From a virus: DNA of 64,000 bases. The notes beneath the pieces were generated by a model. That model worked only from the letters and a program-made list of their open reading frames with translations, was not told where the DNA came from and ran no database searches. Shown one piece after another: positions 1-64,000 of this stretch. Within the stretch, counting starts at the first letter, position 1. Each line of letters opens with the position of its first letter. The stretch lies in IMG/VR virus record IMGVR_UViG_3300031991_000112; one strand, 5' to 3'. The translations under genes and the position numbers were made by a program.

Positions 1-1
1 A

Positions 2-577
2 GGGGATTCGGACCTAAAATACGATGTATGCAAAAACCCAAAAGGCGAAAAACTTCCAACTGCTGAGCACGCATTCTTACCAAAAATGGTCAAAGATGCA
101 ATTCTTGCAAACCCTCGTATGATCGAACACATCGTCAACGAGCTTCACAAGGCAAAGCTTTTGGGACCAGTTGTCGCTGAACTCACGAGTTATCGTGAGA
201 CTTTCACTCATCTCACTGAAATCATGGCAAGCGAGGCTTATGGACCAACTGTCTGTGATCGTTTTGCTAGAAGTTTGCAAGAAAGCGTATCGCCCGGAAA
301 ATATGGAAGTGGTCGAGACGAATTTCTTCAAAAAGGTTTAGACGGCGAAGACGAGGAATCGCCTGATGAATTAGCCGACTTCGATGGCGAAGACGAAATT
401 CCAGACGATGAGATGATGGGAGACGAAGAAGGCGGCTCCCCGTTTGACGAGGAACCGCCTCTGGATGACGAGTTGGAACCGGGAATGGACGGTATGGGTC
501 CGCAAAAGCCAAAGGGTCTTCCAATGCCCAAGGCTCTTGAACACCTAAACTATTCTCTCGGCAAAAACTTCATTTAA
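2..577 (+). CDS. Hypothetical protein with acidic/Gly-Pro-Met-rich C-terminal tail, 5'-truncated by window edge
   Basis: Frame of ORF 86..577 is open back to position 2 (GDSDLKYDVCKNPKGEK...); D/E-rich low-complexity tail. Confidence 0.7.
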   Translation, partial: GDSDLKYDVCKNPKGEKLPTAEHAFLPKMVKDAILANPRMIEHIVNELHKAKLLGPVVAELTSYRETFTHLTEIMASEAYGPTVCDRFARSLQESVSPGKYGSGRDEFLQKGLDGEDEESPDELADFDGEDEIPDDEMMGDEEGGSPFDEEPPLDDELEPGMDGMGPQKPKGLPMPKALEHLNYSLGKNFI

Positions 578-1092
578 GGTCGCCAAACTTCGCCGTTGAA
601 GAGAAGTTCTGGTCCACCGAGAGTGCCATCAATAAGCTCGTATTCAACACCAGCTTCTTTCAGCATGACAAACGCCGTCTCAATGGATTCTTTCCAATGA
701 GGCGGCGTTTTGTTCATCATGGCTTTATGCCCGATGACCAAACGCACGCCAGAGCAGATGATTGATCGAGCACAATCAGCACAAGCGAACCACGGTACAA
801 ACATTGTACTGCCGTGGGTGCAATTGCCGCTCGCCGCTGCATCGAAGACCGCCCCACGCTCAGCATGTTCAACCATTGCGTACTTCAATGGACGCTCAAG
901 ACGCTCTGGCTTGTTCTCAACGCCCTCTGGGAAGGTGTTACAGGCAGCACCCAAAATGAGGTCAATATCTGGCTCTTTGCTCAGCATCCATGCTTCCGAT
1001 ACAATAATTGCACCGTTCTGCGTGGATGGATCAGGACTGGATTGAGCAATCTTATACGCTTCCAGCAACCAAAGTCTTTTTAGCTCTTCCAT
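574..1092 (-). CDS. dCMP deaminase (CMP/dCMP deaminase zinc-binding family)
   Basis: SPDPSTQNGA, HAE (VEHAERGAV) and CxxC (WFACADCARSII) motifs. Confidence 0.9.
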   Translation of the reverse strand: MEELKRLWLLEAYKIAQSSPDPSTQNGAIIVSEAWMLSKEPDIDLILGAACNTFPEGVENKPERLERPLKYAMVEHAERGAVFDAAASGNCTHGSTMFVPWFACADCARSIICSGVRLVIGHKAMMNKTPPHWKESIETAFVMLKEAGVEYELIDGTLGGPELLFNGEVWRP

Positions 1093-1735
1093 GATTCAAA
1101 ATCTCCATGAGTTCTGTGAGTGGTCTCATCTCTGAAAACCACATTTCCTTGTTTTTATGGGAACCACGAATTGCATCGACTCTGGGTTGATTCAGCACAT
1201 ACGCTTTATCCACCCAACCGACCATCACAACCCGTGCCCACCCATACTCACGCTCTTCTCTTTCAACAAAGCCTCCAACATAATAGTCTTTGTTGATCTC
1301 ATATCCTCGACCACTACAGCGGACGAGTGTTCTTCCATAATTTCGAGCAGCACATTTGATGTCGATCTTATATTGATCGATCAAATTATCGAACTCATCT
1401 CCGAATTCACGGTATTTCACATCCAATCGGTCGTGAAACAACTTGGCAAAAGCCATCTGCCCTAACAGTCCGGTTCGAACTGTTTTGTACTCATCTCCAC
1501 TTTCTCGAAGTAATCCTTGACCGTAATCCCCCGGCTTAGAATTTGCCCAATAGTTTTCACCCAAAGAACCTTTTACACAAACCGCATACTCTTCCTTTTC
1601 AACCATAACGGACATTGCTTCAATGTAGCGTCCGTCTTGTTTCAAAGTGGTGGTATCAGGGCATTCGAGGAATTCGGGGTAATAACTACCTTCATTAAAG
1701 ATTGCTTCAAGATCATAGTCGCTTAAATCGAACAT
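1052..1735 (-). CDS. Hypothetical protein, possible PD-(D/E)XK nuclease
   Basis: GQMAF...GDEFD...IDIKC pattern resembles restriction-endonuclease-like core; overlaps adjacent methyltransferase gene. Confidence 0.45.
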   Translation of the reverse strand: MFDLSDYDLEAIFNEGSYYPEFLECPDTTTLKQDGRYIEAMSVMVEKEEYAVCVKGSLGENYWANSKPGDYGQGLLRESGDEYKTVRTGLLGQMAFAKLFHDRLDVKYREFGDEFDNLIDQYKIDIKCAARNYGRTLVRCSGRGYEINKDYYVGGFVEREEREYGWARVVMVGWVDKAYVLNQPRVDAIRGSHKNKEMWFSEMRPLTELMEILNHGRAKKTLVAGSV

Positions 1736-2607
1736 AATCGTTCCTTATGACTTTCTGGGTATATGAGGAGTTCCACCTTTTTATTAGCGAAGTGTTCGCC
1801 TTCGTCGATGGATTGCTGAATGGTGTAGTTCACACCAATCTCCTCAATACACGCCCAATCATATATGTCACGAATTTCAGAACAGTCATCGTAAGATAAA
1901 ATCCAATGGTGTTCTGTTTGTTTAAGACTAGCGGCTAGTCTCTCGTGATCCTGTTCGGTGAAGGCATACTGATATAGCGATCCACCCTTAACGAAATAAG
2001 GTGGGTCTAAGTATAACAAAGCCATACCTTCATGGTCAATAAGAGATTGGAAGTCTTGACAAGTACAATTATTGCTTTGCAACTCAAAGTTGTTTAAGAA
2101 GTTGTGCAACTTGTCAATCTTCTTACACAAATTTTTGGGCGACCAACGGCAATCAATTAGATACTTGGAATCTTGAGTCTTGCCGCCCAAAGGTCCGCCA
2201 GACTTCGTTCCCAAACCAGAAAAGCTGATCTGGTGAATGGCAATCTTCTTGAAACCTACATCTACAATTTTTGCTTTTTGCTTTGGTAAAGCCTTCAGTT
2301 TCAACAGTTTGTCCTTGAACTCGTAATACGCCTCAACGCTCGGTGTAAAACTCAGGATTAGTTCTTTCAACTCTTCAGGATACGAAATCACTGAGTTCCA
2401 CAGAGCGGCGAGAGCCGGATCGAAGTCGTTGATCCAGATACGTTCCCACTGAGGATTCTGTTTCAAGAAAGCCGTGCAGATACCACCGCCGCCATAAAAT
2501 GGCTCACGGTACTGAAGCTCATAGTCATCGCCGTACACACTCAGGTGTTCGACAATACCTTTGCTCAGTTTGGACTTACCACCGGGATATCGAAACAAGA
2601 TGCTCAT
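1723..2607 (-). CDS. dam: DNA adenine methyltransferase (Dam/D12 class)
   Basis: FRYPGGKS, YREPFYGGG, INDFD and YLDPPY motifs; target sequence not inferable. Confidence 0.9.
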   Translation of the reverse strand: MSILFRYPGGKSKLSKGIVEHLSVYGDDYELQYREPFYGGGGICTAFLKQNPQWERIWINDFDPALAALWNSVISYPEELKELILSFTPSVEAYYEFKDKLLKLKALPKQKAKIVDVGFKKIAIHQISFSGLGTKSGGPLGGKTQDSKYLIDCRWSPKNLCKKIDKLHNFLNNFELQSNNCTCQDFQSLIDHEGMALLYLDPPYFVKGGSLYQYAFTEQDHERLAASLKQTEHHWILSYDDCSEIRDIYDWACIEEIGVNYTIQQSIDEGEHFANKKVELLIYPESHKERLCSI

Positions 2608-2608
2608 T

Positions 2609-3991
2609 TTAACAAGGACTCACATTGATTGGCTGTTGTGTTGAAAACCGAATTTTCATCTGCTTACCACCACGGGCAGGAGACAAGAAACGGGAGAACA
2701 ACAAATCGTGATGCACAGGCTCAACATCGTGAAGGTGTAAACAGTAAGCGACCAAAGAACCGCAAGCCGATCCACGACCGGGACCAACCGCTTCGCTACC
2801 GTCGCCCCAGCCCAAAACTTGCGGTGAGATAAACCGTGCCTGATCGGTCATTTCTTGCTGAATCAAGAAGTAAGAGGCGAAGCCTTTCTTACAGATCAGA
2901 CGGTATTCTTCTCGGATACGATCAAGGTACTTTTGAGTTTTTGGGAGCTTGCGTTCCTCGAACCCCGCCATCACTTTCTGCAATAGCAGTGTGTTGGCGT
3001 CCTCAAGTTGAGGCAACTTGATAGACCGGTCGAGTTCAACACCTTCACAGCGGCGACACAACTCAACAGTATTCGCCTTGGCTTGCTTGAAGAGTTCGTA
3101 ATCAATGATCTCTGAATACTCTTTCTCCCACATCTCGTTCAATTCAGGTTCGCTCTTCATCCAAAGATTGGTGTCCTGAAGTTCAAAGATGTCATCTTTA
3201 CCTTCGTCGATCAACTTTTGGATGTCCGCCAAAGTTTTGCCGTTTTGTTGAATCAACATCAAGTGCTGGTTCTTGCTGTGTTCTTTCCGACAATAGTGGC
3301 AGTCCTGAGTCAGTAGAAGTGGAAGACCGAACTTCCTATGGGCACGAATCAGAAAGGCGTCGTATGGTTTTTGTTCAACCCAATCCAACATCATGAGTTC
3401 GAGGTATAAGTGATCACGACCAAGCATATCGATATACTTCTGAATCATATCGAAACCTTCTTGATCGTCTTTATTACGCATGAAGGCTTGTGCGATCTCG
3501 CTGTTACCACAAGTTGAAGTGAAGATGATGCCTTCACAATGCTTCTTGAGCATCTCGTGGTTGATGCGGGGCTTGCGATAAAAGCCGTGAATCCACGCCC
3601 AAGACGTAAGACGCACGAGGTTTTGATAGCCGGTGAAGTTGTACGCCAATCCAAGCAAGTGAAATGACTTCTTGAAGATAGCTTGGTCTGCTTCGTTCAA
3701 ACTTTTGTAATAGTCGGCTGAGTCGCCACGAACATCGGCTTCAATCTGCAATGGGTTGATATACATTTCACAACCGAAGATCGGTTTTAGATTGTACTCG
3801 TCAGCTATTGCGATCTGGGACGGGATTGCTCCCATAACGCCGTGATCGGTAATTGCAAGGTACTTTTGATTTACCTCTGCCGAGTATTCGGCGTATTCAT
3901 GAACCTTTGCCAAACCGTCTAACAAGGAATAATCCGAGTGACGATGAGCGTGTTCAAATCCCATGACAGGGTGGTTTTCAATAAGTTTCAT
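2609..3991 (-). CDS. dnaE: DNA polymerase III alpha subunit, N-terminal part only (PHP domain plus start of palm)
   Basis: HAHRHSDYSLLDG, AITDHG, PIFGCEMY, HLLGLAYN, TQDCHY, GPGRGSACGSLVAYCL, LLFSRFLSPAR; ends at TAA before the PDID catalytic motif. Confidence 0.9.
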   Translation of the reverse strand: MKLIENHPVMGFEHAHRHSDYSLLDGLAKVHEYAEYSAEVNQKYLAITDHGVMGAIPSQIAIADEYNLKPIFGCEMYINPLQIEADVRGDSADYYKSLNEADQAIFKKSFHLLGLAYNFTGYQNLVRLTSWAWIHGFYRKPRINHEMLKKHCEGIIFTSTCGNSEIAQAFMRNKDDQEGFDMIQKYIDMLGRDHLYLELMMLDWVEQKPYDAFLIRAHRKFGLPLLLTQDCHYCRKEHSKNQHLMLIQQNGKTLADIQKLIDEGKDDIFELQDTNLWMKSEPELNEMWEKEYSEIIDYELFKQAKANTVELCRRCEGVELDRSIKLPQLEDANTLLLQKVMAGFEERKLPKTQKYLDRIREEYRLICKKGFASYFLIQQEMTDQARFISPQVLGWGDGSEAVGPGRGSACGSLVAYCLHLHDVEPVHHDLLFSRFLSPARGGKQMKIRFSTQQPINVSPC

Positions 3992-4749
3992 AAAGCACCT
4001 TCATCTTTCAGTTCTTGTTTCGTTTGAGCCAATCTTACAGGATCGATCTTACAAAATCCAGCCCTGCGTGACTGATGAATGTACATCAAAAACTTGGGAG
4101 ATTCGCCATTATTCTTCTGATACCAAACCTCATCGCCGGGGGCTTGGTGGAACACGCAACCCCTGTCTTTGATAGAATTGCTCTTCAGCATGGTTTGAAT
4201 GACTTTCTGGGTGAAGTAGGACTTAGGCTTAACCTTTCCTTCTGCTTCACAGTTTTCCCAAGCTTCATCGAGTTTAATGGAGTGTTCTTTAAGTGCCTTG
4301 GATGTGATGTAAGAAACCGTGTCGAATTCACCCAGATCATTCATTGTAGCGACAAAGTATAAGGTACTTACGCTATCCATAAGACCACGCCAATCACGTC
4401 CATCGGCGGTTTGTTCTGAAACTCCCTTTTGGGACCGAGAGAAAATTTCCTGATCCATTCCGTAACATGGTTGATAGCGAGCAACTATAAGGTCTTGGTA
4501 TTTTTTCTTCGATCTGACTTTGAACTGGATCGGGATTTCCTTGTTGGTCTTATACCCTTTGAGATTGTTGATTTTCACAAAGTAGTCAATTCCATTTTTG
4601 TCTTCTTCTTCGGTTGGTGCCCGTGTCAGTTCCCATACTCCATCTTTTTCCATTTGTGCCATCAGAGGCAGGGTAACCTGTCGAATTTGTTTTTCACGAT
4701 GAATCCAATGTAGGTCGTTGATTCCCGATAGCATAATAATCCTTTGCAT
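3988..4749 (-). CDS. Hypothetical protein, possible PD-(D/E)XK-type nuclease
   Basis: EEDKNGIDYFV...IQFKVR pattern; 4-nt overlap with dnaE-N start. Confidence 0.4.
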   Translation of the reverse strand: MQRIIMLSGINDLHWIHREKQIRQVTLPLMAQMEKDGVWELTRAPTEEEDKNGIDYFVKINNLKGYKTNKEIPIQFKVRSKKKYQDLIVARYQPCYGMDQEIFSRSQKGVSEQTADGRDWRGLMDSVSTLYFVATMNDLGEFDTVSYITSKALKEHSIKLDEAWENCEAEGKVKPKSYFTQKVIQTMLKSNSIKDRGCVFHQAPGDEVWYQKNNGESPKFLMYIHQSRRAGFCKIDPVRLAQTKQELKDEGAL

Positions 4750-4829
4750 ATCTGATTGTGTAAGATGGCTTTAGGTCCGCAAGTGTAATCCATCTTATAG
4801 AAAAACACAACCTAGCGGCTAAATAGGGT

Positions 4830-5252
4830 ATGAGCATTCCAGACTTTATCCAATGGGTAGAAAACAGCCTCGATCAACAGGCGGATTCACCGGCATCTGC
4901 CGAAGTGATTCGTACTGGATTGCAGCCGCAGGTAGACGTTGAGGACTCTATCAAAAGCAAAGAAGACCATGATCAAATCATGGCTCTTGACAGTCACATT
5001 CAACGTATGAAAGAAGTCGCTCGCCGCTCAAGGCTTCGAGGCGGACAGGGGAAGAAGATTCAGTCTTTGATTCAACAATTTGCTGATGTTTGGGATGAAA
5101 TCATCAACAGCAACCCCGATGAATCCGACGCTGATGGTCTTGGCAATGAGAATCCAAGTCAGGATCAACTCAACTACATGAAAGACAATCAGCCATTGCC
5201 GGAACCGCCACGGTCTGGGGACGCCATACCGGGCGGTAAACCAGCAATTTAA
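4830..5252 (+). CDS. Hypothetical protein, candidate virion internal protein
   Basis: TAAATA 4 nt upstream of ATG; N-terminus MSIPDFIQWVE; acidic. Confidence 0.65.
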   Translation: MSIPDFIQWVENSLDQQADSPASAEVIRTGLQPQVDVEDSIKSKEDHDQIMALDSHIQRMKEVARRSRLRGGQGKKIQSLIQQFADVWDEIINSNPDESDADGLGNENPSQDQLNYMKDNQPLPEPPRSGDAIPGGKPAI

Positions 5253-6887
5253 TTACAGCGATTCAAAATCTGCACGATGCATAAGTGCCACATCTTTGGC
5301 TGGGTCTTTACCGGTGCAGAGGTAGACGATTTCTTCGTCATCTTCATTAACGGTTGCCAAGGCAACATCATTCTTCCACAACCGATAGATTGAAGTCATG
5401 GTTTCACGAGCATATTTGTCATACAACTGACTGCCATTGCTCATGTGTTGCATCAGGAACCAACCCTTACCACGATGGTTCGGGTCAACCAATCGGATAT
5501 CCGGTAGACCACCGTTGACATATCGGTTCATCAATTTTTTCTTGATGTACTTAAAGTCTTTGTTGGTGATACGCCATTCCCATTCGTGTTTTGGATTCTT
5601 GGACGGGAACTTTTGACGTTCGTAATACTGCATCTTCTCGCAGAACTCCGGTGTGAAGTATTCGGCGATCAGAGTCAAGTCATTACAGTATTCACGAACT
5701 TGGAAGACCTTATCTCGACCAAGACCAAGGTTCTTATCCCAAGCCTTGCGTTCAACAAGGTTATCGCACTCATCGTATTCACGACCAAAGCGACCTTTGT
5801 TCCACCGCTCTTCAATATCCATGAGCAACTCAAAACCAAGTTTGTAAGGGTTTTGAGACCACTCACCGCCCAACACAAGCATCTTGTGCTTGGCGTACTG
5901 AATGATGCCCATATCGTGACGTTTTTGACCAGCGGCACACAAACCTTCGCCGCACATCAAGTGGAAGTCCACGTAAGACGCCCAACCTTCGTTGATCATC
6001 TTAGTCAACCGTTGCGGAGCGAAGTAAATCGATTCTTCGTACAGCATCGACACGATATCTTGTTGCCAAGGTCGTAGGGGTGCGTTGTCTTTCAGGTAAC
6101 CGAAGATATCCTTCTCTGGTCCAGAGAAGATTTCGAGTTCCTTGGCAACTTCCTTACGATTCAATCGTTCTTTCTGCTTACCGATGAATCCTTTGGTGTT
6201 CACCCAATCTTCCATGTACTCGTTTGTAGGCACACGGCGATCTGGGTGTTCGATCTCACGGCGGTCACGAAGTTCCATCTTGGGCATCGGTTTAGGATGC
6301 CATTCTTTCGACGCATCGATCAGGGTATCAACACGCAACACATGGTCGATGAACTCGGTAACTCGCTCCTTGCCCCAACGAGCCATGTACTTGCGAATTC
6401 GTTTGCCGTGATTGGCAAACTTATTCATCATGTCGGTGTTTGTACCACGGAAGAACACATTGTTCTTGAAAAAATCGTTATGCCCCAAGGCGTGAGCGAT
6501 AACGTCAATGTTATCCACAAGCGTGTTGGAGTCGAGACAGTAGATCACGCACGGATTGGTGTTTACCACCATTTCCGAGATGCGATGCATACCGTACTCG
6601 TAACCACGACTCATCTCTTCGTATTCCATACCGAAAGACCAGTGCGGATACCGCACAGGGAAACCACCATAAGAGGCAATTTCCGAAATATCGTCGTAGG
6701 TACAAAACTCGATGATAGTCGGGTAGTAGTCGAGTCCAAACTCTTTACACTTTTTGAAAATTGTATCGAGTTGTTCTTTGACTTCCGGGTGAATCTTCAC
6801 ACCCGGCGTTGAATTATCACCGATGAGGAACGGTGATCCACTCAACATACGACTTTTGTTTTGTGGTGCAGTCTTACTCTTGCTCAT
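5253..6887 (-). CDS. spoVR: SpoVR/YcgB family protein
   Basis: GGFPVRYPHWSFGMEY, EMVVNTNPC, AHALGHNDFFKNN, TKMINEGWASY, NPYKLG motifs. Confidence 0.92.
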   Translation of the reverse strand: MSKSKTAPQNKSRMLSGSPFLIGDNSTPGVKIHPEVKEQLDTIFKKCKEFGLDYYPTIIEFCTYDDISEIASYGGFPVRYPHWSFGMEYEEMSRGYEYGMHRISEMVVNTNPCVIYCLDSNTLVDNIDVIAHALGHNDFFKNNVFFRGTNTDMMNKFANHGKRIRKYMARWGKERVTEFIDHVLRVDTLIDASKEWHPKPMPKMELRDRREIEHPDRRVPTNEYMEDWVNTKGFIGKQKERLNRKEVAKELEIFSGPEKDIFGYLKDNAPLRPWQQDIVSMLYEESIYFAPQRLTKMINEGWASYVDFHLMCGEGLCAAGQKRHDMGIIQYAKHKMLVLGGEWSQNPYKLGFELLMDIEERWNKGRFGREYDECDNLVERKAWDKNLGLGRDKVFQVREYCNDLTLIAEYFTPEFCEKMQYYERQKFPSKNPKHEWEWRITNKDFKYIKKKLMNRYVNGGLPDIRLVDPNHRGKGWFLMQHMSNGSQLYDKYARETMTSIYRLWKNDVALATVNEDDEEIVYLCTGKDPAKDVALMHRADFESL

Positions 6888-8125
6888 GCCTTGTACTCCC
6901 TCTCTTTGCCGATGATGCTTTTAATGGCTTCAATGATTTGAAGGTCACGCTCTTCGTCGCCCAAAGGTTGCGAACCGTAATCAGATTTGCCACTATTGGC
7001 TTTTGGTGCGATTAAAGCGGTACGAACGTGTTCGTACCCAGCTTTGGTAGCCAAATGATCCTTTACACCAAGACTTTTGTCAAGGTATTCTTTTAGAGTT
7101 CCTTCACTGCCCCAACTTCCGTAAGGGCAAATTTCAGTAAACCCGATCATGTTGACAATTTCGGGACCAAGTTCTTTCTGCATAAGATCGATGATCTTAT
7201 TGTTGTCCCCACCGCCCCAATTATCACCATCAGAGAAGTAGAAAATGTAAATGTTATACTGATCTGGTGGGAATCGGTTCTCAAGGATGTCGGCGACCAA
7301 TTGGAAGCCAGACGAGCATCGAGTTCCGCCGCCGCCACGATAGCCATAGAACTTTTCTTTCGAAACTTCCTCGGCATCTGTGTCGTGGACGATGTAACAT
7401 CGTTCCATTCGGTCGTAGTATTGCTTAATCCAGATGTCAATCCACCAAGACATATCACTCACGACATCACAACGGAAATCATCCATCGATCCCGAACAGT
7501 CACGAATAAAGAAGATCACAGCATTGCTGGATGGAATCTTCTCTTCTTGGTACTGACGGTATCGTTTATCGGAATTGATTGGAGTGATCAACGGCATCGG
7601 CACAGTGGTGCCGGGCAGTAGATGCAACTTTTGCAATTCGCCAGTAGCCGCCAATCGTTTAGCGGCTTCCAGCATTGTTCGGCGTGTATGACGAAGTGAC
7701 TCTGGACCCATTCGAGAGATGTCGTTGTAACGAATCTTAATCTCTTCATAGGTCTGGTTTGGCTTCGGCTTCATTTCCGGCAGTTGCAACTCATCCTTGA
7801 GGAACTTGAGGAATTCGTCGAGATCGACGCCTACCGTAATTCCATCAACGTGTTGATCACCGGCTTTGTTACCCTTGCCGTCACCCGGTTCGTAGCCAAC
7901 AACATCGCCTTCTTCACCTTCGCCACGTCCAAGGGCTTTCTGCCCGTTGTCGCCATGAAGGAAACGAGGTTGTTCAATACCTGTGACATTGACTCGAATA
8001 CGACCACCATCAGGGCGTTGCTTAATGAATCCGCCTGATTTTGTTAATCGTTTGAGTTCTTTGCGAGTTCGTCCGCCGACGACATCTCTGAAATGTTTGT
8101 GATCTTCTTGAATTCTTCTAGGCAT
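6884..8125 (-). CDS. yeaH: YeaH/YhbH (DUF444) family vWA-like protein
   Basis: AVIFFIRDCSGSM (MIDAS-like), GGGTRCSSG, YFSDGDNW; start set at MPRRI (8125) with GAGGA RBS. Confidence 0.9.
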   Translation of the reverse strand: MPRRIQEDHKHFRDVVGGRTRKELKRLTKSGGFIKQRPDGGRIRVNVTGIEQPRFLHGDNGQKALGRGEGEEGDVVGYEPGDGKGNKAGDQHVDGITVGVDLDEFLKFLKDELQLPEMKPKPNQTYEEIKIRYNDISRMGPESLRHTRRTMLEAAKRLAATGELQKLHLLPGTTVPMPLITPINSDKRYRQYQEEKIPSSNAVIFFIRDCSGSMDDFRCDVVSDMSWWIDIWIKQYYDRMERCYIVHDTDAEEVSKEKFYGYRGGGGTRCSSGFQLVADILENRFPPDQYNIYIFYFSDGDNWGGGDNNKIIDLMQKELGPEIVNMIGFTEICPYGSWGSEGTLKEYLDKSLGVKDHLATKAGYEHVRTALIAPKANSGKSDYGSQPLGDEERDLQIIEAIKSIIGKEREYKA

Positions 8126-8215
8126 TTGAATGTCCTCGTATAAGAAAAAGGCTAACTCTCGTCCGCTGTTCCGCCATGACATCACCTTTCAGCGGACGAG
8201 AGTAGCCAGTGTCAA

Positions 8216-10288
8216 TTACTCATCTTCATCGCCAGAAGCGAAGATGCTTGCGACGTATTCCAGAACATCGGTTGCCGATTTCTCGTTGTAACCGAAGTTC
8301 TTGACGAGTCGAGCTTTGATCGCATCGATCTTATCCTGAAGTTCAGGATCAACCGCTGCTGCTTCACTCGACAGTGAGGACAACTTGATAGAGTCTCTCG
8401 TATCATCGAACAACTTCAACTCAAGAGCACGCTTCAACTCAGGGTTTGAATCCCACTTGAAGTCCTGCTTACGAGCAGCCAATGTACCGATGAAGGCGGC
8501 GATCGACCGACGGAAGTCGGGAGAACCCTGATCGGGAATCTCGATCTTCTCTTCGATGCTTCTCATCAAACGTTCATCAGGCTCTTGGTCTTGACCAGTG
8601 ATTGGGTTGCGAACCTTTTCACGGTTGACGAAGGCAACAACGTTGTCGATGTACTTGGCACAGATGCGGACGATCAAGTTTTCGTCGCTGACAAGAGCTT
8701 TCTGAACTTCGTTCTTCAGAATGTCTTGCAGTTCCTTGACCGCCAGATCGTGAGCCTTTTCGTACTGATCGAGGTACTCGGCATCGACCAGCGAAGAGTT
8801 TTGCAAACGTGACTTCAGTTCGTTAAGAACGTGGAAGGCGTTGACATAACCCTTTTCACGGGCGATACAAGAAGAGATGCAGTCTTGCACATAACGTGCA
8901 GATACACCGAATTGCATACCTTCAGCAGGATACTTGTCACGGAGTTCTTTCACTCCGTCTTCGGTCCAGTTCGGCAGACTCTTGCCATCGTACAACTTGG
9001 CTTTGTCACGCAAATCCAGCTTGTTATCCGGGTCGTCATAGAGACGAGTCAGAACAGCGAAGAATGCAGACACTTCCAAGGTGTGCGGCATGATGTGCTG
9101 CTTCACCTTATCTGGTGCGTAGTCAAGCTGAAGAACCTTTAGTTCATCCGAGACACGCAGCAGGTACGGGATGTCAACCTTAACCGTTCGGTCACGAAGA
9201 GCTTCCATGTAGCGATTGCCACGCAGCTTTTCGTATTCAGGGTTGTTGGTGTGACCGATGATCAATTCATCCACACTGATTCGTGGGAACTTCTTCGGCT
9301 TGACACTGTGATCCTGAGTTGCTTCGAGCAAGTCGTAGAGGAATTCGTTCTGAAGCTTGAGTGCTTCAATGAATTCGATCATACCACGGTTGCCGACTTC
9401 GAATTCGCCATCGAAGTTGAAGGCACGAGGATCAGAGTCCGAACCATAGAAAGCGATGTTGCGGAAGTTGATGTCACCCGTCAACTCAGTCGAGTCTTGG
9501 TTCTTTTCGTCCTTCGGCTGGAACGTGCCGATTCCGATACGATCAGACTCAGAGTGGGCGAGACGCACCACACGAATGTGTTTGGCAACAACCTGTTCCC
9601 AATCACCGTTATACTTGTCGAGCAACTTCTTCATGAAGAGCTTGCAACGTGGGTTGAGTTCACCTTCGACACGCAGGTCGTAAGATTGGTGACTCTTAAC
9701 GCCATTCACTTCATGTGAATCTACAAATTTTGCATTCACATCTTCGAGGAACGGAACCAACATTTCCTTTGGCAGGAGTTTGACCGGGTTTTCACGAAGA
9801 GCAGAGCGGCACTCTGGTTCCGCAAAAACATCTTCAGGAAGATCAATCCAATCAAAGGTGTACCAAGCACCTTCATCCGTGCGGCTGTATCGTTCCAAGC
9901 CTTCTTTGATGGCTCGGCAGATGGTGGATTTCGAAGAACCCACAGGACCGTGGAGAAGCAAGAAACGCTTCTGAGTTCCGTAACCACCGGCAGCACCTTC
10001 AAGGTAGTTGACAATGGCGTCCAACGATTCCTCAAGTCCAAAAATCTTGACCTTGTGCTTGGTGAAGAAGTTGTACTTGGTGTATGTCTTACGGAATCTC
10101 TTGAACTTCTCAGTTCCGTCCGACATGATCATTTCATAGACGTACTGGTAAGCATTACGCAGTAGTCTTGGGTTTTCAGTACACTTCGTCAGATACTCAT
10201 CGAGAGTCATTGACTCATTGAGCGTCACAAAACGCTCTCGATCATAGTGTCGGGTGTACTTGGACAGGGTGGAATTGGTGACTTCCAT
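8216..10288 (-). CDS. prkA: PrkA/YeaG AAA+ ATPase / serine protein kinase
   Basis: LLLHGPVGSSKST, QPKDEKNQDSTELTG, DPRAFNFDG, NRGMIEFIEALK, HTNNPEY; start set at MEVTN (10288) with GAGAGG RBS. Confidence 0.93.
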   Translation of the reverse strand: MEVTNSTLSKYTRHYDRERFVTLNESMTLDEYLTKCTENPRLLRNAYQYVYEMIMSDGTEKFKRFRKTYTKYNFFTKHKVKIFGLEESLDAIVNYLEGAAGGYGTQKRFLLLHGPVGSSKSTICRAIKEGLERYSRTDEGAWYTFDWIDLPEDVFAEPECRSALRENPVKLLPKEMLVPFLEDVNAKFVDSHEVNGVKSHQSYDLRVEGELNPRCKLFMKKLLDKYNGDWEQVVAKHIRVVRLAHSESDRIGIGTFQPKDEKNQDSTELTGDINFRNIAFYGSDSDPRAFNFDGEFEVGNRGMIEFIEALKLQNEFLYDLLEATQDHSVKPKKFPRISVDELIIGHTNNPEYEKLRGNRYMEALRDRTVKVDIPYLLRVSDELKVLQLDYAPDKVKQHIMPHTLEVSAFFAVLTRLYDDPDNKLDLRDKAKLYDGKSLPNWTEDGVKELRDKYPAEGMQFGVSARYVQDCISSCIAREKGYVNAFHVLNELKSRLQNSSLVDAEYLDQYEKAHDLAVKELQDILKNEVQKALVSDENLIVRICAKYIDNVVAFVNREKVRNPITGQDQEPDERLMRSIEEKIEIPDQGSPDFRRSIAAFIGTLAARKQDFKWDSNPELKRALELKLFDDTRDSIKLSSLSSEAAAVDPELQDKIDAIKARLVKNFGYNEKSATDVLEYVASIFASGDEDE

Positions 10289-10331
10289 GTTTTCGAACCT
10301 CTCTATGAGTTTTGATGCTGAAAAAAGAAGC

Positions 10332-10544
10332 TTAACAAACTTCTTCGTCCGTTTCAACGGTCTTAATGATAACCTCTGGTATAAGATCGTCAAGACCAAT
10401 CGCTCTTAAATAATCTTTGCAGGCATCACGCATTTCTAAAGCTTCAGAAATATCGTTTGTGTCCCAAAGTCCAAATTTCGGATGTTTAAGATCAACACCC
10501 GACGAGCGATTGTGTAATTTATACTTTACCGGGGTTACTGTCAA
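10332..10544 (-). CDS. Small hypothetical protein
   Basis: 70-aa ORF co-oriented and contiguous in the minus-strand operon. Confidence 0.55.
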   Translation of the reverse strand: MTVTPVKYKLHNRSSGVDLKHPKFGLWDTNDISEALEMRDACKDYLRAIGLDDLIPEVIIKTVETDEEVC

Positions 10545-10794
10545 GACTACTTCCTTTACGAATCTTGAATCGGTTCTTGGGATTTGTAAGACGCTGCTTT
10601 TTCAAAACAGCAGAAACGGGCGACGGAGGCGTAGGAGCTTTCACAGCATTACGTAATCTGCGAGATACTGCCTTCTTTGGTTTCCTCATATCCTTAGAAA
10701 CCTTGAGTCCAGTCTCCTTGCTGATCCGCTGCTTCAATAGAGTAGTCTCTGGCTTAACTCCAAGAGCATTTAGAAATTCTCTGAAAGTTTGCAT
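10519..10794 (-). CDS. Basic hypothetical protein, candidate virion internal protein
   Basis: GGAGG RBS; N-terminus MQTFREFL; K/R-rich. Confidence 0.65.
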   Translation of the reverse strand: MQTFREFLNALGVKPETTLLKQRISKETGLKVSKDMRKPKKAVSRRLRNAVKAPTPPSPVSAVLKKQRLTNPKNRFKIRKGSSLDSNPGKV

Positions 10795-11117
10795 CAGACC
10801 TCCGGTTTGATACCAGCAACATCGCCAACCGCTTTTGCAATATCTCCTACTTGCAAGTTCTTACGCTTGTTGACGTTCATGTGAGGTTGAAACTTTGAGA
10901 CCGCTTTGATAGCTGTTTGGTAAGATTGTTTTGGACTAGAGGCTTTTGTCATCTTGCCTACAACATCAGGATTGTCAGCAACAATCCTATTAGCAGTTGC
11001 CGTCAAATCTTTAGATGGTTTTTCTAATCCATTGGCGTAGTCTTTGCCCATATCCATGCTGATTTCCAGCAAGGATTGTTGATAACGTAGCCATTCTGTG
11101 AAGTTCATTGGTCTCAT
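10794..11117 (-). CDS. Hypothetical protein, candidate virion internal protein
   Basis: TAAATA 5 nt upstream of ATG 11117; N-terminus MRPMNFTEWL. Confidence 0.65.
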   Translation of the reverse strand: MRPMNFTEWLRYQQSLLEISMDMGKDYANGLEKPSKDLTATANRIVADNPDVVGKMTKASSPKQSYQTAIKAVSKFQPHMNVNKRKNLQVGDIAKAVGDVAGIKPEV

Positions 11118-11193
11118 GCGAGTATTTATGCGTTCAAGATTCCAATTTGCCACACTACAATACAATAGAGATCATCCAACATAAGGGGGAACT

Positions 11194-11982
11194 ATGTTCA
11201 GAACATTCTGTACTCTGTTTGTAGCTCTGTTTCTCGGTATCTCCGTACAAGCTGAGGAAACTTCTCAGCAAGTCAGAGGCGGTCTTCGCATCGGCGACTA
11301 CTCTGTATCAATCGGACATCAAGAATACAAAGAATATCGTGACCAGCGTGGTTATATCGTTCGTGGAAATGTATGGACAGCCAATGAAGCTGATAGCCGT
11401 GGCTATGTCCGCATGGATCACATGCAGCGATATGAAGTACGCCTTGGTTCGTCTTACTATGGCGAATCTGATGCAAAAATTGAAATTGATGGCAAGGAGA
11501 TTGGTGTTTTTAGAGTCCACTCTAATTCAGCAATCGTCATCGAACGCAGCATCAAGGACAAAGGACGTTTGACGTTCTTGACAAATGGCACTAGAGAATA
11601 CTTCGATGCAGGTCTGGATCGTGTTCCAGCTAACCAAAGAGGTTTGATCAAGGTCACGTTCTATCCAGAAAGACTTAGACATCGTGTTACAGAAAAGACA
11701 GAAGTGCCACACGAAACCACAGAAGGTAAGATTGCAACTTTCGGTTCGAAAGATTTAAGATCAGGCGGCACTGGTCTTACAGGTCGCAGCGACCAAGAAT
11801 TTCGTGACGCTAATGAAATCACAAGAGACTACAGCAACAGCGTTACCATCTATCTTCGTTTGGTTGAAGAAGAACGATTCCGTGCCTCGGAATCAGAGGT
11901 CAGACCACTTGAGGATACCAGAAATTATGGTAGAACCAGTGTGCCTAGGAACAACCCTGTTCCACCACCAGTAGAACGATAA
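11194..11982 (+). CDS. Secreted hypothetical protein
   Basis: Signal peptide (VALFLGISVQA-EE); GGGGGAA RBS; followed by a terminator. Confidence 0.75.
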   Translation: MFRTFCTLFVALFLGISVQAEETSQQVRGGLRIGDYSVSIGHQEYKEYRDQRGYIVRGNVWTANEADSRGYVRMDHMQRYEVRLGSSYYGESDAKIEIDGKEIGVFRVHSNSAIVIERSIKDKGRLTFLTNGTREYFDAGLDRVPANQRGLIKVTFYPERLRHRVTEKTEVPHETTEGKIATFGSKDLRSGGTGLTGRSDQEFRDANEITRDYSNSVTIYLRLVEEERFRASESEVRPLEDTRNYGRTSVPRNNPVPPPVER

Positions 11983-12012
11983 GACTCATCTGCCATGTGT
12001 AGAAGGAGATCG

Positions 12013-12045
12013 GACGCCGTACCCAAAAGTACGGCGTCTGTTTTT
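12013..12045 (+). terminator. Intrinsic terminator
   Basis: GACGCCGTAC-ccaaaa-GTACGGCGTC followed by TGTTTTT. Confidence 0.8.
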
Positions 12046-12307
12046 AGGTATCGAGCCATTTTTCTTCGCCGTCAATCTCGCAGTGTAACACGTATTTTCC
12101 CGATGTACTGAAGTATTTTCGATGTGTTACAATACGACCCGCATGTATCTTACGGTGACACAAGGAACAAACTGTAAGGGTGTTGTGCTCGTTGTATGTA
12201 CCACCTTCAGAACCGGGTAAGATTCGATGAACGTCTAGTAGCTCGTAATCGTCTTCTTCACAAAAGAAGCACTTCTTGTCTCTGAGTTTCTTGTGTTGCT
12301 TATTCAT
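12044..12307 (-). CDS. Small HNH endonuclease
   Basis: CFFC...DVHRILPGSEGG...NTLTVCSLCHRKIH. Confidence 0.85.
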   Translation of the reverse strand: MNKQHKKLRDKKCFFCEEDDYELLDVHRILPGSEGGTYNEHNTLTVCSLCHRKIHAGRIVTHRKYFSTSGKYVLHCEIDGEEKWLDT

Positions 12308-12340
12308 ATATACTTACGATCAAATTTCGGAGGATATCCA

Positions 12341-12496
12341 ATGAAGAAGTTTTTCTTAGCACTTATGATTGCAGCAAGTTGTTTTGCGGTAGTAGGCTGT
12401 CAGCCTTGTAATTGCTCATGTGGTCCTGAATGCAAATGCAGTCAGAACCAATGTTGCATCGACCACAATTGCAAACACTGTAATCACAGTAAATAA
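12341..12496 (+). CDS. Small Cys-rich lipoprotein
   Basis: GGAGG RBS; MKKFFLALMIAASCFAVVG-C lipobox; mature part CQPCNCSCGPECKCSQNQCCIDHNCKHCNHSK. Confidence 0.7.
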   Translation: MKKFFLALMIAASCFAVVGCQPCNCSCGPECKCSQNQCCIDHNCKHCNHSK

Positions 12497-12519
12497 CCAC
12501 TTTTCCACAGGAGTACCGC

Positions 12520-12663
12520 ATGAAGCAATTCATGATGTTTGTATTCGCTGTTGCTCTCGGTATCAGTACCATTGGGTGCTGCCGTACATGTAGCCCACGC
12601 TACACGCCGGAAGAAGCTGGACAATCCCAGCAAGCAGAGCCTCAGCAAGACGGTCAAAAGTAA
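12520..12663 (+). CDS. Small lipoprotein (47 aa; not in ORF track)
   Basis: AGGAG RBS; MKQFMMFVFAVALGISTIG-CCRTCSPRYTPEEAGQSQQAEPQQDGQK. Confidence 0.7.
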   Translation: MKQFMMFVFAVALGISTIGCCRTCSPRYTPEEAGQSQQAEPQQDGQK

Positions 12664-12678
12664 CCGTGATCAACCATT

Positions 12679-12710
12679 TCAGCCCCTTTCAAAAAAGGGG
12701 CTGATTTTTT
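12679..12710 (+). terminator. Intrinsic terminator
   Basis: TCAGCCCCTTT-caaa-AAAGGGGCTGA followed by TTTTTT. Confidence 0.8.
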
Positions 12711-12760
12711 ATCAAGACCACCCTATGATAATTAGGGAATAACCCCAAAAGGAGTAAGTC

Positions 12761-12922
12761 ATGAAAAACTTAATGATTTTCGTTTTTGCTGTGGTGTTTT
12801 GCGGTATGGTCGCCGGTTGTCGAGTTGAGGGTCAAGTTGGTGGCAATCCTCGATATTCTCAAGAAGAAGCTCAAGAGCTTCAACAAAAGTCTGTCGATCA
12901 GCCACAAGATGTCCAAAACTAA
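12761..12922 (+). CDS. Small lipoprotein (53 aa; not in ORF track)
   Basis: AGGAG RBS; MKNLMIFVFAVVFCGMVAG-CRVEGQVGGNPRYSQEEAQELQQKSVDQPQDVQN. Confidence 0.7.
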   Translation: MKNLMIFVFAVVFCGMVAGCRVEGQVGGNPRYSQEEAQELQQKSVDQPQDVQN

Positions 12923-14307
12923 GTACCGGTAATGCCGCCGCCTCTCGTCAAAAGACCAGTTGTACTGAGTCCTTCGACGAGGGGCGAGCGACATACTTCT
13001 CCAACCAAATCGGCTCCTACGATATTATCCACATCGTAGTCAGAGCCTTTCACAAGCACATCTGGCTTGCAAGCTTTCACCGCTTCATACGGCGTGTCTT
13101 CTTCAAACGAAACAACGAAGTCAACCATGTCGAACGCCGCCATGACTGCTTCCCGTTCGACAAGAAGTTTAACAGGTCGGTCCTCGCCTTTCAAGCGTCT
13201 TACAGAATCATCGGAATTCAGTGCTACAACCAACTTGTCGCCTTTGCTTTTGGCAAAACGCAAAGTTTGTAAATGACCACGATGGATAATGTCAAAACAA
13301 CCATTTGTAAAAACCAACTTGAAATCTCGATGGGCAAGGTCTTCTGGTGATACCAATTTGTCTTTAGCTAGTTCAGCCGGAACGATTGGTCTGTTCATTC
13401 GGTTTGTTACATAGATCGCACCAGCCTCAAAAGCAATTTGAGCAGATTCTTCTGCTGAAAAACCCAAACCGAGTGCATGTGCTAGAAAAGCCGAGAAGCA
13501 ATCACCGGCTCCAATTACACTCTCTGGCAACGAACAACAAGACTCCGGTCGGTATTCAAATACTTTGCCTTCTGTAATACCAATAAAACCTGAGCCGCCT
13601 TGTGTGATAATTACAGACTTACAACCCAAAACCTTTTCGAAGAATTTGCATTGCTCGACTGGATCGGTAAGACCACTTAAGTCTTGAGCTTCTTTGGAAT
13701 TAGGCTTGAATACGGTGCAACCAATCCACTGTTCAACAGGTCCGTGCTTGGGGTCAACGACAGTGATAGATTCTTTGTAGCGATCAATCCACTGAGGGGC
13801 ACGATCAGGATCGAAAAAACCTTTATCATAATCAGAAAGAATTGCTACAACCGGCGTTTCGAAATTTTCTGTGAATTCCAGTGCGTCACCACGTTGGCTG
13901 ATTGGGTCGGACAAGCCATAACTTTTTTGTTCGATATCCCAACGTTTGACTTGAATCCCATTGTCCAAGAAACGTTTCTTGCGAGGGATTATAGAACGCC
14001 CTGTAATACAAGGTGTGAAGTTAAGATTGTGTTCTCGAAACACAACTGTTGCTTCTGTGTCTGAGAAACAAATAAGCCGGGCATTCACGTTCAAATGTCG
14101 AAACTGATGTGCAACATTTGCAACGCCACCCGGCTTTCTTACAGCCTCTTCTTTTTCCGAATGCATAATTGGCACAGGAAATTCAGGACTGATTCTGTTG
14201 ACGGATACGTGATAGTATTCGTCAATCATCGCATCGCCAACACAATGAATGTTAAGTTTTTGGTTTCTCTGCTTCTTTAGATACTGGTTCAGTAGATTCA
14301 TCTTCAC
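12919..14307 (-). CDS. hldE: Bifunctional heptose-7-phosphate kinase / heptose-1-phosphate adenylyltransferase (HldE/RfaE)
   Basis: VGDAMIDEY, RISPEFPVP, PGGVANVA, ILSDYDKG, VIGAGD (PfkB) then VFTNGCFDIIHRGH, LNSDDSVRRLKG, VKGSDY, GLSTT. Confidence 0.93.
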   Translation of the reverse strand: MKMNLLNQYLKKQRNQKLNIHCVGDAMIDEYYHVSVNRISPEFPVPIMHSEKEEAVRKPGGVANVAHQFRHLNVNARLICFSDTEATVVFREHNLNFTPCITGRSIIPRKKRFLDNGIQVKRWDIEQKSYGLSDPISQRGDALEFTENFETPVVAILSDYDKGFFDPDRAPQWIDRYKESITVVDPKHGPVEQWIGCTVFKPNSKEAQDLSGLTDPVEQCKFFEKVLGCKSVIITQGGSGFIGITEGKVFEYRPESCCSLPESVIGAGDCFSAFLAHALGLGFSAEESAQIAFEAGAIYVTNRMNRPIVPAELAKDKLVSPEDLAHRDFKLVFTNGCFDIIHRGHLQTLRFAKSKGDKLVVALNSDDSVRRLKGEDRPVKLLVEREAVMAAFDMVDFVVSFEEDTPYEAVKACKPDVLVKGSDYDVDNIVGADLVGEVCRSPLVEGLSTTGLLTRGGGITGT

Positions 14308-14536
14308 CTTCTTTTACGGGCTTTGGCCAATAGAGGTCTTGGTATTTTCGCCACCAAGCCTTAATGAATTCCATCGTAAAGAAAGTGAGAATACTACGAA
14401 GAAGTAGAGTGCCAACCCACGTCAACATACCTGCACTGGTGGCAGGATCGATGAAATTACGATCACGGCTTTGTGCAGTTAATTGAGTGTCTTCGCCCGT
14501 GTTTTCTTGGTCGAGTTCTTCTTGATATTCTTCCAT
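14252..14536 (-). CDS. Small membrane protein
   Basis: GGAGG RBS before ATG 14536; one hydrophobic segment (AGMLTWVGTLLLRSILTFF). Confidence 0.6.
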   Translation of the reverse strand: MEEYQEELDQENTGEDTQLTAQSRDRNFIDPATSAGMLTWVGTLLLRSILTFFTMEFIKAWWRKYQDLYWPKPVKEGEDESTEPVSKEAEKPKT

Positions 14537-14572
14537 AGTAACCTCCAAATTATCTATCCATATCAAGAAACG

Positions 14573-14602
14573 AAAAAAGCCACGGAGGTCATCCGTGGCT
14601 TT
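14573..14602 (-). terminator. Intrinsic terminator after folA
   Basis: AAAGCCACGGA/TCCGTGGCTTT inverted repeat with adjacent A-tract on the + strand. Confidence 0.75.
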
Positions 14603-14619
14603 CAAAATTTGTATTTGAT

Positions 14620-15078
14620 TTATCGTCTGTATTCGACGACCTTGAACTCGCCGTAATCTACCGGTTCGCTCTGTTTCCATTCTTCTCCCAACTTGGGAAA
14701 AAATACATCGGCTTCATGAACGCCTTTGATCTCAGAGGCGATCACTCGGTTAACCAAATTTTGTTCAATCGCTTGGCGGTAAATCTCGGCACCACCGATG
14801 ATAAAAGCATGTGAACCAGCTTTGGCAACAGCCTCAGCGAGGGACTTACACACAAAGGCATCAGATAGCTCCGTAAGTGTGCGAGATACCACAATGTTGG
14901 TTCTTGACTTCAATGGTCGTTTAGGGAGCGATTCCCACGTTTTACGACCCATTATCACCGTACCATTGAGTGTGACCAGCTTGAAATGTGTCCAATCTTC
15001 TTTGATAGGAACCCAAGGCAGATCGTTTTTGAGACCAATAGCCCGGCTTTCGTCGTAAGCAACAATTATGGATGCCAT
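14620..15078 (-). CDS. folA: Dihydrofolate reductase
   Basis: IIVAYDESRAIG...LPW, VIMGRKTWESLPKRPL..RTNIVVS, IIGGAEIY, DVFFP. Confidence 0.93.
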   Translation of the reverse strand: MASIIVAYDESRAIGLKNDLPWVPIKEDWTHFKLVTLNGTVIMGRKTWESLPKRPLKSRTNIVVSRTLTELSDAFVCKSLAEAVAKAGSHAFIIGGAEIYRQAIEQNLVNRVIASEIKGVHEADVFFPKLGEEWKQSEPVDYGEFKVVEYRR

Positions 15079-15089
15079 TGTGAAATTCC

Positions 15090-15311
15090 TTAGTGGAACC
15101 ACCACCAGAGATGATCGTCAAATAAACTATGCAGACCAATAGCGATACTGATGATAGCTGAGATAATGGTCAGAATAGTTGCAATCAAAGCAAGTGTGAT
15201 TCCGCCGATAACGATAAATTGACGCTGCTGTTTGATCTTCTGGTGTTCTTGATATGCCCAAGCACCTAGACCAATCGTAGCAAACAACAAAGCAATGAAA
15301 AACAAACTCAT
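15090..15311 (-). CDS. Small two-TM membrane protein
   Basis: Two hydrophobic segments; GGGGGAA RBS. Confidence 0.6.
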   Translation of the reverse strand: MSLFFIALLFATIGLGAWAYQEHQKIKQQRQFIVIGGITLALIATILTIISAIISIAIGLHSLFDDHLWWWFH

Positions 15312-15420
15312 GATTCCCCCTTGTATAAAAGGTTATATCATAGATAGTTCACTCTTCATATATTTTTGACGATTTAACGTCAAAAACACCATACAAAATT
15401 GCCTCGTCTTTGTCCACTTC

Positions 15421-15669
15421 CTAAAGACTTTGAACCTCAAAGTCTTCATTCTTGGGGTTCCAAGTGTCTTCCCAATCAATGTCGTGAATGGTTTCCTCAA
15501 CAGCTTTCGCTATTGGTAATTCCTTACAAAGTTTGGAAAATTCTCGCAAGCGGTCAGTACCCTCTGCCTTAAAATATGCTTCGTATGACGGGTCTTCGTC
15601 ATCGACACACAAAAACAACGAAGTGCTGAGCACCTTTGTGATATCAAGCTGTAAAAAACGCTCTGCCAT
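15421..15669 (-). CDS. Hypothetical protein
   Basis: Contiguous with thyA; GGTGT RBS-like spacing. Confidence 0.6.
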   Translation of the reverse strand: MAERFLQLDITKVLSTSLFLCVDDEDPSYEAYFKAEGTDRLREFSKLCKELPIAKAVEETIHDIDWEDTWNPKNEDFEVQSL

Positions 15670-15671
15670 GA

Positions 15672-16541
15672 CTACACCGCCACTGGAATTTCGAGTTTTG
15701 GTCCAGACTCGTATTCGCTAAGCACGAAGTCTTCGAGCTTGTAGGAATAGATGTCAGGAGCCTTGTTGATTGTAAGGGTTGGACAATCAAAAGTTGGAAG
15801 AGTCAGATACTCTTCGATTGCGTCCAATTGATCCCAATAGATGTGGCTGTCTACGGTGTAATGCACAAACTCCACAGCATTGAAGCCGCTTTGTTGAGCC
15901 AACATCATCGTGAGTGCCGAGTAGAACTGAATGTTCGCTGGGACGCCAATGGGGAAGTCACAAGAGCGTTGGGTCAGCGAACCGGTAAGATCGCCGTTGT
16001 CATCAACCATCACTTGGTATGTGTAATGACAAGGAGGTAACTTCATGCGACCGGTGTCTTGCGGATTCCAGAGGGAAAAGAGGATGCGTCGGCAGGAAGA
16101 GTCTTCTTTCAGCCGATTAACCATCCAATCCAACTGATCGAAACCACCTTTACCGTAATCAGGATTGTCGCTACGACCGTCAGCGTAATCGCCACCAAAG
16201 TGACGAAGCTGGAAACCGTAGACAGGTCCGAATGATCCGGGGGCATAACCATGTTTCTTCTCGAATTCCTCATCCACCCAAGGATTCCAAATTTTGGCAC
16301 CCAGAGCGTTGAGATCGTTGTTGTTAGTTGAACCCGAAATGAACCACAAGAGTTCTGCCCAGATTGACTTTGGCCAAATCTTGCGACGGGTCACCAAAGG
16401 GAATGATTGTGTAAGGTCGTACCGGCTACAGATGCCGGGAATGTACTTGGTTTTAATACCAGTACGTTTATTGGACTTCAGAACGCCTTCATCAAGGATA
16501 CTCTGAAGTGCTTCGTCATAAGGTTGAATTGCGTAAGACAT
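15672..16541 (-). CDS. thyA: Thymidylate synthase
   Basis: FPLVTRRK, ELLWFISGS, GPVYGFQLR, RRILFSLWNP, LPPCH, QRSCDFPIGVPAN, DSHIY. Confidence 0.95.
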   Translation of the reverse strand: MSYAIQPYDEALQSILDEGVLKSNKRTGIKTKYIPGICSRYDLTQSFPLVTRRKIWPKSIWAELLWFISGSTNNNDLNALGAKIWNPWVDEEFEKKHGYAPGSFGPVYGFQLRHFGGDYADGRSDNPDYGKGGFDQLDWMVNRLKEDSSCRRILFSLWNPQDTGRMKLPPCHYTYQVMVDDNGDLTGSLTQRSCDFPIGVPANIQFYSALTMMLAQQSGFNAVEFVHYTVDSHIYWDQLDAIEEYLTLPTFDCPTLTINKAPDIYSYKLEDFVLSEYESGPKLEIPVAV

Positions 16542-16565
16542 GTTTCTGTTCCAAAGTCTAAGAAG

Positions 16566-16588
16566 AAAAAAGGGGACATCTTGTCCCC
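16566..16588 (-). terminator. Intrinsic terminator immediately upstream of thyA
   Basis: GGGGACA-tct-TGTCCCC with 6 T on the minus strand. Confidence 0.7.
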
Positions 16589-16630
16589 GGTGTCATCCTT
16601 GACCGAGCCTTCCATTGCTCGCACGACAAT

Positions 16631-16658
16631 ACCTTAACGAATTCCCAAATCGAGTCAA
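16631..16658 (-). promoter_or_regulatory. Sigma70-like promoter
   Basis: TTGACT-N16-TAAGGT on the minus strand. Confidence 0.45.
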
Positions 16659-16688
16659 GACCACTCTTTTATTTCGTAAGGAGAAATA

Positions 16689-17360
16689 ATGATTACAGAA
16701 CTCGGTGACAACCTGCACGTGCTTTTTGTTCCAAAGGTCGGAGAGGATTGGGAAATCTTTGCTTCATGGTATTCGGTAAACAAGAACTTACCTTATGCAT
16801 CCACATCATTGGTTTACACAATTGAGGAAGACACAATCGTCTTTCAGTTGTTCCAATGGGCGAAGCGACTTGAGATTCCAACTTGCGGACTCTCGGACCG
16901 AAAGGATAATTTACTGAATTCTATCGTTGCTCTCTATAAGACTTTGAAAGAAGTTAACAAGCCAATTTTGATTGTGCCATCCTTACACATGGTTCTTAAG
17001 CCGTTACCAACAGAAATTATTGATGTGCTTAACAACCGAGGAGAACTTATCTGGGATCAAACGGGTATTGGACTCTGTACGATGACGGCAAAAAATTTAG
17101 AAGATGCATGGAATGCTTATGCTTTAACGGGAACGATTCCAAACTTGCAGCAGTTGAGCGTAATAGTGGAAGCCAAAGAGACTGAAGAGTCTAAATCACT
17201 GGTCAGCTATAAGAAAGGGTGCGGCAAATGGATACATACGAAGAAGGGATGTCCGTTTGCAAGTGCAGGAGGCTTGGTTGATGAAGTGATGACAATCAAC
17301 GAACAGAAGATCGTTGATTTGTGGCGAAAGATGGTTCCACTTTACAGTTCAATTAGTTAG
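16689..17360 (+). CDS. Hypothetical protein
   Basis: 223-aa ORF with AGGAG RBS. Confidence 0.7.
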   Translation: MITELGDNLHVLFVPKVGEDWEIFASWYSVNKNLPYASTSLVYTIEEDTIVFQLFQWAKRLEIPTCGLSDRKDNLLNSIVALYKTLKEVNKPILIVPSLHMVLKPLPTEIIDVLNNRGELIWDQTGIGLCTMTAKNLEDAWNAYALTGTIPNLQQLSVIVEAKETEESKSLVSYKKGCGKWIHTKKGCPFASAGGLVDEVMTINEQKIVDLWRKMVPLYSSIS

Positions 17361-17373
17361 CGAGGAAAACATC

Positions 17374-17640
17374 GTGGAGAGATACTTTCATAACGAGCCT
17401 GACGATGATGATGAAAACGAGCACGAAGACATGGAGCAATTTGTAAGAGCTTCCAAGTCAGACATCATGGACGTAATGCAAATGGAGCTTGCCGAACAAG
17501 AACTCAATCAGAGACTTTTGGAGCAAGCACATACAATCGCAAAAGCAGAGTGGAAGTGGATGTTCCGTTCTACAACTTACAAAATGAAGAAAGTTCAAAG
17601 AATTTTCGACAGACTAAAACGAATTGTTTCAGAGGAATAA
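17374..17640 (+). CDS. Hypothetical protein
   Basis: GAGG RBS then GTG; acidic N-terminus. Confidence 0.6.
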   Translation: MERYFHNEPDDDDENEHEDMEQFVRASKSDIMDVMQMELAEQELNQRLLEQAHTIAKAEWKWMFRSTTYKMKKVQRIFDRLKRIVSEE

Positions 17641-17643
17641 GAA

Positions 17644-17979
17644 ATGCCTTTTTATGATTTCAAGTGTTCTAAATGCGAACACATTTGGGATGAAATGACG
17701 AGCCACGATCCGAGCGATAAATACGAAAAGATCGTTTGTCCAGAATGCGGCTCGAAAAAGAAAGAAAAACTGTTTCCAAGCAGTTTTTCTATTGGCGGTC
17801 CTACATCGTCTAAGATGGACAACTTTGGTTACCGAGCGGGTTTTAATTGGGAACGTGCTCAAGGTGAACGTCGTGCGGCAGAGGAAGCCGCAGGGGGTTC
17901 TTCGCCATATCGTGATACAAACGACTTCGCTCTAGGCGAAGGTATTCATGATCCAGAAACCAGACCGGGTATGAGTTAA
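17644..17979 (+). CDS. FmdB-family zinc-ribbon protein
   Basis: MPFYDFKCSKCEH...CPECGSKK pattern. Confidence 0.8.
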   Translation: MPFYDFKCSKCEHIWDEMTSHDPSDKYEKIVCPECGSKKKEKLFPSSFSIGGPTSSKMDNFGYRAGFNWERAQGERRAAEEAAGGSSPYRDTNDFALGEGIHDPETRPGMS

Positions 17980-18154
17980 TCTTTAACTTGTGGTTGTTCT
18001 TTTGGCTTCTTCTTTTTGTTGTCGATATCAAGTTCGTCAAACTTGGGCATTTTGCCTCGACGAACTGGTCCCGGCAAAGCTGGTCTAGCAAAGCCAGCTA
18101 CACATGAAGTGGAAGTCATAGCTTCCTTATAGAACCACTCTTTGAAACTCAACA

Positions 18155-18634
18155 TTACATCATCCCTCCACCCATCGGTGGTCCACCCATTCCGCCGCCA
18201 GCACCGCCTGCTTGCGAGAATGGCTTCAATAGAATGTCATCAAGTGTACGGTTTTTGTTTTTACCTCGACCACGAAGACGTAACTTTTTGTCTTTCAAAT
18301 CACCTTTATACTGAGTCCCATTTGGGTTTCTCATCTTTTGGCGATTTTGCATCGAGTACATGATATTACCCTTCAAGTCGCCGTCTTCGCTATCTTCGAG
18401 ATCAACGAAAACAGGGGCAGAGGTCTTTGGACCGCCATCTTGATCCAGCGGTTCAAAACTTGTAATAGGTTCTTTCAGATAATCCTTTGGTTCCAGTCCA
18501 TCAAATTCACTACCAAGCTCTCTAGTAGCATAACGAAAATCGTTGACTTTCTTGGAGCCGGGTGCGGACGGTCCCCCACCAGCGACAGGTGCCGCTTCCT
18601 CTTGTTGCATCATGAATTCACGAAAAGTAATCAT
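18155..18634 (-). CDS. Hypothetical protein, candidate virion internal protein
   Basis: TATATA 7 nt upstream of ATG 18634; MITFREFMMQQEE; Gly/Met/Pro-rich tail. Confidence 0.65.
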   Translation of the reverse strand: MITFREFMMQQEEAAPVAGGGPSAPGSKKVNDFRYATRELGSEFDGLEPKDYLKEPITSFEPLDQDGGPKTSAPVFVDLEDSEDGDLKGNIMYSMQNRQKMRNPNGTQYKGDLKDKKLRLRGRGKNKNRTLDDILLKPFSQAGGAGGGMGGPPMGGGMM

Positions 18635-18675
18635 ACAGAGATATATACACTTGGGACACAAGAATGGAGGCGTCT

Positions 18676-19116
18676 TTGACATCACTAGGTTTTTCTACCT
18701 TTAGAGACTTGATCGATCTATGGGACGAACAAGTTGAAAAATACCAGAAAGAGCGGCAAATCCGTAATTTGGTAGATGGTCAAGGTATGCTTTTATTCTT
18801 TAAGTGTAACGGAGACATTTTTGGTGCTGGTGAGGATGGTCGAGTTGTTTTTGCCAGAATCAAAAACCCCGACAAAGAAGACAAAGAGTGGGGAGAGGAA
18901 GCAAGTTTCTCCGCTCTCAATTTAACTAAAACTGTTGCTGGCGAACGCTCAAGTTCAATCTTCGGAAAGAAAGACTTGGATAAGATCAAAGTGATCGACA
19001 GCGAAGCGGCAGTTAAAGAACTATGCAAGAAGGACGTTGATCAAGAAATCGAAGTTCCTGACGGCGAAGACGGCGATCATACGCCAGACAACTTTATTCA
19101 GACAATGGAGCAATAA
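18676..19116 (+). CDS. Hypothetical protein
   Basis: GGAGG then TTG start; stop coupled to the next ATG. Confidence 0.65.
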   Translation: MTSLGFSTFRDLIDLWDEQVEKYQKERQIRNLVDGQGMLLFFKCNGDIFGAGEDGRVVFARIKNPDKEDKEWGEEASFSALNLTKTVAGERSSSIFGKKDLDKIKVIDSEAAVKELCKKDVDQEIEVPDGEDGDHTPDNFIQTMEQ

Positions 19117-19514
19117 TGGCTGATATAGACAATTCACTGGTATTACATGACCTGAGAAAAGAATCCATTGTTCGTGAACTGATTGAGAAGACGAAGAATG
19201 GCGGTATTACATGGGCTTCTCTTGGAAGCAACCAGTTCCAAGCATCCTTCGTAGCTACTGACCTTGTGACAGTTTGGACATTTTTCGTAAGCAAAACTCA
19301 AATCGGAAGTTTGAGTTACAAGTATAACCTTGACGTTAAGAGAAACTCTAACTCTTTCCTCACTTTGAGTGACGGACCTTTGGCTTCCTCTTCGAGAGAT
19401 AGTCAAACCAAGGATTTGTACGAAATTATCGAAATGTTGACCTTACAACTTGATCAACGTGCTGAAGAGGCTTTGCGTGCAATCCAAAACGTATTGAGTT
19501 GTGCAGAGGTTTAA
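19116..19514 (+). CDS. Hypothetical protein
   Basis: TAATG translational coupling with the upstream gene. Confidence 0.65.
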   Translation: MADIDNSLVLHDLRKESIVRELIEKTKNGGITWASLGSNQFQASFVATDLVTVWTFFVSKTQIGSLSYKYNLDVKRNSNSFLTLSDGPLASSSRDSQTKDLYEIIEMLTLQLDQRAEEALRAIQNVLSCAEV

Positions 19515-19519
19515 TCACC

Positions 19520-20200
19520 ATGACTTTCTGGACTGAAACAATGAATCCACCTGTCAGAACTTGGCAGTGCTTCGTGTGTGGCGGCAAGCTCGAAACATAC
19601 GGTGACTACGCCGAACATATCATTAAAGAACACGACGAAGGACGAGATTACGTTAAGTGTCCAGTAGACACTTGCGGGGCACCTGTAAGGGACTTAAAAA
19701 CCCACTTCAAAGTGAAGCACCCAAAACGTGACATGCCAAAAAACTGCCAATTAAAGGCAACAATCTGGCGTGATTTCTCGCCAAACGGCAACAAGAAGCC
19801 TAAAACAAGAAAACCAACCTTCAAAGAAGGTTGGTTTGAATCCCTCAAGAACAGCGGTGCAAAAATGTACTACCGTTCCGGGTACGAAGCTGATGTCTAT
19901 CAGTGTTTGGAAGATGACAATGATGTTAAGGCTTTCCAACCAGAACCATTCAAGGTTCCTTACTACTTCCAAAATGAATGGCACAACTATATCCCAGACA
20001 TCAAGATTACATACCAAGATGGTACAACTGAAATCTGGGAGATCAAGCCAGCGACACAAACTGGCTATGAAAAGAATAAAGCCAAGTGGAAAGCGATGAA
20101 TGAATACGCTGACAAACTTGGCTGGAATTTTACTGTTGTGACCGAGAAGGGTATCAGCACCCTTAAGAAAAAGGTTCGAGATCAAGGCAAAACGACATAA
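19520..20200 (+). CDS. Zinc-finger protein fused to a TnsA-N/T4 gp4 (head completion)-like nuclease domain
   Basis: CxxC...H..H and CxxxxC...H..H fingers; YRSGYE...EPFKVPY...YIPD...WEIKP. Confidence 0.65.
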   Translation: MTFWTETMNPPVRTWQCFVCGGKLETYGDYAEHIIKEHDEGRDYVKCPVDTCGAPVRDLKTHFKVKHPKRDMPKNCQLKATIWRDFSPNGNKKPKTRKPTFKEGWFESLKNSGAKMYYRSGYEADVYQCLEDDNDVKAFQPEPFKVPYYFQNEWHNYIPDIKITYQDGTTEIWEIKPATQTGYEKNKAKWKAMNEYADKLGWNFTVVTEKGISTLKKKVRDQGKTT

Positions 20201-20529
20201 ATGCCGCTGATGTCTACATGAACCATTTCACCAGTAAATAGGTTGATACCCGCACCGTAGTTGATACGTTGGGTAACGAGTGTACCTTCATCATCGTGGA
20301 TAATGCAGAATCCATCGATGTGACAATCTTCTGGCATTGTCCATGTGATAATGCCTAGATCATCATAAGTCACATGATCGTGATCATCAAAGGCGTCGTC
20401 GCTCCAATAGACCTCAGACCATTGATGATATTTTCCAAGACCACCGCCAACGTCTTCGTAAAGGACAAACTTACATTTGTTCTTTAGTTTTCTGACTAAC
20501 CGGCGTTGAATCCAAAAATTGTATGGCAT
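20182..20529 (-). CDS. Hypothetical protein
   Basis: AGGA RBS before MPYNF. Confidence 0.55.
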   Translation of the reverse strand: MPYNFWIQRRLVRKLKNKCKFVLYEDVGGGLGKYHQWSEVYWSDDAFDDHDHVTYDDLGIITWTMPEDCHIDGFCIIHDDEGTLVTQRINYGAGINLFTGEMVHVDISGIYVVLP

Positions 20530-20590
20530 TAAAAATTCCTTGAGAACGTTGACCGATGGGGCACCCCTATATCCGCAACCGCCCCACCGG

Positions 20591-20842
20591 TCAACTTTCA
20601 ACAACTTCCACAGGAATCCACCAACACTGATAGCCTCGCAGAGTACGTCCGTCTGGCATTTCAATTGTAGGTGAATTCTCGAAAAGTTCCTCTACAGTTT
20701 GTGTTTCGAAATCTTCATCAGCAGGGTGGAAATCATATACTAACTTCCCCTCGCCAATATAACGAGTTTCTCCGTCTTGCAAACACTCAAGAACACGAAC
20801 CTGAGTGCCAGCGATCCAACGTCGGTCTGTCCATGAAGTCAT
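20591..20842 (-). CDS. Hypothetical protein
   Basis: 83-aa ORF in the minus-strand operon. Confidence 0.6.
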   Translation of the reverse strand: MTSWTDRRWIAGTQVRVLECLQDGETRYIGEGKLVYDFHPADEDFETQTVEELFENSPTIEMPDGRTLRGYQCWWIPVEVVES

Positions 20843-20847
20843 GTCGA

Positions 20848-21297
20848 TTACCCTCTACCTTGCTCTTTTCGATAAGAATCGGAGTCAAAATGTTGCGTGG
20901 AAATCTCAATGATTTCCACGTCTGACAAGGCAGTCATCTGGTGAAGGATTCCCGGCGTTACGTGCCAAGCATCACCAGCTTCTAAGACAAAGATATCCTC
21001 TTCGCCTTCCTTGTGTATCGATGGATCATGAATACGGAACTGACATTTGCCTGCACGAATATATAACACTTCGTCCTTAAGCTTATGTTCGTGGAAGCTA
21101 CATTGATGCCCTCTTCTGATGAAGAGAATCTTTCCGCAATACTTCTCCGTGTTCGTGATCCAAACCTCATACCCCCATCTTTTGGGCACAAAGTTCATGT
21201 CTTCAGGTTTAATCCACCCCTTGGCGGCAACCTTCTCTTTGTTTTCTTTACGTAGTTTTTCTAGGTCGATTTCGACCCACTCTTGGGTTTCGGACAT
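20848..21297 (-). CDS. Cupin-fold protein (mannose-6-phosphate/D-lyxose isomerase-like)
   Basis: PKRWGYEVW, SFHEHKLKDE, PGILHQM, EISTQH cupin motifs. Confidence 0.75.
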   Translation of the reverse strand: MSETQEWVEIDLEKLRKENKEKVAAKGWIKPEDMNFVPKRWGYEVWITNTEKYCGKILFIRRGHQCSFHEHKLKDEVLYIRAGKCQFRIHDPSIHKEGEEDIFVLEAGDAWHVTPGILHQMTALSDVEIIEISTQHFDSDSYRKEQGRG

Positions 21298-21307
21298 GTG
21301 ACTCCTT

Positions 21308-21892
21308 TTAGGCAGTCACAAGCTTCCCTTCATTCCAAATATCGCCGTTCTCTTCAATCTTAGTTTCTTCGTAAGGTGTTGTCTTACGTCGATAACACTC
21401 GGAGATTACGTCGTTCAGAACGCCTCGAACCGTGACCGCTCGTCGTAGATGCTGTGCATCCGGGGAACCAGATGCGTTGAACTTAGTGGAGTTAAGCGTG
21501 GACAAAAATTGTTCCAGCATCCCACGAGTTACGCATCGGAACCCATAACCAGCTTGGTCTGCCTCGGTATGATCTCCGCAAATTCCCCACCAAACCGAAC
21601 TGATAACGTAGTTTAAGTTGCCTGCGGTCATGATTGGCTGATCTTGCCCAATTGCCGATGCAATTTTTGTAGCCAAATCTTCAAGTTGCTTTTTGTGACC
21701 AGAATTAAATCCAGTTGAGTTGAACAAATTCGTCATTGGCTGAGCGTTCATGTAATGCTCGCAAAGACGGGCAACCCAATATCCGAAATACTCAGCACGT
21801 ACCATCGGAGGCATACTATTGCGAACGATAGTCAACACAGTCGTTTCAATCAACTCGCTGTATTGTCGATCTTGTGGTTTGATGTAGGGCAT
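21308..21892 (-). CDS. Phage-type hypothetical protein
   Basis: MPYIK..DR and AGNLNYVIS pattern typical of a widespread phage family. Confidence 0.65.
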   Translation of the reverse strand: MPYIKPQDRQYSELIETTVLTIVRNSMPPMVRAEYFGYWVARLCEHYMNAQPMTNLFNSTGFNSGHKKQLEDLATKIASAIGQDQPIMTAGNLNYVISSVWWGICGDHTEADQAGYGFRCVTRGMLEQFLSTLNSTKFNASGSPDAQHLRRAVTVRGVLNDVISECYRRKTTPYEETKIEENGDIWNEGKLVTA

Positions 21893-22176
21893 TACGCTTC
21901 CTCTGCATATTTGTTGAATAGGGCGGTTTGATCCAACATCACATTAGTGATCTTGGTCATAAATGTTTTGAATCGGTCGAAGTCTTGCTCAAACTCATCT
22001 TTCGTCAACTTGTCACCCACAGCGACAATGGTTTGTTCTGCAAGAATTCTTTTGGTATCAAGGCGAGCCTTGGCGGGGTCTTTGATACCATCTTCCAACA
22101 CGTCGTTCAAAGAGTCCATGACTCTATCGAAGGCATCACGCATCGACTCTTTGTCTTTCACAACATATTCAATCAT
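21892..22176 (-). CDS. Hypothetical protein
   Basis: Translationally coupled on both sides. Confidence 0.6.
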   Translation of the reverse strand: MIEYVVKDKESMRDAFDRVMDSLNDVLEDGIKDPAKARLDTKRILAEQTIVAVGDKLTKDEFEQDFDRFKTFMTKITNVMLDQTALFNKYAEEA

Positions 22177-22819
22177 TGCTCATTTCCTTGATTTTGATTT
22201 TGATGAACGGAAGGATTTGAGAATCGGCGAGTTGGTATAAATCATCCATCTCTTTATCGTTCCGAACGAAGTAGGAGAACAACGGCATGTGTTCTGGTTT
22301 GCCGTCGCCTGTGATTTTGTTGGGGTTGCCACTCATCGGTAAATGATCGAGGCACCATACCGCATACGGGCGAATTTGAGCCTCTGAACCATTAGGGTCG
22401 TCATTGACTCGATCTGGATGTGCAATCAATAAATTGAAGCCGCCCTCTTTTACAATTCTTGCAGCCTCGTTGATGTATCGCACATCGCTAACGATCTTGT
22501 TTTCTCCGCTACGAAACATCAAGTCAATCCAGATCGATGCTTTGATTTTGCGGAAGCCATCACCAATAAACTGAAGGGCTTCACGTACTGTCATATCGAA
22601 ACCGGGCGGCGGTGTGGGTTGAACCTTCCACTCTTCAATGAAGTCGTAACTTACATCAAAGGTCTCGGCAAACACCTTCTTCACGTTTTTCGCAAAGGCG
22701 GCTCGCTCGAAATCAATCTGGAACGCTTCATCTTTCTGAAGCTGTGCAAAAATATAATCGGCTAGAGTATCTTTGCCGTTTTGTTTCTGACCAGCAATTC
22801 CGATATAAACAGGTTTCAT
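22169..22819 (-). CDS. Deoxynucleoside monophosphate kinase (T4 gp1-like)
   Basis: IGIAGQKQNGKDT P-loop; REALQFIGDGFR; VSDVRYINEA. Confidence 0.8.
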   Translation of the reverse strand: MKPVYIGIAGQKQNGKDTLADYIFAQLQKDEAFQIDFERAAFAKNVKKVFAETFDVSYDFIEEWKVQPTPPPGFDMTVREALQFIGDGFRKIKASIWIDLMFRSGENKIVSDVRYINEAARIVKEGGFNLLIAHPDRVNDDPNGSEAQIRPYAVWCLDHLPMSGNPNKITGDGKPEHMPLFSYFVRNDKEMDDLYQLADSQILPFIKIKIKEMSND

Positions 22820-22839
22820 GACTACGCCCTTCTTATAGG

Positions 22840-23148
22840 TTAAGACAACTTTTCAACTTTCGACTGCAAAACTGATTCTTGCAGAAAACCCATAGCTGTG
22901 TCAACTACCTGTCCGTTCTTAAAGAACTTTAAGCAGGGAATTGCTGAAATTTGGTGCTGACTCGCCAAATCTTGAGATTCGTCGATATTGCATTTGACGA
23001 AAGTTACACTTGGATTTGCCTTCGAAACCTTCTCGAACAAAGGTGCCAAAGCTCGGCAGGGACCACACCAAGGTGCCCAAAAGTCCACAACAACCGAACC
23101 TTGTGCTGTAAGTGCCTCAAGTTCTGTAACTGTTTTGATTTCTTGCAT
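22840..23148 (-). CDS. trxA: Thioredoxin
   Basis: VDFWAPWCGPC active site. Confidence 0.93.
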   Translation of the reverse strand: MQEIKTVTELEALTAQGSVVVDFWAPWCGPCRALAPLFEKVSKANPSVTFVKCNIDESQDLASQHQISAIPCLKFFKNGQVVDTAMGFLQESVLQSKVEKLS

Positions 23149-23217
23149 TTTTCACTCCTCAAACGTTAATAGTGTAGGGTTCGCTATTATAGTAACAGTC
23201 ACAGGAGGACACAACCC

Positions 23218-23538
23218 ATGTTCGGAATTTTCAAACACAAAAAACCCGTCGAGCCAATTTGCGGCAACTGCCGCCTCTTCAATCCAAAAGACAAACGCTG
23301 TAGTGTTGTAATCTTACACGAAGGTGAAAAGATCAACATTCCTGTCGATCCAGAGGATTCCTGTTTCTTCGAAGAACAATACTTTGACCCCATCACCGGC
23401 AAAGTCGAAGATTTCAATGACATCAAAGAAGTCAAAATTTGGACAGAAGATGATAAGGGTCGGCGGTCGAACAAAGGCACCGTTAAAGTCGAAGTTCCAG
23501 AGGAACTCGAAATTGGCGGCATTGACAGCTTCATCTAA
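23218..23538 (+). CDS. Hypothetical Cys-containing protein
   Basis: AGGAGG RBS; CGNC...C...C. Confidence 0.65.
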   Translation: MFGIFKHKKPVEPICGNCRLFNPKDKRCSVVILHEGEKINIPVDPEDSCFFEEQYFDPITGKVEDFNDIKEVKIWTEDDKGRRSNKGTVKVEVPEELEIGGIDSFI

Positions 23539-25571
23539 AGCATCTTACGCAAATTGGCGAGTTTAGCATCCTGCTTGAGTTTCTGAATTGCTTTAACGTC
23601 TTTTAGCTTCAAGGTTGCCGAGAGAGCGTCTACACTCATGTTGGCTACATCATCTACAGTGAGACCAGCAGCATGTAGTCGCTCTGCTCGGACTTTGCCC
23701 ACACCGGGCAAAGAAACAAGCTCAAGCAACTCAGGCTTAACTCCGTACAGAATACGTTGACGCAGTGTGTTGAAGAAGTCTTTCTTCTTCCACTTCGAAC
23801 TCATGTCGTCGATAGCGTTGACAACTTCCATCGTGCGGTCGAGATCAAGACGAATACCAGACTGTAATGCAGCAAGAGATTTGGCGTTCTCGCCATTCAT
23901 CATCTTGTAGTAAGCACAACCAGCCTTGATGCAGCCATCAGAGAACTTGCCGCTGCCATAGATGCCTTGCACCTTGCGTTGGAAACTCTCAATCTCCATC
24001 TTTTCTGCCTTGTTGACAATACTGAAACGGTGACTATCTACATTCCCAAGAGCCATCGCAACAGCAAGGTCGTTTTTCTCTTGACCCTTCTCAAAAACAC
24101 CGTGCAAATTACGGCGTAGGTCTGAAACGTCAAAGGGAGAGAAGTAGAACATCGAGGCAATGTTGCCAACCGGTGTGGTCTTATACTTCCCATCTTCGAT
24201 GGTGATACACTTGGTATTTTCCAAAAGCTTGATTACCTTGTCGATGACATGATCGTCAAACCTTTGGTCTTGGAAGTGTGCCAGTGAGTCAGAAAACCAC
24301 TCGTAGAAACCTTCTTTGGTTTGAATGTTGTTGTGATGGATTTCACTTACGATATGGAATGCTAACGTCTTGTGGTGCCCACCAACGTCTTCCAACAACT
24401 GTGATTTAATCGGCGTTGCTTTCTGCAACCGGATCATCCACTCATTGCTTCTGCTGTCTGGAATGAGGATATGAGCATCACCACGAGGGTCATACTTCGG
24501 GCGACCAGCACGTCCAATCATCTGACGGATGTCATAGTTTTCCACATTGCTGAGACCTCGATGCACGCCGGTAACGATCACACGGCGAGCGGGAAGGTTA
24601 AGACCCCAAGCAAGCGTGCTGGTTGCGACAATAACACGGGTTTTCGGGTCATTCTTGAATGCTTCTTCAAGTTTGCCACGCTTTTCGGCAGTTAGATCGG
24701 CATTATGGAACTCAGCCTCAATGCCGAGGTTTTCCAAAGTTTCAACCATCAACTTGCCAGTGTTTTTGGTATGCACAAAGACAAGAAACTTATCATCAGA
24801 ATAGTGGTTGACAATACCAGCCGCCATTCCAACTTTTGCTTTTTCCTTCTCCTCGTAATTTCCATAATCTGGATAGGTTTCGTAATGGATTTTCAAAGGA
24901 CAAGGACGATAATCTGATTCGATCAAAACTGTGTCCCGACCAGTAATACTGCTTAACCAGTCGCAGATTTCGTCTACGTTGGGCATTGTTGCGGAGAGCA
25001 ACACAATGCGAACATTGGGGTTGATGGAAACCATCTTCATCAAAGCAACCTCAATATGGTCGCCACGAGATGGTACAGTAAGAAGGTGAGACTCATCGAA
25101 AACGATGGTCCCGACTTCTTTGAGGAAGCTTGACTTTTCAGACTTCTGGTTGCGACATCGTGAAGCCAACATTTCTGGCGTCATAACAATCACATCCGAC
25201 TTGTCGAGTTCCTTAATACGAGAATTTGTAAGTCGGAAGTCGCCGGTGCAGATGGAGATATTCAGATCATTGAAGTGATGATTTTTATCAGTCCAATCAT
25301 CTTGTTTCTCTTTGGCGAGAGCTTTGAGAGGTCCGACGTAGAGTGCTTTGCCCTTCCGTCTGCGAATTTCATCAGACATGTACATCTCGCCCATTACAGT
25401 CTTGCCAGCCGAAGTTGCGGCGGCGATTGCAATGTTTGTATCGTCGGATACATGATCGATGATGGCGGATTGAACGGGGTTAAAGAACTCAAATGGCCAA
25501 GATGCGTATTTGAATTCCTTAGTAGGAACCAAAGCATCATCTTCCTTGTCGTGGATGCGGATAACCGACAT
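23535..25571 (-). CDS. Ski2/Hel308-like SF2 helicase with C-terminal HhH
   Basis: AATSAGKT, DESH, LSAT, VATSTLAWGLNLPA, QMIGRAGRP, LPGVGKVRAERL; start set at MSVIR. Confidence 0.88.
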   Translation of the reverse strand: MSVIRIHDKEDDALVPTKEFKYASWPFEFFNPVQSAIIDHVSDDTNIAIAAATSAGKTVMGEMYMSDEIRRRKGKALYVGPLKALAKEKQDDWTDKNHHFNDLNISICTGDFRLTNSRIKELDKSDVIVMTPEMLASRCRNQKSEKSSFLKEVGTIVFDESHLLTVPSRGDHIEVALMKMVSINPNVRIVLLSATMPNVDEICDWLSSITGRDTVLIESDYRPCPLKIHYETYPDYGNYEEKEKAKVGMAAGIVNHYSDDKFLVFVHTKNTGKLMVETLENLGIEAEFHNADLTAEKRGKLEEAFKNDPKTRVIVATSTLAWGLNLPARRVIVTGVHRGLSNVENYDIRQMIGRAGRPKYDPRGDAHILIPDSRSNEWMIRLQKATPIKSQLLEDVGGHHKTLAFHIVSEIHHNNIQTKEGFYEWFSDSLAHFQDQRFDDHVIDKVIKLLENTKCITIEDGKYKTTPVGNIASMFYFSPFDVSDLRRNLHGVFEKGQEKNDLAVAMALGNVDSHRFSIVNKAEKMEIESFQRKVQGIYGSGKFSDGCIKAGCAYYKMMNGENAKSLAALQSGIRLDLDRTMEVVNAIDDMSSKWKKKDFFNTLRQRILYGVKPELLELVSLPGVGKVRAERLHAAGLTVDDVANMSVDALSATLKLKDVKAIQKLKQDAKLANLRKML

Positions 25572-25652
25572 GTCATTTTCCTTGACTATGAAACAAAATG
25601 AGTGCAGGTCGGTGCTATTATGAAACGACCTGCACTCATCCAAAATGCACAC

Positions 25653-25985
25653 TTAAGACCGACGCTGATAAGGTTTACGATCAGACTTCTTCTCGTCTTT
25701 GTCCTTATCTTTGCGGTCGCTGCCCCAAAGATTAACCTTTCGTTTTTTCGCTTCTTTCAGAAGCATGTCACTGATTACATCGCAGAGTTGGTAAAGTTCG
25801 TCTGCTGTTCGTGCCGATCCGAGGATATTGTCTATTTGAGGCTTTTGAGCAAGATTGTCCAAAGCATCGCCTAGATCGCCTGAAAACCTCTCGGTTAGGC
25901 GAGTATCTAGAAAACGCAGTTCAGCATCAGAAAGTGACCCACAATACTCTACTAGGATAGTCTTGTGATCCTTTTGGATCTTCAT
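25653..25985 (-). CDS. Hypothetical protein
   Basis: 110-aa ORF with charged tail. Confidence 0.6.
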   Translation of the reverse strand: MKIQKDHKTILVEYCGSLSDAELRFLDTRLTERFSGDLGDALDNLAQKPQIDNILGSARTADELYQLCDVISDMLLKEAKKRKVNLWGSDRKDKDKDEKKSDRKPYQRRS

Positions 25986-25998
25986 TGGAATTCCTCAC

Positions 25999-26337
25999 AT
26001 GAGTAGCAATCTGATCATACCCGAAAAGCTGGAACAGCTTTTCTTACAAAATTGGGCTGAGTTCGTTGATAAAACCGCCTTGATACGGAGAGTCCTCGCA
26101 GATGCAAGGGACGCCGATCTCCAAGTAGTGAACGGTGATCCCCCAACATCTCAGTTGAAGCTTACTATAACAAGGTTTCATTTGGTTGACAACACCAAAT
26201 TTGAAGTTTGGATCGAATTTGCAATACCGAAAGATGGCGGAATGATCGTTGGATCACACGTCTATCTTACGGAATGCAGCGGCGATTTTCAACTCCAAGA
26301 TACTTACGGCGTCATCTTTCAAACGCAAAGTTCTTAA
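25999..26337 (+). CDS. Hypothetical protein
   Basis: 112-aa ORF, convergent 4-nt overlap. Confidence 0.6.
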   Translation: MSSNLIIPEKLEQLFLQNWAEFVDKTALIRRVLADARDADLQVVNGDPPTSQLKLTITRFHLVDNTKFEVWIEFAIPKDGGMIVGSHVYLTECSGDFQLQDTYGVIFQTQSS

Positions 26338-26639
26338 ACAACCTCTAGGCTTCTTACAGTTCGACCCTCAGAATCAACTGAGTTATCGAAGCAAACAATC
26401 ATGTTTTCCTTATCGGTGTACTGAAGGCTCAGATTGTAAGTATCGAGCATAGCGGATTTTCCTTCTCTGGATGACTTGACATAGCAATAGTCATTTGTAA
26501 TTTCCGTGCCATTCTTGCCTTCTTGCGTAATTCCGATTTCGAGTGTTACGCCGTCTGGCAGAAGCAGGCTGATTTCGCCTTGGTCAAGAAGGTGGGCAAT
26601 TAGAAGAGCTTGAATCTTCTGTGCGTATGATTTCTTCAT
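26334..26639 (-). CDS. Hypothetical protein
   Basis: 101-aa ORF; TAGATA motif upstream. Confidence 0.6.
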   Translation of the reverse strand: MKKSYAQKIQALLIAHLLDQGEISLLLPDGVTLEIGITQEGKNGTEITNDYCYVKSSREGKSAMLDTYNLSLQYTDKENMIVCFDNSVDSEGRTVRSLEVV

Positions 26640-26710
26640 CTCAGTACACCCCTCTTATGTGGATAAGTGTTGTATCTGGGAACACTTTGTTCCCGTACAA
26701 TATCTATCCA

Positions 26711-27172
26711 TCAACAACCGTATAAATTGCCACAACCTGATGGTAGCACTTTATATTCAAAGCCTTCATAAACAGCTTCGAACGCACGGTCTGTTGGAGG
26801 TATCTTGTTGTCTTCTTGATAACGGACAGTCCAGCAATAAACCTTCTCGCCTTTCTTGAAAAATTCAGCGTAACCGAGATACTGGTCACCCAAAAAAGCC
26901 CTGCCGATTTTACAAACCATATTGAACGGCAAGAAGGGCGTCCGAACTGACGAAATTTGCAATGACTCAATCCCATATTCAGGATATTTCGCTTTGCTTA
27001 GAATTACTGAGATATCGTAGCCATCAAGAGTAATTTGTCTTTGTTTGAGAATCAGAATTTCTTGCTCTTCTTCAATACTAACAACCGGAAAGGTGTAAGG
27101 CACTAACGTCTCAGCCAGTGCTTGCATCTCTTTGACTTGTTTTTCTAATGGCGGTTGTTCGTAATATCTCAT
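26711..27172 (-). CDS. Hypothetical protein
   Basis: Start set at MRYYEQ after GAGAG. Confidence 0.6.
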   Translation of the reverse strand: MRYYEQPPLEKQVKEMQALAETLVPYTFPVVSIEEEQEILILKQRQITLDGYDISVILSKAKYPEYGIESLQISSVRTPFLPFNMVCKIGRAFLGDQYLGYAEFFKKGEKVYCWTVRYQEDNKIPPTDRAFEAVYEGFEYKVLPSGCGNLYGC

Positions 27173-27182
27173 ATCTCTCAGA

Positions 27183-28184
27183 TCACAGAAAAAACTCTTT
27201 TGAGTATAAGAGAGTATCTTGATCTTGATCTGTAACAGGTTCTTCGGCAACCACCATCTCACTTATTTCCTTGATTGCAGGCTCACGTAAAGCTGATTGC
27301 CAGAAACCAATACCACTTTGCGTGACATTGCGTCTGAGTTGTTTGAGGAACCAATGCTTGGTTTGTTTCAGACCCGGCGAGATAAGATTGTTGTCGTTGA
27401 ACTTGAGAAACTGAAACACTTCTTTTGGACTTAGCCAAAACAGACCCGTCCAAGGGTCTCCTTGACGAACACGTGGCGGCATTCCTCGTTCCAAACCACA
27501 CTCCACAAAATGCAGCAAAAGACGAATCCAGTTCTTTACAAAAATGGGATTCAAACAGAACTCATTGCCAGCGATTCGGAACTCGGCAGACTTTCTTCTT
27601 TTCTGTCTCATGTGGTAAACATTTGCCGAGTGGTATTTCACATCAGACAGAGCATCAATGATATAGTCTGCCGGGTAATTGGCTATGTGTGACTCAAAAC
27701 GGTCACACATTCCAATCAACTGTGCGTGGCGATGGCATTTTCTCTGTAAGGGTACAGAATCGAAAAAGACCGCCTCACATTTGATCCACCACGCCAGAAC
27801 CGCTCCAATCTGTTGCTCGTCAAGGTCTTCTAGGTTGACGTGAACATGAAAGGAACAACGCTCATCTGCTCGGATTTCTGGGTGTTTCGCCAGATTTTCT
27901 ACCACTTTACAAAGTTTGGCTAGATCAAAACCGCCTTTCAAAATTGGCGAGTTAATCTCGATTCCACAAGTCGAGTCTGGCTTAATGATCCAAGAATCAT
28001 TGTTGTTGACGTGTAACCAACCATTCAAGGCGATGTAATCGTTACAAACTTTGCGAATGATCTCTGCAACTACTTCAGACCCGTCAGGGACATGTTTTTT
28101 GTCCTTGATGATGTTTGTCGTGGTGTTGAGTTCGATCTCGACGCCAAATCTTCGATAGAATTCGCATGTATTGAGCTTGCCCAT
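27183..28184 (-). CDS. Putative amidoligase (COOH-NH2 ligase type 2)
   Basis: FGVEIE, WIIKPDSTCGIEINSPIL, CSFHVHV, EFR motifs. Confidence 0.8.
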   Translation of the reverse strand: MGKLNTCEFYRRFGVEIELNTTTNIIKDKKHVPDGSEVVAEIIRKVCNDYIALNGWLHVNNNDSWIIKPDSTCGIEINSPILKGGFDLAKLCKVVENLAKHPEIRADERCSFHVHVNLEDLDEQQIGAVLAWWIKCEAVFFDSVPLQRKCHRHAQLIGMCDRFESHIANYPADYIIDALSDVKYHSANVYHMRQKRRKSAEFRIAGNEFCLNPIFVKNWIRLLLHFVECGLERGMPPRVRQGDPWTGLFWLSPKEVFQFLKFNDNNLISPGLKQTKHWFLKQLRRNVTQSGIGFWQSALREPAIKEISEMVVAEEPVTDQDQDTLLYSKEFFL

Positions 28185-28237
28185 AGTAGTCCCATTATAG
28201 TATGATGTAGCTCACTCAGTCAACCACGGAGGTTAAG

Positions 28238-28717
28238 ATGACTCAGAAAATCATGATCCAAACCAAGAGCAAGACGTTCTTCGTACACAAGAAGAACCTC
28301 CCTATGCTTATTGAATTCGCCAAAACTTTCAAGGCTAAACTCGCCATTGTGGAAGTTTCCGGCACCGAAATTACAGAACTAGAAGACTTGGCGACAAAGT
28401 TTTGTGACCAAAACTTTAAGACACCGACGACCGACTATAAGGAACTCGAAGTCTTATACCCCGACCCGGCTACAAACATCGCCAAGACACGTGCTCAAAT
28501 TCTTGCCGATGCCAAACAAATCAAAAAGTTCATCAAAGAACGATTCTGCAAGAAGGGACGTGTTTCACTCAAAGACCTGAAAAGTCAGTTTGAAGCACTA
28601 TGCGTAACAGATTCTTGTCTGTCGAATCATCTCGCCAGCGTTCGTAAAGAACTTGCGAAAGAAGAAGGTGCTTCATTCAACACATTGGCTAAGGGAACTT
28701 ACGAACTCGTAAAGTAA
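28238..28717 (+). CDS. Hypothetical protein, possible C-terminal winged helix
   Basis: GGAGG RBS; ends in a terminator. Confidence 0.65.
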   Translation: MTQKIMIQTKSKTFFVHKKNLPMLIEFAKTFKAKLAIVEVSGTEITELEDLATKFCDQNFKTPTTDYKELEVLYPDPATNIAKTRAQILADAKQIKKFIKERFCKKGRVSLKDLKSQFEALCVTDSCLSNHLASVRKELAKEEGASFNTLAKGTYELVK

Positions 28718-28724
28718 GTCTCTT

Positions 28725-28766
28725 ACAAATAAAAAGGGCAGTCGAAAGACTGCCCTTTTTATTTGT
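28725..28766. terminator. Bidirectional intrinsic terminator
   Basis: Perfect 19-bp inverted repeat ACAAATAAAAAGGGCAGTC-gaaa-GACTGCCCTTTTTATTTGT between convergent genes. Confidence 0.9.
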
Positions 28767-28777
28767 CCTAACAACGA

Positions 28778-30028
28778 TTACTCGTCATCGTTGGTTTCTT
28801 CTTCGTCTTCAACTTCAATATCCAACGGATTTCCGTCAGCATCGAAGACGACCTTCTTCTCAGAGAAGAGTCCGCTGTCCGTGTAGTTGATGGCAGCTTG
28901 GAATGGCAACAGGTATTCAGAAACCTGCTCAGCAGTCGTAGCACCAATCAAGGCTGGACACTCAAGCAACACTGCCGGTGGAACGTCATTACGTTCGAGG
29001 CTGCTCTTGAACTTGTACTCGTCTCTGCCTTCTGGCAAGTATTCAGAAGCAACGGTGTAGTTGCCCTTACCGGTCACACGTCCATCTTCGATGATGGCGG
29101 TCAACAATCCAGTAATTGGATTGATACCAGTCTCGAAGTAGAGCTTAATGCCTTCGTGCTTCACAAACGGACGGAAGGCACGATTCTTGATGTTCTTGAC
29201 TTCCATGTTCACACCAGAGAAGGTCTTGAGCTTCTTGTGCTCAATCTTCTTCTTCTGTTGTGTGCGTAGTCGGCAAGACGCATAGAATGGCAGCGAGTTT
29301 CCACCACCAGCGGTGGTTTCAGGTGAACCATAAAGAACACCGATCTTATCACGAGTTTGGTTGATGATGACAACTGTCACATCTTCCTTCTCAAGCATCG
29401 GTTGTAAGAGACGCAAACCTTTACCACAGACCTTGGCACGTTCGCCCGGTTGCTCTTTGGCACCGACGATTGTCTTCCAATCGGTTGGCTTGTAGTTCTC
29501 TGGCAAGTTCGTTTCACGGAACTCTCGTTCACAAGGCGAAACCGAGATCGAGTCGTAAACGACAACGATTGGCTTTCGTTCTTGCTTCAAAGCAATTTCA
29601 CGTGCTCGAATTTTCTTGACCGCATTGTGAATCTTGTTGAAAGCTTCTTCAAGAGTGAACGGCGTGTAACGCAATACACGCTTGGTGTTCAAGTGGGAAG
29701 CCTTCTCCATCCACTCAGCATTGGTTGCATTTTCGCAGTCAAGAATGATTGGCCAACCGCCAATCTTCTGGCAACCGAACAGAATGTTCGATGCGAGCAA
29801 AGACTTACCGGACGCTGAAGGTCCATAGATTTCGGTAATACGTTGACCGGGGATACCACCGTCAATGAACTTGCCGGAACAAATATAGTTCACTGCAAGG
29901 TTGCCTGTATCCACGAAGAACTTACAGTTCTCCAACTCGCCCAAGATATCGCCACCAGTTTCTTCTGCGACCGACTTAAAGAGATCGTCGCACATCTCAT
30001 CTTCACTTACAACTTTTTTCTTAGCCAT
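28778..30028 (-). CDS. recA: RecA/UvsX recombinase
   Basis: GIPGQRITEIYGPSASGKS, LDCENA, VYDS, INQTRDKIG..YGSPETTAGG..LPFYASCRL; start at MAKKK with GGAGA RBS. Confidence 0.92.
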   Translation of the reverse strand: MAKKKVVSEDEMCDDLFKSVAEETGGDILGELENCKFFVDTGNLAVNYICSGKFIDGGIPGQRITEIYGPSASGKSLLASNILFGCQKIGGWPIILDCENATNAEWMEKASHLNTKRVLRYTPFTLEEAFNKIHNAVKKIRAREIALKQERKPIVVVYDSISVSPCEREFRETNLPENYKPTDWKTIVGAKEQPGERAKVCGKGLRLLQPMLEKEDVTVVIINQTRDKIGVLYGSPETTAGGGNSLPFYASCRLRTQQKKKIEHKKLKTFSGVNMEVKNIKNRAFRPFVKHEGIKLYFETGINPITGLLTAIIEDGRVTGKGNYTVASEYLPEGRDEYKFKSSLERNDVPPAVLLECPALIGATTAEQVSEYLLPFQAAINYTDSGLFSEKKVVFDADGNPLDIEVEDEEETNDDE

Positions 30029-30216
30029 TGAAAGTTCTCCCATTTTTGTAATTCGTTTATATAGCCAATAGTTCATATTGCTCCAATCAGTCTATGTTCT
30101 TTTTCTTTTACGACTGTTGAAGAAATCGTCGCTCATCCCCTGTTCGTTTAGAGAAAGAGCCAGAACCAGTCTAGCTGATTCTGGCTCTCCTCAAATTCCG
30201 TTCTCAGAAAACCAGA

Positions 30217-31203
30217 TTAGCTGGCTTCCTTTTCCATTTCTTGCATCTGGCGAATGAAGTCTTCGTCTTCAACCGCAACTTCTTCTTCGACAGCCACTTC
30301 AGGAGTGGTTTCGACCGATGCCGATGCCTTGCCGACTACGCTTGCAACAGCGTCTTCGTCAGAGGCAGCAGAAGCCTTTCCACCGAACTTGGCGTCGAAA
30401 TCTGCCACGTTGAAGCCTTCACGATCATCTTCGATCAGACCACGGTGAATGGCGAGTTCCTTCTCAAGCTCTTCGAGCGGCACAACACGGTGCAACTCTT
30501 CGAGATCGTGCATACCAGCGACCCATTTTTGTACTTCTTCGGGAGTACCGAGAGGAGAAGGGTCACGGGCGAAGCTGGAACGGTCGTAGTTCGGGTAAGC
30601 TTCGTTACCAGTTCCACGCATTTCCACCTTGATGTGGAAATCGTATCCAGCCTGCGGATCAGTGATGTCACCGAGTGCTTCTTCAACGTCGTCACCGACG
30701 ATAGCACGAACGATCATCTTGTGAAGCGTCTTGCCAACACTCAGGATGCGAGGACCAACGTTGTTGAGGGTGTTGCCCTCACCGTCAGTCATCTTGCGAA
30801 CGATAGCGTTGTAGTAGTATCGTTCAATCGGCTTGATCGAACGAGCTTCAGCCTTGCAGCGTTCAGCCTCATCCTTGCGACCAAACTGTTCAGCCTTGTC
30901 AGCATCTCGCCACAGCGAGTTGTAGAAATCAACGATTGGGTTGGGCGTCTTGTCCCACTTGCCGTTGACGAGCCGCTTGGGATCATGCACCTTGCGACCG
31001 TTGATGTTGTGGATGCGTGTGTACGAATACAGACGCTTGCCCTTCAACGGTGGTAGGATGCGGACAGTAATCACGCCAGTCTGCCCCGGCTTGGGCTTAG
31101 GCATGGGGACGAATTTGTCCAAGAAAGACGACTGCTGGTCAGTATTGACCCGCTGATCTTCCTGTTGCATTTCGTCAAGATTCAACTTCCCGAATTCAGA
31201 CAT
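30217..31203 (-). CDS. Single-stranded DNA-binding protein, T4 gp32-like
   Basis: VRILPP, RYYYNAIV, ILSVGKTL, ITDPQAGYDF, YPNYDRSSF and acidic C-tail; upstream of recA. Confidence 0.8.
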   Translation of the reverse strand: MSEFGKLNLDEMQQEDQRVNTDQQSSFLDKFVPMPKPKPGQTGVITVRILPPLKGKRLYSYTRIHNINGRKVHDPKRLVNGKWDKTPNPIVDFYNSLWRDADKAEQFGRKDEAERCKAEARSIKPIERYYYNAIVRKMTDGEGNTLNNVGPRILSVGKTLHKMIVRAIVGDDVEEALGDITDPQAGYDFHIKVEMRGTGNEAYPNYDRSSFARDPSPLGTPEEVQKWVAGMHDLEELHRVVPLEELEKELAIHRGLIEDDREGFNVADFDAKFGGKASAASDEDAVASVVGKASASVETTPEVAVEEEVAVEDEDFIRQMQEMEKEAS

Positions 31204-31297
31204 TGTAGTTCTCCGTTTTCAAAGTGGTTAAGTTGTTCGTCTTTGTTTGTCATTGTCGAACGTTTGTTTGTCGGACATCTCCCGAACAACGAGGGAT

Positions 31298-31326
31298 GTT
31301 ATACAAGGTATCGAAAGTCGGGTCAA
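31298..31326 (-). promoter_or_regulatory. Sigma70-like promoter for ssb-recA
   Basis: TTGACC-N17-TATAAC on the minus strand. Confidence 0.6.
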
Positions 31327-31355
31327 GATTCTTTAATGCCGAAACTGAAATTACG

Positions 31356-31384
31356 AAAAAAGCCCCGGCTCATCACCGGGGCTT
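31356..31384 (-). terminator. Intrinsic terminator
   Basis: AAGCCCCGG/CCGGGGCTT stem with T-tract on the minus strand. Confidence 0.75.
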
Positions 31385-31409
31385 GGTTCTTAAACTTTTG
31401 GACCCAATC

Positions 31410-31958
31410 TTACGCATTCGCTTTGAATGTGCATTCCGCACTTCCGCCAACACCCTCAATCTGGTCTATACACCCTTCACCGAACTCTTCTTGAGCTTGT
31501 TCTGCAAGATGCTTCATCTTCTCTTCCATAGACTTGAATCCCTGTTCTTCAAGCTCTTTGTTGATCTGGCTGCGATGCTCTGATTGTTCGACATACTCAG
31601 CTTCAAGTTCTTCAAGAACAGCAATGTTCTTCAAGACCTGTTGCTGTTGTTCCGGTGTAAGTTGAGTTTTCACCTTTTCGTAAGAAGCCTTTGCGACATT
31701 GATCTTTTCAGCAAGAGCCTTCGCTTTTGGAGATAAAGACGCAGTTCCATTTGCTAGAGCCTGTTGTTCTCGAATTTCTCTTAGCATGGCGTTATTCGCA
31801 CGGTTTTCGGCTTTCTCTTCCGCACGTGCCTTTAGCTGTGCCTCTTTCTCAATCTTACGTTGCTGTTGTGCAAGAGTTTTGCGTCTCAAAAGATTCTTTC
31901 GAGTTTGCTCTTCACGAGCCTTACGCTTCTTCAACTTCTTCTGTTCTTTGCTGGTCAT
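31410..31958 (-). CDS. Charged coiled-coil hypothetical protein
   Basis: K/E/Q-rich helical composition; TAATG coupling. Confidence 0.65.
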   Translation of the reverse strand: MTSKEQKKLKKRKAREEQTRKNLLRRKTLAQQQRKIEKEAQLKARAEEKAENRANNAMLREIREQQALANGTASLSPKAKALAEKINVAKASYEKVKTQLTPEQQQQVLKNIAVLEELEAEYVEQSEHRSQINKELEEQGFKSMEEKMKHLAEQAQEEFGEGCIDQIEGVGGSAECTFKANA

Positions 31959-32818
31959 TATACCCTCGTTGGTTTTGGTGGAACGTAGTCTGGTCGGATG
32001 TTGTGCATGGGGATTTCCATAACAGCATCTTCTTCACCTTCAACAGGAATGTGTGCAAACTCTTCAGGAATCTGCGAACGATCCACTTTGACGGCTCTTC
32101 GTTGTGGCACTCCACTGGAACTGTTTTGATATAAGAGTCGAGGTTGTTCTTCTTGTCGAAAGTCTCGATTGAATTGCTCGCCTCCCACCAAGCCTTGTGG
32201 TGCAATAATGAAATACTTCTCGTCTACTTCTGCAATTTCACCTGCATCATTGGTGATGGCATAAACGCTACCGAACTGTCCACCCAAGGGATTGTTACGT
32301 TGACGGTGGACATTGTATTTCTTCTCTGCCGTAAGCTTGTACTTCTTGGCAATGGCTACATCTTGTGGCTCAGGTCGGAAGATGATTTTGAACAGAGTTC
32401 TACGTTTTTGATCCGGTGTGAGTTCGATATTATCTTCAAAATTCACATCGCCAAGTTGAGGGTTCTGAATATGTCTTACAGCGGCGGCGACCACCGGACC
32501 ACCATTGTCTTCGACATACTCTTCAACCTGAACACCCTCGGTGTCCTCGATGGTGAATTTCTTACCTTTAAGTAAGATTCCAAAACCATCTTTGGACTCC
32601 TTGAAGGAAACTTTGCGTTTCACAAGTTCTTCGAGTTCAACATCTACAACCCAGATGTCTCGACGAGCCAGTTGTGCAAGAATTGCTTTGGCTGCACTAG
32701 AAAGGGGCGTGTCGTCAAAAGCTTTGCCGACTTTACGCTTCAGTTCCTTTCTTTGTTCGGTGTTGTAACCACCTTCGGGGTTACGTTCATGATAATGATA
32801 TGTAATCTCAAATCCCAT
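31958..32818 (-). CDS. Hypothetical protein
   Basis: 286-aa ORF with GAGGT RBS. Confidence 0.7.
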   Translation of the reverse strand: MGFEITYHYHERNPEGGYNTEQRKELKRKVGKAFDDTPLSSAAKAILAQLARRDIWVVDVELEELVKRKVSFKESKDGFGILLKGKKFTIEDTEGVQVEEYVEDNGGPVVAAAVRHIQNPQLGDVNFEDNIELTPDQKRRTLFKIIFRPEPQDVAIAKKYKLTAEKKYNVHRQRNNPLGGQFGSVYAITNDAGEIAEVDEKYFIIAPQGLVGGEQFNRDFRQEEQPRLLYQNSSSGVPQRRAVKVDRSQIPEEFAHIPVEGEEDAVMEIPMHNIRPDYVPPKPTRV

Positions 32819-32821
32819 TTG

Positions 32822-33433
32822 TTACCTCTTTGCTACTATCCCTAGAGTATATCGAGTCTGGTAAACGTCCGGTTCTCTACTGATGGACTTACACCAGTCT
32901 TGGAAAATTTCCATTCGACTCGGTTCTTGAAGGTGGTCTACAACTATTAACGCTTCAGAGGTTAGATTTCTCCAAACCTTGTCCAAGTAACGTCTCAAAA
33001 ACTTTTCCTCAACGTTTTGTGTAATCAGCCCGATATCCCATAAATCCGTTGAAACTAGCTCTTCAAACCTTGGAGTATCTCCAACATCAACCTTAATACT
33101 TCCGTTGTAATACTCTTTTAGAGTGGCTGTTCCGAGACGTGTTGAGTAGTAGTAGTCGCCAGTTGTAATTTGGAATCCGACATACTTTTCAACAGTCGAA
33201 CAACCTTGTGTAAAAGAAGCCACTACAAGCCCAAGCCCGAACCCAAGCTCAAGTACCTTTTTGGACTGAAGCTGAGTTCCCAGATGATAGTAGAACGGCA
33301 AATACTTCGGATCGTTCATGGTTGGAGTATCCCAATCACGAACCTCCATCAGTCTTGCTCGTGCAAGAAGAACCCTAGTAAAGACTCTACCATTGTGCAA
33401 TTTGTCGGTTAAATACTCTTTCATGTAATACAT
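32822..33433 (-). CDS. Class I SAM-dependent methyltransferase-like protein
   Basis: VLELGFGLG glycine motif and LIVVDH; start uncertain. Confidence 0.55.
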   Translation of the reverse strand: MYYMKEYLTDKLHNGRVFTRVLLARARLMEVRDWDTPTMNDPKYLPFYYHLGTQLQSKKVLELGFGLGLVVASFTQGCSTVEKYVGFQITTGDYYYSTRLGTATLKEYYNGSIKVDVGDTPRFEELVSTDLWDIGLITQNVEEKFLRRYLDKVWRNLTSEALIVVDHLQEPSRMEIFQDWCKSISREPDVYQTRYTLGIVAKR

Positions 33434-33452
33434 GAGTATAAGGTAAAAGAAA

Positions 33453-34445
33453 ATGAACGAGAGACTTGTAGCACTTTTGGCGGCGTTGTTCACGGTTCTT
33501 TTGATCGTGTTGGTTTTTGCTTCTAAACCCAAACAACATCAGCCACAAGATCAACCGCCGCCCATCGTTTCGCCTGATGTTCAACCAAACAACCCAGAGC
33601 CAACTGAGCCGCCAAAACCAGAAGAACCTTCAACACCAGAACCTAAATTCGAAAAGCACCCAGCCCAAAGGAACATTACAAATCTTGGAAAGGTACTTTC
33701 GGATATCGAGAGTCACATGCCTGCCGGTCACATCTATCAAGACAGTGATAAAATCACTTGGGGGCATGAAACAACTCACGGTATCAACTCCAATTTGAGA
33801 ATGGAGTTTAGCCGAAGAACCACCGCATACGACAACAATCCAAACAGGATGATTCGTGGTCAGATCGAAAACACAGAACTATTGGGTGAAATGATTGAAG
33901 ACATACATGGACACCCGGTTTTCAAATCCTATGCTCGTATCAATGGATTTTATGTTCTGGAAGATCGTGCGGTTATTATTGACGAACCCAACACAACCAT
34001 TACCGCAGCGGCAAACTTGGTTCCAAAGTCACTCAGAGGCGGTGTTTACAATCTCTACATGGTTCAACAGGCAAGTTCTTGGAACGACACCCCACTTTAT
34101 GTGTTTGATGAGTGGACGGCTTACGGTAATGGGGCTGCTGTTCGATTAGACTTAGGAATCAAAGAAAGAGCCGAAACAGTAACATTCATGTTGGAGTTCA
34201 ACGTCTATGCTATTTGCGTTGGTCAAGCCAGCAAAACAACCGACGAACAGTTCAAAAATTATCTAAAATGGAACATCGCTCGGTCCATGAAATTGTATGC
34301 AGATTCAAAAGAAAAACTCGGCAACGCTGAGTCCCATGATTCCTATTTAGAAACCATGAGAACTGCAACAGATGCCGAGTCATTCCGAGCATTCGCCAGA
34401 AGTTATTTAGGTGCGGACTGGACGAAGCACATTATGGGATTCTAA
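33453..34445 (+). CDS. Membrane-anchored putative zinc metallopeptidase
   Basis: N-terminal TM, Pro-rich linker, HETTH (HExxH) and downstream DEWTAY. Confidence 0.55.
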   Translation: MNERLVALLAALFTVLLIVLVFASKPKQHQPQDQPPPIVSPDVQPNNPEPTEPPKPEEPSTPEPKFEKHPAQRNITNLGKVLSDIESHMPAGHIYQDSDKITWGHETTHGINSNLRMEFSRRTTAYDNNPNRMIRGQIENTELLGEMIEDIHGHPVFKSYARINGFYVLEDRAVIIDEPNTTITAAANLVPKSLRGGVYNLYMVQQASSWNDTPLYVFDEWTAYGNGAAVRLDLGIKERAETVTFMLEFNVYAICVGQASKTTDEQFKNYLKWNIARSMKLYADSKEKLGNAESHDSYLETMRTATDAESFRAFARSYLGADWTKHIMGF

Positions 34446-34897
34446 GAAAAGAAACCCATGTTTACTGCTTCATTCATGATGAGACGGTAAACAAATCTGT
34501 TTGGGGCATACTTTTGGAAAAAGTACATATCGTCCCCAAGAAAGACCTTTGACAATGCTGCTGCAATGCCCGGTGAACGAGACCAACCCGCCTCGCAGTG
34601 TACCAGCAATAGGTCTACTTTTCCTTGAACTTCCAAGTAGAAGTCCAAAATTTGTTTCGCCATCTCGTTGTTGAAGAACGGGGTTCCTCGTTCATCGGTC
34701 ATTTGACCTTCGTAAGCTTTTTGAAGCTCTTGCATGGTCATATCCAAATCAGCAAAGTTCATCTGTAAAAGATGAGATGGCTGTTGGAACACAAACTCTG
34801 GCCAATCTCCGTGTTTTGTGACGACACTGATGCAAGCCCAAGGCTCAGATGGTTTGTAGATCGAAGCCATTGCTTTCGACCGAACTTCGATGATCAT
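34442..34897 (-). CDS. Protein-tyrosine/dual-specificity phosphatase-like protein
   Basis: VHCEAGWSRS (CX5R) motif; AAGGA RBS before MIIEV. Confidence 0.8.
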   Translation of the reverse strand: MIIEVRSKAMASIYKPSEPWACISVVTKHGDWPEFVFQQPSHLLQMNFADLDMTMQELQKAYEGQMTDERGTPFFNNEMAKQILDFYLEVQGKVDLLLVHCEAGWSRSPGIAAALSKVFLGDDMYFFQKYAPNRFVYRLIMNEAVNMGFFS

Positions 34898-34955
34898 TGT
34901 CGTCCTTTCACAAAGAGGTAGAATTTTACACGGCTGATTGTACGAACTTTGTGAC

Positions 34956-34996
34956 AAAAAGAAAGGGAACCACTTTGACTACGCAGAGTGGTTCCC
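34956..34996 (-). terminator. Intrinsic terminator closing the candidate ncRNA
   Basis: GGGAACCACT/AGTGGTTCCC stem followed by TTTCTTTTT on the minus strand. Confidence 0.75.
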
Positions 34997-35145
34997 CCGT
35001 GCTTTCACACTGTCGTTTGGACCCGTCTAATCCATCACTCACGAAGAATGATCTGAATCCTGTACTGACCGGTGTCCGCCACTGTTCTCGATAAAGCATC
35101 CGTACAGACAGCCTTAACGTTCTGCTCAGTGGTAGAAGACGGACA
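34997..35145 (-). ncRNA. Candidate structured (pseudoknotted) ncRNA or leader
   Basis: No ORF on this strand beyond MSVFYH; several complementary segments; TAGATA upstream and terminator downstream. Confidence 0.45.
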
Positions 35146-35161
35146 TTCTATCTACGGTTCA

Positions 35162-35935
35162 TTACAGATAACTTATAGCCAGTTCTCGATAGCGATCTAA
35201 ATAATCGAACCGCTTCAAGTATTCTCTTTGCGTCAAATACGCAAAATGGATTACTACCGAATCCCCACAAACAAAGTTTTTCTTGCCATACAAAGCCGGT
35301 CCTATCTCCGATATCCAGTGTTCTTCGTTCGGTGCAACAACTCCACCAAACTTTGCGAACTCAGAACCGAACCAACAAAACGAGTTGATATTAAACCCCT
35401 CGATTGTAGCAAAAGAAAACCCTTTCAGATTGTCCCAATCTTTCAAGGACAAACAGTATTCATGTAGTTTCGCCACATGCTCTAGGTCTTTGTAATAATC
35501 GTTGGTCTGTAGAACTGCCCGAATTGGACTGTAAGACAACATGTTCATTTTGTTGTTGACGATATGTGGGTAAACAACAAAATAATCAGGGTGTTTGATC
35601 CTAGCACGTAACAAATTTTGTACTGCATCTGGGGCGATGAAACAAATGTCGTCGTCAAACCGAATATAGATCGTGTCTTCTTCAATACAAGCTGGGAAGA
35701 AGGTATAAATCGTGCCCATCGCTTTTGGGGTGGTACAGCACTCAATGAACTTGAAGAAAGGGTTGCTTGCACAAACCGACTTCATGTAGTTAATATCAGA
35801 CTCGACGGTCGTGTTGACCCAAAAATGATGTTCATCAATGATGTGACTATTTCTCAACAAGTATTGGTTGAGAATTTCCAGATGTTCCTTGCGTCCAGCA
35901 GGAGTGACAGAAACTACTCGGTAACCTTCAAACAT
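35162..35935 (-). CDS. Glycosyltransferase (GT-A fold)
   Basis: VVSVTPAGR N-terminus and YIRFDDDICF DxD motif; TAATG coupling. Confidence 0.7.
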   Translation of the reverse strand: MFEGYRVVSVTPAGRKEHLEILNQYLLRNSHIIDEHHFWVNTTVESDINYMKSVCASNPFFKFIECCTTPKAMGTIYTFFPACIEEDTIYIRFDDDICFIAPDAVQNLLRARIKHPDYFVVYPHIVNNKMNMLSYSPIRAVLQTNDYYKDLEHVAKLHEYCLSLKDWDNLKGFSFATIEGFNINSFCWFGSEFAKFGGVVAPNEEHWISEIGPALYGKKNFVCGDSVVIHFAYLTQREYLKRFDYLDRYRELAISYL

Positions 35936-36309
35936 TACAAAATGAAACTCGATTTGATGGTTCCGATCAAATAAGATGTCACAGAGAAGAACATCTTTTG
36001 ACTTTGCCAAGGACGATGGAGATTGATGTACTTCATCATTGGCAGAACCCAACATTCACGCAAAGTTGCATTCTTGTATATCCTCAGTTCGCCTTGATGA
36101 TCAGAAATGATGCCGGGAGTGAGCATGGTTCTGATAGCAGATTCGATGTTCGAATCGTAATTGCATTTCATGATGAGAACTTGTTGGTTTTGGTCAAAGA
36201 CCACGTTATCCAAATAGAACTCATTGAACACAATCTTGTTTGTAGAACCCCTCGTGACTTCGATTGAATAGTCAAGGGATCGTTTCCGTTTATTCAACCA
36301 ATAGTTCAT
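35935..36309 (-). CDS. Hypothetical protein
   Basis: Coupled to neighbours. Confidence 0.6.
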   Translation of the reverse strand: MNYWLNKRKRSLDYSIEVTRGSTNKIVFNEFYLDNVVFDQNQQVLIMKCNYDSNIESAIRTMLTPGIISDHQGELRIYKNATLRECWVLPMMKYINLHRPWQSQKMFFSVTSYLIGTIKSSFIL

Positions 36310-36872
36310 TTACGCTCCCGGTACTCGTTCCATATTTGTAGATCGAAAACGGCTGGATGCACATTTTTCTCCTTACAGATATTTAGGAAGTCACCTTGAA
36401 TTTCAAGATACCTCCGACGAGCCGGGGTTTGTTTTGGGATATCTGGAAAGCCTTGATCTCTCATGTATTTCAAAATGTGCGTATCAAGACACGCCACATT
36501 ACAGTCGCCAGCACGAGTGTGCATAATGAAAAACCTTGAGGTTTTCATGCCAACACCGGGACACAACTCCAATTCATCAACTGTGCAATTGCCCAAATTA
36601 AGTCCAGCATTAGCAATCCACCAGAAACCACGGGCTTTCAGATTATAACATCCGAAACCCACTTTTTTCATGGCGGCACGGAGCTTCGCTTCTGATTTGA
36701 ATGCACGCACTGAGGCGAAAGGGGATTCTGGTTCTTGTTTTGTCAAAAGCTCTTCGAGCAATCTGGCAGTTGTAAGAGCCGGTTTGCCTGCGACTCCAAT
36801 GGAGAAGAGGATGTACTCTTCAAGACCATTGGTGTCCAGTGCAAAATTTGTAAACTTGATTGGATCGATCAC
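36306..36872 (-). CDS. HhH-GPD DNA glycosylase (8-oxoguanine glycosylase-like)
   Basis: LELCPGVGMKTSRFF HhH with Lys; ACLDTHIL catalytic Asp. Confidence 0.75.
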   Translation of the reverse strand: MIDPIKFTNFALDTNGLEEYILFSIGVAGKPALTTARLLEELLTKQEPESPFASVRAFKSEAKLRAAMKKVGFGCYNLKARGFWWIANAGLNLGNCTVDELELCPGVGMKTSRFFIMHTRAGDCNVACLDTHILKYMRDQGFPDIPKQTPARRRYLEIQGDFLNICKEKNVHPAVFDLQIWNEYRERK

Positions 36873-36873
36873 T

Positions 36874-37101
36874 TCAATCTTCCTTGATCAAATCGTTATG
36901 GAAACGAAGACACATAGCGGCAATTTGTACCAACTCAGATTTAAGGTTCTCTTGGTCTGGAACCTTTTTGAAAATCTCAGTTTTAAGTTCGTCAAACTCT
37001 TCCCAGATCACAGCTAAACCGTGATGCATAGTTGGGAATTTAGGATGCTTTTTGGAAGCACGTTCACATTCGTTTTGTACTTCCAACAAAAACTCATCCA
37101 T
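36874..37101 (-). CDS. MazG-like all-alpha NTP pyrophosphohydrolase
   Basis: IWEEFDEL...ELVQIAAM; start at MDEFL. Confidence 0.6.
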   Translation of the reverse strand: MDEFLLEVQNECERASKKHPKFPTMHHGLAVIWEEFDELKTEIFKKVPDQENLKSELVQIAAMCLRFHNDLIKED

Positions 37102-37102
37102 C

Positions 37103-37624
37103 TTAATTCTCCTCTTCAGATTCCACGTGCTTGACGATCTTATCCACTTCGGACTCGAAATCGGTATGTGTGCCGTAACCACCGTAGTAGTTGCCGCCAC
37201 GGATGTCAGAATTCAGCTTGTCCATTTCCTTGCGTAGGAAGTGACCCAAACTTTGTGCGTTGTCATGGTTCTTATCCCATGCTCGCAAGTGATTCTTCAA
37301 ACGGTTCACCAAATACTTTGCATCAACAACCTTTTCTTTAGCTTTGATGTATTCGGCATCTGATTTCGCACGAGCTTCGCAAAGCTTGTCCGAACCACCG
37401 TTGTCTTTGAATGTTGCGAATCTTTCGGAATAAGTTTCTTCCGCTCTAAGTTCCGCAATCTGCAATAGCTTTTCTGCACGAGACAGATAGCCACCAAAGT
37501 TATCGTAAAATCCACCTTCCTTAGTGATGTATTCACTAAGGTTGGTTTCGTTGAAACTGAGGTTTTGAGGGTCAAGAATAACCTTCTCCCCACCAACAAC
37601 CAACTCTTCTTTTGTGATACTCAT
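37103..37624 (-). CDS. UvsY-like recombination mediator
   Basis: Long helical protein (AKSDAEY...LKNHLRAWDK) immediately downstream of the helicase; assignment rests on context and composition. Confidence 0.55.
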   Translation of the reverse strand: MSITKEELVVGGEKVILDPQNLSFNETNLSEYITKEGGFYDNFGGYLSRAEKLLQIAELRAEETYSERFATFKDNGGSDKLCEARAKSDAEYIKAKEKVVDAKYLVNRLKNHLRAWDKNHDNAQSLGHFLRKEMDKLNSDIRGGNYYGGYGTHTDFESEVDKIVKHVESEEEN

Positions 37625-37672
37625 TTTTCTCTCCTTGTGTTCCACTTATTATCGTGAAATCGGGTTAAATCT

Positions 37673-39223
37673 TTATGCTTCTTCGTCATCTTCGGGCGGC
37701 TTATAGCTCTTGGCAATACTGGTTGCACCAGAGACCATCGATGAGGCGGCTGATTCAGGACTGTCAACGCCCTTGACAATCTTATCCATCATGTCTTTCT
37801 CAACACTTTCGCTGATTTCAGTCTTCTTACGAGAGTTCAAATCTTTGTAAGTGTCGTGGTGAATCTGGATGATTCGCAAGTTTTCGGGGTTAAATCCGAC
37901 ATACATCATGTAACGTGATTTACCGTTACGTTGTTTAATCACCCACATTCTGCCGATGTTTACAGCTTTCTCATTCTTATTCTGATTCAAACTAATGCAG
38001 CCATCCAAAGGACGAATCTGACCGAAAGAATCAGCCAAGTGTTCTTCTTCAATTACTCCACCATTTTCCTGCAACTCTTTTGAGCTACGGTTAGGCTGGA
38101 AGGCGGTGATCATGAAGACATTCTCTTCGCCAGCCAAACCACGCAATTCCTTCACCATACGCTCACGAGACTCGTGGGTCGGAAGTCCCGGCGTATCTTT
38201 CATTTCACCGATGTAATCTACGATTACAACATCTGGATTGAATCCAAGAAATCTCAACTGTGAAAGATAAGCACGAATCGTATTCACGTCAGCCGAAGCG
38301 GACGGGAACTGTTTGATCAACATGACATTTTTGTCACTACGACTTTGAACAATCTCTTCGAGTTTATCAAAGACATCATTTCGAACGTCGTACAAACAAT
38401 GGATCGGCAAACCAGACAGGATCGAGTCGAAACGTTCGGCGACACGTTCTTGAGTCAACTCCAATGAGATGTACAAGACGTTTTTACCGGCTCGCAAGTT
38501 GTGCGAAGCCATGCACGCCATACAGATGGATTTACCAACACCAGAACCGGCGACAATACCTAGAAGTTCGCCACGAATGTAACCACCACCTTTGATCTCA
38601 CGATCAAGGTCTTCGTAACCAGTGTGGAAGTATTCTGTTTGCTGGTCGGCTTTGCCCATCGCATCGTAACGTTCTCTGACAGTCTTGAAGTATTCAAGAC
38701 CCGGATCGAAGTTACGGTCAGTATTCATCGCCTCACGAAGCATGTCGTAAATCTTGCTCCAAGTCTCTTCGGACTCTGGGGCTTTATCAATCTCTTTGAG
38801 GCTCTTAGAGAAAGCCTGACGGAGAGCTTGAATCTTGGCGAAGAATGCTACCTTGTCGGTCAGATAATCTCGTGACTCAACATTAGGTTCAAAGTAGTCA
38901 TAAAGAGTTTTGATTTCACTGATGTAGTACAACGCCGACTTGTCATCTTTGAACTTGTCTTTCAATTCTTGTATTAGTTCGATACGAGTCGGTGCGTATC
39001 GGTACTTCTTGAAGTGATCAAACACTACTTCGCACGCTTTGGAGTGTGCCTTGTTGGTGAAGTAGTTCGGCTTAATCAAATCAATTGATTGCAACAAGAA
39101 GCTGCGATCCATCAACAGAAGGTTGATGATCGTGCGTTGAAACTCTTCGTCCCAAGTGAACTGAGAACTGTTGTTCAACGAATCGGGGTCTTGCAATTCT
39201 GGGTCGTCCCAAATCTCGCTCAT
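37673..39223 (-). CDS. dnaB: Replicative DNA helicase (DnaB / T4 gp41-like)
   Basis: IVAGSGVGKS, YISLEL, VIVDYI, TAFQPNR, LADSFG, KQRNG motifs. Confidence 0.9.
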   Translation of the reverse strand: MSEIWDDPELQDPDSLNNSSQFTWDEEFQRTIINLLLMDRSFLLQSIDLIKPNYFTNKAHSKACEVVFDHFKKYRYAPTRIELIQELKDKFKDDKSALYYISEIKTLYDYFEPNVESRDYLTDKVAFFAKIQALRQAFSKSLKEIDKAPESEETWSKIYDMLREAMNTDRNFDPGLEYFKTVRERYDAMGKADQQTEYFHTGYEDLDREIKGGGYIRGELLGIVAGSGVGKSICMACMASHNLRAGKNVLYISLELTQERVAERFDSILSGLPIHCLYDVRNDVFDKLEEIVQSRSDKNVMLIKQFPSASADVNTIRAYLSQLRFLGFNPDVVIVDYIGEMKDTPGLPTHESRERMVKELRGLAGEENVFMITAFQPNRSSKELQENGGVIEEEHLADSFGQIRPLDGCISLNQNKNEKAVNIGRMWVIKQRNGKSRYMMYVGFNPENLRIIQIHHDTYKDLNSRKKTEISESVEKDMMDKIVKGVDSPESAASSMVSGATSIAKSYKPPEDDEEA

Positions 39224-39309
39224 ATATCTCTTATCCTTTCAATTTCCCTGTATCTACGTCTTATCAAAACAGGGCTTGCGTATTAAGCAATTTCTTGTGA
39301 TTCAGAGAT

Positions 39310-39338
39310 ATTACACAATCTCCGGGTCCAATGCAAAC
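39310..39338 (-). promoter_or_regulatory. Sigma70-like promoter with extended -10 for dnaB
   Basis: TTGCAT-N17-TAATAT with TGTG immediately before the -10. Confidence 0.55.
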
Positions 39339-39361
39339 AGTAAGTTTCGGACCGAAGACCA

Positions 39362-39403
39362 AAAAGAAAGGCACCCGGTTCCGAGGAGAAAACCGGGTGC
39401 CTT
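39362..39403 (-). terminator. Intrinsic terminator
   Basis: AAGGCACCCGGTT/AACCGGGTGCCTT stem with T-tract on the minus strand. Confidence 0.8.
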
Positions 39404-39428
39404 AAGCTGTCATCCGTGACAAGCGAGG

Positions 39429-40007
39429 TTAATTGCCACCACCGAGATAATCGAATTCAGAGATCGAGACCATGCCCGACCGCCAGAACTTTTCTCGTGT
39501 GATCTTCTTGCCCTTCTGCTTCAACTCGTTCCAAGTAATTTGCTTGCAGTAAGTCTTAAACTTGGTGTCGATGTTGATATGAGCCTTCCTATCAGAACGG
39601 TACTCTTTGGGCACGTGTTTCTTGACGAGCTTATCCAGAATGTCTTCTTGATGTTCACCAAACTTTTGGCGGTTTGCACCATGCCTCGTTCTGTTGTCCC
39701 ACAAGTGTTCAAGTTCATTTACGACACGTAGGATAAATGTGTCGTCAACGTGTTCCTTGAGTGCCTCGAAACTTCGCTCGATATAGGTTTGTCTTTTGTA
39801 GTACGAAGCCGCCTTAATCATGGCGATTCGTAAATCTTGAACAATGTCTTCCTGTTCGTCAGAACAATTGTTCTTCCAGTTCATCCCAAGCAAAATCCAA
39901 GCTTGCTTGTGACATAGTTTGATGAATTGCTTCTCAAGAAGTTCGTACTCTTCAACTGAGATAGGCCAACTGTTTACAACGTTTTGCATACTTTGCATTG
40001 GAACCAT
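39429..40007 (-). CDS. Sigma-70 region-2-like protein (candidate phage late sigma factor)
   Basis: EDIVQDLRIAMIKAASYY and FKTYCKQITWNELK resemble regions 2.2 and 2.3-2.4; no region-4 HTH. Confidence 0.55.
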   Translation of the reverse strand: MVPMQSMQNVVNSWPISVEEYELLEKQFIKLCHKQAWILLGMNWKNNCSDEQEDIVQDLRIAMIKAASYYKRQTYIERSFEALKEHVDDTFILRVVNELEHLWDNRTRHGANRQKFGEHQEDILDKLVKKHVPKEYRSDRKAHINIDTKFKTYCKQITWNELKQKGKKITREKFWRSGMVSISEFDYLGGGN

Positions 40008-40048
40008 TCCTTTGATAACGTGAGTTTATATTCATGTTTTGTAATCCT

Positions 40049-41359
40049 TCACTTCCACAGTGTTCGGAGATTGTTCAGCCTCTTGCCGAACTGAGCATGA
40101 AAGTCCAAGCGTAAGCCGGGACACAATAAGGATTCGATTTGCACCGCATCCTTTACAGCCTGCCAAGTTTCCTTGGCACGGTTGATTTTGCACGTGATGC
40201 CGTAGCCGTCGTGAACCGTGAAAACGGTTTGTGAACCAACAGATGTCACAGCATCATCGATCTGTACCAACTTCTCCAAACATACAGTCGCCGCTGGTCC
40301 TTGGACGACGAAGTTCCGAGAAGTGTAATAGTTGTCTTCTGTAAATGTTCGAGGGCGTCCGAAGAAATCTTCGACAATTCCCTTGTCTTTTGCCTCTTTC
40401 TCTTTAGAGGTAACCCATTCGATGGCTTCTTTGAAATAATGATGCACCCTTTTTACCAAATCACGACAAGTAGGTTCGGGAACGCCGATATTTTCAGATA
40501 GACGTTTCGCACCGCAACCGTACATGACGGGTAGAAAGATAAGCTTGCACATACCTCGCTTCTTGTCGGTATCGCAAGTGTCTCCGGTAAGTAGTTCGTA
40601 AATCTGGACATAAACATCCCTGCCTGATTCCAAAAACTCTTTGATCTTCAAATCCCCCGATAGGTATTGAAGAACGGTAACTTCACAGTTGTTGATATCG
40701 GCGAGCATAAAAAAGTCGTCGAAACTTTTTGGGCGTAGGACACGCTTTTGATCTTCTCCCATTGTGTGCGGGAGGTATGAACGCTTGAATTTGCCGTAAC
40801 TAAGAAGGCGACCATTCCTTTGTCCTTCAATTTCGTAATATGCAAATTTGCCAGAGAGATCGGCGTCGTTGTGGATAGAAGCTGTTTCCAGCCGTGGAAG
40901 TGTCTTCAAGATCAGAGGTAGGTGTAGTTTGTTGTAGACAGACTTCCAACTTTTGTATTCGCCAACCCTCTTGAACCTATGTATGGCTTCAGCGAGATTT
41001 TCTGGCGACTTCTGTTCAAAAAATCCCAAGAAGTTTTCGATCACCTTCAAATCGAGCAAACTGCTCTTGGGACAAAGCGAACCACCAACAGCAAACCGGT
41101 GGTAAGACATGAGTGGCTTAATGTTCCAAGCCAAAGCAATCTTGTCTGGTGCAAAGATTGTATCTTCCAATGTCCCCAAGAACTGCCGGATATTTTGCGG
41201 ACCCAAATCTACGGCAACCCGATTGCCTGAACCGGACACGATCAACTGAAATGGTTGATCGATTGTGAAATCTGGGATTTCCGGCAGACATCGGATGTAC
41301 GAGAGATTGCTGCTCTCAGCGATCTCAATCAATTTGGGCATTGCATTTTCAGGGTTCAT
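40049..41359 (-). CDS. polA: Minimal family A DNA polymerase
   Basis: GRL, motif A (LADINNCEV), motif B (RGMCKLIFLPVMYG), FFGRPR, NFVVQGPAA, motif C (VHDG). Confidence 0.85.
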   Translation of the reverse strand: MNPENAMPKLIEIAESSNLSYIRCLPEIPDFTIDQPFQLIVSGSGNRVAVDLGPQNIRQFLGTLEDTIFAPDKIALAWNIKPLMSYHRFAVGGSLCPKSSLLDLKVIENFLGFFEQKSPENLAEAIHRFKRVGEYKSWKSVYNKLHLPLILKTLPRLETASIHNDADLSGKFAYYEIEGQRNGRLLSYGKFKRSYLPHTMGEDQKRVLRPKSFDDFFMLADINNCEVTVLQYLSGDLKIKEFLESGRDVYVQIYELLTGDTCDTDKKRGMCKLIFLPVMYGCGAKRLSENIGVPEPTCRDLVKRVHHYFKEAIEWVTSKEKEAKDKGIVEDFFGRPRTFTEDNYYTSRNFVVQGPAATVCLEKLVQIDDAVTSVGSQTVFTVHDGYGITCKINRAKETWQAVKDAVQIESLLCPGLRLDFHAQFGKRLNNLRTLWK

Positions 41360-42039
41360 TCGAGGAACGCCTCAATTCTTTCAAACATGTTTCTCATCTC
41401 CCAATAAGGAACACATAGTAATGGAATCTTACATTCGAGGCAATAGTCCCGTTTGATCTTGTCGCTATCTTGAGTTCTTTGCAGCCTAGCGTTTCCGCCC
41501 CAACCTTTGGTTGTTTCGTAATGATGTTTTCCTTGAAATTCAATCAGACGTATGTTCGGAAGAAAAACTGCGAAGTCGAAAGGCAGCGGTTTTGTTCTTT
41601 TACAATCCTTGAACTTGTATTCTCGTTCAAACTTATAACCATTTTCTGCAAGCCAAGTATCAATAAGTTCGTTTGCGTAAGAACAAATACAACCGCATGA
41701 CTTCGTTTTGGCTCGCTTGAGGTTATCGAATGTAGTTGTAGTTGTTTTGCCACAATCACATAAACATCGGAGTACCTGATGCCCTCGATCATTCGTTCCA
41801 AGTGATTCTTGAACAACAAGCTTATGGAATCGTTGTCCCGTCAAATCTTCCGTTCGCTTGCAACCACAATTCAAACTTCCACCTTTGAAAAGGTTGTCTA
41901 CCCGAACCTCCGCAATGTTTCCACAAGTACAAGTGCATTCAACTCTCCTGTGTCTTTTGTCCTTCTGATTGATTTCAACATTTGTAACGATCCATTCGCC
42001 AAACTGCAATCCCAGAACTTGTTGTCTTTGTCTAGCCAT
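41356..42039 (-). CDS. Free-standing homing-type endonuclease (Cys-rich repeats plus PD-(D/E)XK/Vsr-like C-terminus)
   Basis: Repeated LTGQRFxKL...CxCxCG...SCGC units; LPFDF...LIEFQGKHHY; 4-nt overlap with polA. Confidence 0.75.
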   Translation of the reverse strand: MARQRQQVLGLQFGEWIVTNVEINQKDKRHRRVECTCTCGNIAEVRVDNLFKGGSLNCGCKRTEDLTGQRFHKLVVQESLGTNDRGHQVLRCLCDCGKTTTTTFDNLKRAKTKSCGCICSYANELIDTWLAENGYKFEREYKFKDCKRTKPLPFDFAVFLPNIRLIEFQGKHHYETTKGWGGNARLQRTQDSDKIKRDYCLECKIPLLCVPYWEMRNMFERIEAFLE

Positions 42040-42064
42040 GTGCTACCTCCTTTGAGGTATCTAT

Positions 42065-42500
42065 GCACATGGTAAGCAGTTTATAGACCGAGTGCCGAAG
42101 GTGAATGATCTAAGTAAAAGGACCAATAAGGAAATCTAAGTTACTTTAAGTTAATGACGAAAAGCCAAAAACAAGTCTTTCCTTATCGGGCTGGGTGAAA
42201 AATCACCCTACTCGATCACACATCTTTACTCGTTGTAGTCACCGACCGCCTAACACTACCCCCTAGATGTCGCCACCCGCCAAGCTTTGAAGACATCTCT
42301 TCGGCATGGATGCGGGTTTCGGAGGTTGGCTTACCTTGGTCGCTGAGCATGGCATGAGGCTCTCGGTGTGCCTGCCTTGGACAGTTAGATCAACCCGTTG
42401 CTCAGGTTTTCCAAATTCCCGTAGGGGACTACCGCCTACGATCTGTAATTGGGAATCTGGTTTCCGGTACTTTAAGTCAAACGAGGATTTCTTTCAAGAC
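42065..42500. other. Long structured non-coding region (candidate ncRNA or replication origin)
   Basis: ~440 bp without a credible ORF; multiple inverted repeats and an AT-rich sub-region. Confidence 0.4.
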
Positions 42501-42558
42501 CCATTCTTTAATTTTCGGACCGAATTGTGTAAGATAGTCTTATACAAATGGGGTTCAC

Positions 42559-42942
42559 ATGCTTCGAGTCGAATGTTATAAGAACTTGCACAAAGATTGC
42601 TTTTCGGTTAGAAGGGGTGGTCGGGTTATCCAATACGCCGATTCTCTGGTGTTGTTCGATGCAACATTTGCAGTACAACCCGCAGGTAGACAGAAAGTTT
42701 TGGACCAGAAGCGTAAGAACGTTCATGCCTTCGTAAGGGGAAGTTTGGGGACATATCCCGTAAATCCTGATTTTGACCCAAGTTCAGGCATTGCCGTGAG
42801 CTATAACCCGTACAAATTTGGTTTTTTCTACGTTAGATCAACTGACTTGCCTATTTTTGAGGCAGAGGTTGCCTTCTTAACCAACAGTGGAGTTTTCGTG
42901 TGGACTCAAAACGATTACAGCCAATTCTCGACTACGATCTGA
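42559..42942 (+). CDS. Phage-type hypothetical protein
   Basis: YKNLHKDCFSV...GRQKVLDQKRKNVHAFV...YNPYK pattern common in phages. Confidence 0.7.
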   Translation: MLRVECYKNLHKDCFSVRRGGRVIQYADSLVLFDATFAVQPAGRQKVLDQKRKNVHAFVRGSLGTYPVNPDFDPSSGIAVSYNPYKFGFFYVRSTDLPIFEAEVAFLTNSGVFVWTQNDYSQFSTTI

Positions 42943-43610
42943 CCGAGGAAGAGGGCAAGGCATTCAGATTGGCTCTTATCTGGGAAGACCTGACACGTCA
43001 GATGTTCCCGAAAGAGAAAGGTGTTGCACGACTACCTAGTGGCGACCCAAGAAAGAGTACCTTGTTCCGGTTCTGTTGGAAGCTACGTAGAGAAACACGT
43101 GGGCTTTTGAAGTTTGAGGAATATAAGCTCTACATGAAGGCTAACTTGACTATGATCAAGGTCAAAAACCTTCATTTGTCCCCCAACGTTTTGTGTGGTG
43201 ATAGTGCATGGATTCGTTGGCGTATCTGGAAAAGACTATACGACAAGAAGCTCCTTGAAATGGCTGGTGATGAGAACAAAAAACTGAATGTTGAAGTTAC
43301 ACCAGCGGTCGTCAAGAAGCTCGAAACAACCAAACGCTTTTTGTTTGAGAAGTGTGAAGGTCAGCCGAGCATCGACAAATTGAGAGCCTTCTATGACGAT
43401 AAGTCGCTTCATTTGTGGGCTGGCACACGTATTGCTCATCTCTACCTGCTTCTTTCGCCTTGGGTCAAAGAAGTTGCCCCAATCAAGATGTTAGAAAGAG
43501 AGATGTTCTTTGACGCCAAGGTTTATGAAGAACAGATCAACGAGAATGTGAAGATTTACTTCAGGCAAGAATTCGCTCATGAGTTTGGGGAGCCTCTGAT
43601 CAATGAGTGA
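42900..43610 (+). CDS. Hypothetical protein
   Basis: 236-aa ORF in the plus-strand operon. Confidence 0.7.
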   Translation: MDSKRLQPILDYDLTEEEGKAFRLALIWEDLTRQMFPKEKGVARLPSGDPRKSTLFRFCWKLRRETRGLLKFEEYKLYMKANLTMIKVKNLHLSPNVLCGDSAWIRWRIWKRLYDKKLLEMAGDENKKLNVEVTPAVVKKLETTKRFLFEKCEGQPSIDKLRAFYDDKSLHLWAGTRIAHLYLLLSPWVKEVAPIKMLEREMFFDAKVYEEQINENVKIYFRQEFAHEFGEPLINE

Positions 43611-43950
43611 CATTGTGTTAAGATATTGGGGTGATCTCACTGAAGAACAACAAGGGTATTTCAGCCAAGGTATGCGTACAGCAAACCGAAATTTGTTGCG
43701 AGAATACTTGAGAGTTGATTGCGAAAGGGTCGCTTTCTATAAGCCAGACGAAATCTTTGTTCGGTTCGTCTCTCAAGAATACCAGTTCTGTGACTACTTT
43801 ATTGTGAATGCCGCTGTGTTTGAAGAGATGCTACTGCGATTTAACCTCAACGATACTGCTTCGATGTTAAGCACGTTACGTGACTTTTGTCACCGCCGTT
43901 GTGTTCCAGTAGTTGAAGAAGAAGTTAATTGGGAGAAAGAAGGTTTCTAA
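43603..43950 (+). CDS. Hypothetical protein
   Basis: Coupled to neighbours. Confidence 0.65.
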   Translation: MSDIVLRYWGDLTEEQQGYFSQGMRTANRNLLREYLRVDCERVAFYKPDEIFVRFVSQEYQFCDYFIVNAAVFEEMLLRFNLNDTASMLSTLRDFCHRRCVPVVEEEVNWEKEGF

Positions 43951-44282
43951 TGAGAATCGTTAAAGTCCGTACCAAAAAGAATTACGCCGAAGCCTCTAAC
44001 CATGTGCTGATCGGCGAAGTCGTGGAGTTCAACAAGGTCTTCATTCGTGTGAAATGCCGATCATTTCATTACAAATATGTGACTCTGACGGAGGATCAGG
44101 TAACCGAAGGATCGGTTGATGATCGTCTCGTTCCTTGGCAGAATGTTGAGTGTGTGAATGTATTGGATGCCAATTTTGATTGGGAACATGCTTCACTGAC
44201 AAAATGCACCGATGGTATCTGTCTCAAAGATGAGAAAGAACTTTCAACTCTTGTAAGTCGTTATCGAATGACTCATCAGTAG
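43950..44282 (+). CDS. Hypothetical protein
   Basis: TAATG coupling; MRIVKV start. Confidence 0.65.
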   Translation: MRIVKVRTKKNYAEASNHVLIGEVVEFNKVFIRVKCRSFHYKYVTLTEDQVTEGSVDDRLVPWQNVECVNVLDANFDWEHASLTKCTDGICLKDEKELSTLVSRYRMTHQ

Positions 44283-45064
44283 TATTTGAAGTGTACTGCT
44301 ATGCAGTCGCAAATTTCTTCCATTGGTTGTGTTGGGAAGAAATACATGTTGATGTCGTCGGGCATAATCTCGAACTTACGTTCTCGTCCCGTGCCTGATT
44401 CGAGATTGTAGTTGTTGATTCTTACTGTTCCAGTAGTCTCGTCAAACGAGATTTGGGTGACGTTAGCGTCAACGGTTTGTTGATCTTGAGCTTCCACACC
44501 CCCGGCTCGGCATTCAAAAACAACGTGGTAGCAGGTTTCGCTGAGCTTCTTAATGCCACGAAAGATAAAGATTGGGTTCGAAACCCTACGCATTGCTTGA
44601 GAGACTTTATGAGTCAACTTTTCTAAGTTCTCAAATTTCGGCTTTGGATGATCGATCTCATTTTGGTTGAGTTTTTCGATGGTCTCGTAGATTTCATTGG
44701 CGATTATGTCTTCGTATCCAGCCAAACCTCGTCGGTTCAACTGAAACAATTTTTTGGTCGCCCAACGTTTATTTCCTTCAAGGTCGTAATTTAGGCGTCT
44801 TATATGAAATGTGTATCCGGTGTCAACTTTGAGGCTCATAGCACCCGGTCGTTCCCCGCCCCAACTGATTTCGTTCATAAAGCCACTGTAATCTGCTTCG
44901 TGGAGACCGAGTTTTTTACGTACCAATAGCTTCATCATCAGTTCGACATCGAACTGACGAATTGGATAGTTTTCGAGTTCTTTATGTGCCTCATCTTCGA
45001 CGGCATTACGACCGCCTTCGAACCCGAAAATGTCAACAGCTTCGTAAAATCTCTTAAAGTCCAT
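44276..45064 (-). CDS. Hypothetical protein, candidate virion protein
   Basis: TATATA 5 nt upstream of ATG 45064; N-terminus MDFKRFYE. Confidence 0.7.
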   Translation of the reverse strand: MDFKRFYEAVDIFGFEGGRNAVEDEAHKELENYPIRQFDVELMMKLLVRKKLGLHEADYSGFMNEISWGGERPGAMSLKVDTGYTFHIRRLNYDLEGNKRWATKKLFQLNRRGLAGYEDIIANEIYETIEKLNQNEIDHPKPKFENLEKLTHKVSQAMRRVSNPIFIFRGIKKLSETCYHVVFECRAGGVEAQDQQTVDANVTQISFDETTGTVRINNYNLESGTGRERKFEIMPDDINMYFFPTQPMEEICDCIAVHFKYY

Positions 45065-45165
45065 GATGGTATATAGATTCTTGGTGTTCAAAAGGTTGTC
45101 TTGCAAATTTTAGTTAAAATTGATCAAATGGTCTCTTGTCAACTCAATCAGATAAGGGGCATTGA

Positions 45166-46083
45166 ATGCGTGACATACTCTCGGTCGATGATTTCGCTCA
45201 AGAAGATATTGCCGAACTTTGCACACTCGCTGACGGTTTTCGGCGTTACCGAATGGCGGCGAATTCCAATCTCATGAAAGTCAACCTGAATTTTGATTTT
45301 CGTGGAAGGCTCATGGGAACGCTGTTCATTGAACCGTCTACTAGAACAAGGTTGTCTTTTGAATCGGCTATGAAGAGGTTGGGTGGAGATGTCATCAAAA
45401 TCGATAATCCAAAATCTGCATCGACTGAAAAAGGCGAGTCTTTCCAAGACACGCTCAGAACTATCGGGCAATACGTCGATGTTCTCGTGGTTCGCACCGA
45501 CCGGAAGATTTCCGATCATCCTAGAAACTACGTCAATTGTCCAGTTATCAATGCTGGTGATGGTGCTGGTGAACACCCAACTCAAGCCCTCACCGATCTT
45601 TATACCATGTGGCGTAAATTTCCTGATCTCCGTGGTGAAGTTGCAATCACAGGTGACCTAAAACATGGTCGTGCCGCACACTCAGTAATCCGTATGTTGA
45701 ACCTTTATACCAAGTTCAACGTTCATGTCTACAGTTATACACCGTTTGACCTCAAAACTATCGGTGATATCAAGTATCCTGAAAACCTTCATTTCGTGAA
45801 GGATGAAAAGTCTTTAGAGAGTCGCCTCCCCGATCTCGATGTGCTTTATATGACTCGTTTTCAAAAAGAACGTGTTGATCTACAAGCGGTGATTCCTCAA
45901 AAATTCATTTTGACAACTGATCGTTTGGCTGGGATGAAGCGTGATGCAATGCTTCTCCACCCGCTGCCTAGATTGGACGAGATTCCAAGAGAGATCGATA
46001 ATGATCCTCGTGCAGCGTATTTTGAACAGGTGCAAAATGGGATGTATGCGAGGATGGCTTTGTTGCACAAGATTTTTGCGTGA
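45166..46083 (+). CDS. pyrB: Aspartate carbamoyltransferase catalytic subunit
   Basis: FIEPSTRTRLSFE, KGESFQDT, INAGDGAGEHPTQAL, GDLKHGR, LYMTRFQKER, HPLPR. Confidence 0.95.
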   Translation: MRDILSVDDFAQEDIAELCTLADGFRRYRMAANSNLMKVNLNFDFRGRLMGTLFIEPSTRTRLSFESAMKRLGGDVIKIDNPKSASTEKGESFQDTLRTIGQYVDVLVVRTDRKISDHPRNYVNCPVINAGDGAGEHPTQALTDLYTMWRKFPDLRGEVAITGDLKHGRAAHSVIRMLNLYTKFNVHVYSYTPFDLKTIGDIKYPENLHFVKDEKSLESRLPDLDVLYMTRFQKERVDLQAVIPQKFILTTDRLAGMKRDAMLLHPLPRLDEIPREIDNDPRAAYFEQVQNGMYARMALLHKIFA

Positions 46084-46098
46084 AGCCTATATACTTGC

Positions 46099-46695
46099 AT
46101 GAACAGTTTTAGACTTTGGCTCGAAGAACAAGAAAACGCAGAGGCTAATCGGAAGAATTTTTTCGATCAGGTCATGCGTACCTTGCAAGCTACGGAAGAC
46201 GATCTGAGCAAGCCTCTTGATGAGCTTCCAGCAGTCCGTACACCAAAACCCGCTGATGGCGAGTCTCAACCGCCAAGTAAGGGTCGTGGTGCTCTCGTCA
46301 AAGTACAACAACTTCTAAGTAACATCTTGCAACAGATGTCTAATGATCGTGGTGATGTAGATAGCTCGGTTCGAGCTAAACGCACGATGGATATGCTGAA
46401 CAAGCGGTCAAATGACGGCAAAGTCAGTCCAGACCTTTATTTACAAGATTTGTTACGTGAGCTTTTTGGCAATGATTTCCATCAGGACTTCTTGAATTCT
46501 CAGCCGAGTGCTGACACGAAACCTACGCCACCACCGGATGACAACGCCGCCATGCAACAGGGTCAAGACCCGGCAGCAGGGGCAGACTTGAATGATCCAA
46601 CTGGTGGTGCTGGAATGGAACAGCCACCGGGCGGGATTCCTGACGAAATGCCTATGCCCAATAAGCCTCCTTTTGGCGGACGCAAGTTCATTTGA
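46099..46695 (+). CDS. Hypothetical protein, candidate virion internal protein
   Basis: TATATA 5 nt upstream of ATG; MNSFRLWLEEQE; Pro/Gly/Met-rich tail. Confidence 0.7.
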   Translation: MNSFRLWLEEQENAEANRKNFFDQVMRTLQATEDDLSKPLDELPAVRTPKPADGESQPPSKGRGALVKVQQLLSNILQQMSNDRGDVDSSVRAKRTMDMLNKRSNDGKVSPDLYLQDLLRELFGNDFHQDFLNSQPSADTKPTPPPDDNAAMQQGQDPAAGADLNDPTGGAGMEQPPGGIPDEMPMPNKPPFGGRKFI

Positions 46696-46717
46696 TTTTT
46701 GGGACCAAAAACCAGCC

Positions 46718-46745
46718 TTTACAAAGTTCGTAAAATTCGTATCCT
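46718..46745 (+). promoter_or_regulatory. Conserved promoter, class TTTACA-N12-TTCG-TAnnnT
   Basis: TTTACA-aagttcgtaaaa-TTCG-TATCCT. Confidence 0.45.
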
Positions 46746-46780
46746 ATACGGGTCGTTGAAAGAGATTTTTCTCTCTCGGT

Positions 46781-46808
46781 TTAACAAAACCGAACAACTC
46801 CGTAGAAT
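46781..46808 (+). promoter_or_regulatory. Conserved promoter, same class
   Basis: TTAACA-N12-TCCG-TAGAAT. Confidence 0.6.
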
Positions 46809-46819
46809 AGGAACCGAAC

Positions 46820-47005
46820 ATGTCTGTGTTGATTTGGATTGCTTTGCTCGTCGGTATTTTCGTTTGGCCAGAAGCCACACTATGCGTGGTATTGTTTCAA
46901 GCGGGCTACCCGATCCTCGCAGTTCTTGCAATTTTCGCCACGTTCTTCAACGGTCGAGACATCGTGAAGAACAAAATCAAGGAAGCTAAAGAAGTGCAAT
47001 CATGA
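46820..47005 (+). CDS. Small two-TM membrane protein
   Basis: Two hydrophobic segments; AGGAA RBS. Confidence 0.6.
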   Translation: MSVLIWIALLVGIFVWPEATLCVVLFQAGYPILAVLAIFATFFNGRDIVKNKIKEAKEVQS

Positions 47006-47538
47006 ACGAACGCCGTCTGGTAATCATGCGTGGTCTGCCGTGGTGTGGGAAGTCCTACACTGCGAAGCAAATCGCTGGGGATGTAGGAGTGGTCTATGCG
47101 ACCGACGACTACTTCTACACCGAAGTGGACCCGCACGCACCAGACGTTTACAACTTCGTTCCTCGCTTCTTGGCTTATGCCCATAAGTGGAACTTTATCC
47201 GTGCTACCTTGCAGATCAACATTGGTCATCCATTGGTGATCATCGACAACACCAACACTACTGCTTCGGAACCGAAGAAGTATGTCGAGTACGCTTTATG
47301 TCAAGACTACGAAGTTGAGATTCAAGAGCCTACCAGTGACCGTTGGCAGGAGATTCGTGAATTGCTCCAACGCAAGAAGGAGTGTAAGAAGGAACTCCGT
47401 GAATGGGCTGCGAAGTTGGCTGAAGGTAGCAAGGAAACTCACAACGTACCACAATTCGCCATCGAAAAGATGATGTGGCGTTGGGAGAATGACCTGACTG
47501 TGGACCAGATTGTCGCTGCACCCGACTACGGTGCTTGA
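47002..47538 (+). CDS. P-loop kinase (AAA_33 / NEDD4-binding-protein-2-like)
   Basis: IMRGLPWCGKS, ATDDYF, AHKWN, IIDNTNT, HNVP. Confidence 0.8.
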   Translation: MNERRLVIMRGLPWCGKSYTAKQIAGDVGVVYATDDYFYTEVDPHAPDVYNFVPRFLAYAHKWNFIRATLQINIGHPLVIIDNTNTTASEPKKYVEYALCQDYEVEIQEPTSDRWQEIRELLQRKKECKKELREWAAKLAEGSKETHNVPQFAIEKMMWRWENDLTVDQIVAAPDYGA

Positions 47539-47567
47539 AACTGAACCCTGAATAGGAGAACTGAACC

Positions 47568-49397
47568 ATGAAGAGAATTCTGATGTCCTGTCTCGCACTT
47601 TTTCTGTGCGTAGCCACTGTTCAAGCCGAAGAGCCTTTTTCAAAGCTCGTTGGTGATGTGCAGGTTGCGAATGTCCAAGAACCCGGTGGCGTCACTCGTG
47701 TGCCGTTCATCACTTGGGGTGGAGACGTTGCAACCTTCCACGCCAACGGTGGACTCAAAACCAAGCCCGGTTCCATTTTTGCAAATCAAGGTTTGAACCT
47801 TGAACTGACTCCCGGTGACGACTTCGTACAGCAGGTACGGGATTACATGACCGGTAAAACCCCGTACCTGCGTGGTACGATGCGTATGATTGGTCAAGCC
47901 TCTGAGGTTCTGAATTCAAACCCTCAGACCAAGCCGGTTGTTGTTTTCCAGATGACTTGGAGTGCTGGCGACCATATCGTCGGTATTGCATCCATCAAAG
48001 AACTCGGTGACCTCAAAGGAAAACGAGTTGCACTACAGCGTGGTGGACCTCACTTGGGTCTTCTTGACGACGCTTTGCGTGCCGCTGGCATGACTTGGAA
48101 AGACATCACTGTTGTGTGGTGTAAAGACCTGACTGCCACCGATGAGTCTCCTGCCGCCAAGATTCGTGCGGGTCTTGCCGATGCTGCTTGCGTGATCACG
48201 CCCGATATGATCGGTTTGACCGGTGGTCTCGATAGCAAAGGTTCTGGTGCTGAAGGAACTCTGAAAGACGCTCGTGTAGTGGTTTCAACCGCTCAGATGT
48301 CTCGCTCGATTGCTGACGTTTATGTCTGTCGTCGTGATTACTTCAACGCCAACAAAGAGAAGGTCCAGAAGTTTTTCGCTGGCTATCTCAAGGGGTGTGA
48401 AGAAATTATCGCCGAACAGAAGAAGTACAACGACGGCAAGGGTTCGTCCGCTGTTTACGTCAACGCCCTGAAGTTGGCTCAGTCGATCTACGGCGAAGAA
48501 GTCATCCCAACATGGGAAGTCGATGCACACGGTTTGGTTCTCGACTGTACCTATGTCCGTTTGCCCGGTAACGTCAGCTTCTTCACTGACGCTGGTAATT
48601 TGAACGGGTTTGAGAAGAAAATGGCTAACGCCCTTGACCTTGCTACAAGTTTGGGATTGGCGTCGAACCGTTTCGGTTTTGAAGCTCCCGGCTTTGACTA
48701 TCGTCAAGTAGCAACTCTGGCTGGCGTCGAATACGTTGCACCAGTTGCTTCGACTGGTCGTATTCAGGGTGAGATTGAAAAGTTCACCGAAGAGTTGGAT
48801 GACAACACGATCTTGACTTTTGTCATCGAATTCAAGCCCAACCAGAACACTTTCTCGGTTGACACTTACGGTGCCGAGTTCAAGCGAGTTATCGAGAATG
48901 CCAGCACGTTCGGTAACGCCGTGTTTGCTGTTCGTGGTCACGCTGATCCGACTGCCACTCTTCGCAGCTTCTTGAAGGCTGGAATGCAGAAGGGTATCAT
49001 CACCCGAACCGGTGAGAGCGAAGCCAATGGTGGAAAGGGTTACACCTACTACCTGCGTGGTAAAGAGCTTGACTTGAATCAGACTGACGCCTTGGTGCGG
49101 GAAATCCAGCAAGGGAACTTCACTGGTGCTTCGGAAAATCCGAATCAAGTCATGCAGGCAGCACTCAATTTGTCCCTGACACGTTCGGAAGCTATTAAGG
49201 ATGCGATTCTTGAGTTTGCAAAGGCTCAAGGGATCAACCTTGACCCTTCGCAAATCCAACCTCAAGGCGTCGGCATCCGTGAACCGATTGTCGCCAAGCC
49301 TACCAGCATGGAAGAAGCACAGCAGAATATGCGTGTCGAGTTCCGTCTGATCAAGGTTCCTGCCGAAGCTCTCAACGCTTCCGACTTCGATTTCTAA
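47568..49397 (+). CDS. Secreted NMT1/THI5-type substrate-binding domain fused to a C-terminal OmpA-like domain
   Basis: Signal peptide; VPFITWGGD, SAGDHIV, GKRVALQRGGPH; OmpA-like VRGHAD...LSLTRSEAIK...NMRVEF with internal insertion. Confidence 0.8.
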   Translation: MKRILMSCLALFLCVATVQAEEPFSKLVGDVQVANVQEPGGVTRVPFITWGGDVATFHANGGLKTKPGSIFANQGLNLELTPGDDFVQQVRDYMTGKTPYLRGTMRMIGQASEVLNSNPQTKPVVVFQMTWSAGDHIVGIASIKELGDLKGKRVALQRGGPHLGLLDDALRAAGMTWKDITVVWCKDLTATDESPAAKIRAGLADAACVITPDMIGLTGGLDSKGSGAEGTLKDARVVVSTAQMSRSIADVYVCRRDYFNANKEKVQKFFAGYLKGCEEIIAEQKKYNDGKGSSAVYVNALKLAQSIYGEEVIPTWEVDAHGLVLDCTYVRLPGNVSFFTDAGNLNGFEKKMANALDLATSLGLASNRFGFEAPGFDYRQVATLAGVEYVAPVASTGRIQGEIEKFTEELDDNTILTFVIEFKPNQNTFSVDTYGAEFKRVIENASTFGNAVFAVRGHADPTATLRSFLKAGMQKGIITRTGESEANGGKGYTYYLRGKELDLNQTDALVREIQQGNFTGASENPNQVMQAALNLSLTRSEAIKDAILEFAKAQGINLDPSQIQPQGVGIREPIVAKPTSMEEAQQNMRVEFRLIKVPAEALNASDFDF

Positions 49398-49410
49398 AGC
49401 GTTTGACAAT

Positions 49411-49441
49411 AAAGACCCTGCTGATTGTCAGCAGGGTCTTT
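49411..49441 (+). terminator. Hairpin/terminator
   Basis: AAAGACCCTGCTGA-ttg-TCAGCAGGGTCTTT. Confidence 0.75.
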
Positions 49442-49484
49442 GTCAAGCTTTCCAAATACAATCCATGTGTAGGAGAATTGAACC

Positions 49485-50390
49485 ATGAAGAGATTCCTTG
49501 CTGCTCTCGTTCTACTGCTTGTTGCTTCACAAGCGAATGCGGCTGAGAGCCGAAACAACATCGTGATCTTGCTTGATACTTCAGGCTCGATGAGTGAACA
49601 GATGAGAACTGTTCGACAGAGTAAGTGGGATGCGGCTAAGTCTGCTCTCATCAATGTCGTCGATCAGATTCCAGAAAACACAAACATTGGACTCCTGCTT
49701 TTCAATCCAGAAGATTGGCGTTACGATCTCGGTCCTGTCAACAAAGCCGATCTCACTCGTGCGATTCAGTCGGCACAAATCACTGATCGTTCTGGCACGC
49801 CTCTTGGCACTTACATGAAAAAGGGTGTTGATCGGCTTTTGCAGGAACGTGAAAAGTCTTTTGGTTACGGCACCTATAAGTTGTTGATCGTTACGGATGG
49901 CGATCCAACCAATGAGCCTTCTGGTCTTGTGGACAAATTCTTGCCGGATATTCTTGCTCGTGGTATCACGGTCGAATGTATCGGCGTGAGTATGGCGAGC
50001 CACAGTGTTCTCAAGGACAAAGTACACAAGTACATGTCTGCTGATGATCCAACTTCGCTGACACAGCAGATTCAGAGTACTGTGCTTGCTGAAGTTTCTT
50101 TGGAAGATGGAGTCGGCGGTTTTGAAGAGTTGAGCGGCATTCCTACGCCGACTGCCGAGGCGATCATCAGTACGTTGTCCACGTCGGGTAATCATCCGAT
50201 TGGCGAGAATCCTCCAAAGGTGATTGTGGATCAAGAGACTGGACAAACGCAAGTCGTACCGGGTGGACCAATTAACCCAACTCAGGCAGATAGTGGTATG
50301 GGCATCATCGGCGTCGTATTGATTGTTGTGGTCGTGGTTGTCCTTGCCTTTCTGTTTTGTGGTTGTGTGTTAAGCGGCAACCGTTATTGA
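49485..50390 (+). CDS. Exported vWA domain protein with C-terminal TM anchor
   Basis: Signal peptide; ILLDTSGSM MIDAS, GTPL, IVTDGDP; C-terminal hydrophobic helix. Confidence 0.88.
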   Translation: MKRFLAALVLLLVASQANAAESRNNIVILLDTSGSMSEQMRTVRQSKWDAAKSALINVVDQIPENTNIGLLLFNPEDWRYDLGPVNKADLTRAIQSAQITDRSGTPLGTYMKKGVDRLLQEREKSFGYGTYKLLIVTDGDPTNEPSGLVDKFLPDILARGITVECIGVSMASHSVLKDKVHKYMSADDPTSLTQQIQSTVLAEVSLEDGVGGFEELSGIPTPTAEAIISTLSTSGNHPIGENPPKVIVDQETGQTQVVPGGPINPTQADSGMGIIGVVLIVVVVVVLAFLFCGCVLSGNRY

Positions 50391-50420
50391 TCGTCCAGAT
50401 ACCGTCGAAGGAGGATTCCA

Positions 50421-51986
50421 ATGGGAGATAAAAGCATGTCAAAAGTCAAGATGCTCTTTGTGGGCATCGTTTGGCTAGGAATTCTTGGTGTTGGGGTTTT
50501 GGGGTATCGATGGATTTTCGTGCCTCAACAAGAGAAAGCCGCCGAACAAGCCGCCGAACAAGCGGCTGTTCAACAAAAAGAAGAACTTCTCAACCACACC
50601 AGTGCGAATGCACGGTACACAGAACAAGTACAGATCAACCTCGACTCTTTCAGTGGTTACTCTGTACTTCGTTCGGAAGAGTTCCGCAATGAACTCGGTT
50701 CATATAAGATTGGCTTGACCCTCAAAGACGATGGTGCCGACTACACACAGCGTCTCAAGGATATCCAAGACGGAAAGTCACAGTTCGCCGTCTTTACGGT
50801 AGACGCTTTGATCAAAGCGTCTCAGGAACTTGGCGACCTTCCGGGGACAATCATTTTTGTTGTTGATGAATCTCGTGGTGCTGATGCAGCAATCGGTGTG
50901 GAACGCATCATCAGTAACATCGATGCATTGAACGACCCGGAAACAAAATTTGTAGTCGTCCCCGACTCGCCTAATGAGACGTTGGCACGAGTCATTATGT
51001 CTTACTTTTCTCTCGACCGCCTTGGCAATGATCCGTTTATTCGAGTCAATTCAGCCAAGGAGTTGTATGAAATGTATAGGCGGCATAAGCCAACTGAGAA
51101 GCGTATTTTCGTGACTTGGGAACCTTATGTTTCAAAGATGGCAGAGAACCCCGACTACAAGATTTTGGTTGATTCAAGCAAGTTCCGTGGGTATATCGTG
51201 GATGTTATGGTGGTTAGCCGTGACTACCTTGCCAAGAATCCACGCCAAGTTCGCAATGTTACTGAAGCCTACTTTAGGTCGATGTTTCATCATCAAAACA
51301 ATCTGCCGCAGCTTTTGACAGATGATTCGATTCGGATTGGTGAACCCTTAAAGCCTGAATTGGCTGAGTCCTTGGCAGAAAAGATTCGCTGGCGGAACAC
51401 TCGTGAGAACTACGCTCATTTCGGTTTGGCTCAAGGAACTGGTCTTCAACATATCGAAGACGTGATCATCAACATCACACGAGTTCTGCGTCAGACCGGT
51501 GGTATTCCTGATGATCCAACCGGTGGTCGCCCGAACCAACTGTACTACGATCAGATTCTCAAAGACATGATGGCTGCGAACTTCCATCCCGGCAATGTCG
51601 GTGATCAAGAAAAGATCAGGGACGATACGCAGCTTGCGGCTCTTTCAGATGAGGATTGGAAACGTTTGGAACCAGTAGGAACTTTGCAGGTTCCAAATCT
51701 TGTATTCGCTCGTGGAACTTCTCGTTTGACCGAGAGTAGCAAGCATACGCTTGATGAACTGGTGCAAAAGTTGAAAGATGCTCCGCAGTTTTATCTTCTA
51801 GTTACCGGCAATGCTGGTCTTGAAGGTAACCTTGACGCCAATACAGCTTTGGCAATGTCGAGAGCGGAAACCGCAAAAGAGTATCTGATCAGTGCAGGAA
51901 TTCCAGCCCAACGCATTCGTGCGGTAGGTGGTGAACCGAGCGGTCAAACGATTGTTACATTCGTAGTCGGTCAGTTACCTTACTGA
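50421..51986 (+). CDS. Membrane-anchored substrate-binding domain fused to an OmpA-like domain
   Basis: N-terminal TM; DSFSGY, DESRGADA, VTWEPY, YIVDVMVV; OmpA-like AMSRAETAKEYL...GIPAQRI. Confidence 0.8.
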   Translation: MGDKSMSKVKMLFVGIVWLGILGVGVLGYRWIFVPQQEKAAEQAAEQAAVQQKEELLNHTSANARYTEQVQINLDSFSGYSVLRSEEFRNELGSYKIGLTLKDDGADYTQRLKDIQDGKSQFAVFTVDALIKASQELGDLPGTIIFVVDESRGADAAIGVERIISNIDALNDPETKFVVVPDSPNETLARVIMSYFSLDRLGNDPFIRVNSAKELYEMYRRHKPTEKRIFVTWEPYVSKMAENPDYKILVDSSKFRGYIVDVMVVSRDYLAKNPRQVRNVTEAYFRSMFHHQNNLPQLLTDDSIRIGEPLKPELAESLAEKIRWRNTRENYAHFGLAQGTGLQHIEDVIINITRVLRQTGGIPDDPTGGRPNQLYYDQILKDMMAANFHPGNVGDQEKIRDDTQLAALSDEDWKRLEPVGTLQVPNLVFARGTSRLTESSKHTLDELVQKLKDAPQFYLLVTGNAGLEGNLDANTALAMSRAETAKEYLISAGIPAQRIRAVGGEPSGQTIVTFVVGQLPY

Positions 51987-51992
51987 TCGTCC

Positions 51993-52028
51993 AAAATGGA
52001 CCGGGAGGCAGGCTCCCGGTCCATTTTT
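51993..52028 (+). terminator. Intrinsic terminator
   Basis: AAAATGGACCGGGAG-gcagg-CTCCCGGTCCATTTT. Confidence 0.85.
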
Positions 52029-52041
52029 ATTGGAGTTTCTC

Positions 52042-52794
52042 ATGAGAATACTTGTCACAAGTGGAGGCACCAAAGTTCCTATTGATAGCGTTCGTGATAT
52101 TACGAATATGAGCAAAGGAACCTTTGGAACCAAAATTGCGAAACTGTTCATGACCGCTGGTCATGAAGTTACGTTCTTTTATGGCAAAGACACCAAAACA
52201 CCACTCAAATTTGAGTTGGATTCGTTCCAACAGCCAGATTACGAACGCTCGATGAGTTTGTTCGCTGGGCATTTGATGGATGTTGCCCTGTATAAAGATC
52301 GTTACTCCGAGAGAGTCTTCCGTAACTTTGATGATTACGAAGATGGTTTTTGGAAATTGATGAACGCTTACAATTACGATATCGTTGTCCTTGCGGCGGC
52401 GGTAAGTGATTACGGAGTTGTTCCAATTTCTGGAAAAGCTCGTAGTAGCGAGGAATTGAAGCTTGAACTCTTTCCACTGCCAAAAATTATTTCAAAGGTC
52501 AAGCAGAAGTTTCCAGACACTTGCTTGGTTGGGTTCAAGTTGTTGGTTGGCAGCACTGATGAGGAATTGATTGCTGCTGTCAAAGCCAGCATGGAAAATA
52601 ACGGTTGTGATTTGGTTGTTGGGAATGATCTGCGTGATATCAAGCAAGGTGACCATCGGTTGTTGCTTGGTTTCAAAGATGGCGGCGAGGTTCTACCTTT
52701 TAGTACCAAACCCGACGACAGTGAATTTTTGGCATCAATTGTTGTTTCTTATGCCATCGAACAAAGGGTTTTACAAATCCAGAAAAGTTCGTAG
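52042..52794 (+). CDS. coaB: Phosphopantothenate-cysteine ligase (stand-alone CoaB)
   Basis: ILVTSGGTKVPIDSVRDITNMSKGTFG, LAAAVSDY, VGFKL, LVVGNDL. Confidence 0.88.
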   Translation: MRILVTSGGTKVPIDSVRDITNMSKGTFGTKIAKLFMTAGHEVTFFYGKDTKTPLKFELDSFQQPDYERSMSLFAGHLMDVALYKDRYSERVFRNFDDYEDGFWKLMNAYNYDIVVLAAAVSDYGVVPISGKARSSEELKLELFPLPKIISKVKQKFPDTCLVGFKLLVGSTDEELIAAVKASMENNGCDLVVGNDLRDIKQGDHRLLLGFKDGGEVLPFSTKPDDSEFLASIVVSYAIEQRVLQIQKSS

Positions 52795-52797
52795 AAT
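52770..52797 (+). promoter_or_regulatory. Conserved promoter upstream of coaC-M23
   Basis: TTTACA-aatccagaaaag-TTCG-TAGAAT. Confidence 0.65.
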
Positions 52798-52803
52798 ACC
52801 GTC

Positions 52804-53871
52804 ATGAACATCTTACTTGGAATAACCGGAAGTGTGGCAGCAAAGCTGGCACCTAAGTTGCAAACCGCTTTACAAAAGTTGGGTGATGTAACTTGTGTTG
52901 CTACGCAGTCTTCGCTCAACTTCTTGTCTGAAGAATTTGAGTGTCTTACAGACGCCGACGAGTGGGGTGTTTGGAAACAAGAAGAGAGTGTTTTGCATAT
53001 CGATCTTCGCCGTAAAGCATCTATTTTGGTGTTGGCTCCATTGGATGCTAATACTTTAGCAAAGATGGCGAATGGTTTATGTGACAATCTGCTTACTTCC
53101 GTCATTCGTGCGTGGGACACCAATCGTCCTATTGTGATTGCCCCGGCGATGAATACGTTCATGTGGGAACATCCTTTGACCGCCGAGCATATTCGGCGTA
53201 TTAGTGAATTGCCTTGTGTGCATGTGGTTCAGCCACAAACCAAAACTCTTGTTTGTGGTGATACGGGTGTCGGGGCGATGTGTGACATCGAACAGATTGT
53301 TTCCAAGGTTGAAGCTTTAACCAAATGGAGCTTCCCGTTGCTCGAACGTCGTGGTGTTCCGAAGGGGAATCATCCCGGTGCGTTTGGATACAAACGAAAA
53401 TATGATCGGCACACTGGTGTTGATCTTTATTGCGACGTTAGCAAGTACAATGCGGTCTATGCTGTTGAGTCTGGTGTTGTGGTTCAGATTGAACATTTCA
53501 CTGGATCGAAAGATAACTCACCTTGGTGGAATGATACCAAGTGTGTAATGATTGAGGGTGCGAGTGGTGTCGTCAATTATGGAGAGATTGAACCTGACGC
53601 CATTTATGTTGGTGCCCAAGTCAAGCGTGGTATGCAGGTTGGACGTGTAGTGCCGGTTTTGCCGGTTTTGCCTGAAGGTAAAGAGCGACCAGATTTACCC
53701 GGTCATTCACGTTCTATGTTGCATGTTGAGTTGTATGAACACGGGGTTCGCCGTGCCTCTGATAAATGGGACCATGATGGACCAACCCCACCGGGGCTTA
53801 AAGACCCGACGCCATATTTGTTGAATTGTAAAGATGGTGTTCAGGAGGTTCTTGAATGCCCGGTTGGATGA
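52804..53871 (+). CDS. coaC: Phosphopantothenoylcysteine decarboxylase (CoaC flavoprotein) fused to an M23 peptidase-like domain
   Basis: ILLGITGSVAA, HIDL, APLDANTLAKMANGLCDNLLT, PAMNTFMW, LVCGDTG; then RHTGVDLY...AVESGVV...MLHVE. Confidence 0.88.
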   Translation: MNILLGITGSVAAKLAPKLQTALQKLGDVTCVATQSSLNFLSEEFECLTDADEWGVWKQEESVLHIDLRRKASILVLAPLDANTLAKMANGLCDNLLTSVIRAWDTNRPIVIAPAMNTFMWEHPLTAEHIRRISELPCVHVVQPQTKTLVCGDTGVGAMCDIEQIVSKVEALTKWSFPLLERRGVPKGNHPGAFGYKRKYDRHTGVDLYCDVSKYNAVYAVESGVVVQIEHFTGSKDNSPWWNDTKCVMIEGASGVVNYGEIEPDAIYVGAQVKRGMQVGRVVPVLPVLPEGKERPDLPGHSRSMLHVELYEHGVRRASDKWDHDGPTPPGLKDPTPYLLNCKDGVQEVLECPVG

Positions 53872-54683
53872 CTTTACAAGAAACTCTTGACTCCACAGGA
53901 GAATCTATACCAACTTTCAGGAGAACGCACGTGAAACCCGAAAACAATGTAGTCGATAAGATTCGGCAAAAAATCTTACTCGACTTGTTCATCACGCCTT
54001 ATTCTTTGTTCCCATTCATTGGCGGTTGCAGTCTGTTGATGCTTGCTTGGGCGACCAAGGTTTATGGGATTTTTGCATTCGGTGGTTTCATCGGTTGTGT
54101 GCTTGGAATTGGCGTGGCTCTGACCAACTTCTTGTTCAACATCGACAAGTTTTCAGAGAAAGCTGTACAACAGGTCAAAGCGGCGATGATGAAGCAACGA
54201 GAGGGACAGTTAAATGAACTGGCTCGAAAGTTGACACTTACTCGTGAACGCAAGGATGATGACTGTCTGGAAGCGTTGCGTAGTTTGTACAAGGACTTTT
54301 TGCGTGATCTTGAAGACAATCGAATTGACGTGACGCCAGAGATCATCACGCAAGTTGACCATATCTTTGAAGAGTGCATTACTGCTTTGGACCACTCTTG
54401 CGACTTATACCACACGGCAGGAAACATGCCGAAGGGTCAAAAACAATCTGTCTTGGATAAACGGAATGCTGTTCTTGGTGAAGTTGAAGAGAGCGTCAAT
54501 TTGCTCTCAGACCTGATGGTTCAGGTTCGGACCATGAACACGCAAGAAAAGAAAATTCGTCTTGCAAAGTTGCGTGGTGAACTTCGTACACAATTGGAAG
54601 CCGCCGAAGCTACCAATGAGCGTATGTTGAACATCGAACATGGCGGTGTGGACGAAGATTATTCCGAATATCTCAAAGAGTAG
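53868..54683 (+). CDS. Two-TM protein with cytoplasmic helical domain (XpaC-like architecture)
   Basis: Two N-terminal TM helices then coiled-coil; ATGA overlap; directly upstream of pspA. Confidence 0.6.
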   Translation: MTLQETLDSTGESIPTFRRTHVKPENNVVDKIRQKILLDLFITPYSLFPFIGGCSLLMLAWATKVYGIFAFGGFIGCVLGIGVALTNFLFNIDKFSEKAVQQVKAAMMKQREGQLNELARKLTLTRERKDDDCLEALRSLYKDFLRDLEDNRIDVTPEIITQVDHIFEECITALDHSCDLYHTAGNMPKGQKQSVLDKRNAVLGEVEESVNLLSDLMVQVRTMNTQEKKIRLAKLRGELRTQLEAAEATNERMLNIEHGGVDEDYSEYLKE

Positions 54684-54685
54684 GT

Positions 54686-54713
54686 TTTACAAATCAATTC
54701 GACTTCGTAGAAT
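54686..54713 (+). promoter_or_regulatory. Conserved promoter upstream of pspA
   Basis: TTTACA-aatcaattcgac-TTCG-TAGAAT. Confidence 0.65.
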
Positions 54714-54760
54714 TGGTTAAGTCGTGGCAATAACACTTTTGGTCAAGAGGAGAACAGAAC

Positions 54761-55555
54761 ATGATCCGTTATTTGCGAGCACTTTGGTACTTTTGTACCG
54801 GACGATTTTCTGCCGCTGCTGAAGCACTGGCAAGCAATGAGTATGTGATGGCGGCGACCTATGATGCTGCTATCGAAAAGTCGGGTAACCGATACCAAAC
54901 GGTTCGCAACGCTGTCGCCAAGTTGGTTGGCATCGAGCAAGAGAGGGTTGCGAAGATCAAGCTGTTGACCGAGAAGTTCGAGAAGCTCGAAAAGGTCAAA
55001 CAAGGTGCGGCTGGCAAGGCGAAAATTCTCGCCCAACAGCTTCAGGCACAAGGACAGACCATCGAGCAAATCAAGTCCAATCCTGAATATCTGAAGCACA
55101 TGGCTGCGTTCCAAAACGCTGCGACTTCGGCAAAAGATGCTGAGACTGAAATTCAGCAGATCGAAGCCGAGTTGGATAACCAGCGTAAGCAGATCGCTCA
55201 GTACAAGATTCAGCTTCAGAACATGCAGCGTTCTCAAAAAGACCTGCAAGAAGAGAAGAATGCTGCTATCGCTGATGTTGCAGTCGCCAAGGAAATGCAA
55301 GCGGTCAATGATGTCCTCAACGGTGTCGCCACCGACACGACGGACAAAGACCTTGATGCTGCACGCAAAGCTCGTCAGCACGCCAAAGCAAGTGCTCAGA
55401 TCACGGCTGAATTGGCTGGCAACGATGCTCAGCTTGCGGAAGACGAGTATCTTCACTTCGCCGCTGACAACGATGCGTCCAGCGAGTTTGACGCCCTGAT
55501 CGGTCTCACCGAAGAGCCGAGCGGCAACTTCGATCCTGCCAAGTTGCCCGAATAA
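54761..55555 (+). CDS. pspA: PspA/IM30 family coiled-coil protein
   Basis: Amphipathic N-terminal helix, long heptad coiled-coil, C-terminal ...SEFDALIG pattern; ~260 aa. Confidence 0.7.
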   Translation: MIRYLRALWYFCTGRFSAAAEALASNEYVMAATYDAAIEKSGNRYQTVRNAVAKLVGIEQERVAKIKLLTEKFEKLEKVKQGAAGKAKILAQQLQAQGQTIEQIKSNPEYLKHMAAFQNAATSAKDAETEIQQIEAELDNQRKQIAQYKIQLQNMQRSQKDLQEEKNAAIADVAVAKEMQAVNDVLNGVATDTTDKDLDAARKARQHAKASAQITAELAGNDAQLAEDEYLHFAADNDASSEFDALIGLTEEPSGNFDPAKLPE

Positions 55556-55566
55556 CCAAAATTGTA

Positions 55567-55604
55567 AAGATAGCCCGTTGCTCTCTTGTAGCGGGCTGTC
55601 TTTT
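55567..55604 (+). terminator. Intrinsic terminator
   Basis: AAGATAGCCCGTTGC/GTAGCGGGCTGTCTT stem (with G-U pairs) plus T-tract. Confidence 0.65.
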
Positions 55605-55649
55605 CTTGTAGAGTTTGACATTCCCTGTCCTGTGTTAAGGAGAAGAACC

Positions 55650-56729
55650 ATGAAGTGTCTGATGTCCCTGAGTTTGTGTCTTGCGTTGTTTGTCGGTTGT
55701 AGTTCCGATAAGCCGGGTGAGGATGGTGCTGTGAAGGCACCGGCTTCAACCCCTGTTTTCTCGCTCACTTGGAGTGAGTACCCGTCTTGGTCGGTCTTCG
55801 GTGTCGCCAATGAGTTGGGCATCCTGAACGGCGAAGAAGGTCAGATGTCTGAGTTGGAACAGAAGTACGGCGTCGATGTCGTGTTGAAGGAAGCTGACTA
55901 CGATACCTGTATCCAGTATTACGGCACCGGCACGGTCGATGCCGCTTGCTTGACGAACATGGATACTTTGTCGCCTTCCCTCGGACGCCCGGCTCGTGGA
56001 ATTTTGCCGACTTCGACTTCTGCTGGTGCTGACGCCGTTCTGTCGGTGGAAGGTGCCACTCTAGTCGATCTGAAGGGCAAGAAGGTTTACGGTCTCGACA
56101 AGTCCGTGTCTGAATACCTGTTTGTGCGAGCGATTGAAGAAGCGGGTCTGAATCCTGCTGATTTCGAGTTCGTCGGTATGGACCCGTTCGCCGCTTCTCA
56201 GGCTTTGCAGACTGACAGCCCGAACGTCAAGTCGATCTGTGTCTGGAATCCGTTCAAGATGTCCACGTTGGACAAGCGAGCCGAAGCCGTTCTGGTTGTT
56301 GACTCCAAGGTGATCCCCGGCGAAATCGTTGACATGGTTGTGGTCGGCGAAGACAGCATGGCAAAAGAAGGTTCTGCCGAGTTCTGTGCCTGTATCTGTG
56401 AAGCCTACTACAAAGTTTGTCAACTGCTGAACGATCCGGCTACTCGTGACAAGACGCTCGTCGCTCTCGGTGCCAAGTTTTCAGACTTGAACGCTGAACA
56501 GATGGCGGTTTGCACGACGGAGACTGCGTTCTACGATACGCCTGATAAGGGTATCGCCTTGTTTGACGGCACCAATACTGATGGTTCCAAGTTGACCGAC
56601 ACGATGGTGCGTGTTGTGAAGTTCTGCGTCGATAAGCAGATTTGCGACAGCGAACCAACCGTCACTTTTGGCGGCAAGACTGATGGTGAATTCAACTTCG
56701 ATTCATCCTTCATGAAACAAGTCAAGTAA
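55650..56729 (+). CDS. ABC transporter substrate-binding lipoprotein (NitT/TauT, putative urea-type)
   Basis: Lipobox LFVG-C; WSEYPSW, TNMDTL, TSAGADAV, GLDKSVSEY, VWNPF, IPGEIVDMVV. Confidence 0.85.
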   Translation: MKCLMSLSLCLALFVGCSSDKPGEDGAVKAPASTPVFSLTWSEYPSWSVFGVANELGILNGEEGQMSELEQKYGVDVVLKEADYDTCIQYYGTGTVDAACLTNMDTLSPSLGRPARGILPTSTSAGADAVLSVEGATLVDLKGKKVYGLDKSVSEYLFVRAIEEAGLNPADFEFVGMDPFAASQALQTDSPNVKSICVWNPFKMSTLDKRAEAVLVVDSKVIPGEIVDMVVVGEDSMAKEGSAEFCACICEAYYKVCQLLNDPATRDKTLVALGAKFSDLNAEQMAVCTTETAFYDTPDKGIALFDGTNTDGSKLTDTMVRVVKFCVDKQICDSEPTVTFGGKTDGEFNFDSSFMKQVK

Positions 56730-56753
56730 TCCCGAAAAGGTTGCTGTGTCTTG

Positions 56754-56789
56754 AAAACCTCGTTGGAATCACTTCCAACGAGGTTTTTT
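56754..56789 (+). terminator. Intrinsic terminator
   Basis: AAAACCTCGTTGGAA-tcac-TTCCAACGAGGTTTTTT. Confidence 0.85.
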
Positions 56790-56791
56790 CT

Positions 56792-56819
56792 TTTATAAAC
56801 TTCCCATTCTTCGTATAAT
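56792..56819 (+). promoter_or_regulatory. Conserved promoter, same class
   Basis: TTTATA-aacttcccattc-TTCG-TATAAT. Confidence 0.65.
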
Positions 56820-56867
56820 CACCAAGGTGGTTTGTCAACTTTGGCATCAAGACTGAGAGGTTCTGAA

Positions 56868-57491
56868 ATGTATATCTTTGTGATTGACACTGACCAGTAT
56901 GCCGGTAATTTCGAGCGAGAGATGACCGCCTACATGACTGGTCAGTATGGTGATTGCGGTGTGGGTGCAGAACTCATTTCTGAGATTGAGTCGGCTGGTC
57001 TTTCCGCTGATTATTTCGAGGATTTGATTGACACCAGACCTGATGAGCACGGGTGTTATCGCCCTTGTAAGATTTGGCAAACTCCGGGTTGGTTCAATGA
57101 TGGTCTTGGTGGACACTTCCGTGAAGGTGATGAAGAGATCGCCAAGAAGCGTCATCGGGCAGAATGTCTCAAGAAGGCAAACGATCCAGTTGGCGTACAT
57201 CCCAACGACGTTGAACGTAACAAGAAGCGATGGCTGGAAGCGGCAGATGAGTTCAAAAAATACCCGGCGTACAACTCCGTGGCTATCTTCATGACTCGTG
57301 AGCCGACTGAAGAAGAAGTTCGTGTTCTCAAGCAGCGTGCTCACGATTGGACCAATTACGTTCAAACCAAGCAGGCGTGCTCAGCAGAATCGCCCGGCAC
57401 ATATTGCTTCTTGAAGTACGGAAACATTGAAGGGTTCCGTTTGATTCGAGAAGAAACCACACAAGAACAAGTCAAGAAATGGGAGTTGTGA
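56868..57491 (+). CDS. Phage-type hypothetical protein inserted in the ABC operon
   Basis: GAGAGG RBS; FVIDTDQYAGNFEREMTAY pattern. Confidence 0.7.
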   Translation: MYIFVIDTDQYAGNFEREMTAYMTGQYGDCGVGAELISEIESAGLSADYFEDLIDTRPDEHGCYRPCKIWQTPGWFNDGLGGHFREGDEEIAKKRHRAECLKKANDPVGVHPNDVERNKKRWLEAADEFKKYPAYNSVAIFMTREPTEEEVRVLKQRAHDWTNYVQTKQACSAESPGTYCFLKYGNIEGFRLIREETTQEQVKKWEL

Positions 57492-57492
57492 T

Positions 57493-58302
57493 ATGATTCG
57501 TCAAGAACTCGAATACAAGTGGCAGTTGGTTCTTGGTTGTGTTTCTTTGGCAGTGCTTGCGTTTGCTTACCAATGCCTGTCTTGGAACCGTCGTGCCGAG
57601 AACCCCAAAGATACGACCATGCCCGGATTGGTTGAAATCTTCACCGAAGGTACTTACAAAGTTTGTACCCCTGATGCATTTGACCATATCTGGATTGTCG
57701 AGGATTCCATTGCAACTTTTGGAAGACTCGCTGTTGGAATGGGAACCGGTGTGTTCTTCGCTTTTATCATCGGTGTATCAATGGGTTGTTTCTCGTATGT
57801 CGAGAGTGTCTTCCGATGGCCAGTTGTTTTCTTTGGTCAAATCCCACCAACTGCTATGCTCGCAGTTTATCTTGTTGTGTACACACTTACCGAGTTGCCA
57901 GTCGTCCCAATGATGGTGTGTTTTGGTATTTTACCAACACTCACCTTGACCATCTACAACTCAGTCAAGAATGACGTTCACGACGAGTCGGTTTACAAAG
58001 CTTACACTCTTGGTGCATCTAACGCCGAAGTGATCTGGAATGTTGTTGTCCAGCAGATTCTTCCACGTGTTCTTGACGCCATCCGTATCTGTATCGGACC
58101 AGCTTTGGTGTATCTCATCGCCGGGGAATGGGCGAATGAGCATGTCGGTTTCGGTTATCGGCTGAAACTTCAAGGACGTATGACGCACATGGCTGTTGTT
58201 TATAACTATCTTGTGTTTCTTGCACTTGCTGGTTATGGCATGAGTTGGGTTGTGCTTCGATTTCGACAATTCGTATCCCCGTGGTATGGGAATGGCAAAT
58301 AA
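57493..58302 (+). CDS. ABC transporter permease (NitT/TauT family)
   Basis: Multiple TMs; QIPPTAML; EAA-like AYTLGASNAEVIWNVV..QILP; GFGY. Confidence 0.88.
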   Translation: MIRQELEYKWQLVLGCVSLAVLAFAYQCLSWNRRAENPKDTTMPGLVEIFTEGTYKVCTPDAFDHIWIVEDSIATFGRLAVGMGTGVFFAFIIGVSMGCFSYVESVFRWPVVFFGQIPPTAMLAVYLVVYTLTELPVVPMMVCFGILPTLTLTIYNSVKNDVHDESVYKAYTLGASNAEVIWNVVVQQILPRVLDAIRICIGPALVYLIAGEWANEHVGFGYRLKLQGRMTHMAVVYNYLVFLALAGYGMSWVVLRFRQFVSPWYGNGK

Positions 58303-58313
58303 TGGAGACAAAA

Positions 58314-59270
58314 ATGAAAGACATTGTACTCGACATTCAAAAGTTGTCACATTGGTTCCCGAACACACACCTTCAATACGACGCTGGCACGAAGCGAGTG
58401 CTACACAACGTCGATTTGAAGATTCTGCGTGGGCAATTCACCGCTCTTGTTGGACCTTCGGGTTGTGGTAAATCCACTTTGTTCCGTGCAATCCTCGGAA
58501 CACACCCACCGTGTTCGGGTGCCGTTGTGATTAACGGCAAGAAGGTTGTATCACCGAACCGGAATGTCGGTATCGTCTATCAGAACTACAGTCTTTACGA
58601 CTTTCTTACAGCCGAAAAGAATGTGGCTTTTGGACCTATGCTCGATCAGACCAACTTGCTTCATCGTGCCTTTATGCCTTGGTACTGGTGGCCACTTCGC
58701 AAGAAGCATCTTGCCGAAGCAAAAGAGTGGTTGGTGCGTCTTGACCTCGAACGAGCCATTGGCTTATATCCACGTGAACTCTCAGGTGGTATGCGTCAGC
58801 GTGTTGCTATCGCTCAAGCGTTGGTCATTAAACCAAGCATCATTTTGCTCGACGAACCTTTTGGTGCTTTGGATGAAAGCACCCGTGAAGATTTGCAAAT
58901 GATGCTTTTGCGTCTCTATCAAGAGAACTTACAAGCCAAGGCAAATGGCGAAGAACCACCTTATACTGTTGTGATGGTGACGCACGAACTCAACGAGGCG
59001 TTTTACATCGCTGATCGTGTTGTTGGTTTGTCACAGTATTGGAAAGAGGACCATGCTAAGGTTGGCGAAGATGGATTGCACTATGGTGCAACTATTTGCT
59101 ATGATAAGCCCTGTCCAATCTTCCACCCAGACGAACCAAGAGATTTCAGTCGCTTTGCGGACCAAAAGGAAGAACTGAGAGAGGCTGTCTTTTCTCAAAA
59201 GTTGGTTGTTCCAACTGTCAATCGGACTTACTGGAACGACCGTGAAAACTCAGTGGAGGTACGTGTCTAA
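58314..59270 (+). CDS. ABC transporter ATP-binding subunit (NitT/TauT family)
   Basis: GPSGCGKST, VYQNYSL, LSGGMRQRVAIAQAL, LLDEPFGALD, VTH. Confidence 0.92.
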   Translation: MKDIVLDIQKLSHWFPNTHLQYDAGTKRVLHNVDLKILRGQFTALVGPSGCGKSTLFRAILGTHPPCSGAVVINGKKVVSPNRNVGIVYQNYSLYDFLTAEKNVAFGPMLDQTNLLHRAFMPWYWWPLRKKHLAEAKEWLVRLDLERAIGLYPRELSGGMRQRVAIAQALVIKPSIILLDEPFGALDESTREDLQMMLLRLYQENLQAKANGEEPPYTVVMVTHELNEAFYIADRVVGLSQYWKEDHAKVGEDGLHYGATICYDKPCPIFHPDEPRDFSRFADQKEELREAVFSQKLVVPTVNRTYWNDRENSVEVRV

Positions 59271-59704
59271 TGTTTGAATTCCATGAGGGTACTTACGACG
59301 AACTTTACCACGCTCTCGGTCTGATGGGGGCGGAAGCACGTAAGAAGAAAATTCAAGTGCTTCCTCACAATCCGAACGGCGACCTTCCGACTGGAACAAT
59401 GCCGGTTTACGCCGTTGGTACGGTTCAGGAACTCTGTGATCCAAATGTTGGAATTCGCTCTTGTTATGATGGTGAAAACCATCTCGACGATATTGTGTTG
59501 ATCGCCGATGATTATCCTTTCGCAGAAGATGGGGCGATTGGCTATGATCTCTTGACGAGCGAGCCATGTTATGGCAAAAATCAACGCCATTTTACCGCCG
59601 AAGAACTGAATTTCTTGTTCACTCTTGTTCACTCTTGGTTTTACGGCGAAGGACGGCGAAGGACGACGATACACTTGTTGGAAACTTCGCCGTCACTCAG
59701 ATGA
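59270..59704 (+). CDS. Hypothetical protein
   Basis: TAATG coupling to the ABC ATPase. Confidence 0.65.
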   Translation: MFEFHEGTYDELYHALGLMGAEARKKKIQVLPHNPNGDLPTGTMPVYAVGTVQELCDPNVGIRSCYDGENHLDDIVLIADDYPFAEDGAIGYDLLTSEPCYGKNQRHFTAEELNFLFTLVHSWFYGEGRRRTTIHLLETSPSLR

Positions 59705-59826
59705 GTGTGGTGATTCAGGACGGTTCGATTATTCTCACCGTCAAGGGTTTGGAAGAAGCGAAGGTCTACGAGTACAAGATGTTCTACAAGTTCATTCACC
59801 ACGTACTCTCACTCATTGAAGGATAA
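59701..59826 (+). CDS. Small hypothetical protein (41 aa)
   Basis: ATGA overlap with the upstream stop; fills the gap to the next gene. Confidence 0.45.
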   Translation: MSVVIQDGSIILTVKGLEEAKVYEYKMFYKFIHHVLSLIEG

Positions 59827-59829
59827 ACC

Positions 59830-60768
59830 ATGTCAGCCGAAATTGTGTTAATCATGGGGTATAACGCTGCTGGAAAGACAACCTTGACGCAAGGTTTTGT
59901 CCAACAGGGTTATACTCGGATCAATCGAGACGAGCTTGGTGGTAAGTTGAAAGACTTGCATGAACACGCCGAGAAAGCAATTTCGGAAGGCAAAGATCGT
60001 CTTGTTCTCGACAACACTTATCGCAATCGGGAGTCACGAAAATCTATTATCCAAGTCGCAAAAAAACATGGCATCCCTATTCGTTGCATCCATCTTAACA
60101 CGTCGTTTGAGGACGCTCAGTTCAATGCTTGTCAACGAATGGTGCGTGATACCGGCAAGCTACTGATGCCCGATGATCTCAAGTTGACCAAGAACCCGAA
60201 TCACTTTCCACCTGCCGCTCTTTTCGGGTATCGAAAAGAGTTTGAGAAACCGACTTCGGGAGAAGGGTTCAGTAAAATCGAGGTTGTTCCTTTTGTTCGG
60301 AAGCCAAATGGATACACGAACAAGGCTTTGATTTTGGACTATGATGGCAACCTGCGTGACTCTACTGGCTCCAAAGACTATCCAGTCAAGCCAAGTGAAG
60401 TTGTGTTGCTGCTGGGTCGAACTGAGAAGATTCAAGAGTATGTCGATCAAGGTTACATGCTGCTTGGGGTCTCGAATCAGAGTGGCGTTGCAAAAGGTGT
60501 ACTAACACACCAAGACGCTATCGACTGTTTTGAGAAGACCAACGAATTGCTGGGTCACCAGATCGAGTACCATTTTTGTCCTCACTCAGTTCCGCCAGTC
60601 AAGTGCTATTGCCGGAAGCCTCACCCCGGCATCGGTGTTTACTTGATCGAGAAACACAAACTCGATCCGAGTCAAACACTCTTTGTAGGTGATCAGACCA
60701 CCGACAAAACTTTTGCCGAACGGTGTGGTTTCCAGTTCTTTCACACAAATGATTTCTTTGGAGTTTAG
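59830..60768 (+). CDS. P-loop kinase fused to a HAD-IIIA phosphatase (PNKP-like kinase plus GmhB/HisB-like phosphatase)
   Basis: GYNAAGKTT, RINRD, VLDNT; LDYDGNL, VSNQSG, CPH...CYCRKP, FVGDQTTD. Confidence 0.82.
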   Translation: MSAEIVLIMGYNAAGKTTLTQGFVQQGYTRINRDELGGKLKDLHEHAEKAISEGKDRLVLDNTYRNRESRKSIIQVAKKHGIPIRCIHLNTSFEDAQFNACQRMVRDTGKLLMPDDLKLTKNPNHFPPAALFGYRKEFEKPTSGEGFSKIEVVPFVRKPNGYTNKALILDYDGNLRDSTGSKDYPVKPSEVVLLLGRTEKIQEYVDQGYMLLGVSNQSGVAKGVLTHQDAIDCFEKTNELLGHQIEYHFCPHSVPPVKCYCRKPHPGIGVYLIEKHKLDPSQTLFVGDQTTDKTFAERCGFQFFHTNDFFGV

Positions 60769-60770
60769 TC

Positions 60771-61304
60771 ATGGGATCACACATCGGTCATTCAAGGTTG
60801 GTTTACGGGTTTCAAGTTGGTGTTGAGGTTGAATTGGTTGATCGTAACTTCAGTCGATTCGACCCCAAGACCGGACAACCAATGAACGTCTCGTCCAAGA
60901 CGTTTGTTTCTAGTCTTGTCCTGAAAGATCAGTCTCGCACAATTTCTTTGCCCGATGAAACCGACACTTACGAAGAGTCTCATCAGAGTCGTGGCGGTTA
61001 TCCGATCCTGAGTCCTGCCTTTAACGATTGGGTTAAAACACGCCTGAGTCAGAAGATTTATGACTTCTTCAAGGCGGCTGGTCTTGAGGAAGATGGAGTC
61101 AAAAAGGACTTGTACTACTGGCGTGAGTCGTACTACCAGATGTCGGGGTCAAGTCTCGCTGTGGGTGTTGAGATCATTTCAGGACACGGCGAGAATGCCC
61201 GTCTTGTTGTGGTTTCCCCCGATTTGATCGAAGCCGCCAAAGAAGTCTTCTATGAGAAGATTGGACCATTGAGCTATTTGGTGTTCAGCCTCAGCCTAAC
61301 CTGA
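60771..61304 (+). CDS. Hypothetical protein
   Basis: 177-aa ORF with GGAG RBS. Confidence 0.65.
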   Translation: MGSHIGHSRLVYGFQVGVEVELVDRNFSRFDPKTGQPMNVSSKTFVSSLVLKDQSRTISLPDETDTYEESHQSRGGYPILSPAFNDWVKTRLSQKIYDFFKAAGLEEDGVKKDLYYWRESYYQMSGSSLAVGVEIISGHGENARLVVVSPDLIEAAKEVFYEKIGPLSYLVFSLSLT

Positions 61305-61333
61305 TTCTGTTGACTGCTTAAGGAGTTCGGTAA

Positions 61334-63004
61334 ATGTCAAATCATCGTTTTGTGCGGGAAATTTCTCGACTCATCAATACCGGACAGTCACGTTCTATCG
61401 TGCTGTCCGGTAATATCGACGACTTGTTTTTCGATGGCACGAGCTATGTGCCGTTGGTAGATTTCCTGTCAAAACGATACATGGTCAAAAAGCAAGAGGG
61501 TTCTCGTGGCATCGTACAAGTTTTGTACGAAGTCAATAAGAAGATCACCATTGTTGGTGAAGGTGCCCCTGCGTTGCGTTTGGCTTGGAAATCACTCAAG
61601 CCAAAAGACGATTTGGACGATTTGCTTGAAAAGTCCTTTGCAAATCCAACACTTGCAATGGAAGTTCTGCGACAACTCACGGTTGCTTCTCGTGAGTACA
61701 TGAAGAACAACTATGATCTTCTTTTGATCATTGAACGTGCTGATCTCATGTTGCCGCAAGCAGAGATTTCTCGCATGAACTATGCTGACCGCAAGCGTTG
61801 TGCAATTGTTCATGACTGGTTCAGCGATCCAGAGTTTTGCAATTCAACCGACTCGGTTGTATTGATCTCTGAGTCACGTAGTAACTTACACGAACTTGTG
61901 TCAAAGTTACCACAAGTTCTGGAAGTAGAAATCCCCTATCCAGATACCGAAACACGCAAGGCTTTTATCGAATTTCAAAAGCCTAGTGTACTTAGTACAC
62001 ATCCAAATCTTCCTGTACAAACCGCTGGTCTTTCTATTCACGCACTTCGCCAGTTGTTGTGTGAAGATGACATCGACAAAGATGCTGTCAACAACAAGGT
62101 TGAGGAATACATCTGTGCTCAACTTGGTGAAGATGTTGTGGAGTTCAAGCGACCCGAACATCGAATGGAAGATGTTGTTGGCTTTCAACAGATCAAGGGA
62201 TTTATCGCCAACGAGATGGTTCCTCGTTTTATGGCTGATGATGAGTCTTCGTTAGTTGGGGCGGCTGTTGCTGGACCTATCGGTGGTGGTAAGACCTTTA
62301 TCATGGAAGCTCTTGCTGCCGAACTTCACATGCCGGTTTTGGTCCTCAAGAATCTTCGTAGTCAATGGTACGGTCAAACAGATGTGATCTTTGAACGTTT
62401 GAAGCGTACTCTGACCGCCTTAGACAAGGTGATGATCTTTATTGATGAAGCCGATACTCAGTTTGGCGGCGTCGATAGTAATGCTCATGAGACAGAGCGA
62501 AGACTGACTGGCAAGATTCAGGCTATGATGTCTGATGTCAAGTTGCGTGGCAAGGTGATCTGGTTGTTGATGACCGCTCGTATTGAGATGTTGTCCCCAG
62601 ATATTCGACGCCCCGGTCGTGCCGGTGATTTAATCATCCCGATTCTCGACCCAGAAGGCGAAGATCGTACTGCCTTTTTGAAGTGGGTTCTCAAGTCTGT
62701 GGACACAAATCCTACTGAAGAAACTATTCAGTTGATTGGTGTTCACACTGAGGGTTATTCAGCCGCTTCCTTTGCAGCACTTCGCTCCATGATTAAAGCG
62801 AAGAAATGCAAAGGCATCGACGAGGTAATTGAGGTAGCTGAGGAAATTATTCCTAGTGACATCGAGTCCACTCGTCGTTACCAAACCCTCCAAGCTTTGC
62901 TAAATTGTACACGCAAGTCGCTTCTTCCCTTAGAGACTAACAAGTCTGTCAAGGAACAAAGAGAAGCTTGGCGTCAAGAGCTTGCAGAGTTGGAACGCAT
63001 CTAG
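61334..63004 (+). CDS. AAA+ ATPase (degenerate N-terminal AAA plus active C-terminal AAA)
   Basis: GPIGGGKT, IFIDEAD, LLMTAR, RRPGR; N-terminal module lacks a canonical Walker A. Confidence 0.85.
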   Translation: MSNHRFVREISRLINTGQSRSIVLSGNIDDLFFDGTSYVPLVDFLSKRYMVKKQEGSRGIVQVLYEVNKKITIVGEGAPALRLAWKSLKPKDDLDDLLEKSFANPTLAMEVLRQLTVASREYMKNNYDLLLIIERADLMLPQAEISRMNYADRKRCAIVHDWFSDPEFCNSTDSVVLISESRSNLHELVSKLPQVLEVEIPYPDTETRKAFIEFQKPSVLSTHPNLPVQTAGLSIHALRQLLCEDDIDKDAVNNKVEEYICAQLGEDVVEFKRPEHRMEDVVGFQQIKGFIANEMVPRFMADDESSLVGAAVAGPIGGGKTFIMEALAAELHMPVLVLKNLRSQWYGQTDVIFERLKRTLTALDKVMIFIDEADTQFGGVDSNAHETERRLTGKIQAMMSDVKLRGKVIWLLMTARIEMLSPDIRRPGRAGDLIIPILDPEGEDRTAFLKWVLKSVDTNPTEETIQLIGVHTEGYSAASFAALRSMIKAKKCKGIDEVIEVAEEIIPSDIESTRRYQTLQALLNCTRKSLLPLETNKSVKEQREAWRQELAELERI

Positions 63005-63079
63005 TATATTGTGGAAATCACTGACCTCCTGAGACCGCTGTTACTCAGTGCCCACAACACTTCCCCGATAGGTGACGAG

Positions 63080-64000
63080 ATGCGTCCCACCGCTCTGTTC
63101 ATTGTTTTGTGTGTTTCTTCTTTCGCTTTTGGTCAGACGCCTAAGCCTGCCACCAAGCCGGTTTCAACCAAGTTTGAGTATCCGCTTGATTTGGCTAAGT
63201 TGGGCATTAGGTTGCCGACTATGGATGACTATCGCTTCCAACAGAAGCTACGTGATCCAGATACCATCTTCTACAAGCTGCCTATGGCGTGGCAGCATTA
63301 CATTCCACCGAGTCGTGTTGAACACAAGAACTTGACTTTGGGCACAGTCTCTTACTCACGAACTGAAATTCAGTGGGGAATCTACTACGCTTCTTACTTG
63401 AAAGAGTTCAATGCAAATATGGACTTTCCTTGGGAAGGCACCATTGGCTTAAACTCTTTGATCAAGGATGGCGACGAAGGTAAGACGATTGAAACCATCA
63501 ACTTCCTGATCTTGCCAAAAGATGACAAAGGGGAAGTCCAACCTGTTATTTTGATTTACGAGATTCCAACAAAATGGATTTTCCCCATCGGTACGATTGT
63601 CGGCGAGATCATTATGGTTCGTTACGACGACCGTTGGTGGGTTCAGGAAATTCGCTGTCGTGAGAAGAGCGACGATAGTCATGATTGGGAACCGATTGTA
63701 TATCGACCCTGTAAAAACCGAACAGAGCTAATGCAACTTCTGCACTTGCCTGCCGACTATCGACCAGCCAAAAAACACATGTTCTTCCGTAATCCAGAAG
63801 AAGATGAAGTCTTCAAGATGGAAGGATTGGTTGAGCGACTTCCGCATATTGCTCCCGATCTTGTGAAGAAGATTTTGTCGATGCCTTTCAAAGACGTGAC
63901 TTACGAGTCTTGGTCCGAGGTATCGACTGCACCCTGTAGTGACGAAGATTTCAGTATTCTTCCAAAGAACTACAGTTTCGGTTTGATCGCCCCGGATTCT
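63080..64000 (+). CDS. Secreted hypothetical protein, 3'-truncated (not in ORF track)
   Basis: MRPTALFIVLCVSSFAFG-Q signal peptide; frame open to the window end. Confidence 0.7.
   Translation, partial: MRPTALFIVLCVSSFAFGQTPKPATKPVSTKFEYPLDLAKLGIRLPTMDDYRFQQKLRDPDTIFYKLPMAWQHYIPPSRVEHKNLTLGTVSYSRTEIQWGIYYASYLKEFNANMDFPWEGTIGLNSLIKDGDEGKTIETINFLILPKDDKGEVQPVILIYEIPTKWIFPIGTIVGEIIMVRYDDRWWVQEIRCREKSDDSHDWEPIVYRPCKNRTELMQLLHLPADYRPAKKHMFFRNPEEDEVFKMEGLVERLPHIAPDLVKKILSMPFKDVTYESWSEVSTAPCSDEDFSILPKNYSFGLIAPDS

Follow-up and report, generated by a model that had tools for sequence, protein, structure and literature searches.

A conserved nine-gene envelope operon, probably host-derived, in a lineage of huge phages

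Gene content of the locus

The window analysed here is a 64,000-nucleotide stretch of the IMG/VR virus record IMGVR_UViG_3300031991_000112, in which all nine proteins listed in the original prediction were found as intact ORFs on the plus strand (Table 1). These proteins constitute one conserved operon, lettered A to I in gene order: SBP-OmpA, vWA, TM-SBP-OmpA, 2-TM protein, PspA, lipoprotein SBP, permease, ABC ATPase and tandem AAA+. The block is non-contiguous in the window, with six other genes interleaved.

Table 1. Features of the operon block in the window
Feature	Coordinates	Strand	Description
Promoter-like motif, 4 copies	46781-46808, 52770-52797, 54686-54713, 56792-56819	+	TTWAYA-N16-TAKAAT, sigma-70-like
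A	47568..49397	+	609 aa; signal peptide, NMT1/SsuA-type substrate-binding domain, OmpA-like peptidoglycan-binding C-terminus
B	49485..50390	+	301 aa; exported vWA with MIDAS motif and C-terminal membrane anchor; Pfam VWA 9.7e-14
C	50421..51986	+	521 aa; N-terminal TM anchor, short coiled coil, SBP-like domain, OmpA domain
CoaB/CoaC insertion	52030..53871	+	CoaB-like (DFP, from 52030) and CoaC flavoprotein fused to M23-like domain (from 52804); outside ancestral operon
D	53856..54683	+	275 aa; 2-TM membrane protein with cytoplasmic helical-bundle domain
E	54761..55555	+	264 aa; divergent PspA/IM30 (ESCRT-III superfamily), insert of ~30 aa at hairpin tip
F	55650..56729	+	Lipoprotein substrate-binding protein, NitT/TauT type; lipobox LFVGC; Pfam NMT1
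Terminator-like hairpin after F	56753..56788	+	Intrinsic type, strong; 16-bp stem and T run
phrog_23621 insertion	56832..57491	+	Function unassigned; phrog_23621 4.6e-40
G	57493..58302	+	ABC importer permease, BPD_transp_1, TauC/SaoP-like
H	58305..59270	+	ABC ATPase, NtrCD/TauB/SaoA-like; Walker A, signature and Walker B intact
H-I insertions	59270..61304	+	Unknown 144-aa protein (from 59270), PNK-like kinase/phosphatase (59830-60768), unknown 177-aa protein (from 60771)
I	61334..63004	+	Tandem AAA+; degenerate N-terminal AAA-like domain without P-loop, classical AAA domain with intact motifs

All of the interleaved genes are missing from the bacterial operons described below. The CoaB/CoaC insertion (Pfam DFP 1.4e-28, Flavoprotein 2.3e-30) is also missing from most phage copies and is common only to one related contig (L089), while the PNK-like protein, with Pfam AAA_33 and PNK3P/HAD matches, is found at the same position in another (L090). 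Homologues of the phrog_23621 protein were identified by tblastn against phages in GAP31-like phages and Bacillus phage G. Despite these phage-specific insertions the window copy keeps its gene order, orientation and catalytic motifs, and the MIDAS, Walker and OmpA motifs are preserved in phage copies with intact ORFs. We also noted four matches to the promoter-like pattern, against 0.05 expected, all on the plus strand inside the block, for a pattern picked after the sites had been seen; the motif was not found in related loci. As these putative promoters and the terminator-like hairpin split the phage copy, it may comprise several transcription units, and its coordinated expression is not assured.

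Two of the nine proteins combine substrate-binding and peptidoglycan-binding regions. Protein A matched Pfam NMT1 (4.6e-11) and, weakly, the NCBIfam SsuA and OmpA models; its C-terminus bears the GHAD...LS..R signature with an insert of about 60 aa, and both motifs are present in all phage copies. Orthologues at 57% identity bear PF00691, as do some of the approximately 1,900 homologues, and conservation within the operon is highest for A, with a mean column identity of 66% across phyla. Protein C matched Pfam OmpA (PF00691, 9.9e-12), phrog_25518 (common to A and C) and, partially, TIGR03427 and SsuA; in four loci (L003-L006) its OmpA part alone is retained. A is predicted to be soluble in the periplasm and C to be anchored in the inner membrane. 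The sequence of B comprises a signal peptide, a DxSxS MIDAS (DTSGS) and a C-terminal hydrophobic helix, and its gene is syntenic in all loci.

The PspA homologue, the 2-TM protein and the tandem AAA+

On its own, E gave no match in Pfam, and 19 of 36 orthologues matched PF04012 (best 4.5e-6). With hhalign we obtained a full-length alignment of the E family profile to canonical PspA, represented by 16 PspA_IM30 matches from Planctomycetota (15 above Pfam's cut-off), with a probability of 97.4%, an E-value of 1.5e-11 and 211 aligned columns. Vipp1 and PspA were the top PDB profile matches, and the AF2 model of E has the helix layout a0, a1, a2/3, a4, a5. We therefore assign E, by homology, as a true, divergent PspA, and the original PspA/IM30 call for this gene was right on the strength of the profile-profile alignment.

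The gene for D always lies between those for C and E/F. No family was found for it by Pfam and profile searches, and profile comparison detected no homology to PspA or Snf7; PspM was a weak lead that failed the PspM HMM test. The AF2 model of D (mean pLDDT 79.6) places TM helices at residues 32-67 and a helical bundle at approximately residues 94 to 262.

The classical AAA domain of I (Pfam AAA at 312-431) carries the motifs GPIGGGKT, DEAD and RRPGR, and the protein aligned with 21 operon orthologues at 50-56% identity. In bacteria its gene adjoins the operon, either after H or before A. Among 45 bacterial loci, E and I were both present in 26 and both absent in 14, with E alone in five and I alone in none; the interval between C and F was correspondingly about 1.7-2.3 kb with E versus 0.75-1.07 kb without it. 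This co-variation amounts to only two independent loss events and is not significant. The AAA+ is nonetheless a cognate operon member that varies with PspA rather than with the vWA protein, which is kept in variants without AAA+; the proposed vWA/AAA+ assembly-chaperone pair was thus not borne out. AAA+ was not detected in two phage contigs (LR756511 and L003), a weak negative from which the ATPase may be dispensable in phages.

Occurrence in bacteria and in huge phages

At least 358 bacterial species, most of them Planctomycetota or Verrucomicrobiota, share this gene order. The order A-I occurs on two Phycisphaeraceae chromosomes (5.5 and 3.9 Mb) and in most of 80 genome loci drawn from the 358 matching species. 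Two variants were identified: a Pirellulaceae form without PspA and AAA+, and the Vibrio megaplasmid pAM7, in which TelA (PF05816, 168 bits) occupies the E slot. A proposed kinship with Tel-type stress clusters gains some substance from such Vibrio megaplasmids. Dozens of loci, bacterial and phage, share these nine genes with their order unchanged, so that their co-occurrence is far beyond chance. The neighbourhood search, which recovered the combination in these species genomes and in several huge-phage contigs, hence bears out the original prediction that the parts belong to a real multi-component envelope module.

That prediction also suggested a block on competing phages. In such a superinfection-exclusion or defence device, changes to the periplasm and wall (through the vWA protein and OmpA anchors) and to the membrane (through PspA) would keep rival phages from entering. 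Phage-encoded envelope proteins often exclude rival phages, and six of the nine proteins here are envelope-located. A defensive role is nevertheless improbable: PADLOC returned only generic ABC and AAA P-loop matches and none that were specific, the module contains no nuclease, toxin or abortive-infection component, and in bacteria the operon is stably chromosomal and largely tracks phylum-level phylogeny, with no defence-island pattern.

In phages the operon occupies a constant position, downstream of DnaB and PolA, in a lineage whose contigs reach 622 kb. In four contigs (L002, L089 of 622 kb, L090 and L091) the module follows DnaB, PolA and an AAA_33 kinase, and identities run in parallel across the site (56-72% for module protein A, 53-72% for DnaB and 38-58% for PolA). 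The 595-kb phage LR756511 has a related module copy and, in common with the window, PolA and a DnaE-PHP protein. We considered whether a bacterial fragment had been misjoined to a phage contig, given that the genes are clearly bacterial in origin, that GC content at 46-60 kb (0.47-0.50) slightly exceeds that elsewhere in the window (0.43-0.46), and that one module-bearing contig (L003) is flagged as a provirus by IMG/VR. Such an artefact is extremely unlikely: the window proteins are only 40-60% identical to any bacterial copy, phage-type genes (phrog_23621, PNK, CoaBC) interrupt the module, four independent related contigs have it at the same site with a divergence in line with that of the flanking genes, and one third of the words of this stretch were present in a run of a second, cave-metagenome study. 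We conclude from these comparisons that the module is phage-borne, as originally proposed, apparently host-derived, and kept whole by the phage lineage.

Predicted function and relation to known systems

The block probably represents a conserved bacterial envelope operon of nine genes that is now carried by a phage and would couple membrane maintenance to periplasmic sensing or uptake. An operon typical of Planctomycetota, Verrucomicrobiota and allied phyla was probably captured whole by an ancestor of this huge-phage lineage and then inherited vertically. The seven proteins other than E and I would make up a periplasmic unit, tethered to the wall, for sensing or uptake; this core also exists by itself. 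The slot between D and F would hold a cytoplasmic membrane-stress effector, which is PspA in the window and TelA on Vibrio megaplasmids, the slot being vacant in some Pirellulaceae. PspA would assemble into polymers on the cytoplasmic side of the inner membrane, possibly with D as its docking site, a role made less convincing by the persistence of D in loci without PspA; the AAA+ would then use ATP to remodel or disassemble the polymer, as Vps4 does with ESCRT-III. The most likely benefit to a very large phage would be a host cytoplasmic membrane that stays sealed and energised over a long infection cycle, perhaps together with solute import during infection.

F, G and H are predicted to make up a NitT/TauT-type ABC importer, with A and C supplying two further, OmpA-tethered SBP-like domains. 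F scored best against TIGR03427 ('putative urea ABC transporter SBP'; 1.6e-40, 139 bits against a cut-off of 334), and G and H against TauC/SaoP and NtrCD. These matches would fit an auxiliary nutrient-uptake set, in which A and C are extra receptors, PspA and AAA+ are passengers, and a nitrogen, sulfur or carbon compound feeds phage nucleotide and cofactor synthesis; the Pirellulaceae transporter core and the metabolic genes in and around the block (PyrB-like ATCase, CoaB/CoaC, PNK-like enzyme and thymidylate synthase) are consistent with it. We regard this as rather unlikely, however, as all transporter scores fall far under equivalog cut-offs, E and I remain intact with catalytic motifs kept across the phage lineage at 40-70% divergence, the wall-tethered receptor A is better conserved than every transport subunit, and ordinary importers have no role for B, C and D.

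The preferred reading, membrane maintenance coupled to sensing or uptake, recalls several known systems. F, G and H represent the three canonical subunits of NitT/TauT-family importers (TauABC, SsuABC, NrtABCD; TIGR03427 urea-carboxylase-associated SBP), the family of their best matches, but in the window two extra SBP domains are covalently joined to peptidoglycan-binding domains, an arrangement absent from ordinary importers. As in E. coli PspFABC, B. subtilis LiaIH and M. tuberculosis ClgR-PspA-PspM, a PspA effector lies beside a small integral membrane partner, and the placement of D (2 TM and a helical domain) resembles PspM or LiaI. In contrast to these classical systems, the window lacks PspB/C, PspF, LiaFSR and ClgR, D does not match PspM, E is too diverged for the Pfam cut-off, and a dedicated AAA+ and transporter are present. 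The pairing of a polymer-forming ESCRT-III-superfamily protein with a classical-clade AAA+ parallels archaeal CdvB/CdvC and eukaryotic Snf7/Vps4 as an analogy of logic; I has a degenerate AAA domain in place of MIT and scores 37 bits against a CdvC cut-off of 650, and ESCRT-I and ESCRT-II parts are absent here. Vibrio pAM7 (NZ_AP019800.1) has an ABC ATPase, SBP-OmpA, vWA, SBP-OmpA, a 257-aa protein, the slot, SBP and permease in the same relative order, although with TelA in the slot, no AAA+ and an A protein only 31-32% identical.

Among huge phages, a complete ABC transporter (SBP, permease and ATPase) adjoins PspA in 15 of 189 loci, and membrane-stress management was proposed as the role of phage PspA (Yuan & Chen, bioRxiv 10.64898/2026.10.24.761521). 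That work does not mention OmpA fusions in this context, AAA+, Planctomycetota or an origin from a whole bacterial operon, and its vWA belongs to another module, with TerD/Ca-ATPase, in Bacillota-type phages. The closest precedent overturns the original description of an undescribed system: Ravi et al. (2024, mSystems, PMC11237479) reported in-silico operons of PspA, tandem (inactive and classical) AAA+, a TM-anchored 'Snf7', ABC ATPase, permease and SIG+PBPb+OmpA (example OGG56892.1), which they read as ATP-dependent membrane remodelling linked to solute transport. Common to both operon types are PspA, a two-domain AAA+ whose N-terminal copy is dead, a helical protein anchored in the membrane, an ABC ATPase with its permease and a secreted PBP-OmpA. 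Whereas their example has six genes in a different order and no vWA, the window has nine and is phage-borne, adding a second, TM-anchored SBP-OmpA, a separate lipoprotein SBP and the vWA protein, and D, the counterpart of their 'Snf7' protein in placement, showed no detectable Snf7/PspA homology. This kind of operon was thus already known from comparative genomics, and the present locus adds a phage lineage that has kept it intact.

The module and its setting in the window

A single co-oriented gene block occupies the plus strand from 45.1 to 64 kb and contains the nine module genes, designated A to I. All of the proteins named in the original prediction of a phage-borne envelope module were confirmed here by Pfam, PHROG and NCBIfam scans combined with direct reading of the translations. 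Six extra genes are interleaved among A to I, encoding a CoaB-like protein, a CoaC-M23-like protein, a phrog_23621 protein, a PNK-like kinase/phosphatase and two unknown proteins. The CoaB-like and CoaC proteins are encoded by separate genes between C and D (52030-53871, +), CoaC being fused to an M23-peptidase-like C-terminal domain, and the same pair was found at the equivalent position in the 622-kb relative L089. The phrog_23621 gene lies between F and G (56832-57491, +), and homologues of its product with 34-36% identity occur in Cronobacter GAP31-like phages, where they adjoin PRPP synthetase, and in Bacillus phage G. The PNK-like gene (59830-60768, +) interrupts the module further downstream, while a PyrB-like aspartate/ornithine carbamoyltransferase gene (45166-46083, +) flanks it and an AAA_33 kinase gene (47002-47538, +) is located directly upstream of A, as it is in all phage relatives. 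Two antisense ORFs, 48285-49409 (-) of 374 aa and 54743-55822 (-) of 359 aa, overlap A and E/F, respectively, and were rejected as shadows of the conserved sense genes; at least the former also gives tblastn matches in relatives.

Coordinates and sequence features of the nine module genes
Gene	Coordinates	Strand	Features
A	47568-49397	+	Signal peptide, NMT1/SsuA-type binding domain, OmpA-like C-terminus with insert
B	49485-50390	+	Signal peptide, vWA domain with DxSxS MIDAS motif, C-terminal TM anchor
C	50421-51986	+	TM anchor, SBP-like domain, OmpA domain
D	53856-54683	+	Two TM helices followed by a helical domain
E	54761-55555	+	All-helical; no Pfam match
F	55650-56729	+	Lipoprotein SBP
G	57493-58302	+	Permease
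H	58305-59270	+	ABC ATPase
I	61334-63004	+	AAA+ protein

A generic sigma-70 scan returned 21 sites compared with 18.7 in shuffled sequence, giving no overall enrichment. A motif of the form TTWAYA-N16-TAKAAT with a TYCG extension occurs in four copies (46781, 52770, 54686 and 56792), on the plus strand only and in this block only; 0.05 copies would be expected by chance, a figure to be read with the pattern having been picked post hoc from the sites, and the motif is absent from the related loci. A terminator with a 16-bp stem is predicted after F.

The window belongs to a huge phage. Outside the module it encodes gp32, a UvsX/RecA-like protein, a DnaB-like helicase, PolA, a DnaE PHP fragment, thymidylate synthase, a DNA methyltransferase and an HNH endonuclease, as well as a complete trio of PrkA (AAA_PrkA + PrkA), DUF444/YeaH and SpoVR/YcgB (5253-10399, -), a bacterial starvation/sporulation kinase module. 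The DnaE-like ORF (2609-3991, -; 460 aa) holds the PHP domain and the beginning of the polymerase domain only, and PolA (40049-42039, -; 436 aa) matches only the C-terminal part of its Pfam model and has an HNH homing endonuclease gene immediately before it, a combination that suggests split polymerase genes. A PfkB kinase fused to a cytidylyltransferase-like domain (12919-14307, -) represents an HldE/RfaE-like bifunctional architecture that is here phage-encoded. Among GenBank records the uncultured phage LR756511 (595 kb) is the closest; it shares with the window A at 49% identity, PolA at 33% over 98% of its length and a DnaE-PHP protein at 48%. Several metagenomic contigs (91 kb to 622 kb) and one IMG/VR contig are more closely related, and megablast of the block against GenBank phages gave no match. 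DNA of the window was found in biofilm and cave metagenomes; none of the RNA runs searched contained it.

Conservation in bacteria and descent in phages

The nine genes form one conserved operon. About 1,900 homologues of A were identified, many of them named as Planctomycetota proteins, and two Phycisphaeraceae chromosomes (5.5 Mb and 3.9 Mb) encode in succession an SBP-OmpA, a vWA and an OmpA protein, proteins of 248-255 aa, 276-280 aa and 373-376 aa, a permease, an ABC ATPase and an AAA protein, which is exactly the order A to I without insertions. Across 185,579 species genomes, a pattern scan recovered 358 relatives of A, mainly in Pirellulales, Phycisphaerae and Verrucomicrobiota but also in Lentisphaerota, Hydrogenedentota, Omnitrophota and Desulfobacterota, with cultured carriers including Botrimarina colliarenosi Pla108, SH139 and SH449. 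When 80 fetched loci were searched by tblastn with the window proteins, the A-I order was recovered nearly everywhere, so the predicted components do co-occur elsewhere, in these bacteria and in four phage contigs. In the bacterial loci I either follows H or immediately precedes A. The AAA+ gene, which lies 2 kb off in the window, therefore belongs to the operon as a cognate component. The bacterial distribution suggests that the phage lineage infects a planctomycete or another PVC bacterium.

Four related phage contigs (L002, L089, L090 and L091) carry the module at an equivalent site, downstream of DnaB, PolA and the AAA_33 kinase. Identities to the window are 56-72% for A, 53-72% for DnaB and 38-58% for PolA; this parallel between the module and the replication genes indicates vertical descent within a huge-phage lineage. 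In the phage copies the genes keep their order and direction, the reading frames are open, and the MIDAS, Walker and OmpA motifs persist. Insertions are lineage-specific: the window and L089 both have CoaB/CoaC, PNK separates H from I in the window and in L090, and L091 has small ORFs. Contig L090 also encodes an IS605 OrfB/TnpB (Cas12f-like) protein between DnaB and PolA (3317-4489, -). We considered whether the block might be an assembly artefact, namely a misassembled host fragment. Its 40-60% divergence from all bacterial copies, the phage genes interleaved within it and the independent syntenic contigs exclude this explanation, and the block is real, host-derived and phage-borne.

In a tree of A the window falls within a well-supported clade of 19 sequences, comprising 17 metagenomic proteins, IMG/VR contig L002 and the window itself; the four members with contigs examined are all phage-like. 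Support for joining this clade to any one bacterial clade is weak, at 82 or 28 according to the tree used. A further module-bearing group (L003-L006) was placed robustly among Verrucomicrobiota-type sequences, and since the contig of L003, the source of part of this group, is flagged as a provirus by IMG/VR, the group was not counted as an independent phage capture. The AU test did not reject a single clade uniting the window lineage with LR756511 (p 0.425), and this result and the provirus flag together weaken the case for at least three independent phage captures.

Proteins E, D and I and the variable slot

The assignment of E to the PspA family was not apparent from standard searches. E of the window had no match to PF04012 at E<=1 and did not exceed the Pfam gathering cut-off of 33.9 bits; among its orthologues 19 of 36 matched at E<=1 (best 4.5e-6), and no PF04012 match fell at the E locus when four genomes carrying the operon were scanned in full. 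Searched against PDB, the E family profile had Vipp1/PspA as its best, co-linear matches (E 0.004). An AF2 model (pLDDT 79) predicts helices at residues 2-25, 27-96, 108-191, 195-236 and 242-247, which is the layout of the PspA architecture (a0, the a1-a2/3 hairpin, a4 and a5). Structural matches to PspA (4whe, Z 11.3) and Vipp1 (8qfv, Z 11.2) both lie within the noise band of helical hairpins, VIA-align listed PspA, Vipp1 and Snf7 yet also inside the helical noise band, and Foldseek against PDB returned only non-discriminating coiled-coil and helical-bundle matches.

Profile-profile comparison was decisive only once a single sequence had been replaced by a family. With the E. coli PspA sequence alone, hhalign was negative (probability 0.4). 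We then turned to the PspA_IM30 matches from 81 Planctomycetota genomes, 18 of which have a match over the Pfam cut-off; 16 sequences were aligned, 15 of them over the cut-off. Against this 16-sequence profile the E family gave a probability of 97.4% (E 1.5e-11, 211 columns), with the alignment starting at the N-terminal amphipathic helix and reaching the C-terminus; about 30 extra residues are inserted in E at the tip of the hairpin. This full-length match upholds the original PspA call and establishes E as a true but divergent PspA. No PspA_IM30 match over the Pfam cut-off was present in five operon-bearing PVC genomes (G003-G007), where the divergent operon PspA may be the sole PspA. In two Planctomycetota genomes (L115 and L117), PF04012 matches of 54 bits, over the cut-off, and 32 bits, just below it, adjoin an A-like NMT1-type SBP with 26-29% identity to A. 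This may be the less complex PspA-SBP layout that Ravi et al. (2024; PMC11237479) reported.

In its model, D consists of a TM hairpin and a compact helical bundle on the cytoplasmic side. Comparison with Pfam families, PDB sequences and known folds gave no outstanding match, structure searches including Foldseek against PDB returned generic helical bundles only, and hhalign of D against the E family and canonical PspA gave probabilities below 5%. The first named neighbour of D in the ESM Atlas was PspM (Rv2743c; 0.86, TM 0.39), the 2-TM partner of PspA in mycobacteria. With the PspM HMM (PF25587), no match fell at the D locus in any of five genomes carrying the operon; the matches obtained were at noise level (E>=0.03) and were equalled in control genomes. 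D is thus like PspM in placement and architecture only, and its IncA and PspM resemblances are no more than leads.

In protein I the Pfam AAA match is confined to residues 312-431. Alignment with 21 operon orthologues (50-56% identity) revealed a C-terminal classical AAA domain with GPIGGGKT, DEAD and RRPGR motifs, so that Walker A, Walker B and RRPGR are conserved in this half, and an N-terminal domain with conserved motifs, no P-loop and no GK[ST]. This arrangement corresponds to what Ravi et al. (PMC11237479) term 'inactive classical AAA + classical AAA'. A Vps4/CdvC identity was rejected: the CdvC model scored 37 bits against a cut-off of 650, and the N-terminus is a degenerate AAA-like domain rather than an MIT domain.

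Among 45 bacterial loci with enough flanking sequence, E and I were both present in 26 and both absent in 14; five had E alone, mostly in split operons, and none had I alone. Where E is absent the C-F gap falls to the size of D alone. The absences trace to only two loss events, and the co-variation of E and I is hence suggestive, not significant. B is kept in all variants, including those without I, which leaves the proposed vWA-AAA+ pairing unsupported. A more remote form of the module, with A at 31-32% identity, is present on Vibrio megaplasmids in the order ABC ATPase, SBP-OmpA, vWA, SBP-OmpA, a 257-aa protein, TelA, SBP and permease, with no AAA+ gene; TelA (PF05816, 168 bits) occupies the PspA position, the SBP is annotated as TIGR03427-type, and homology between D and the protein in the Vibrio D slot was not significant. 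The suggested likeness to Ter/Tel clusters was borne out only by this replacement of PspA on the Vibrio plasmid, as TelA, TerD, TerB and TerC were all absent from the 20 window proteins scanned. Taken together, the variants without E and I and the TelA version point to an invariant core of A-B-C-D plus F-G-H, with a D-F slot that would accept a cytoplasmic membrane-stress protein, either PspA with AAA+ or TelA, and can be empty.

Predicted function and relation to known systems

Proteins F, G and H belong to the NitT/TauT type at family level, with no equivalog-level match for SBP, permease or ATPase: F scored 139 bits against TIGR03427 (cut-off 334), G 66 against SaoP (cut-off 295) and H 162 against NtrCD (cut-off 292). 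One rival reading takes the module as a pure nutrient-import auxiliary gene set, to which this transporter core would belong. Superinfection exclusion, another rival, drew no support from PADLOC, which found no specific model in the module and only generic ABC/AAA P-loop matches on H and I. In the mechanism that we propose, a wall-tethered periplasmic receptor and transport unit would sense or import a solute, PspA (E) would work at the cytoplasmic membrane face, possibly docked by D, and the AAA+ protein (I) would recycle the PspA polymer. The likeliest gain for the phage would be a host membrane kept sealed and energised through a long infection. In its strongest form, which we regard as rather improbable, the nine genes would constitute an ATP-driven ESCRT-III-like membrane-remodelling machine (PspA polymer, AAA+ disassemblase and 2-TM docking protein), physically coupled to an ABC transporter by way of periplasmic receptors tethered to the wall and a vWA adaptor. 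Huge phages that infect PVC-type bacteria would use a copy of their own while infecting the cell, in order to reshape or reseal its cytoplasmic membrane. If true, this would be a phage-controlled bacterial counterpart of ESCRT-III/Vps4.

PspA and Vipp1 are bacterial ESCRT-III proteins. To our knowledge no Vps4-like partner that would disassemble their polymers has been demonstrated experimentally. In hundreds of species the operon encodes PspA alongside a dedicated classical AAA+ ATPase, and the phage copies mark the whole set as a portable unit worth retaining over deep divergence. For these reasons, the phage version or a cultured planctomycete operon (for example that of Botrimarina colliarenosi Pla108) offers a well-delimited set of nine genes in which PspA remodelling by ATP, and how it relates to sensing or transport in the periplasm, could be studied. 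The module also adds to the view of huge phages as carriers of entire host envelope-maintenance systems.

The system is not undescribed, as had been supposed, because operons of this kind have been described in silico: Ravi et al. (PMC11237479) reported PspA with a tandem AAA+ protein, a TM-anchored 'Snf7', an ABC ATPase, a permease and a SIG+PBPb+OmpA protein; the role they proposed for the PspA/AAA+/ABC operon was remodelling driven by ATP and tied to transport. Like theirs, the bacterial operons described here place PspA adjacent to an inactive-AAA + classical-AAA protein and bring together the ABC ATPase, permease and secreted PBP-OmpA fusion. Their membrane-anchored divergent Snf7 compares less clearly with D, which is membrane-anchored and helical but matches the E family and PspA by hhalign at below 5%. 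In huge phages, 189 pspA genes have been reported, with a complete ABC transporter adjoining 15 of the 189 (Yuan & Chen, 2026; bioRxiv 10.64898/2026.10.24.761521); AAA+ proteins, OmpA fusions in the PspA-transporter context and Planctomycetota are unmentioned in that work. To these accounts we add that the phage block is the entire nine-gene PVC operon, AAA+ included, that inheritance in the huge-phage lineage is vertical, with lineage-specific insertions, as the identities indicate, that profile-profile comparison proves E to be a PspA, and that one slot can hold PspA, TelA or nothing. The block is thus a phage-borne, extended form of an operon kind known in silico, with a predicted role.
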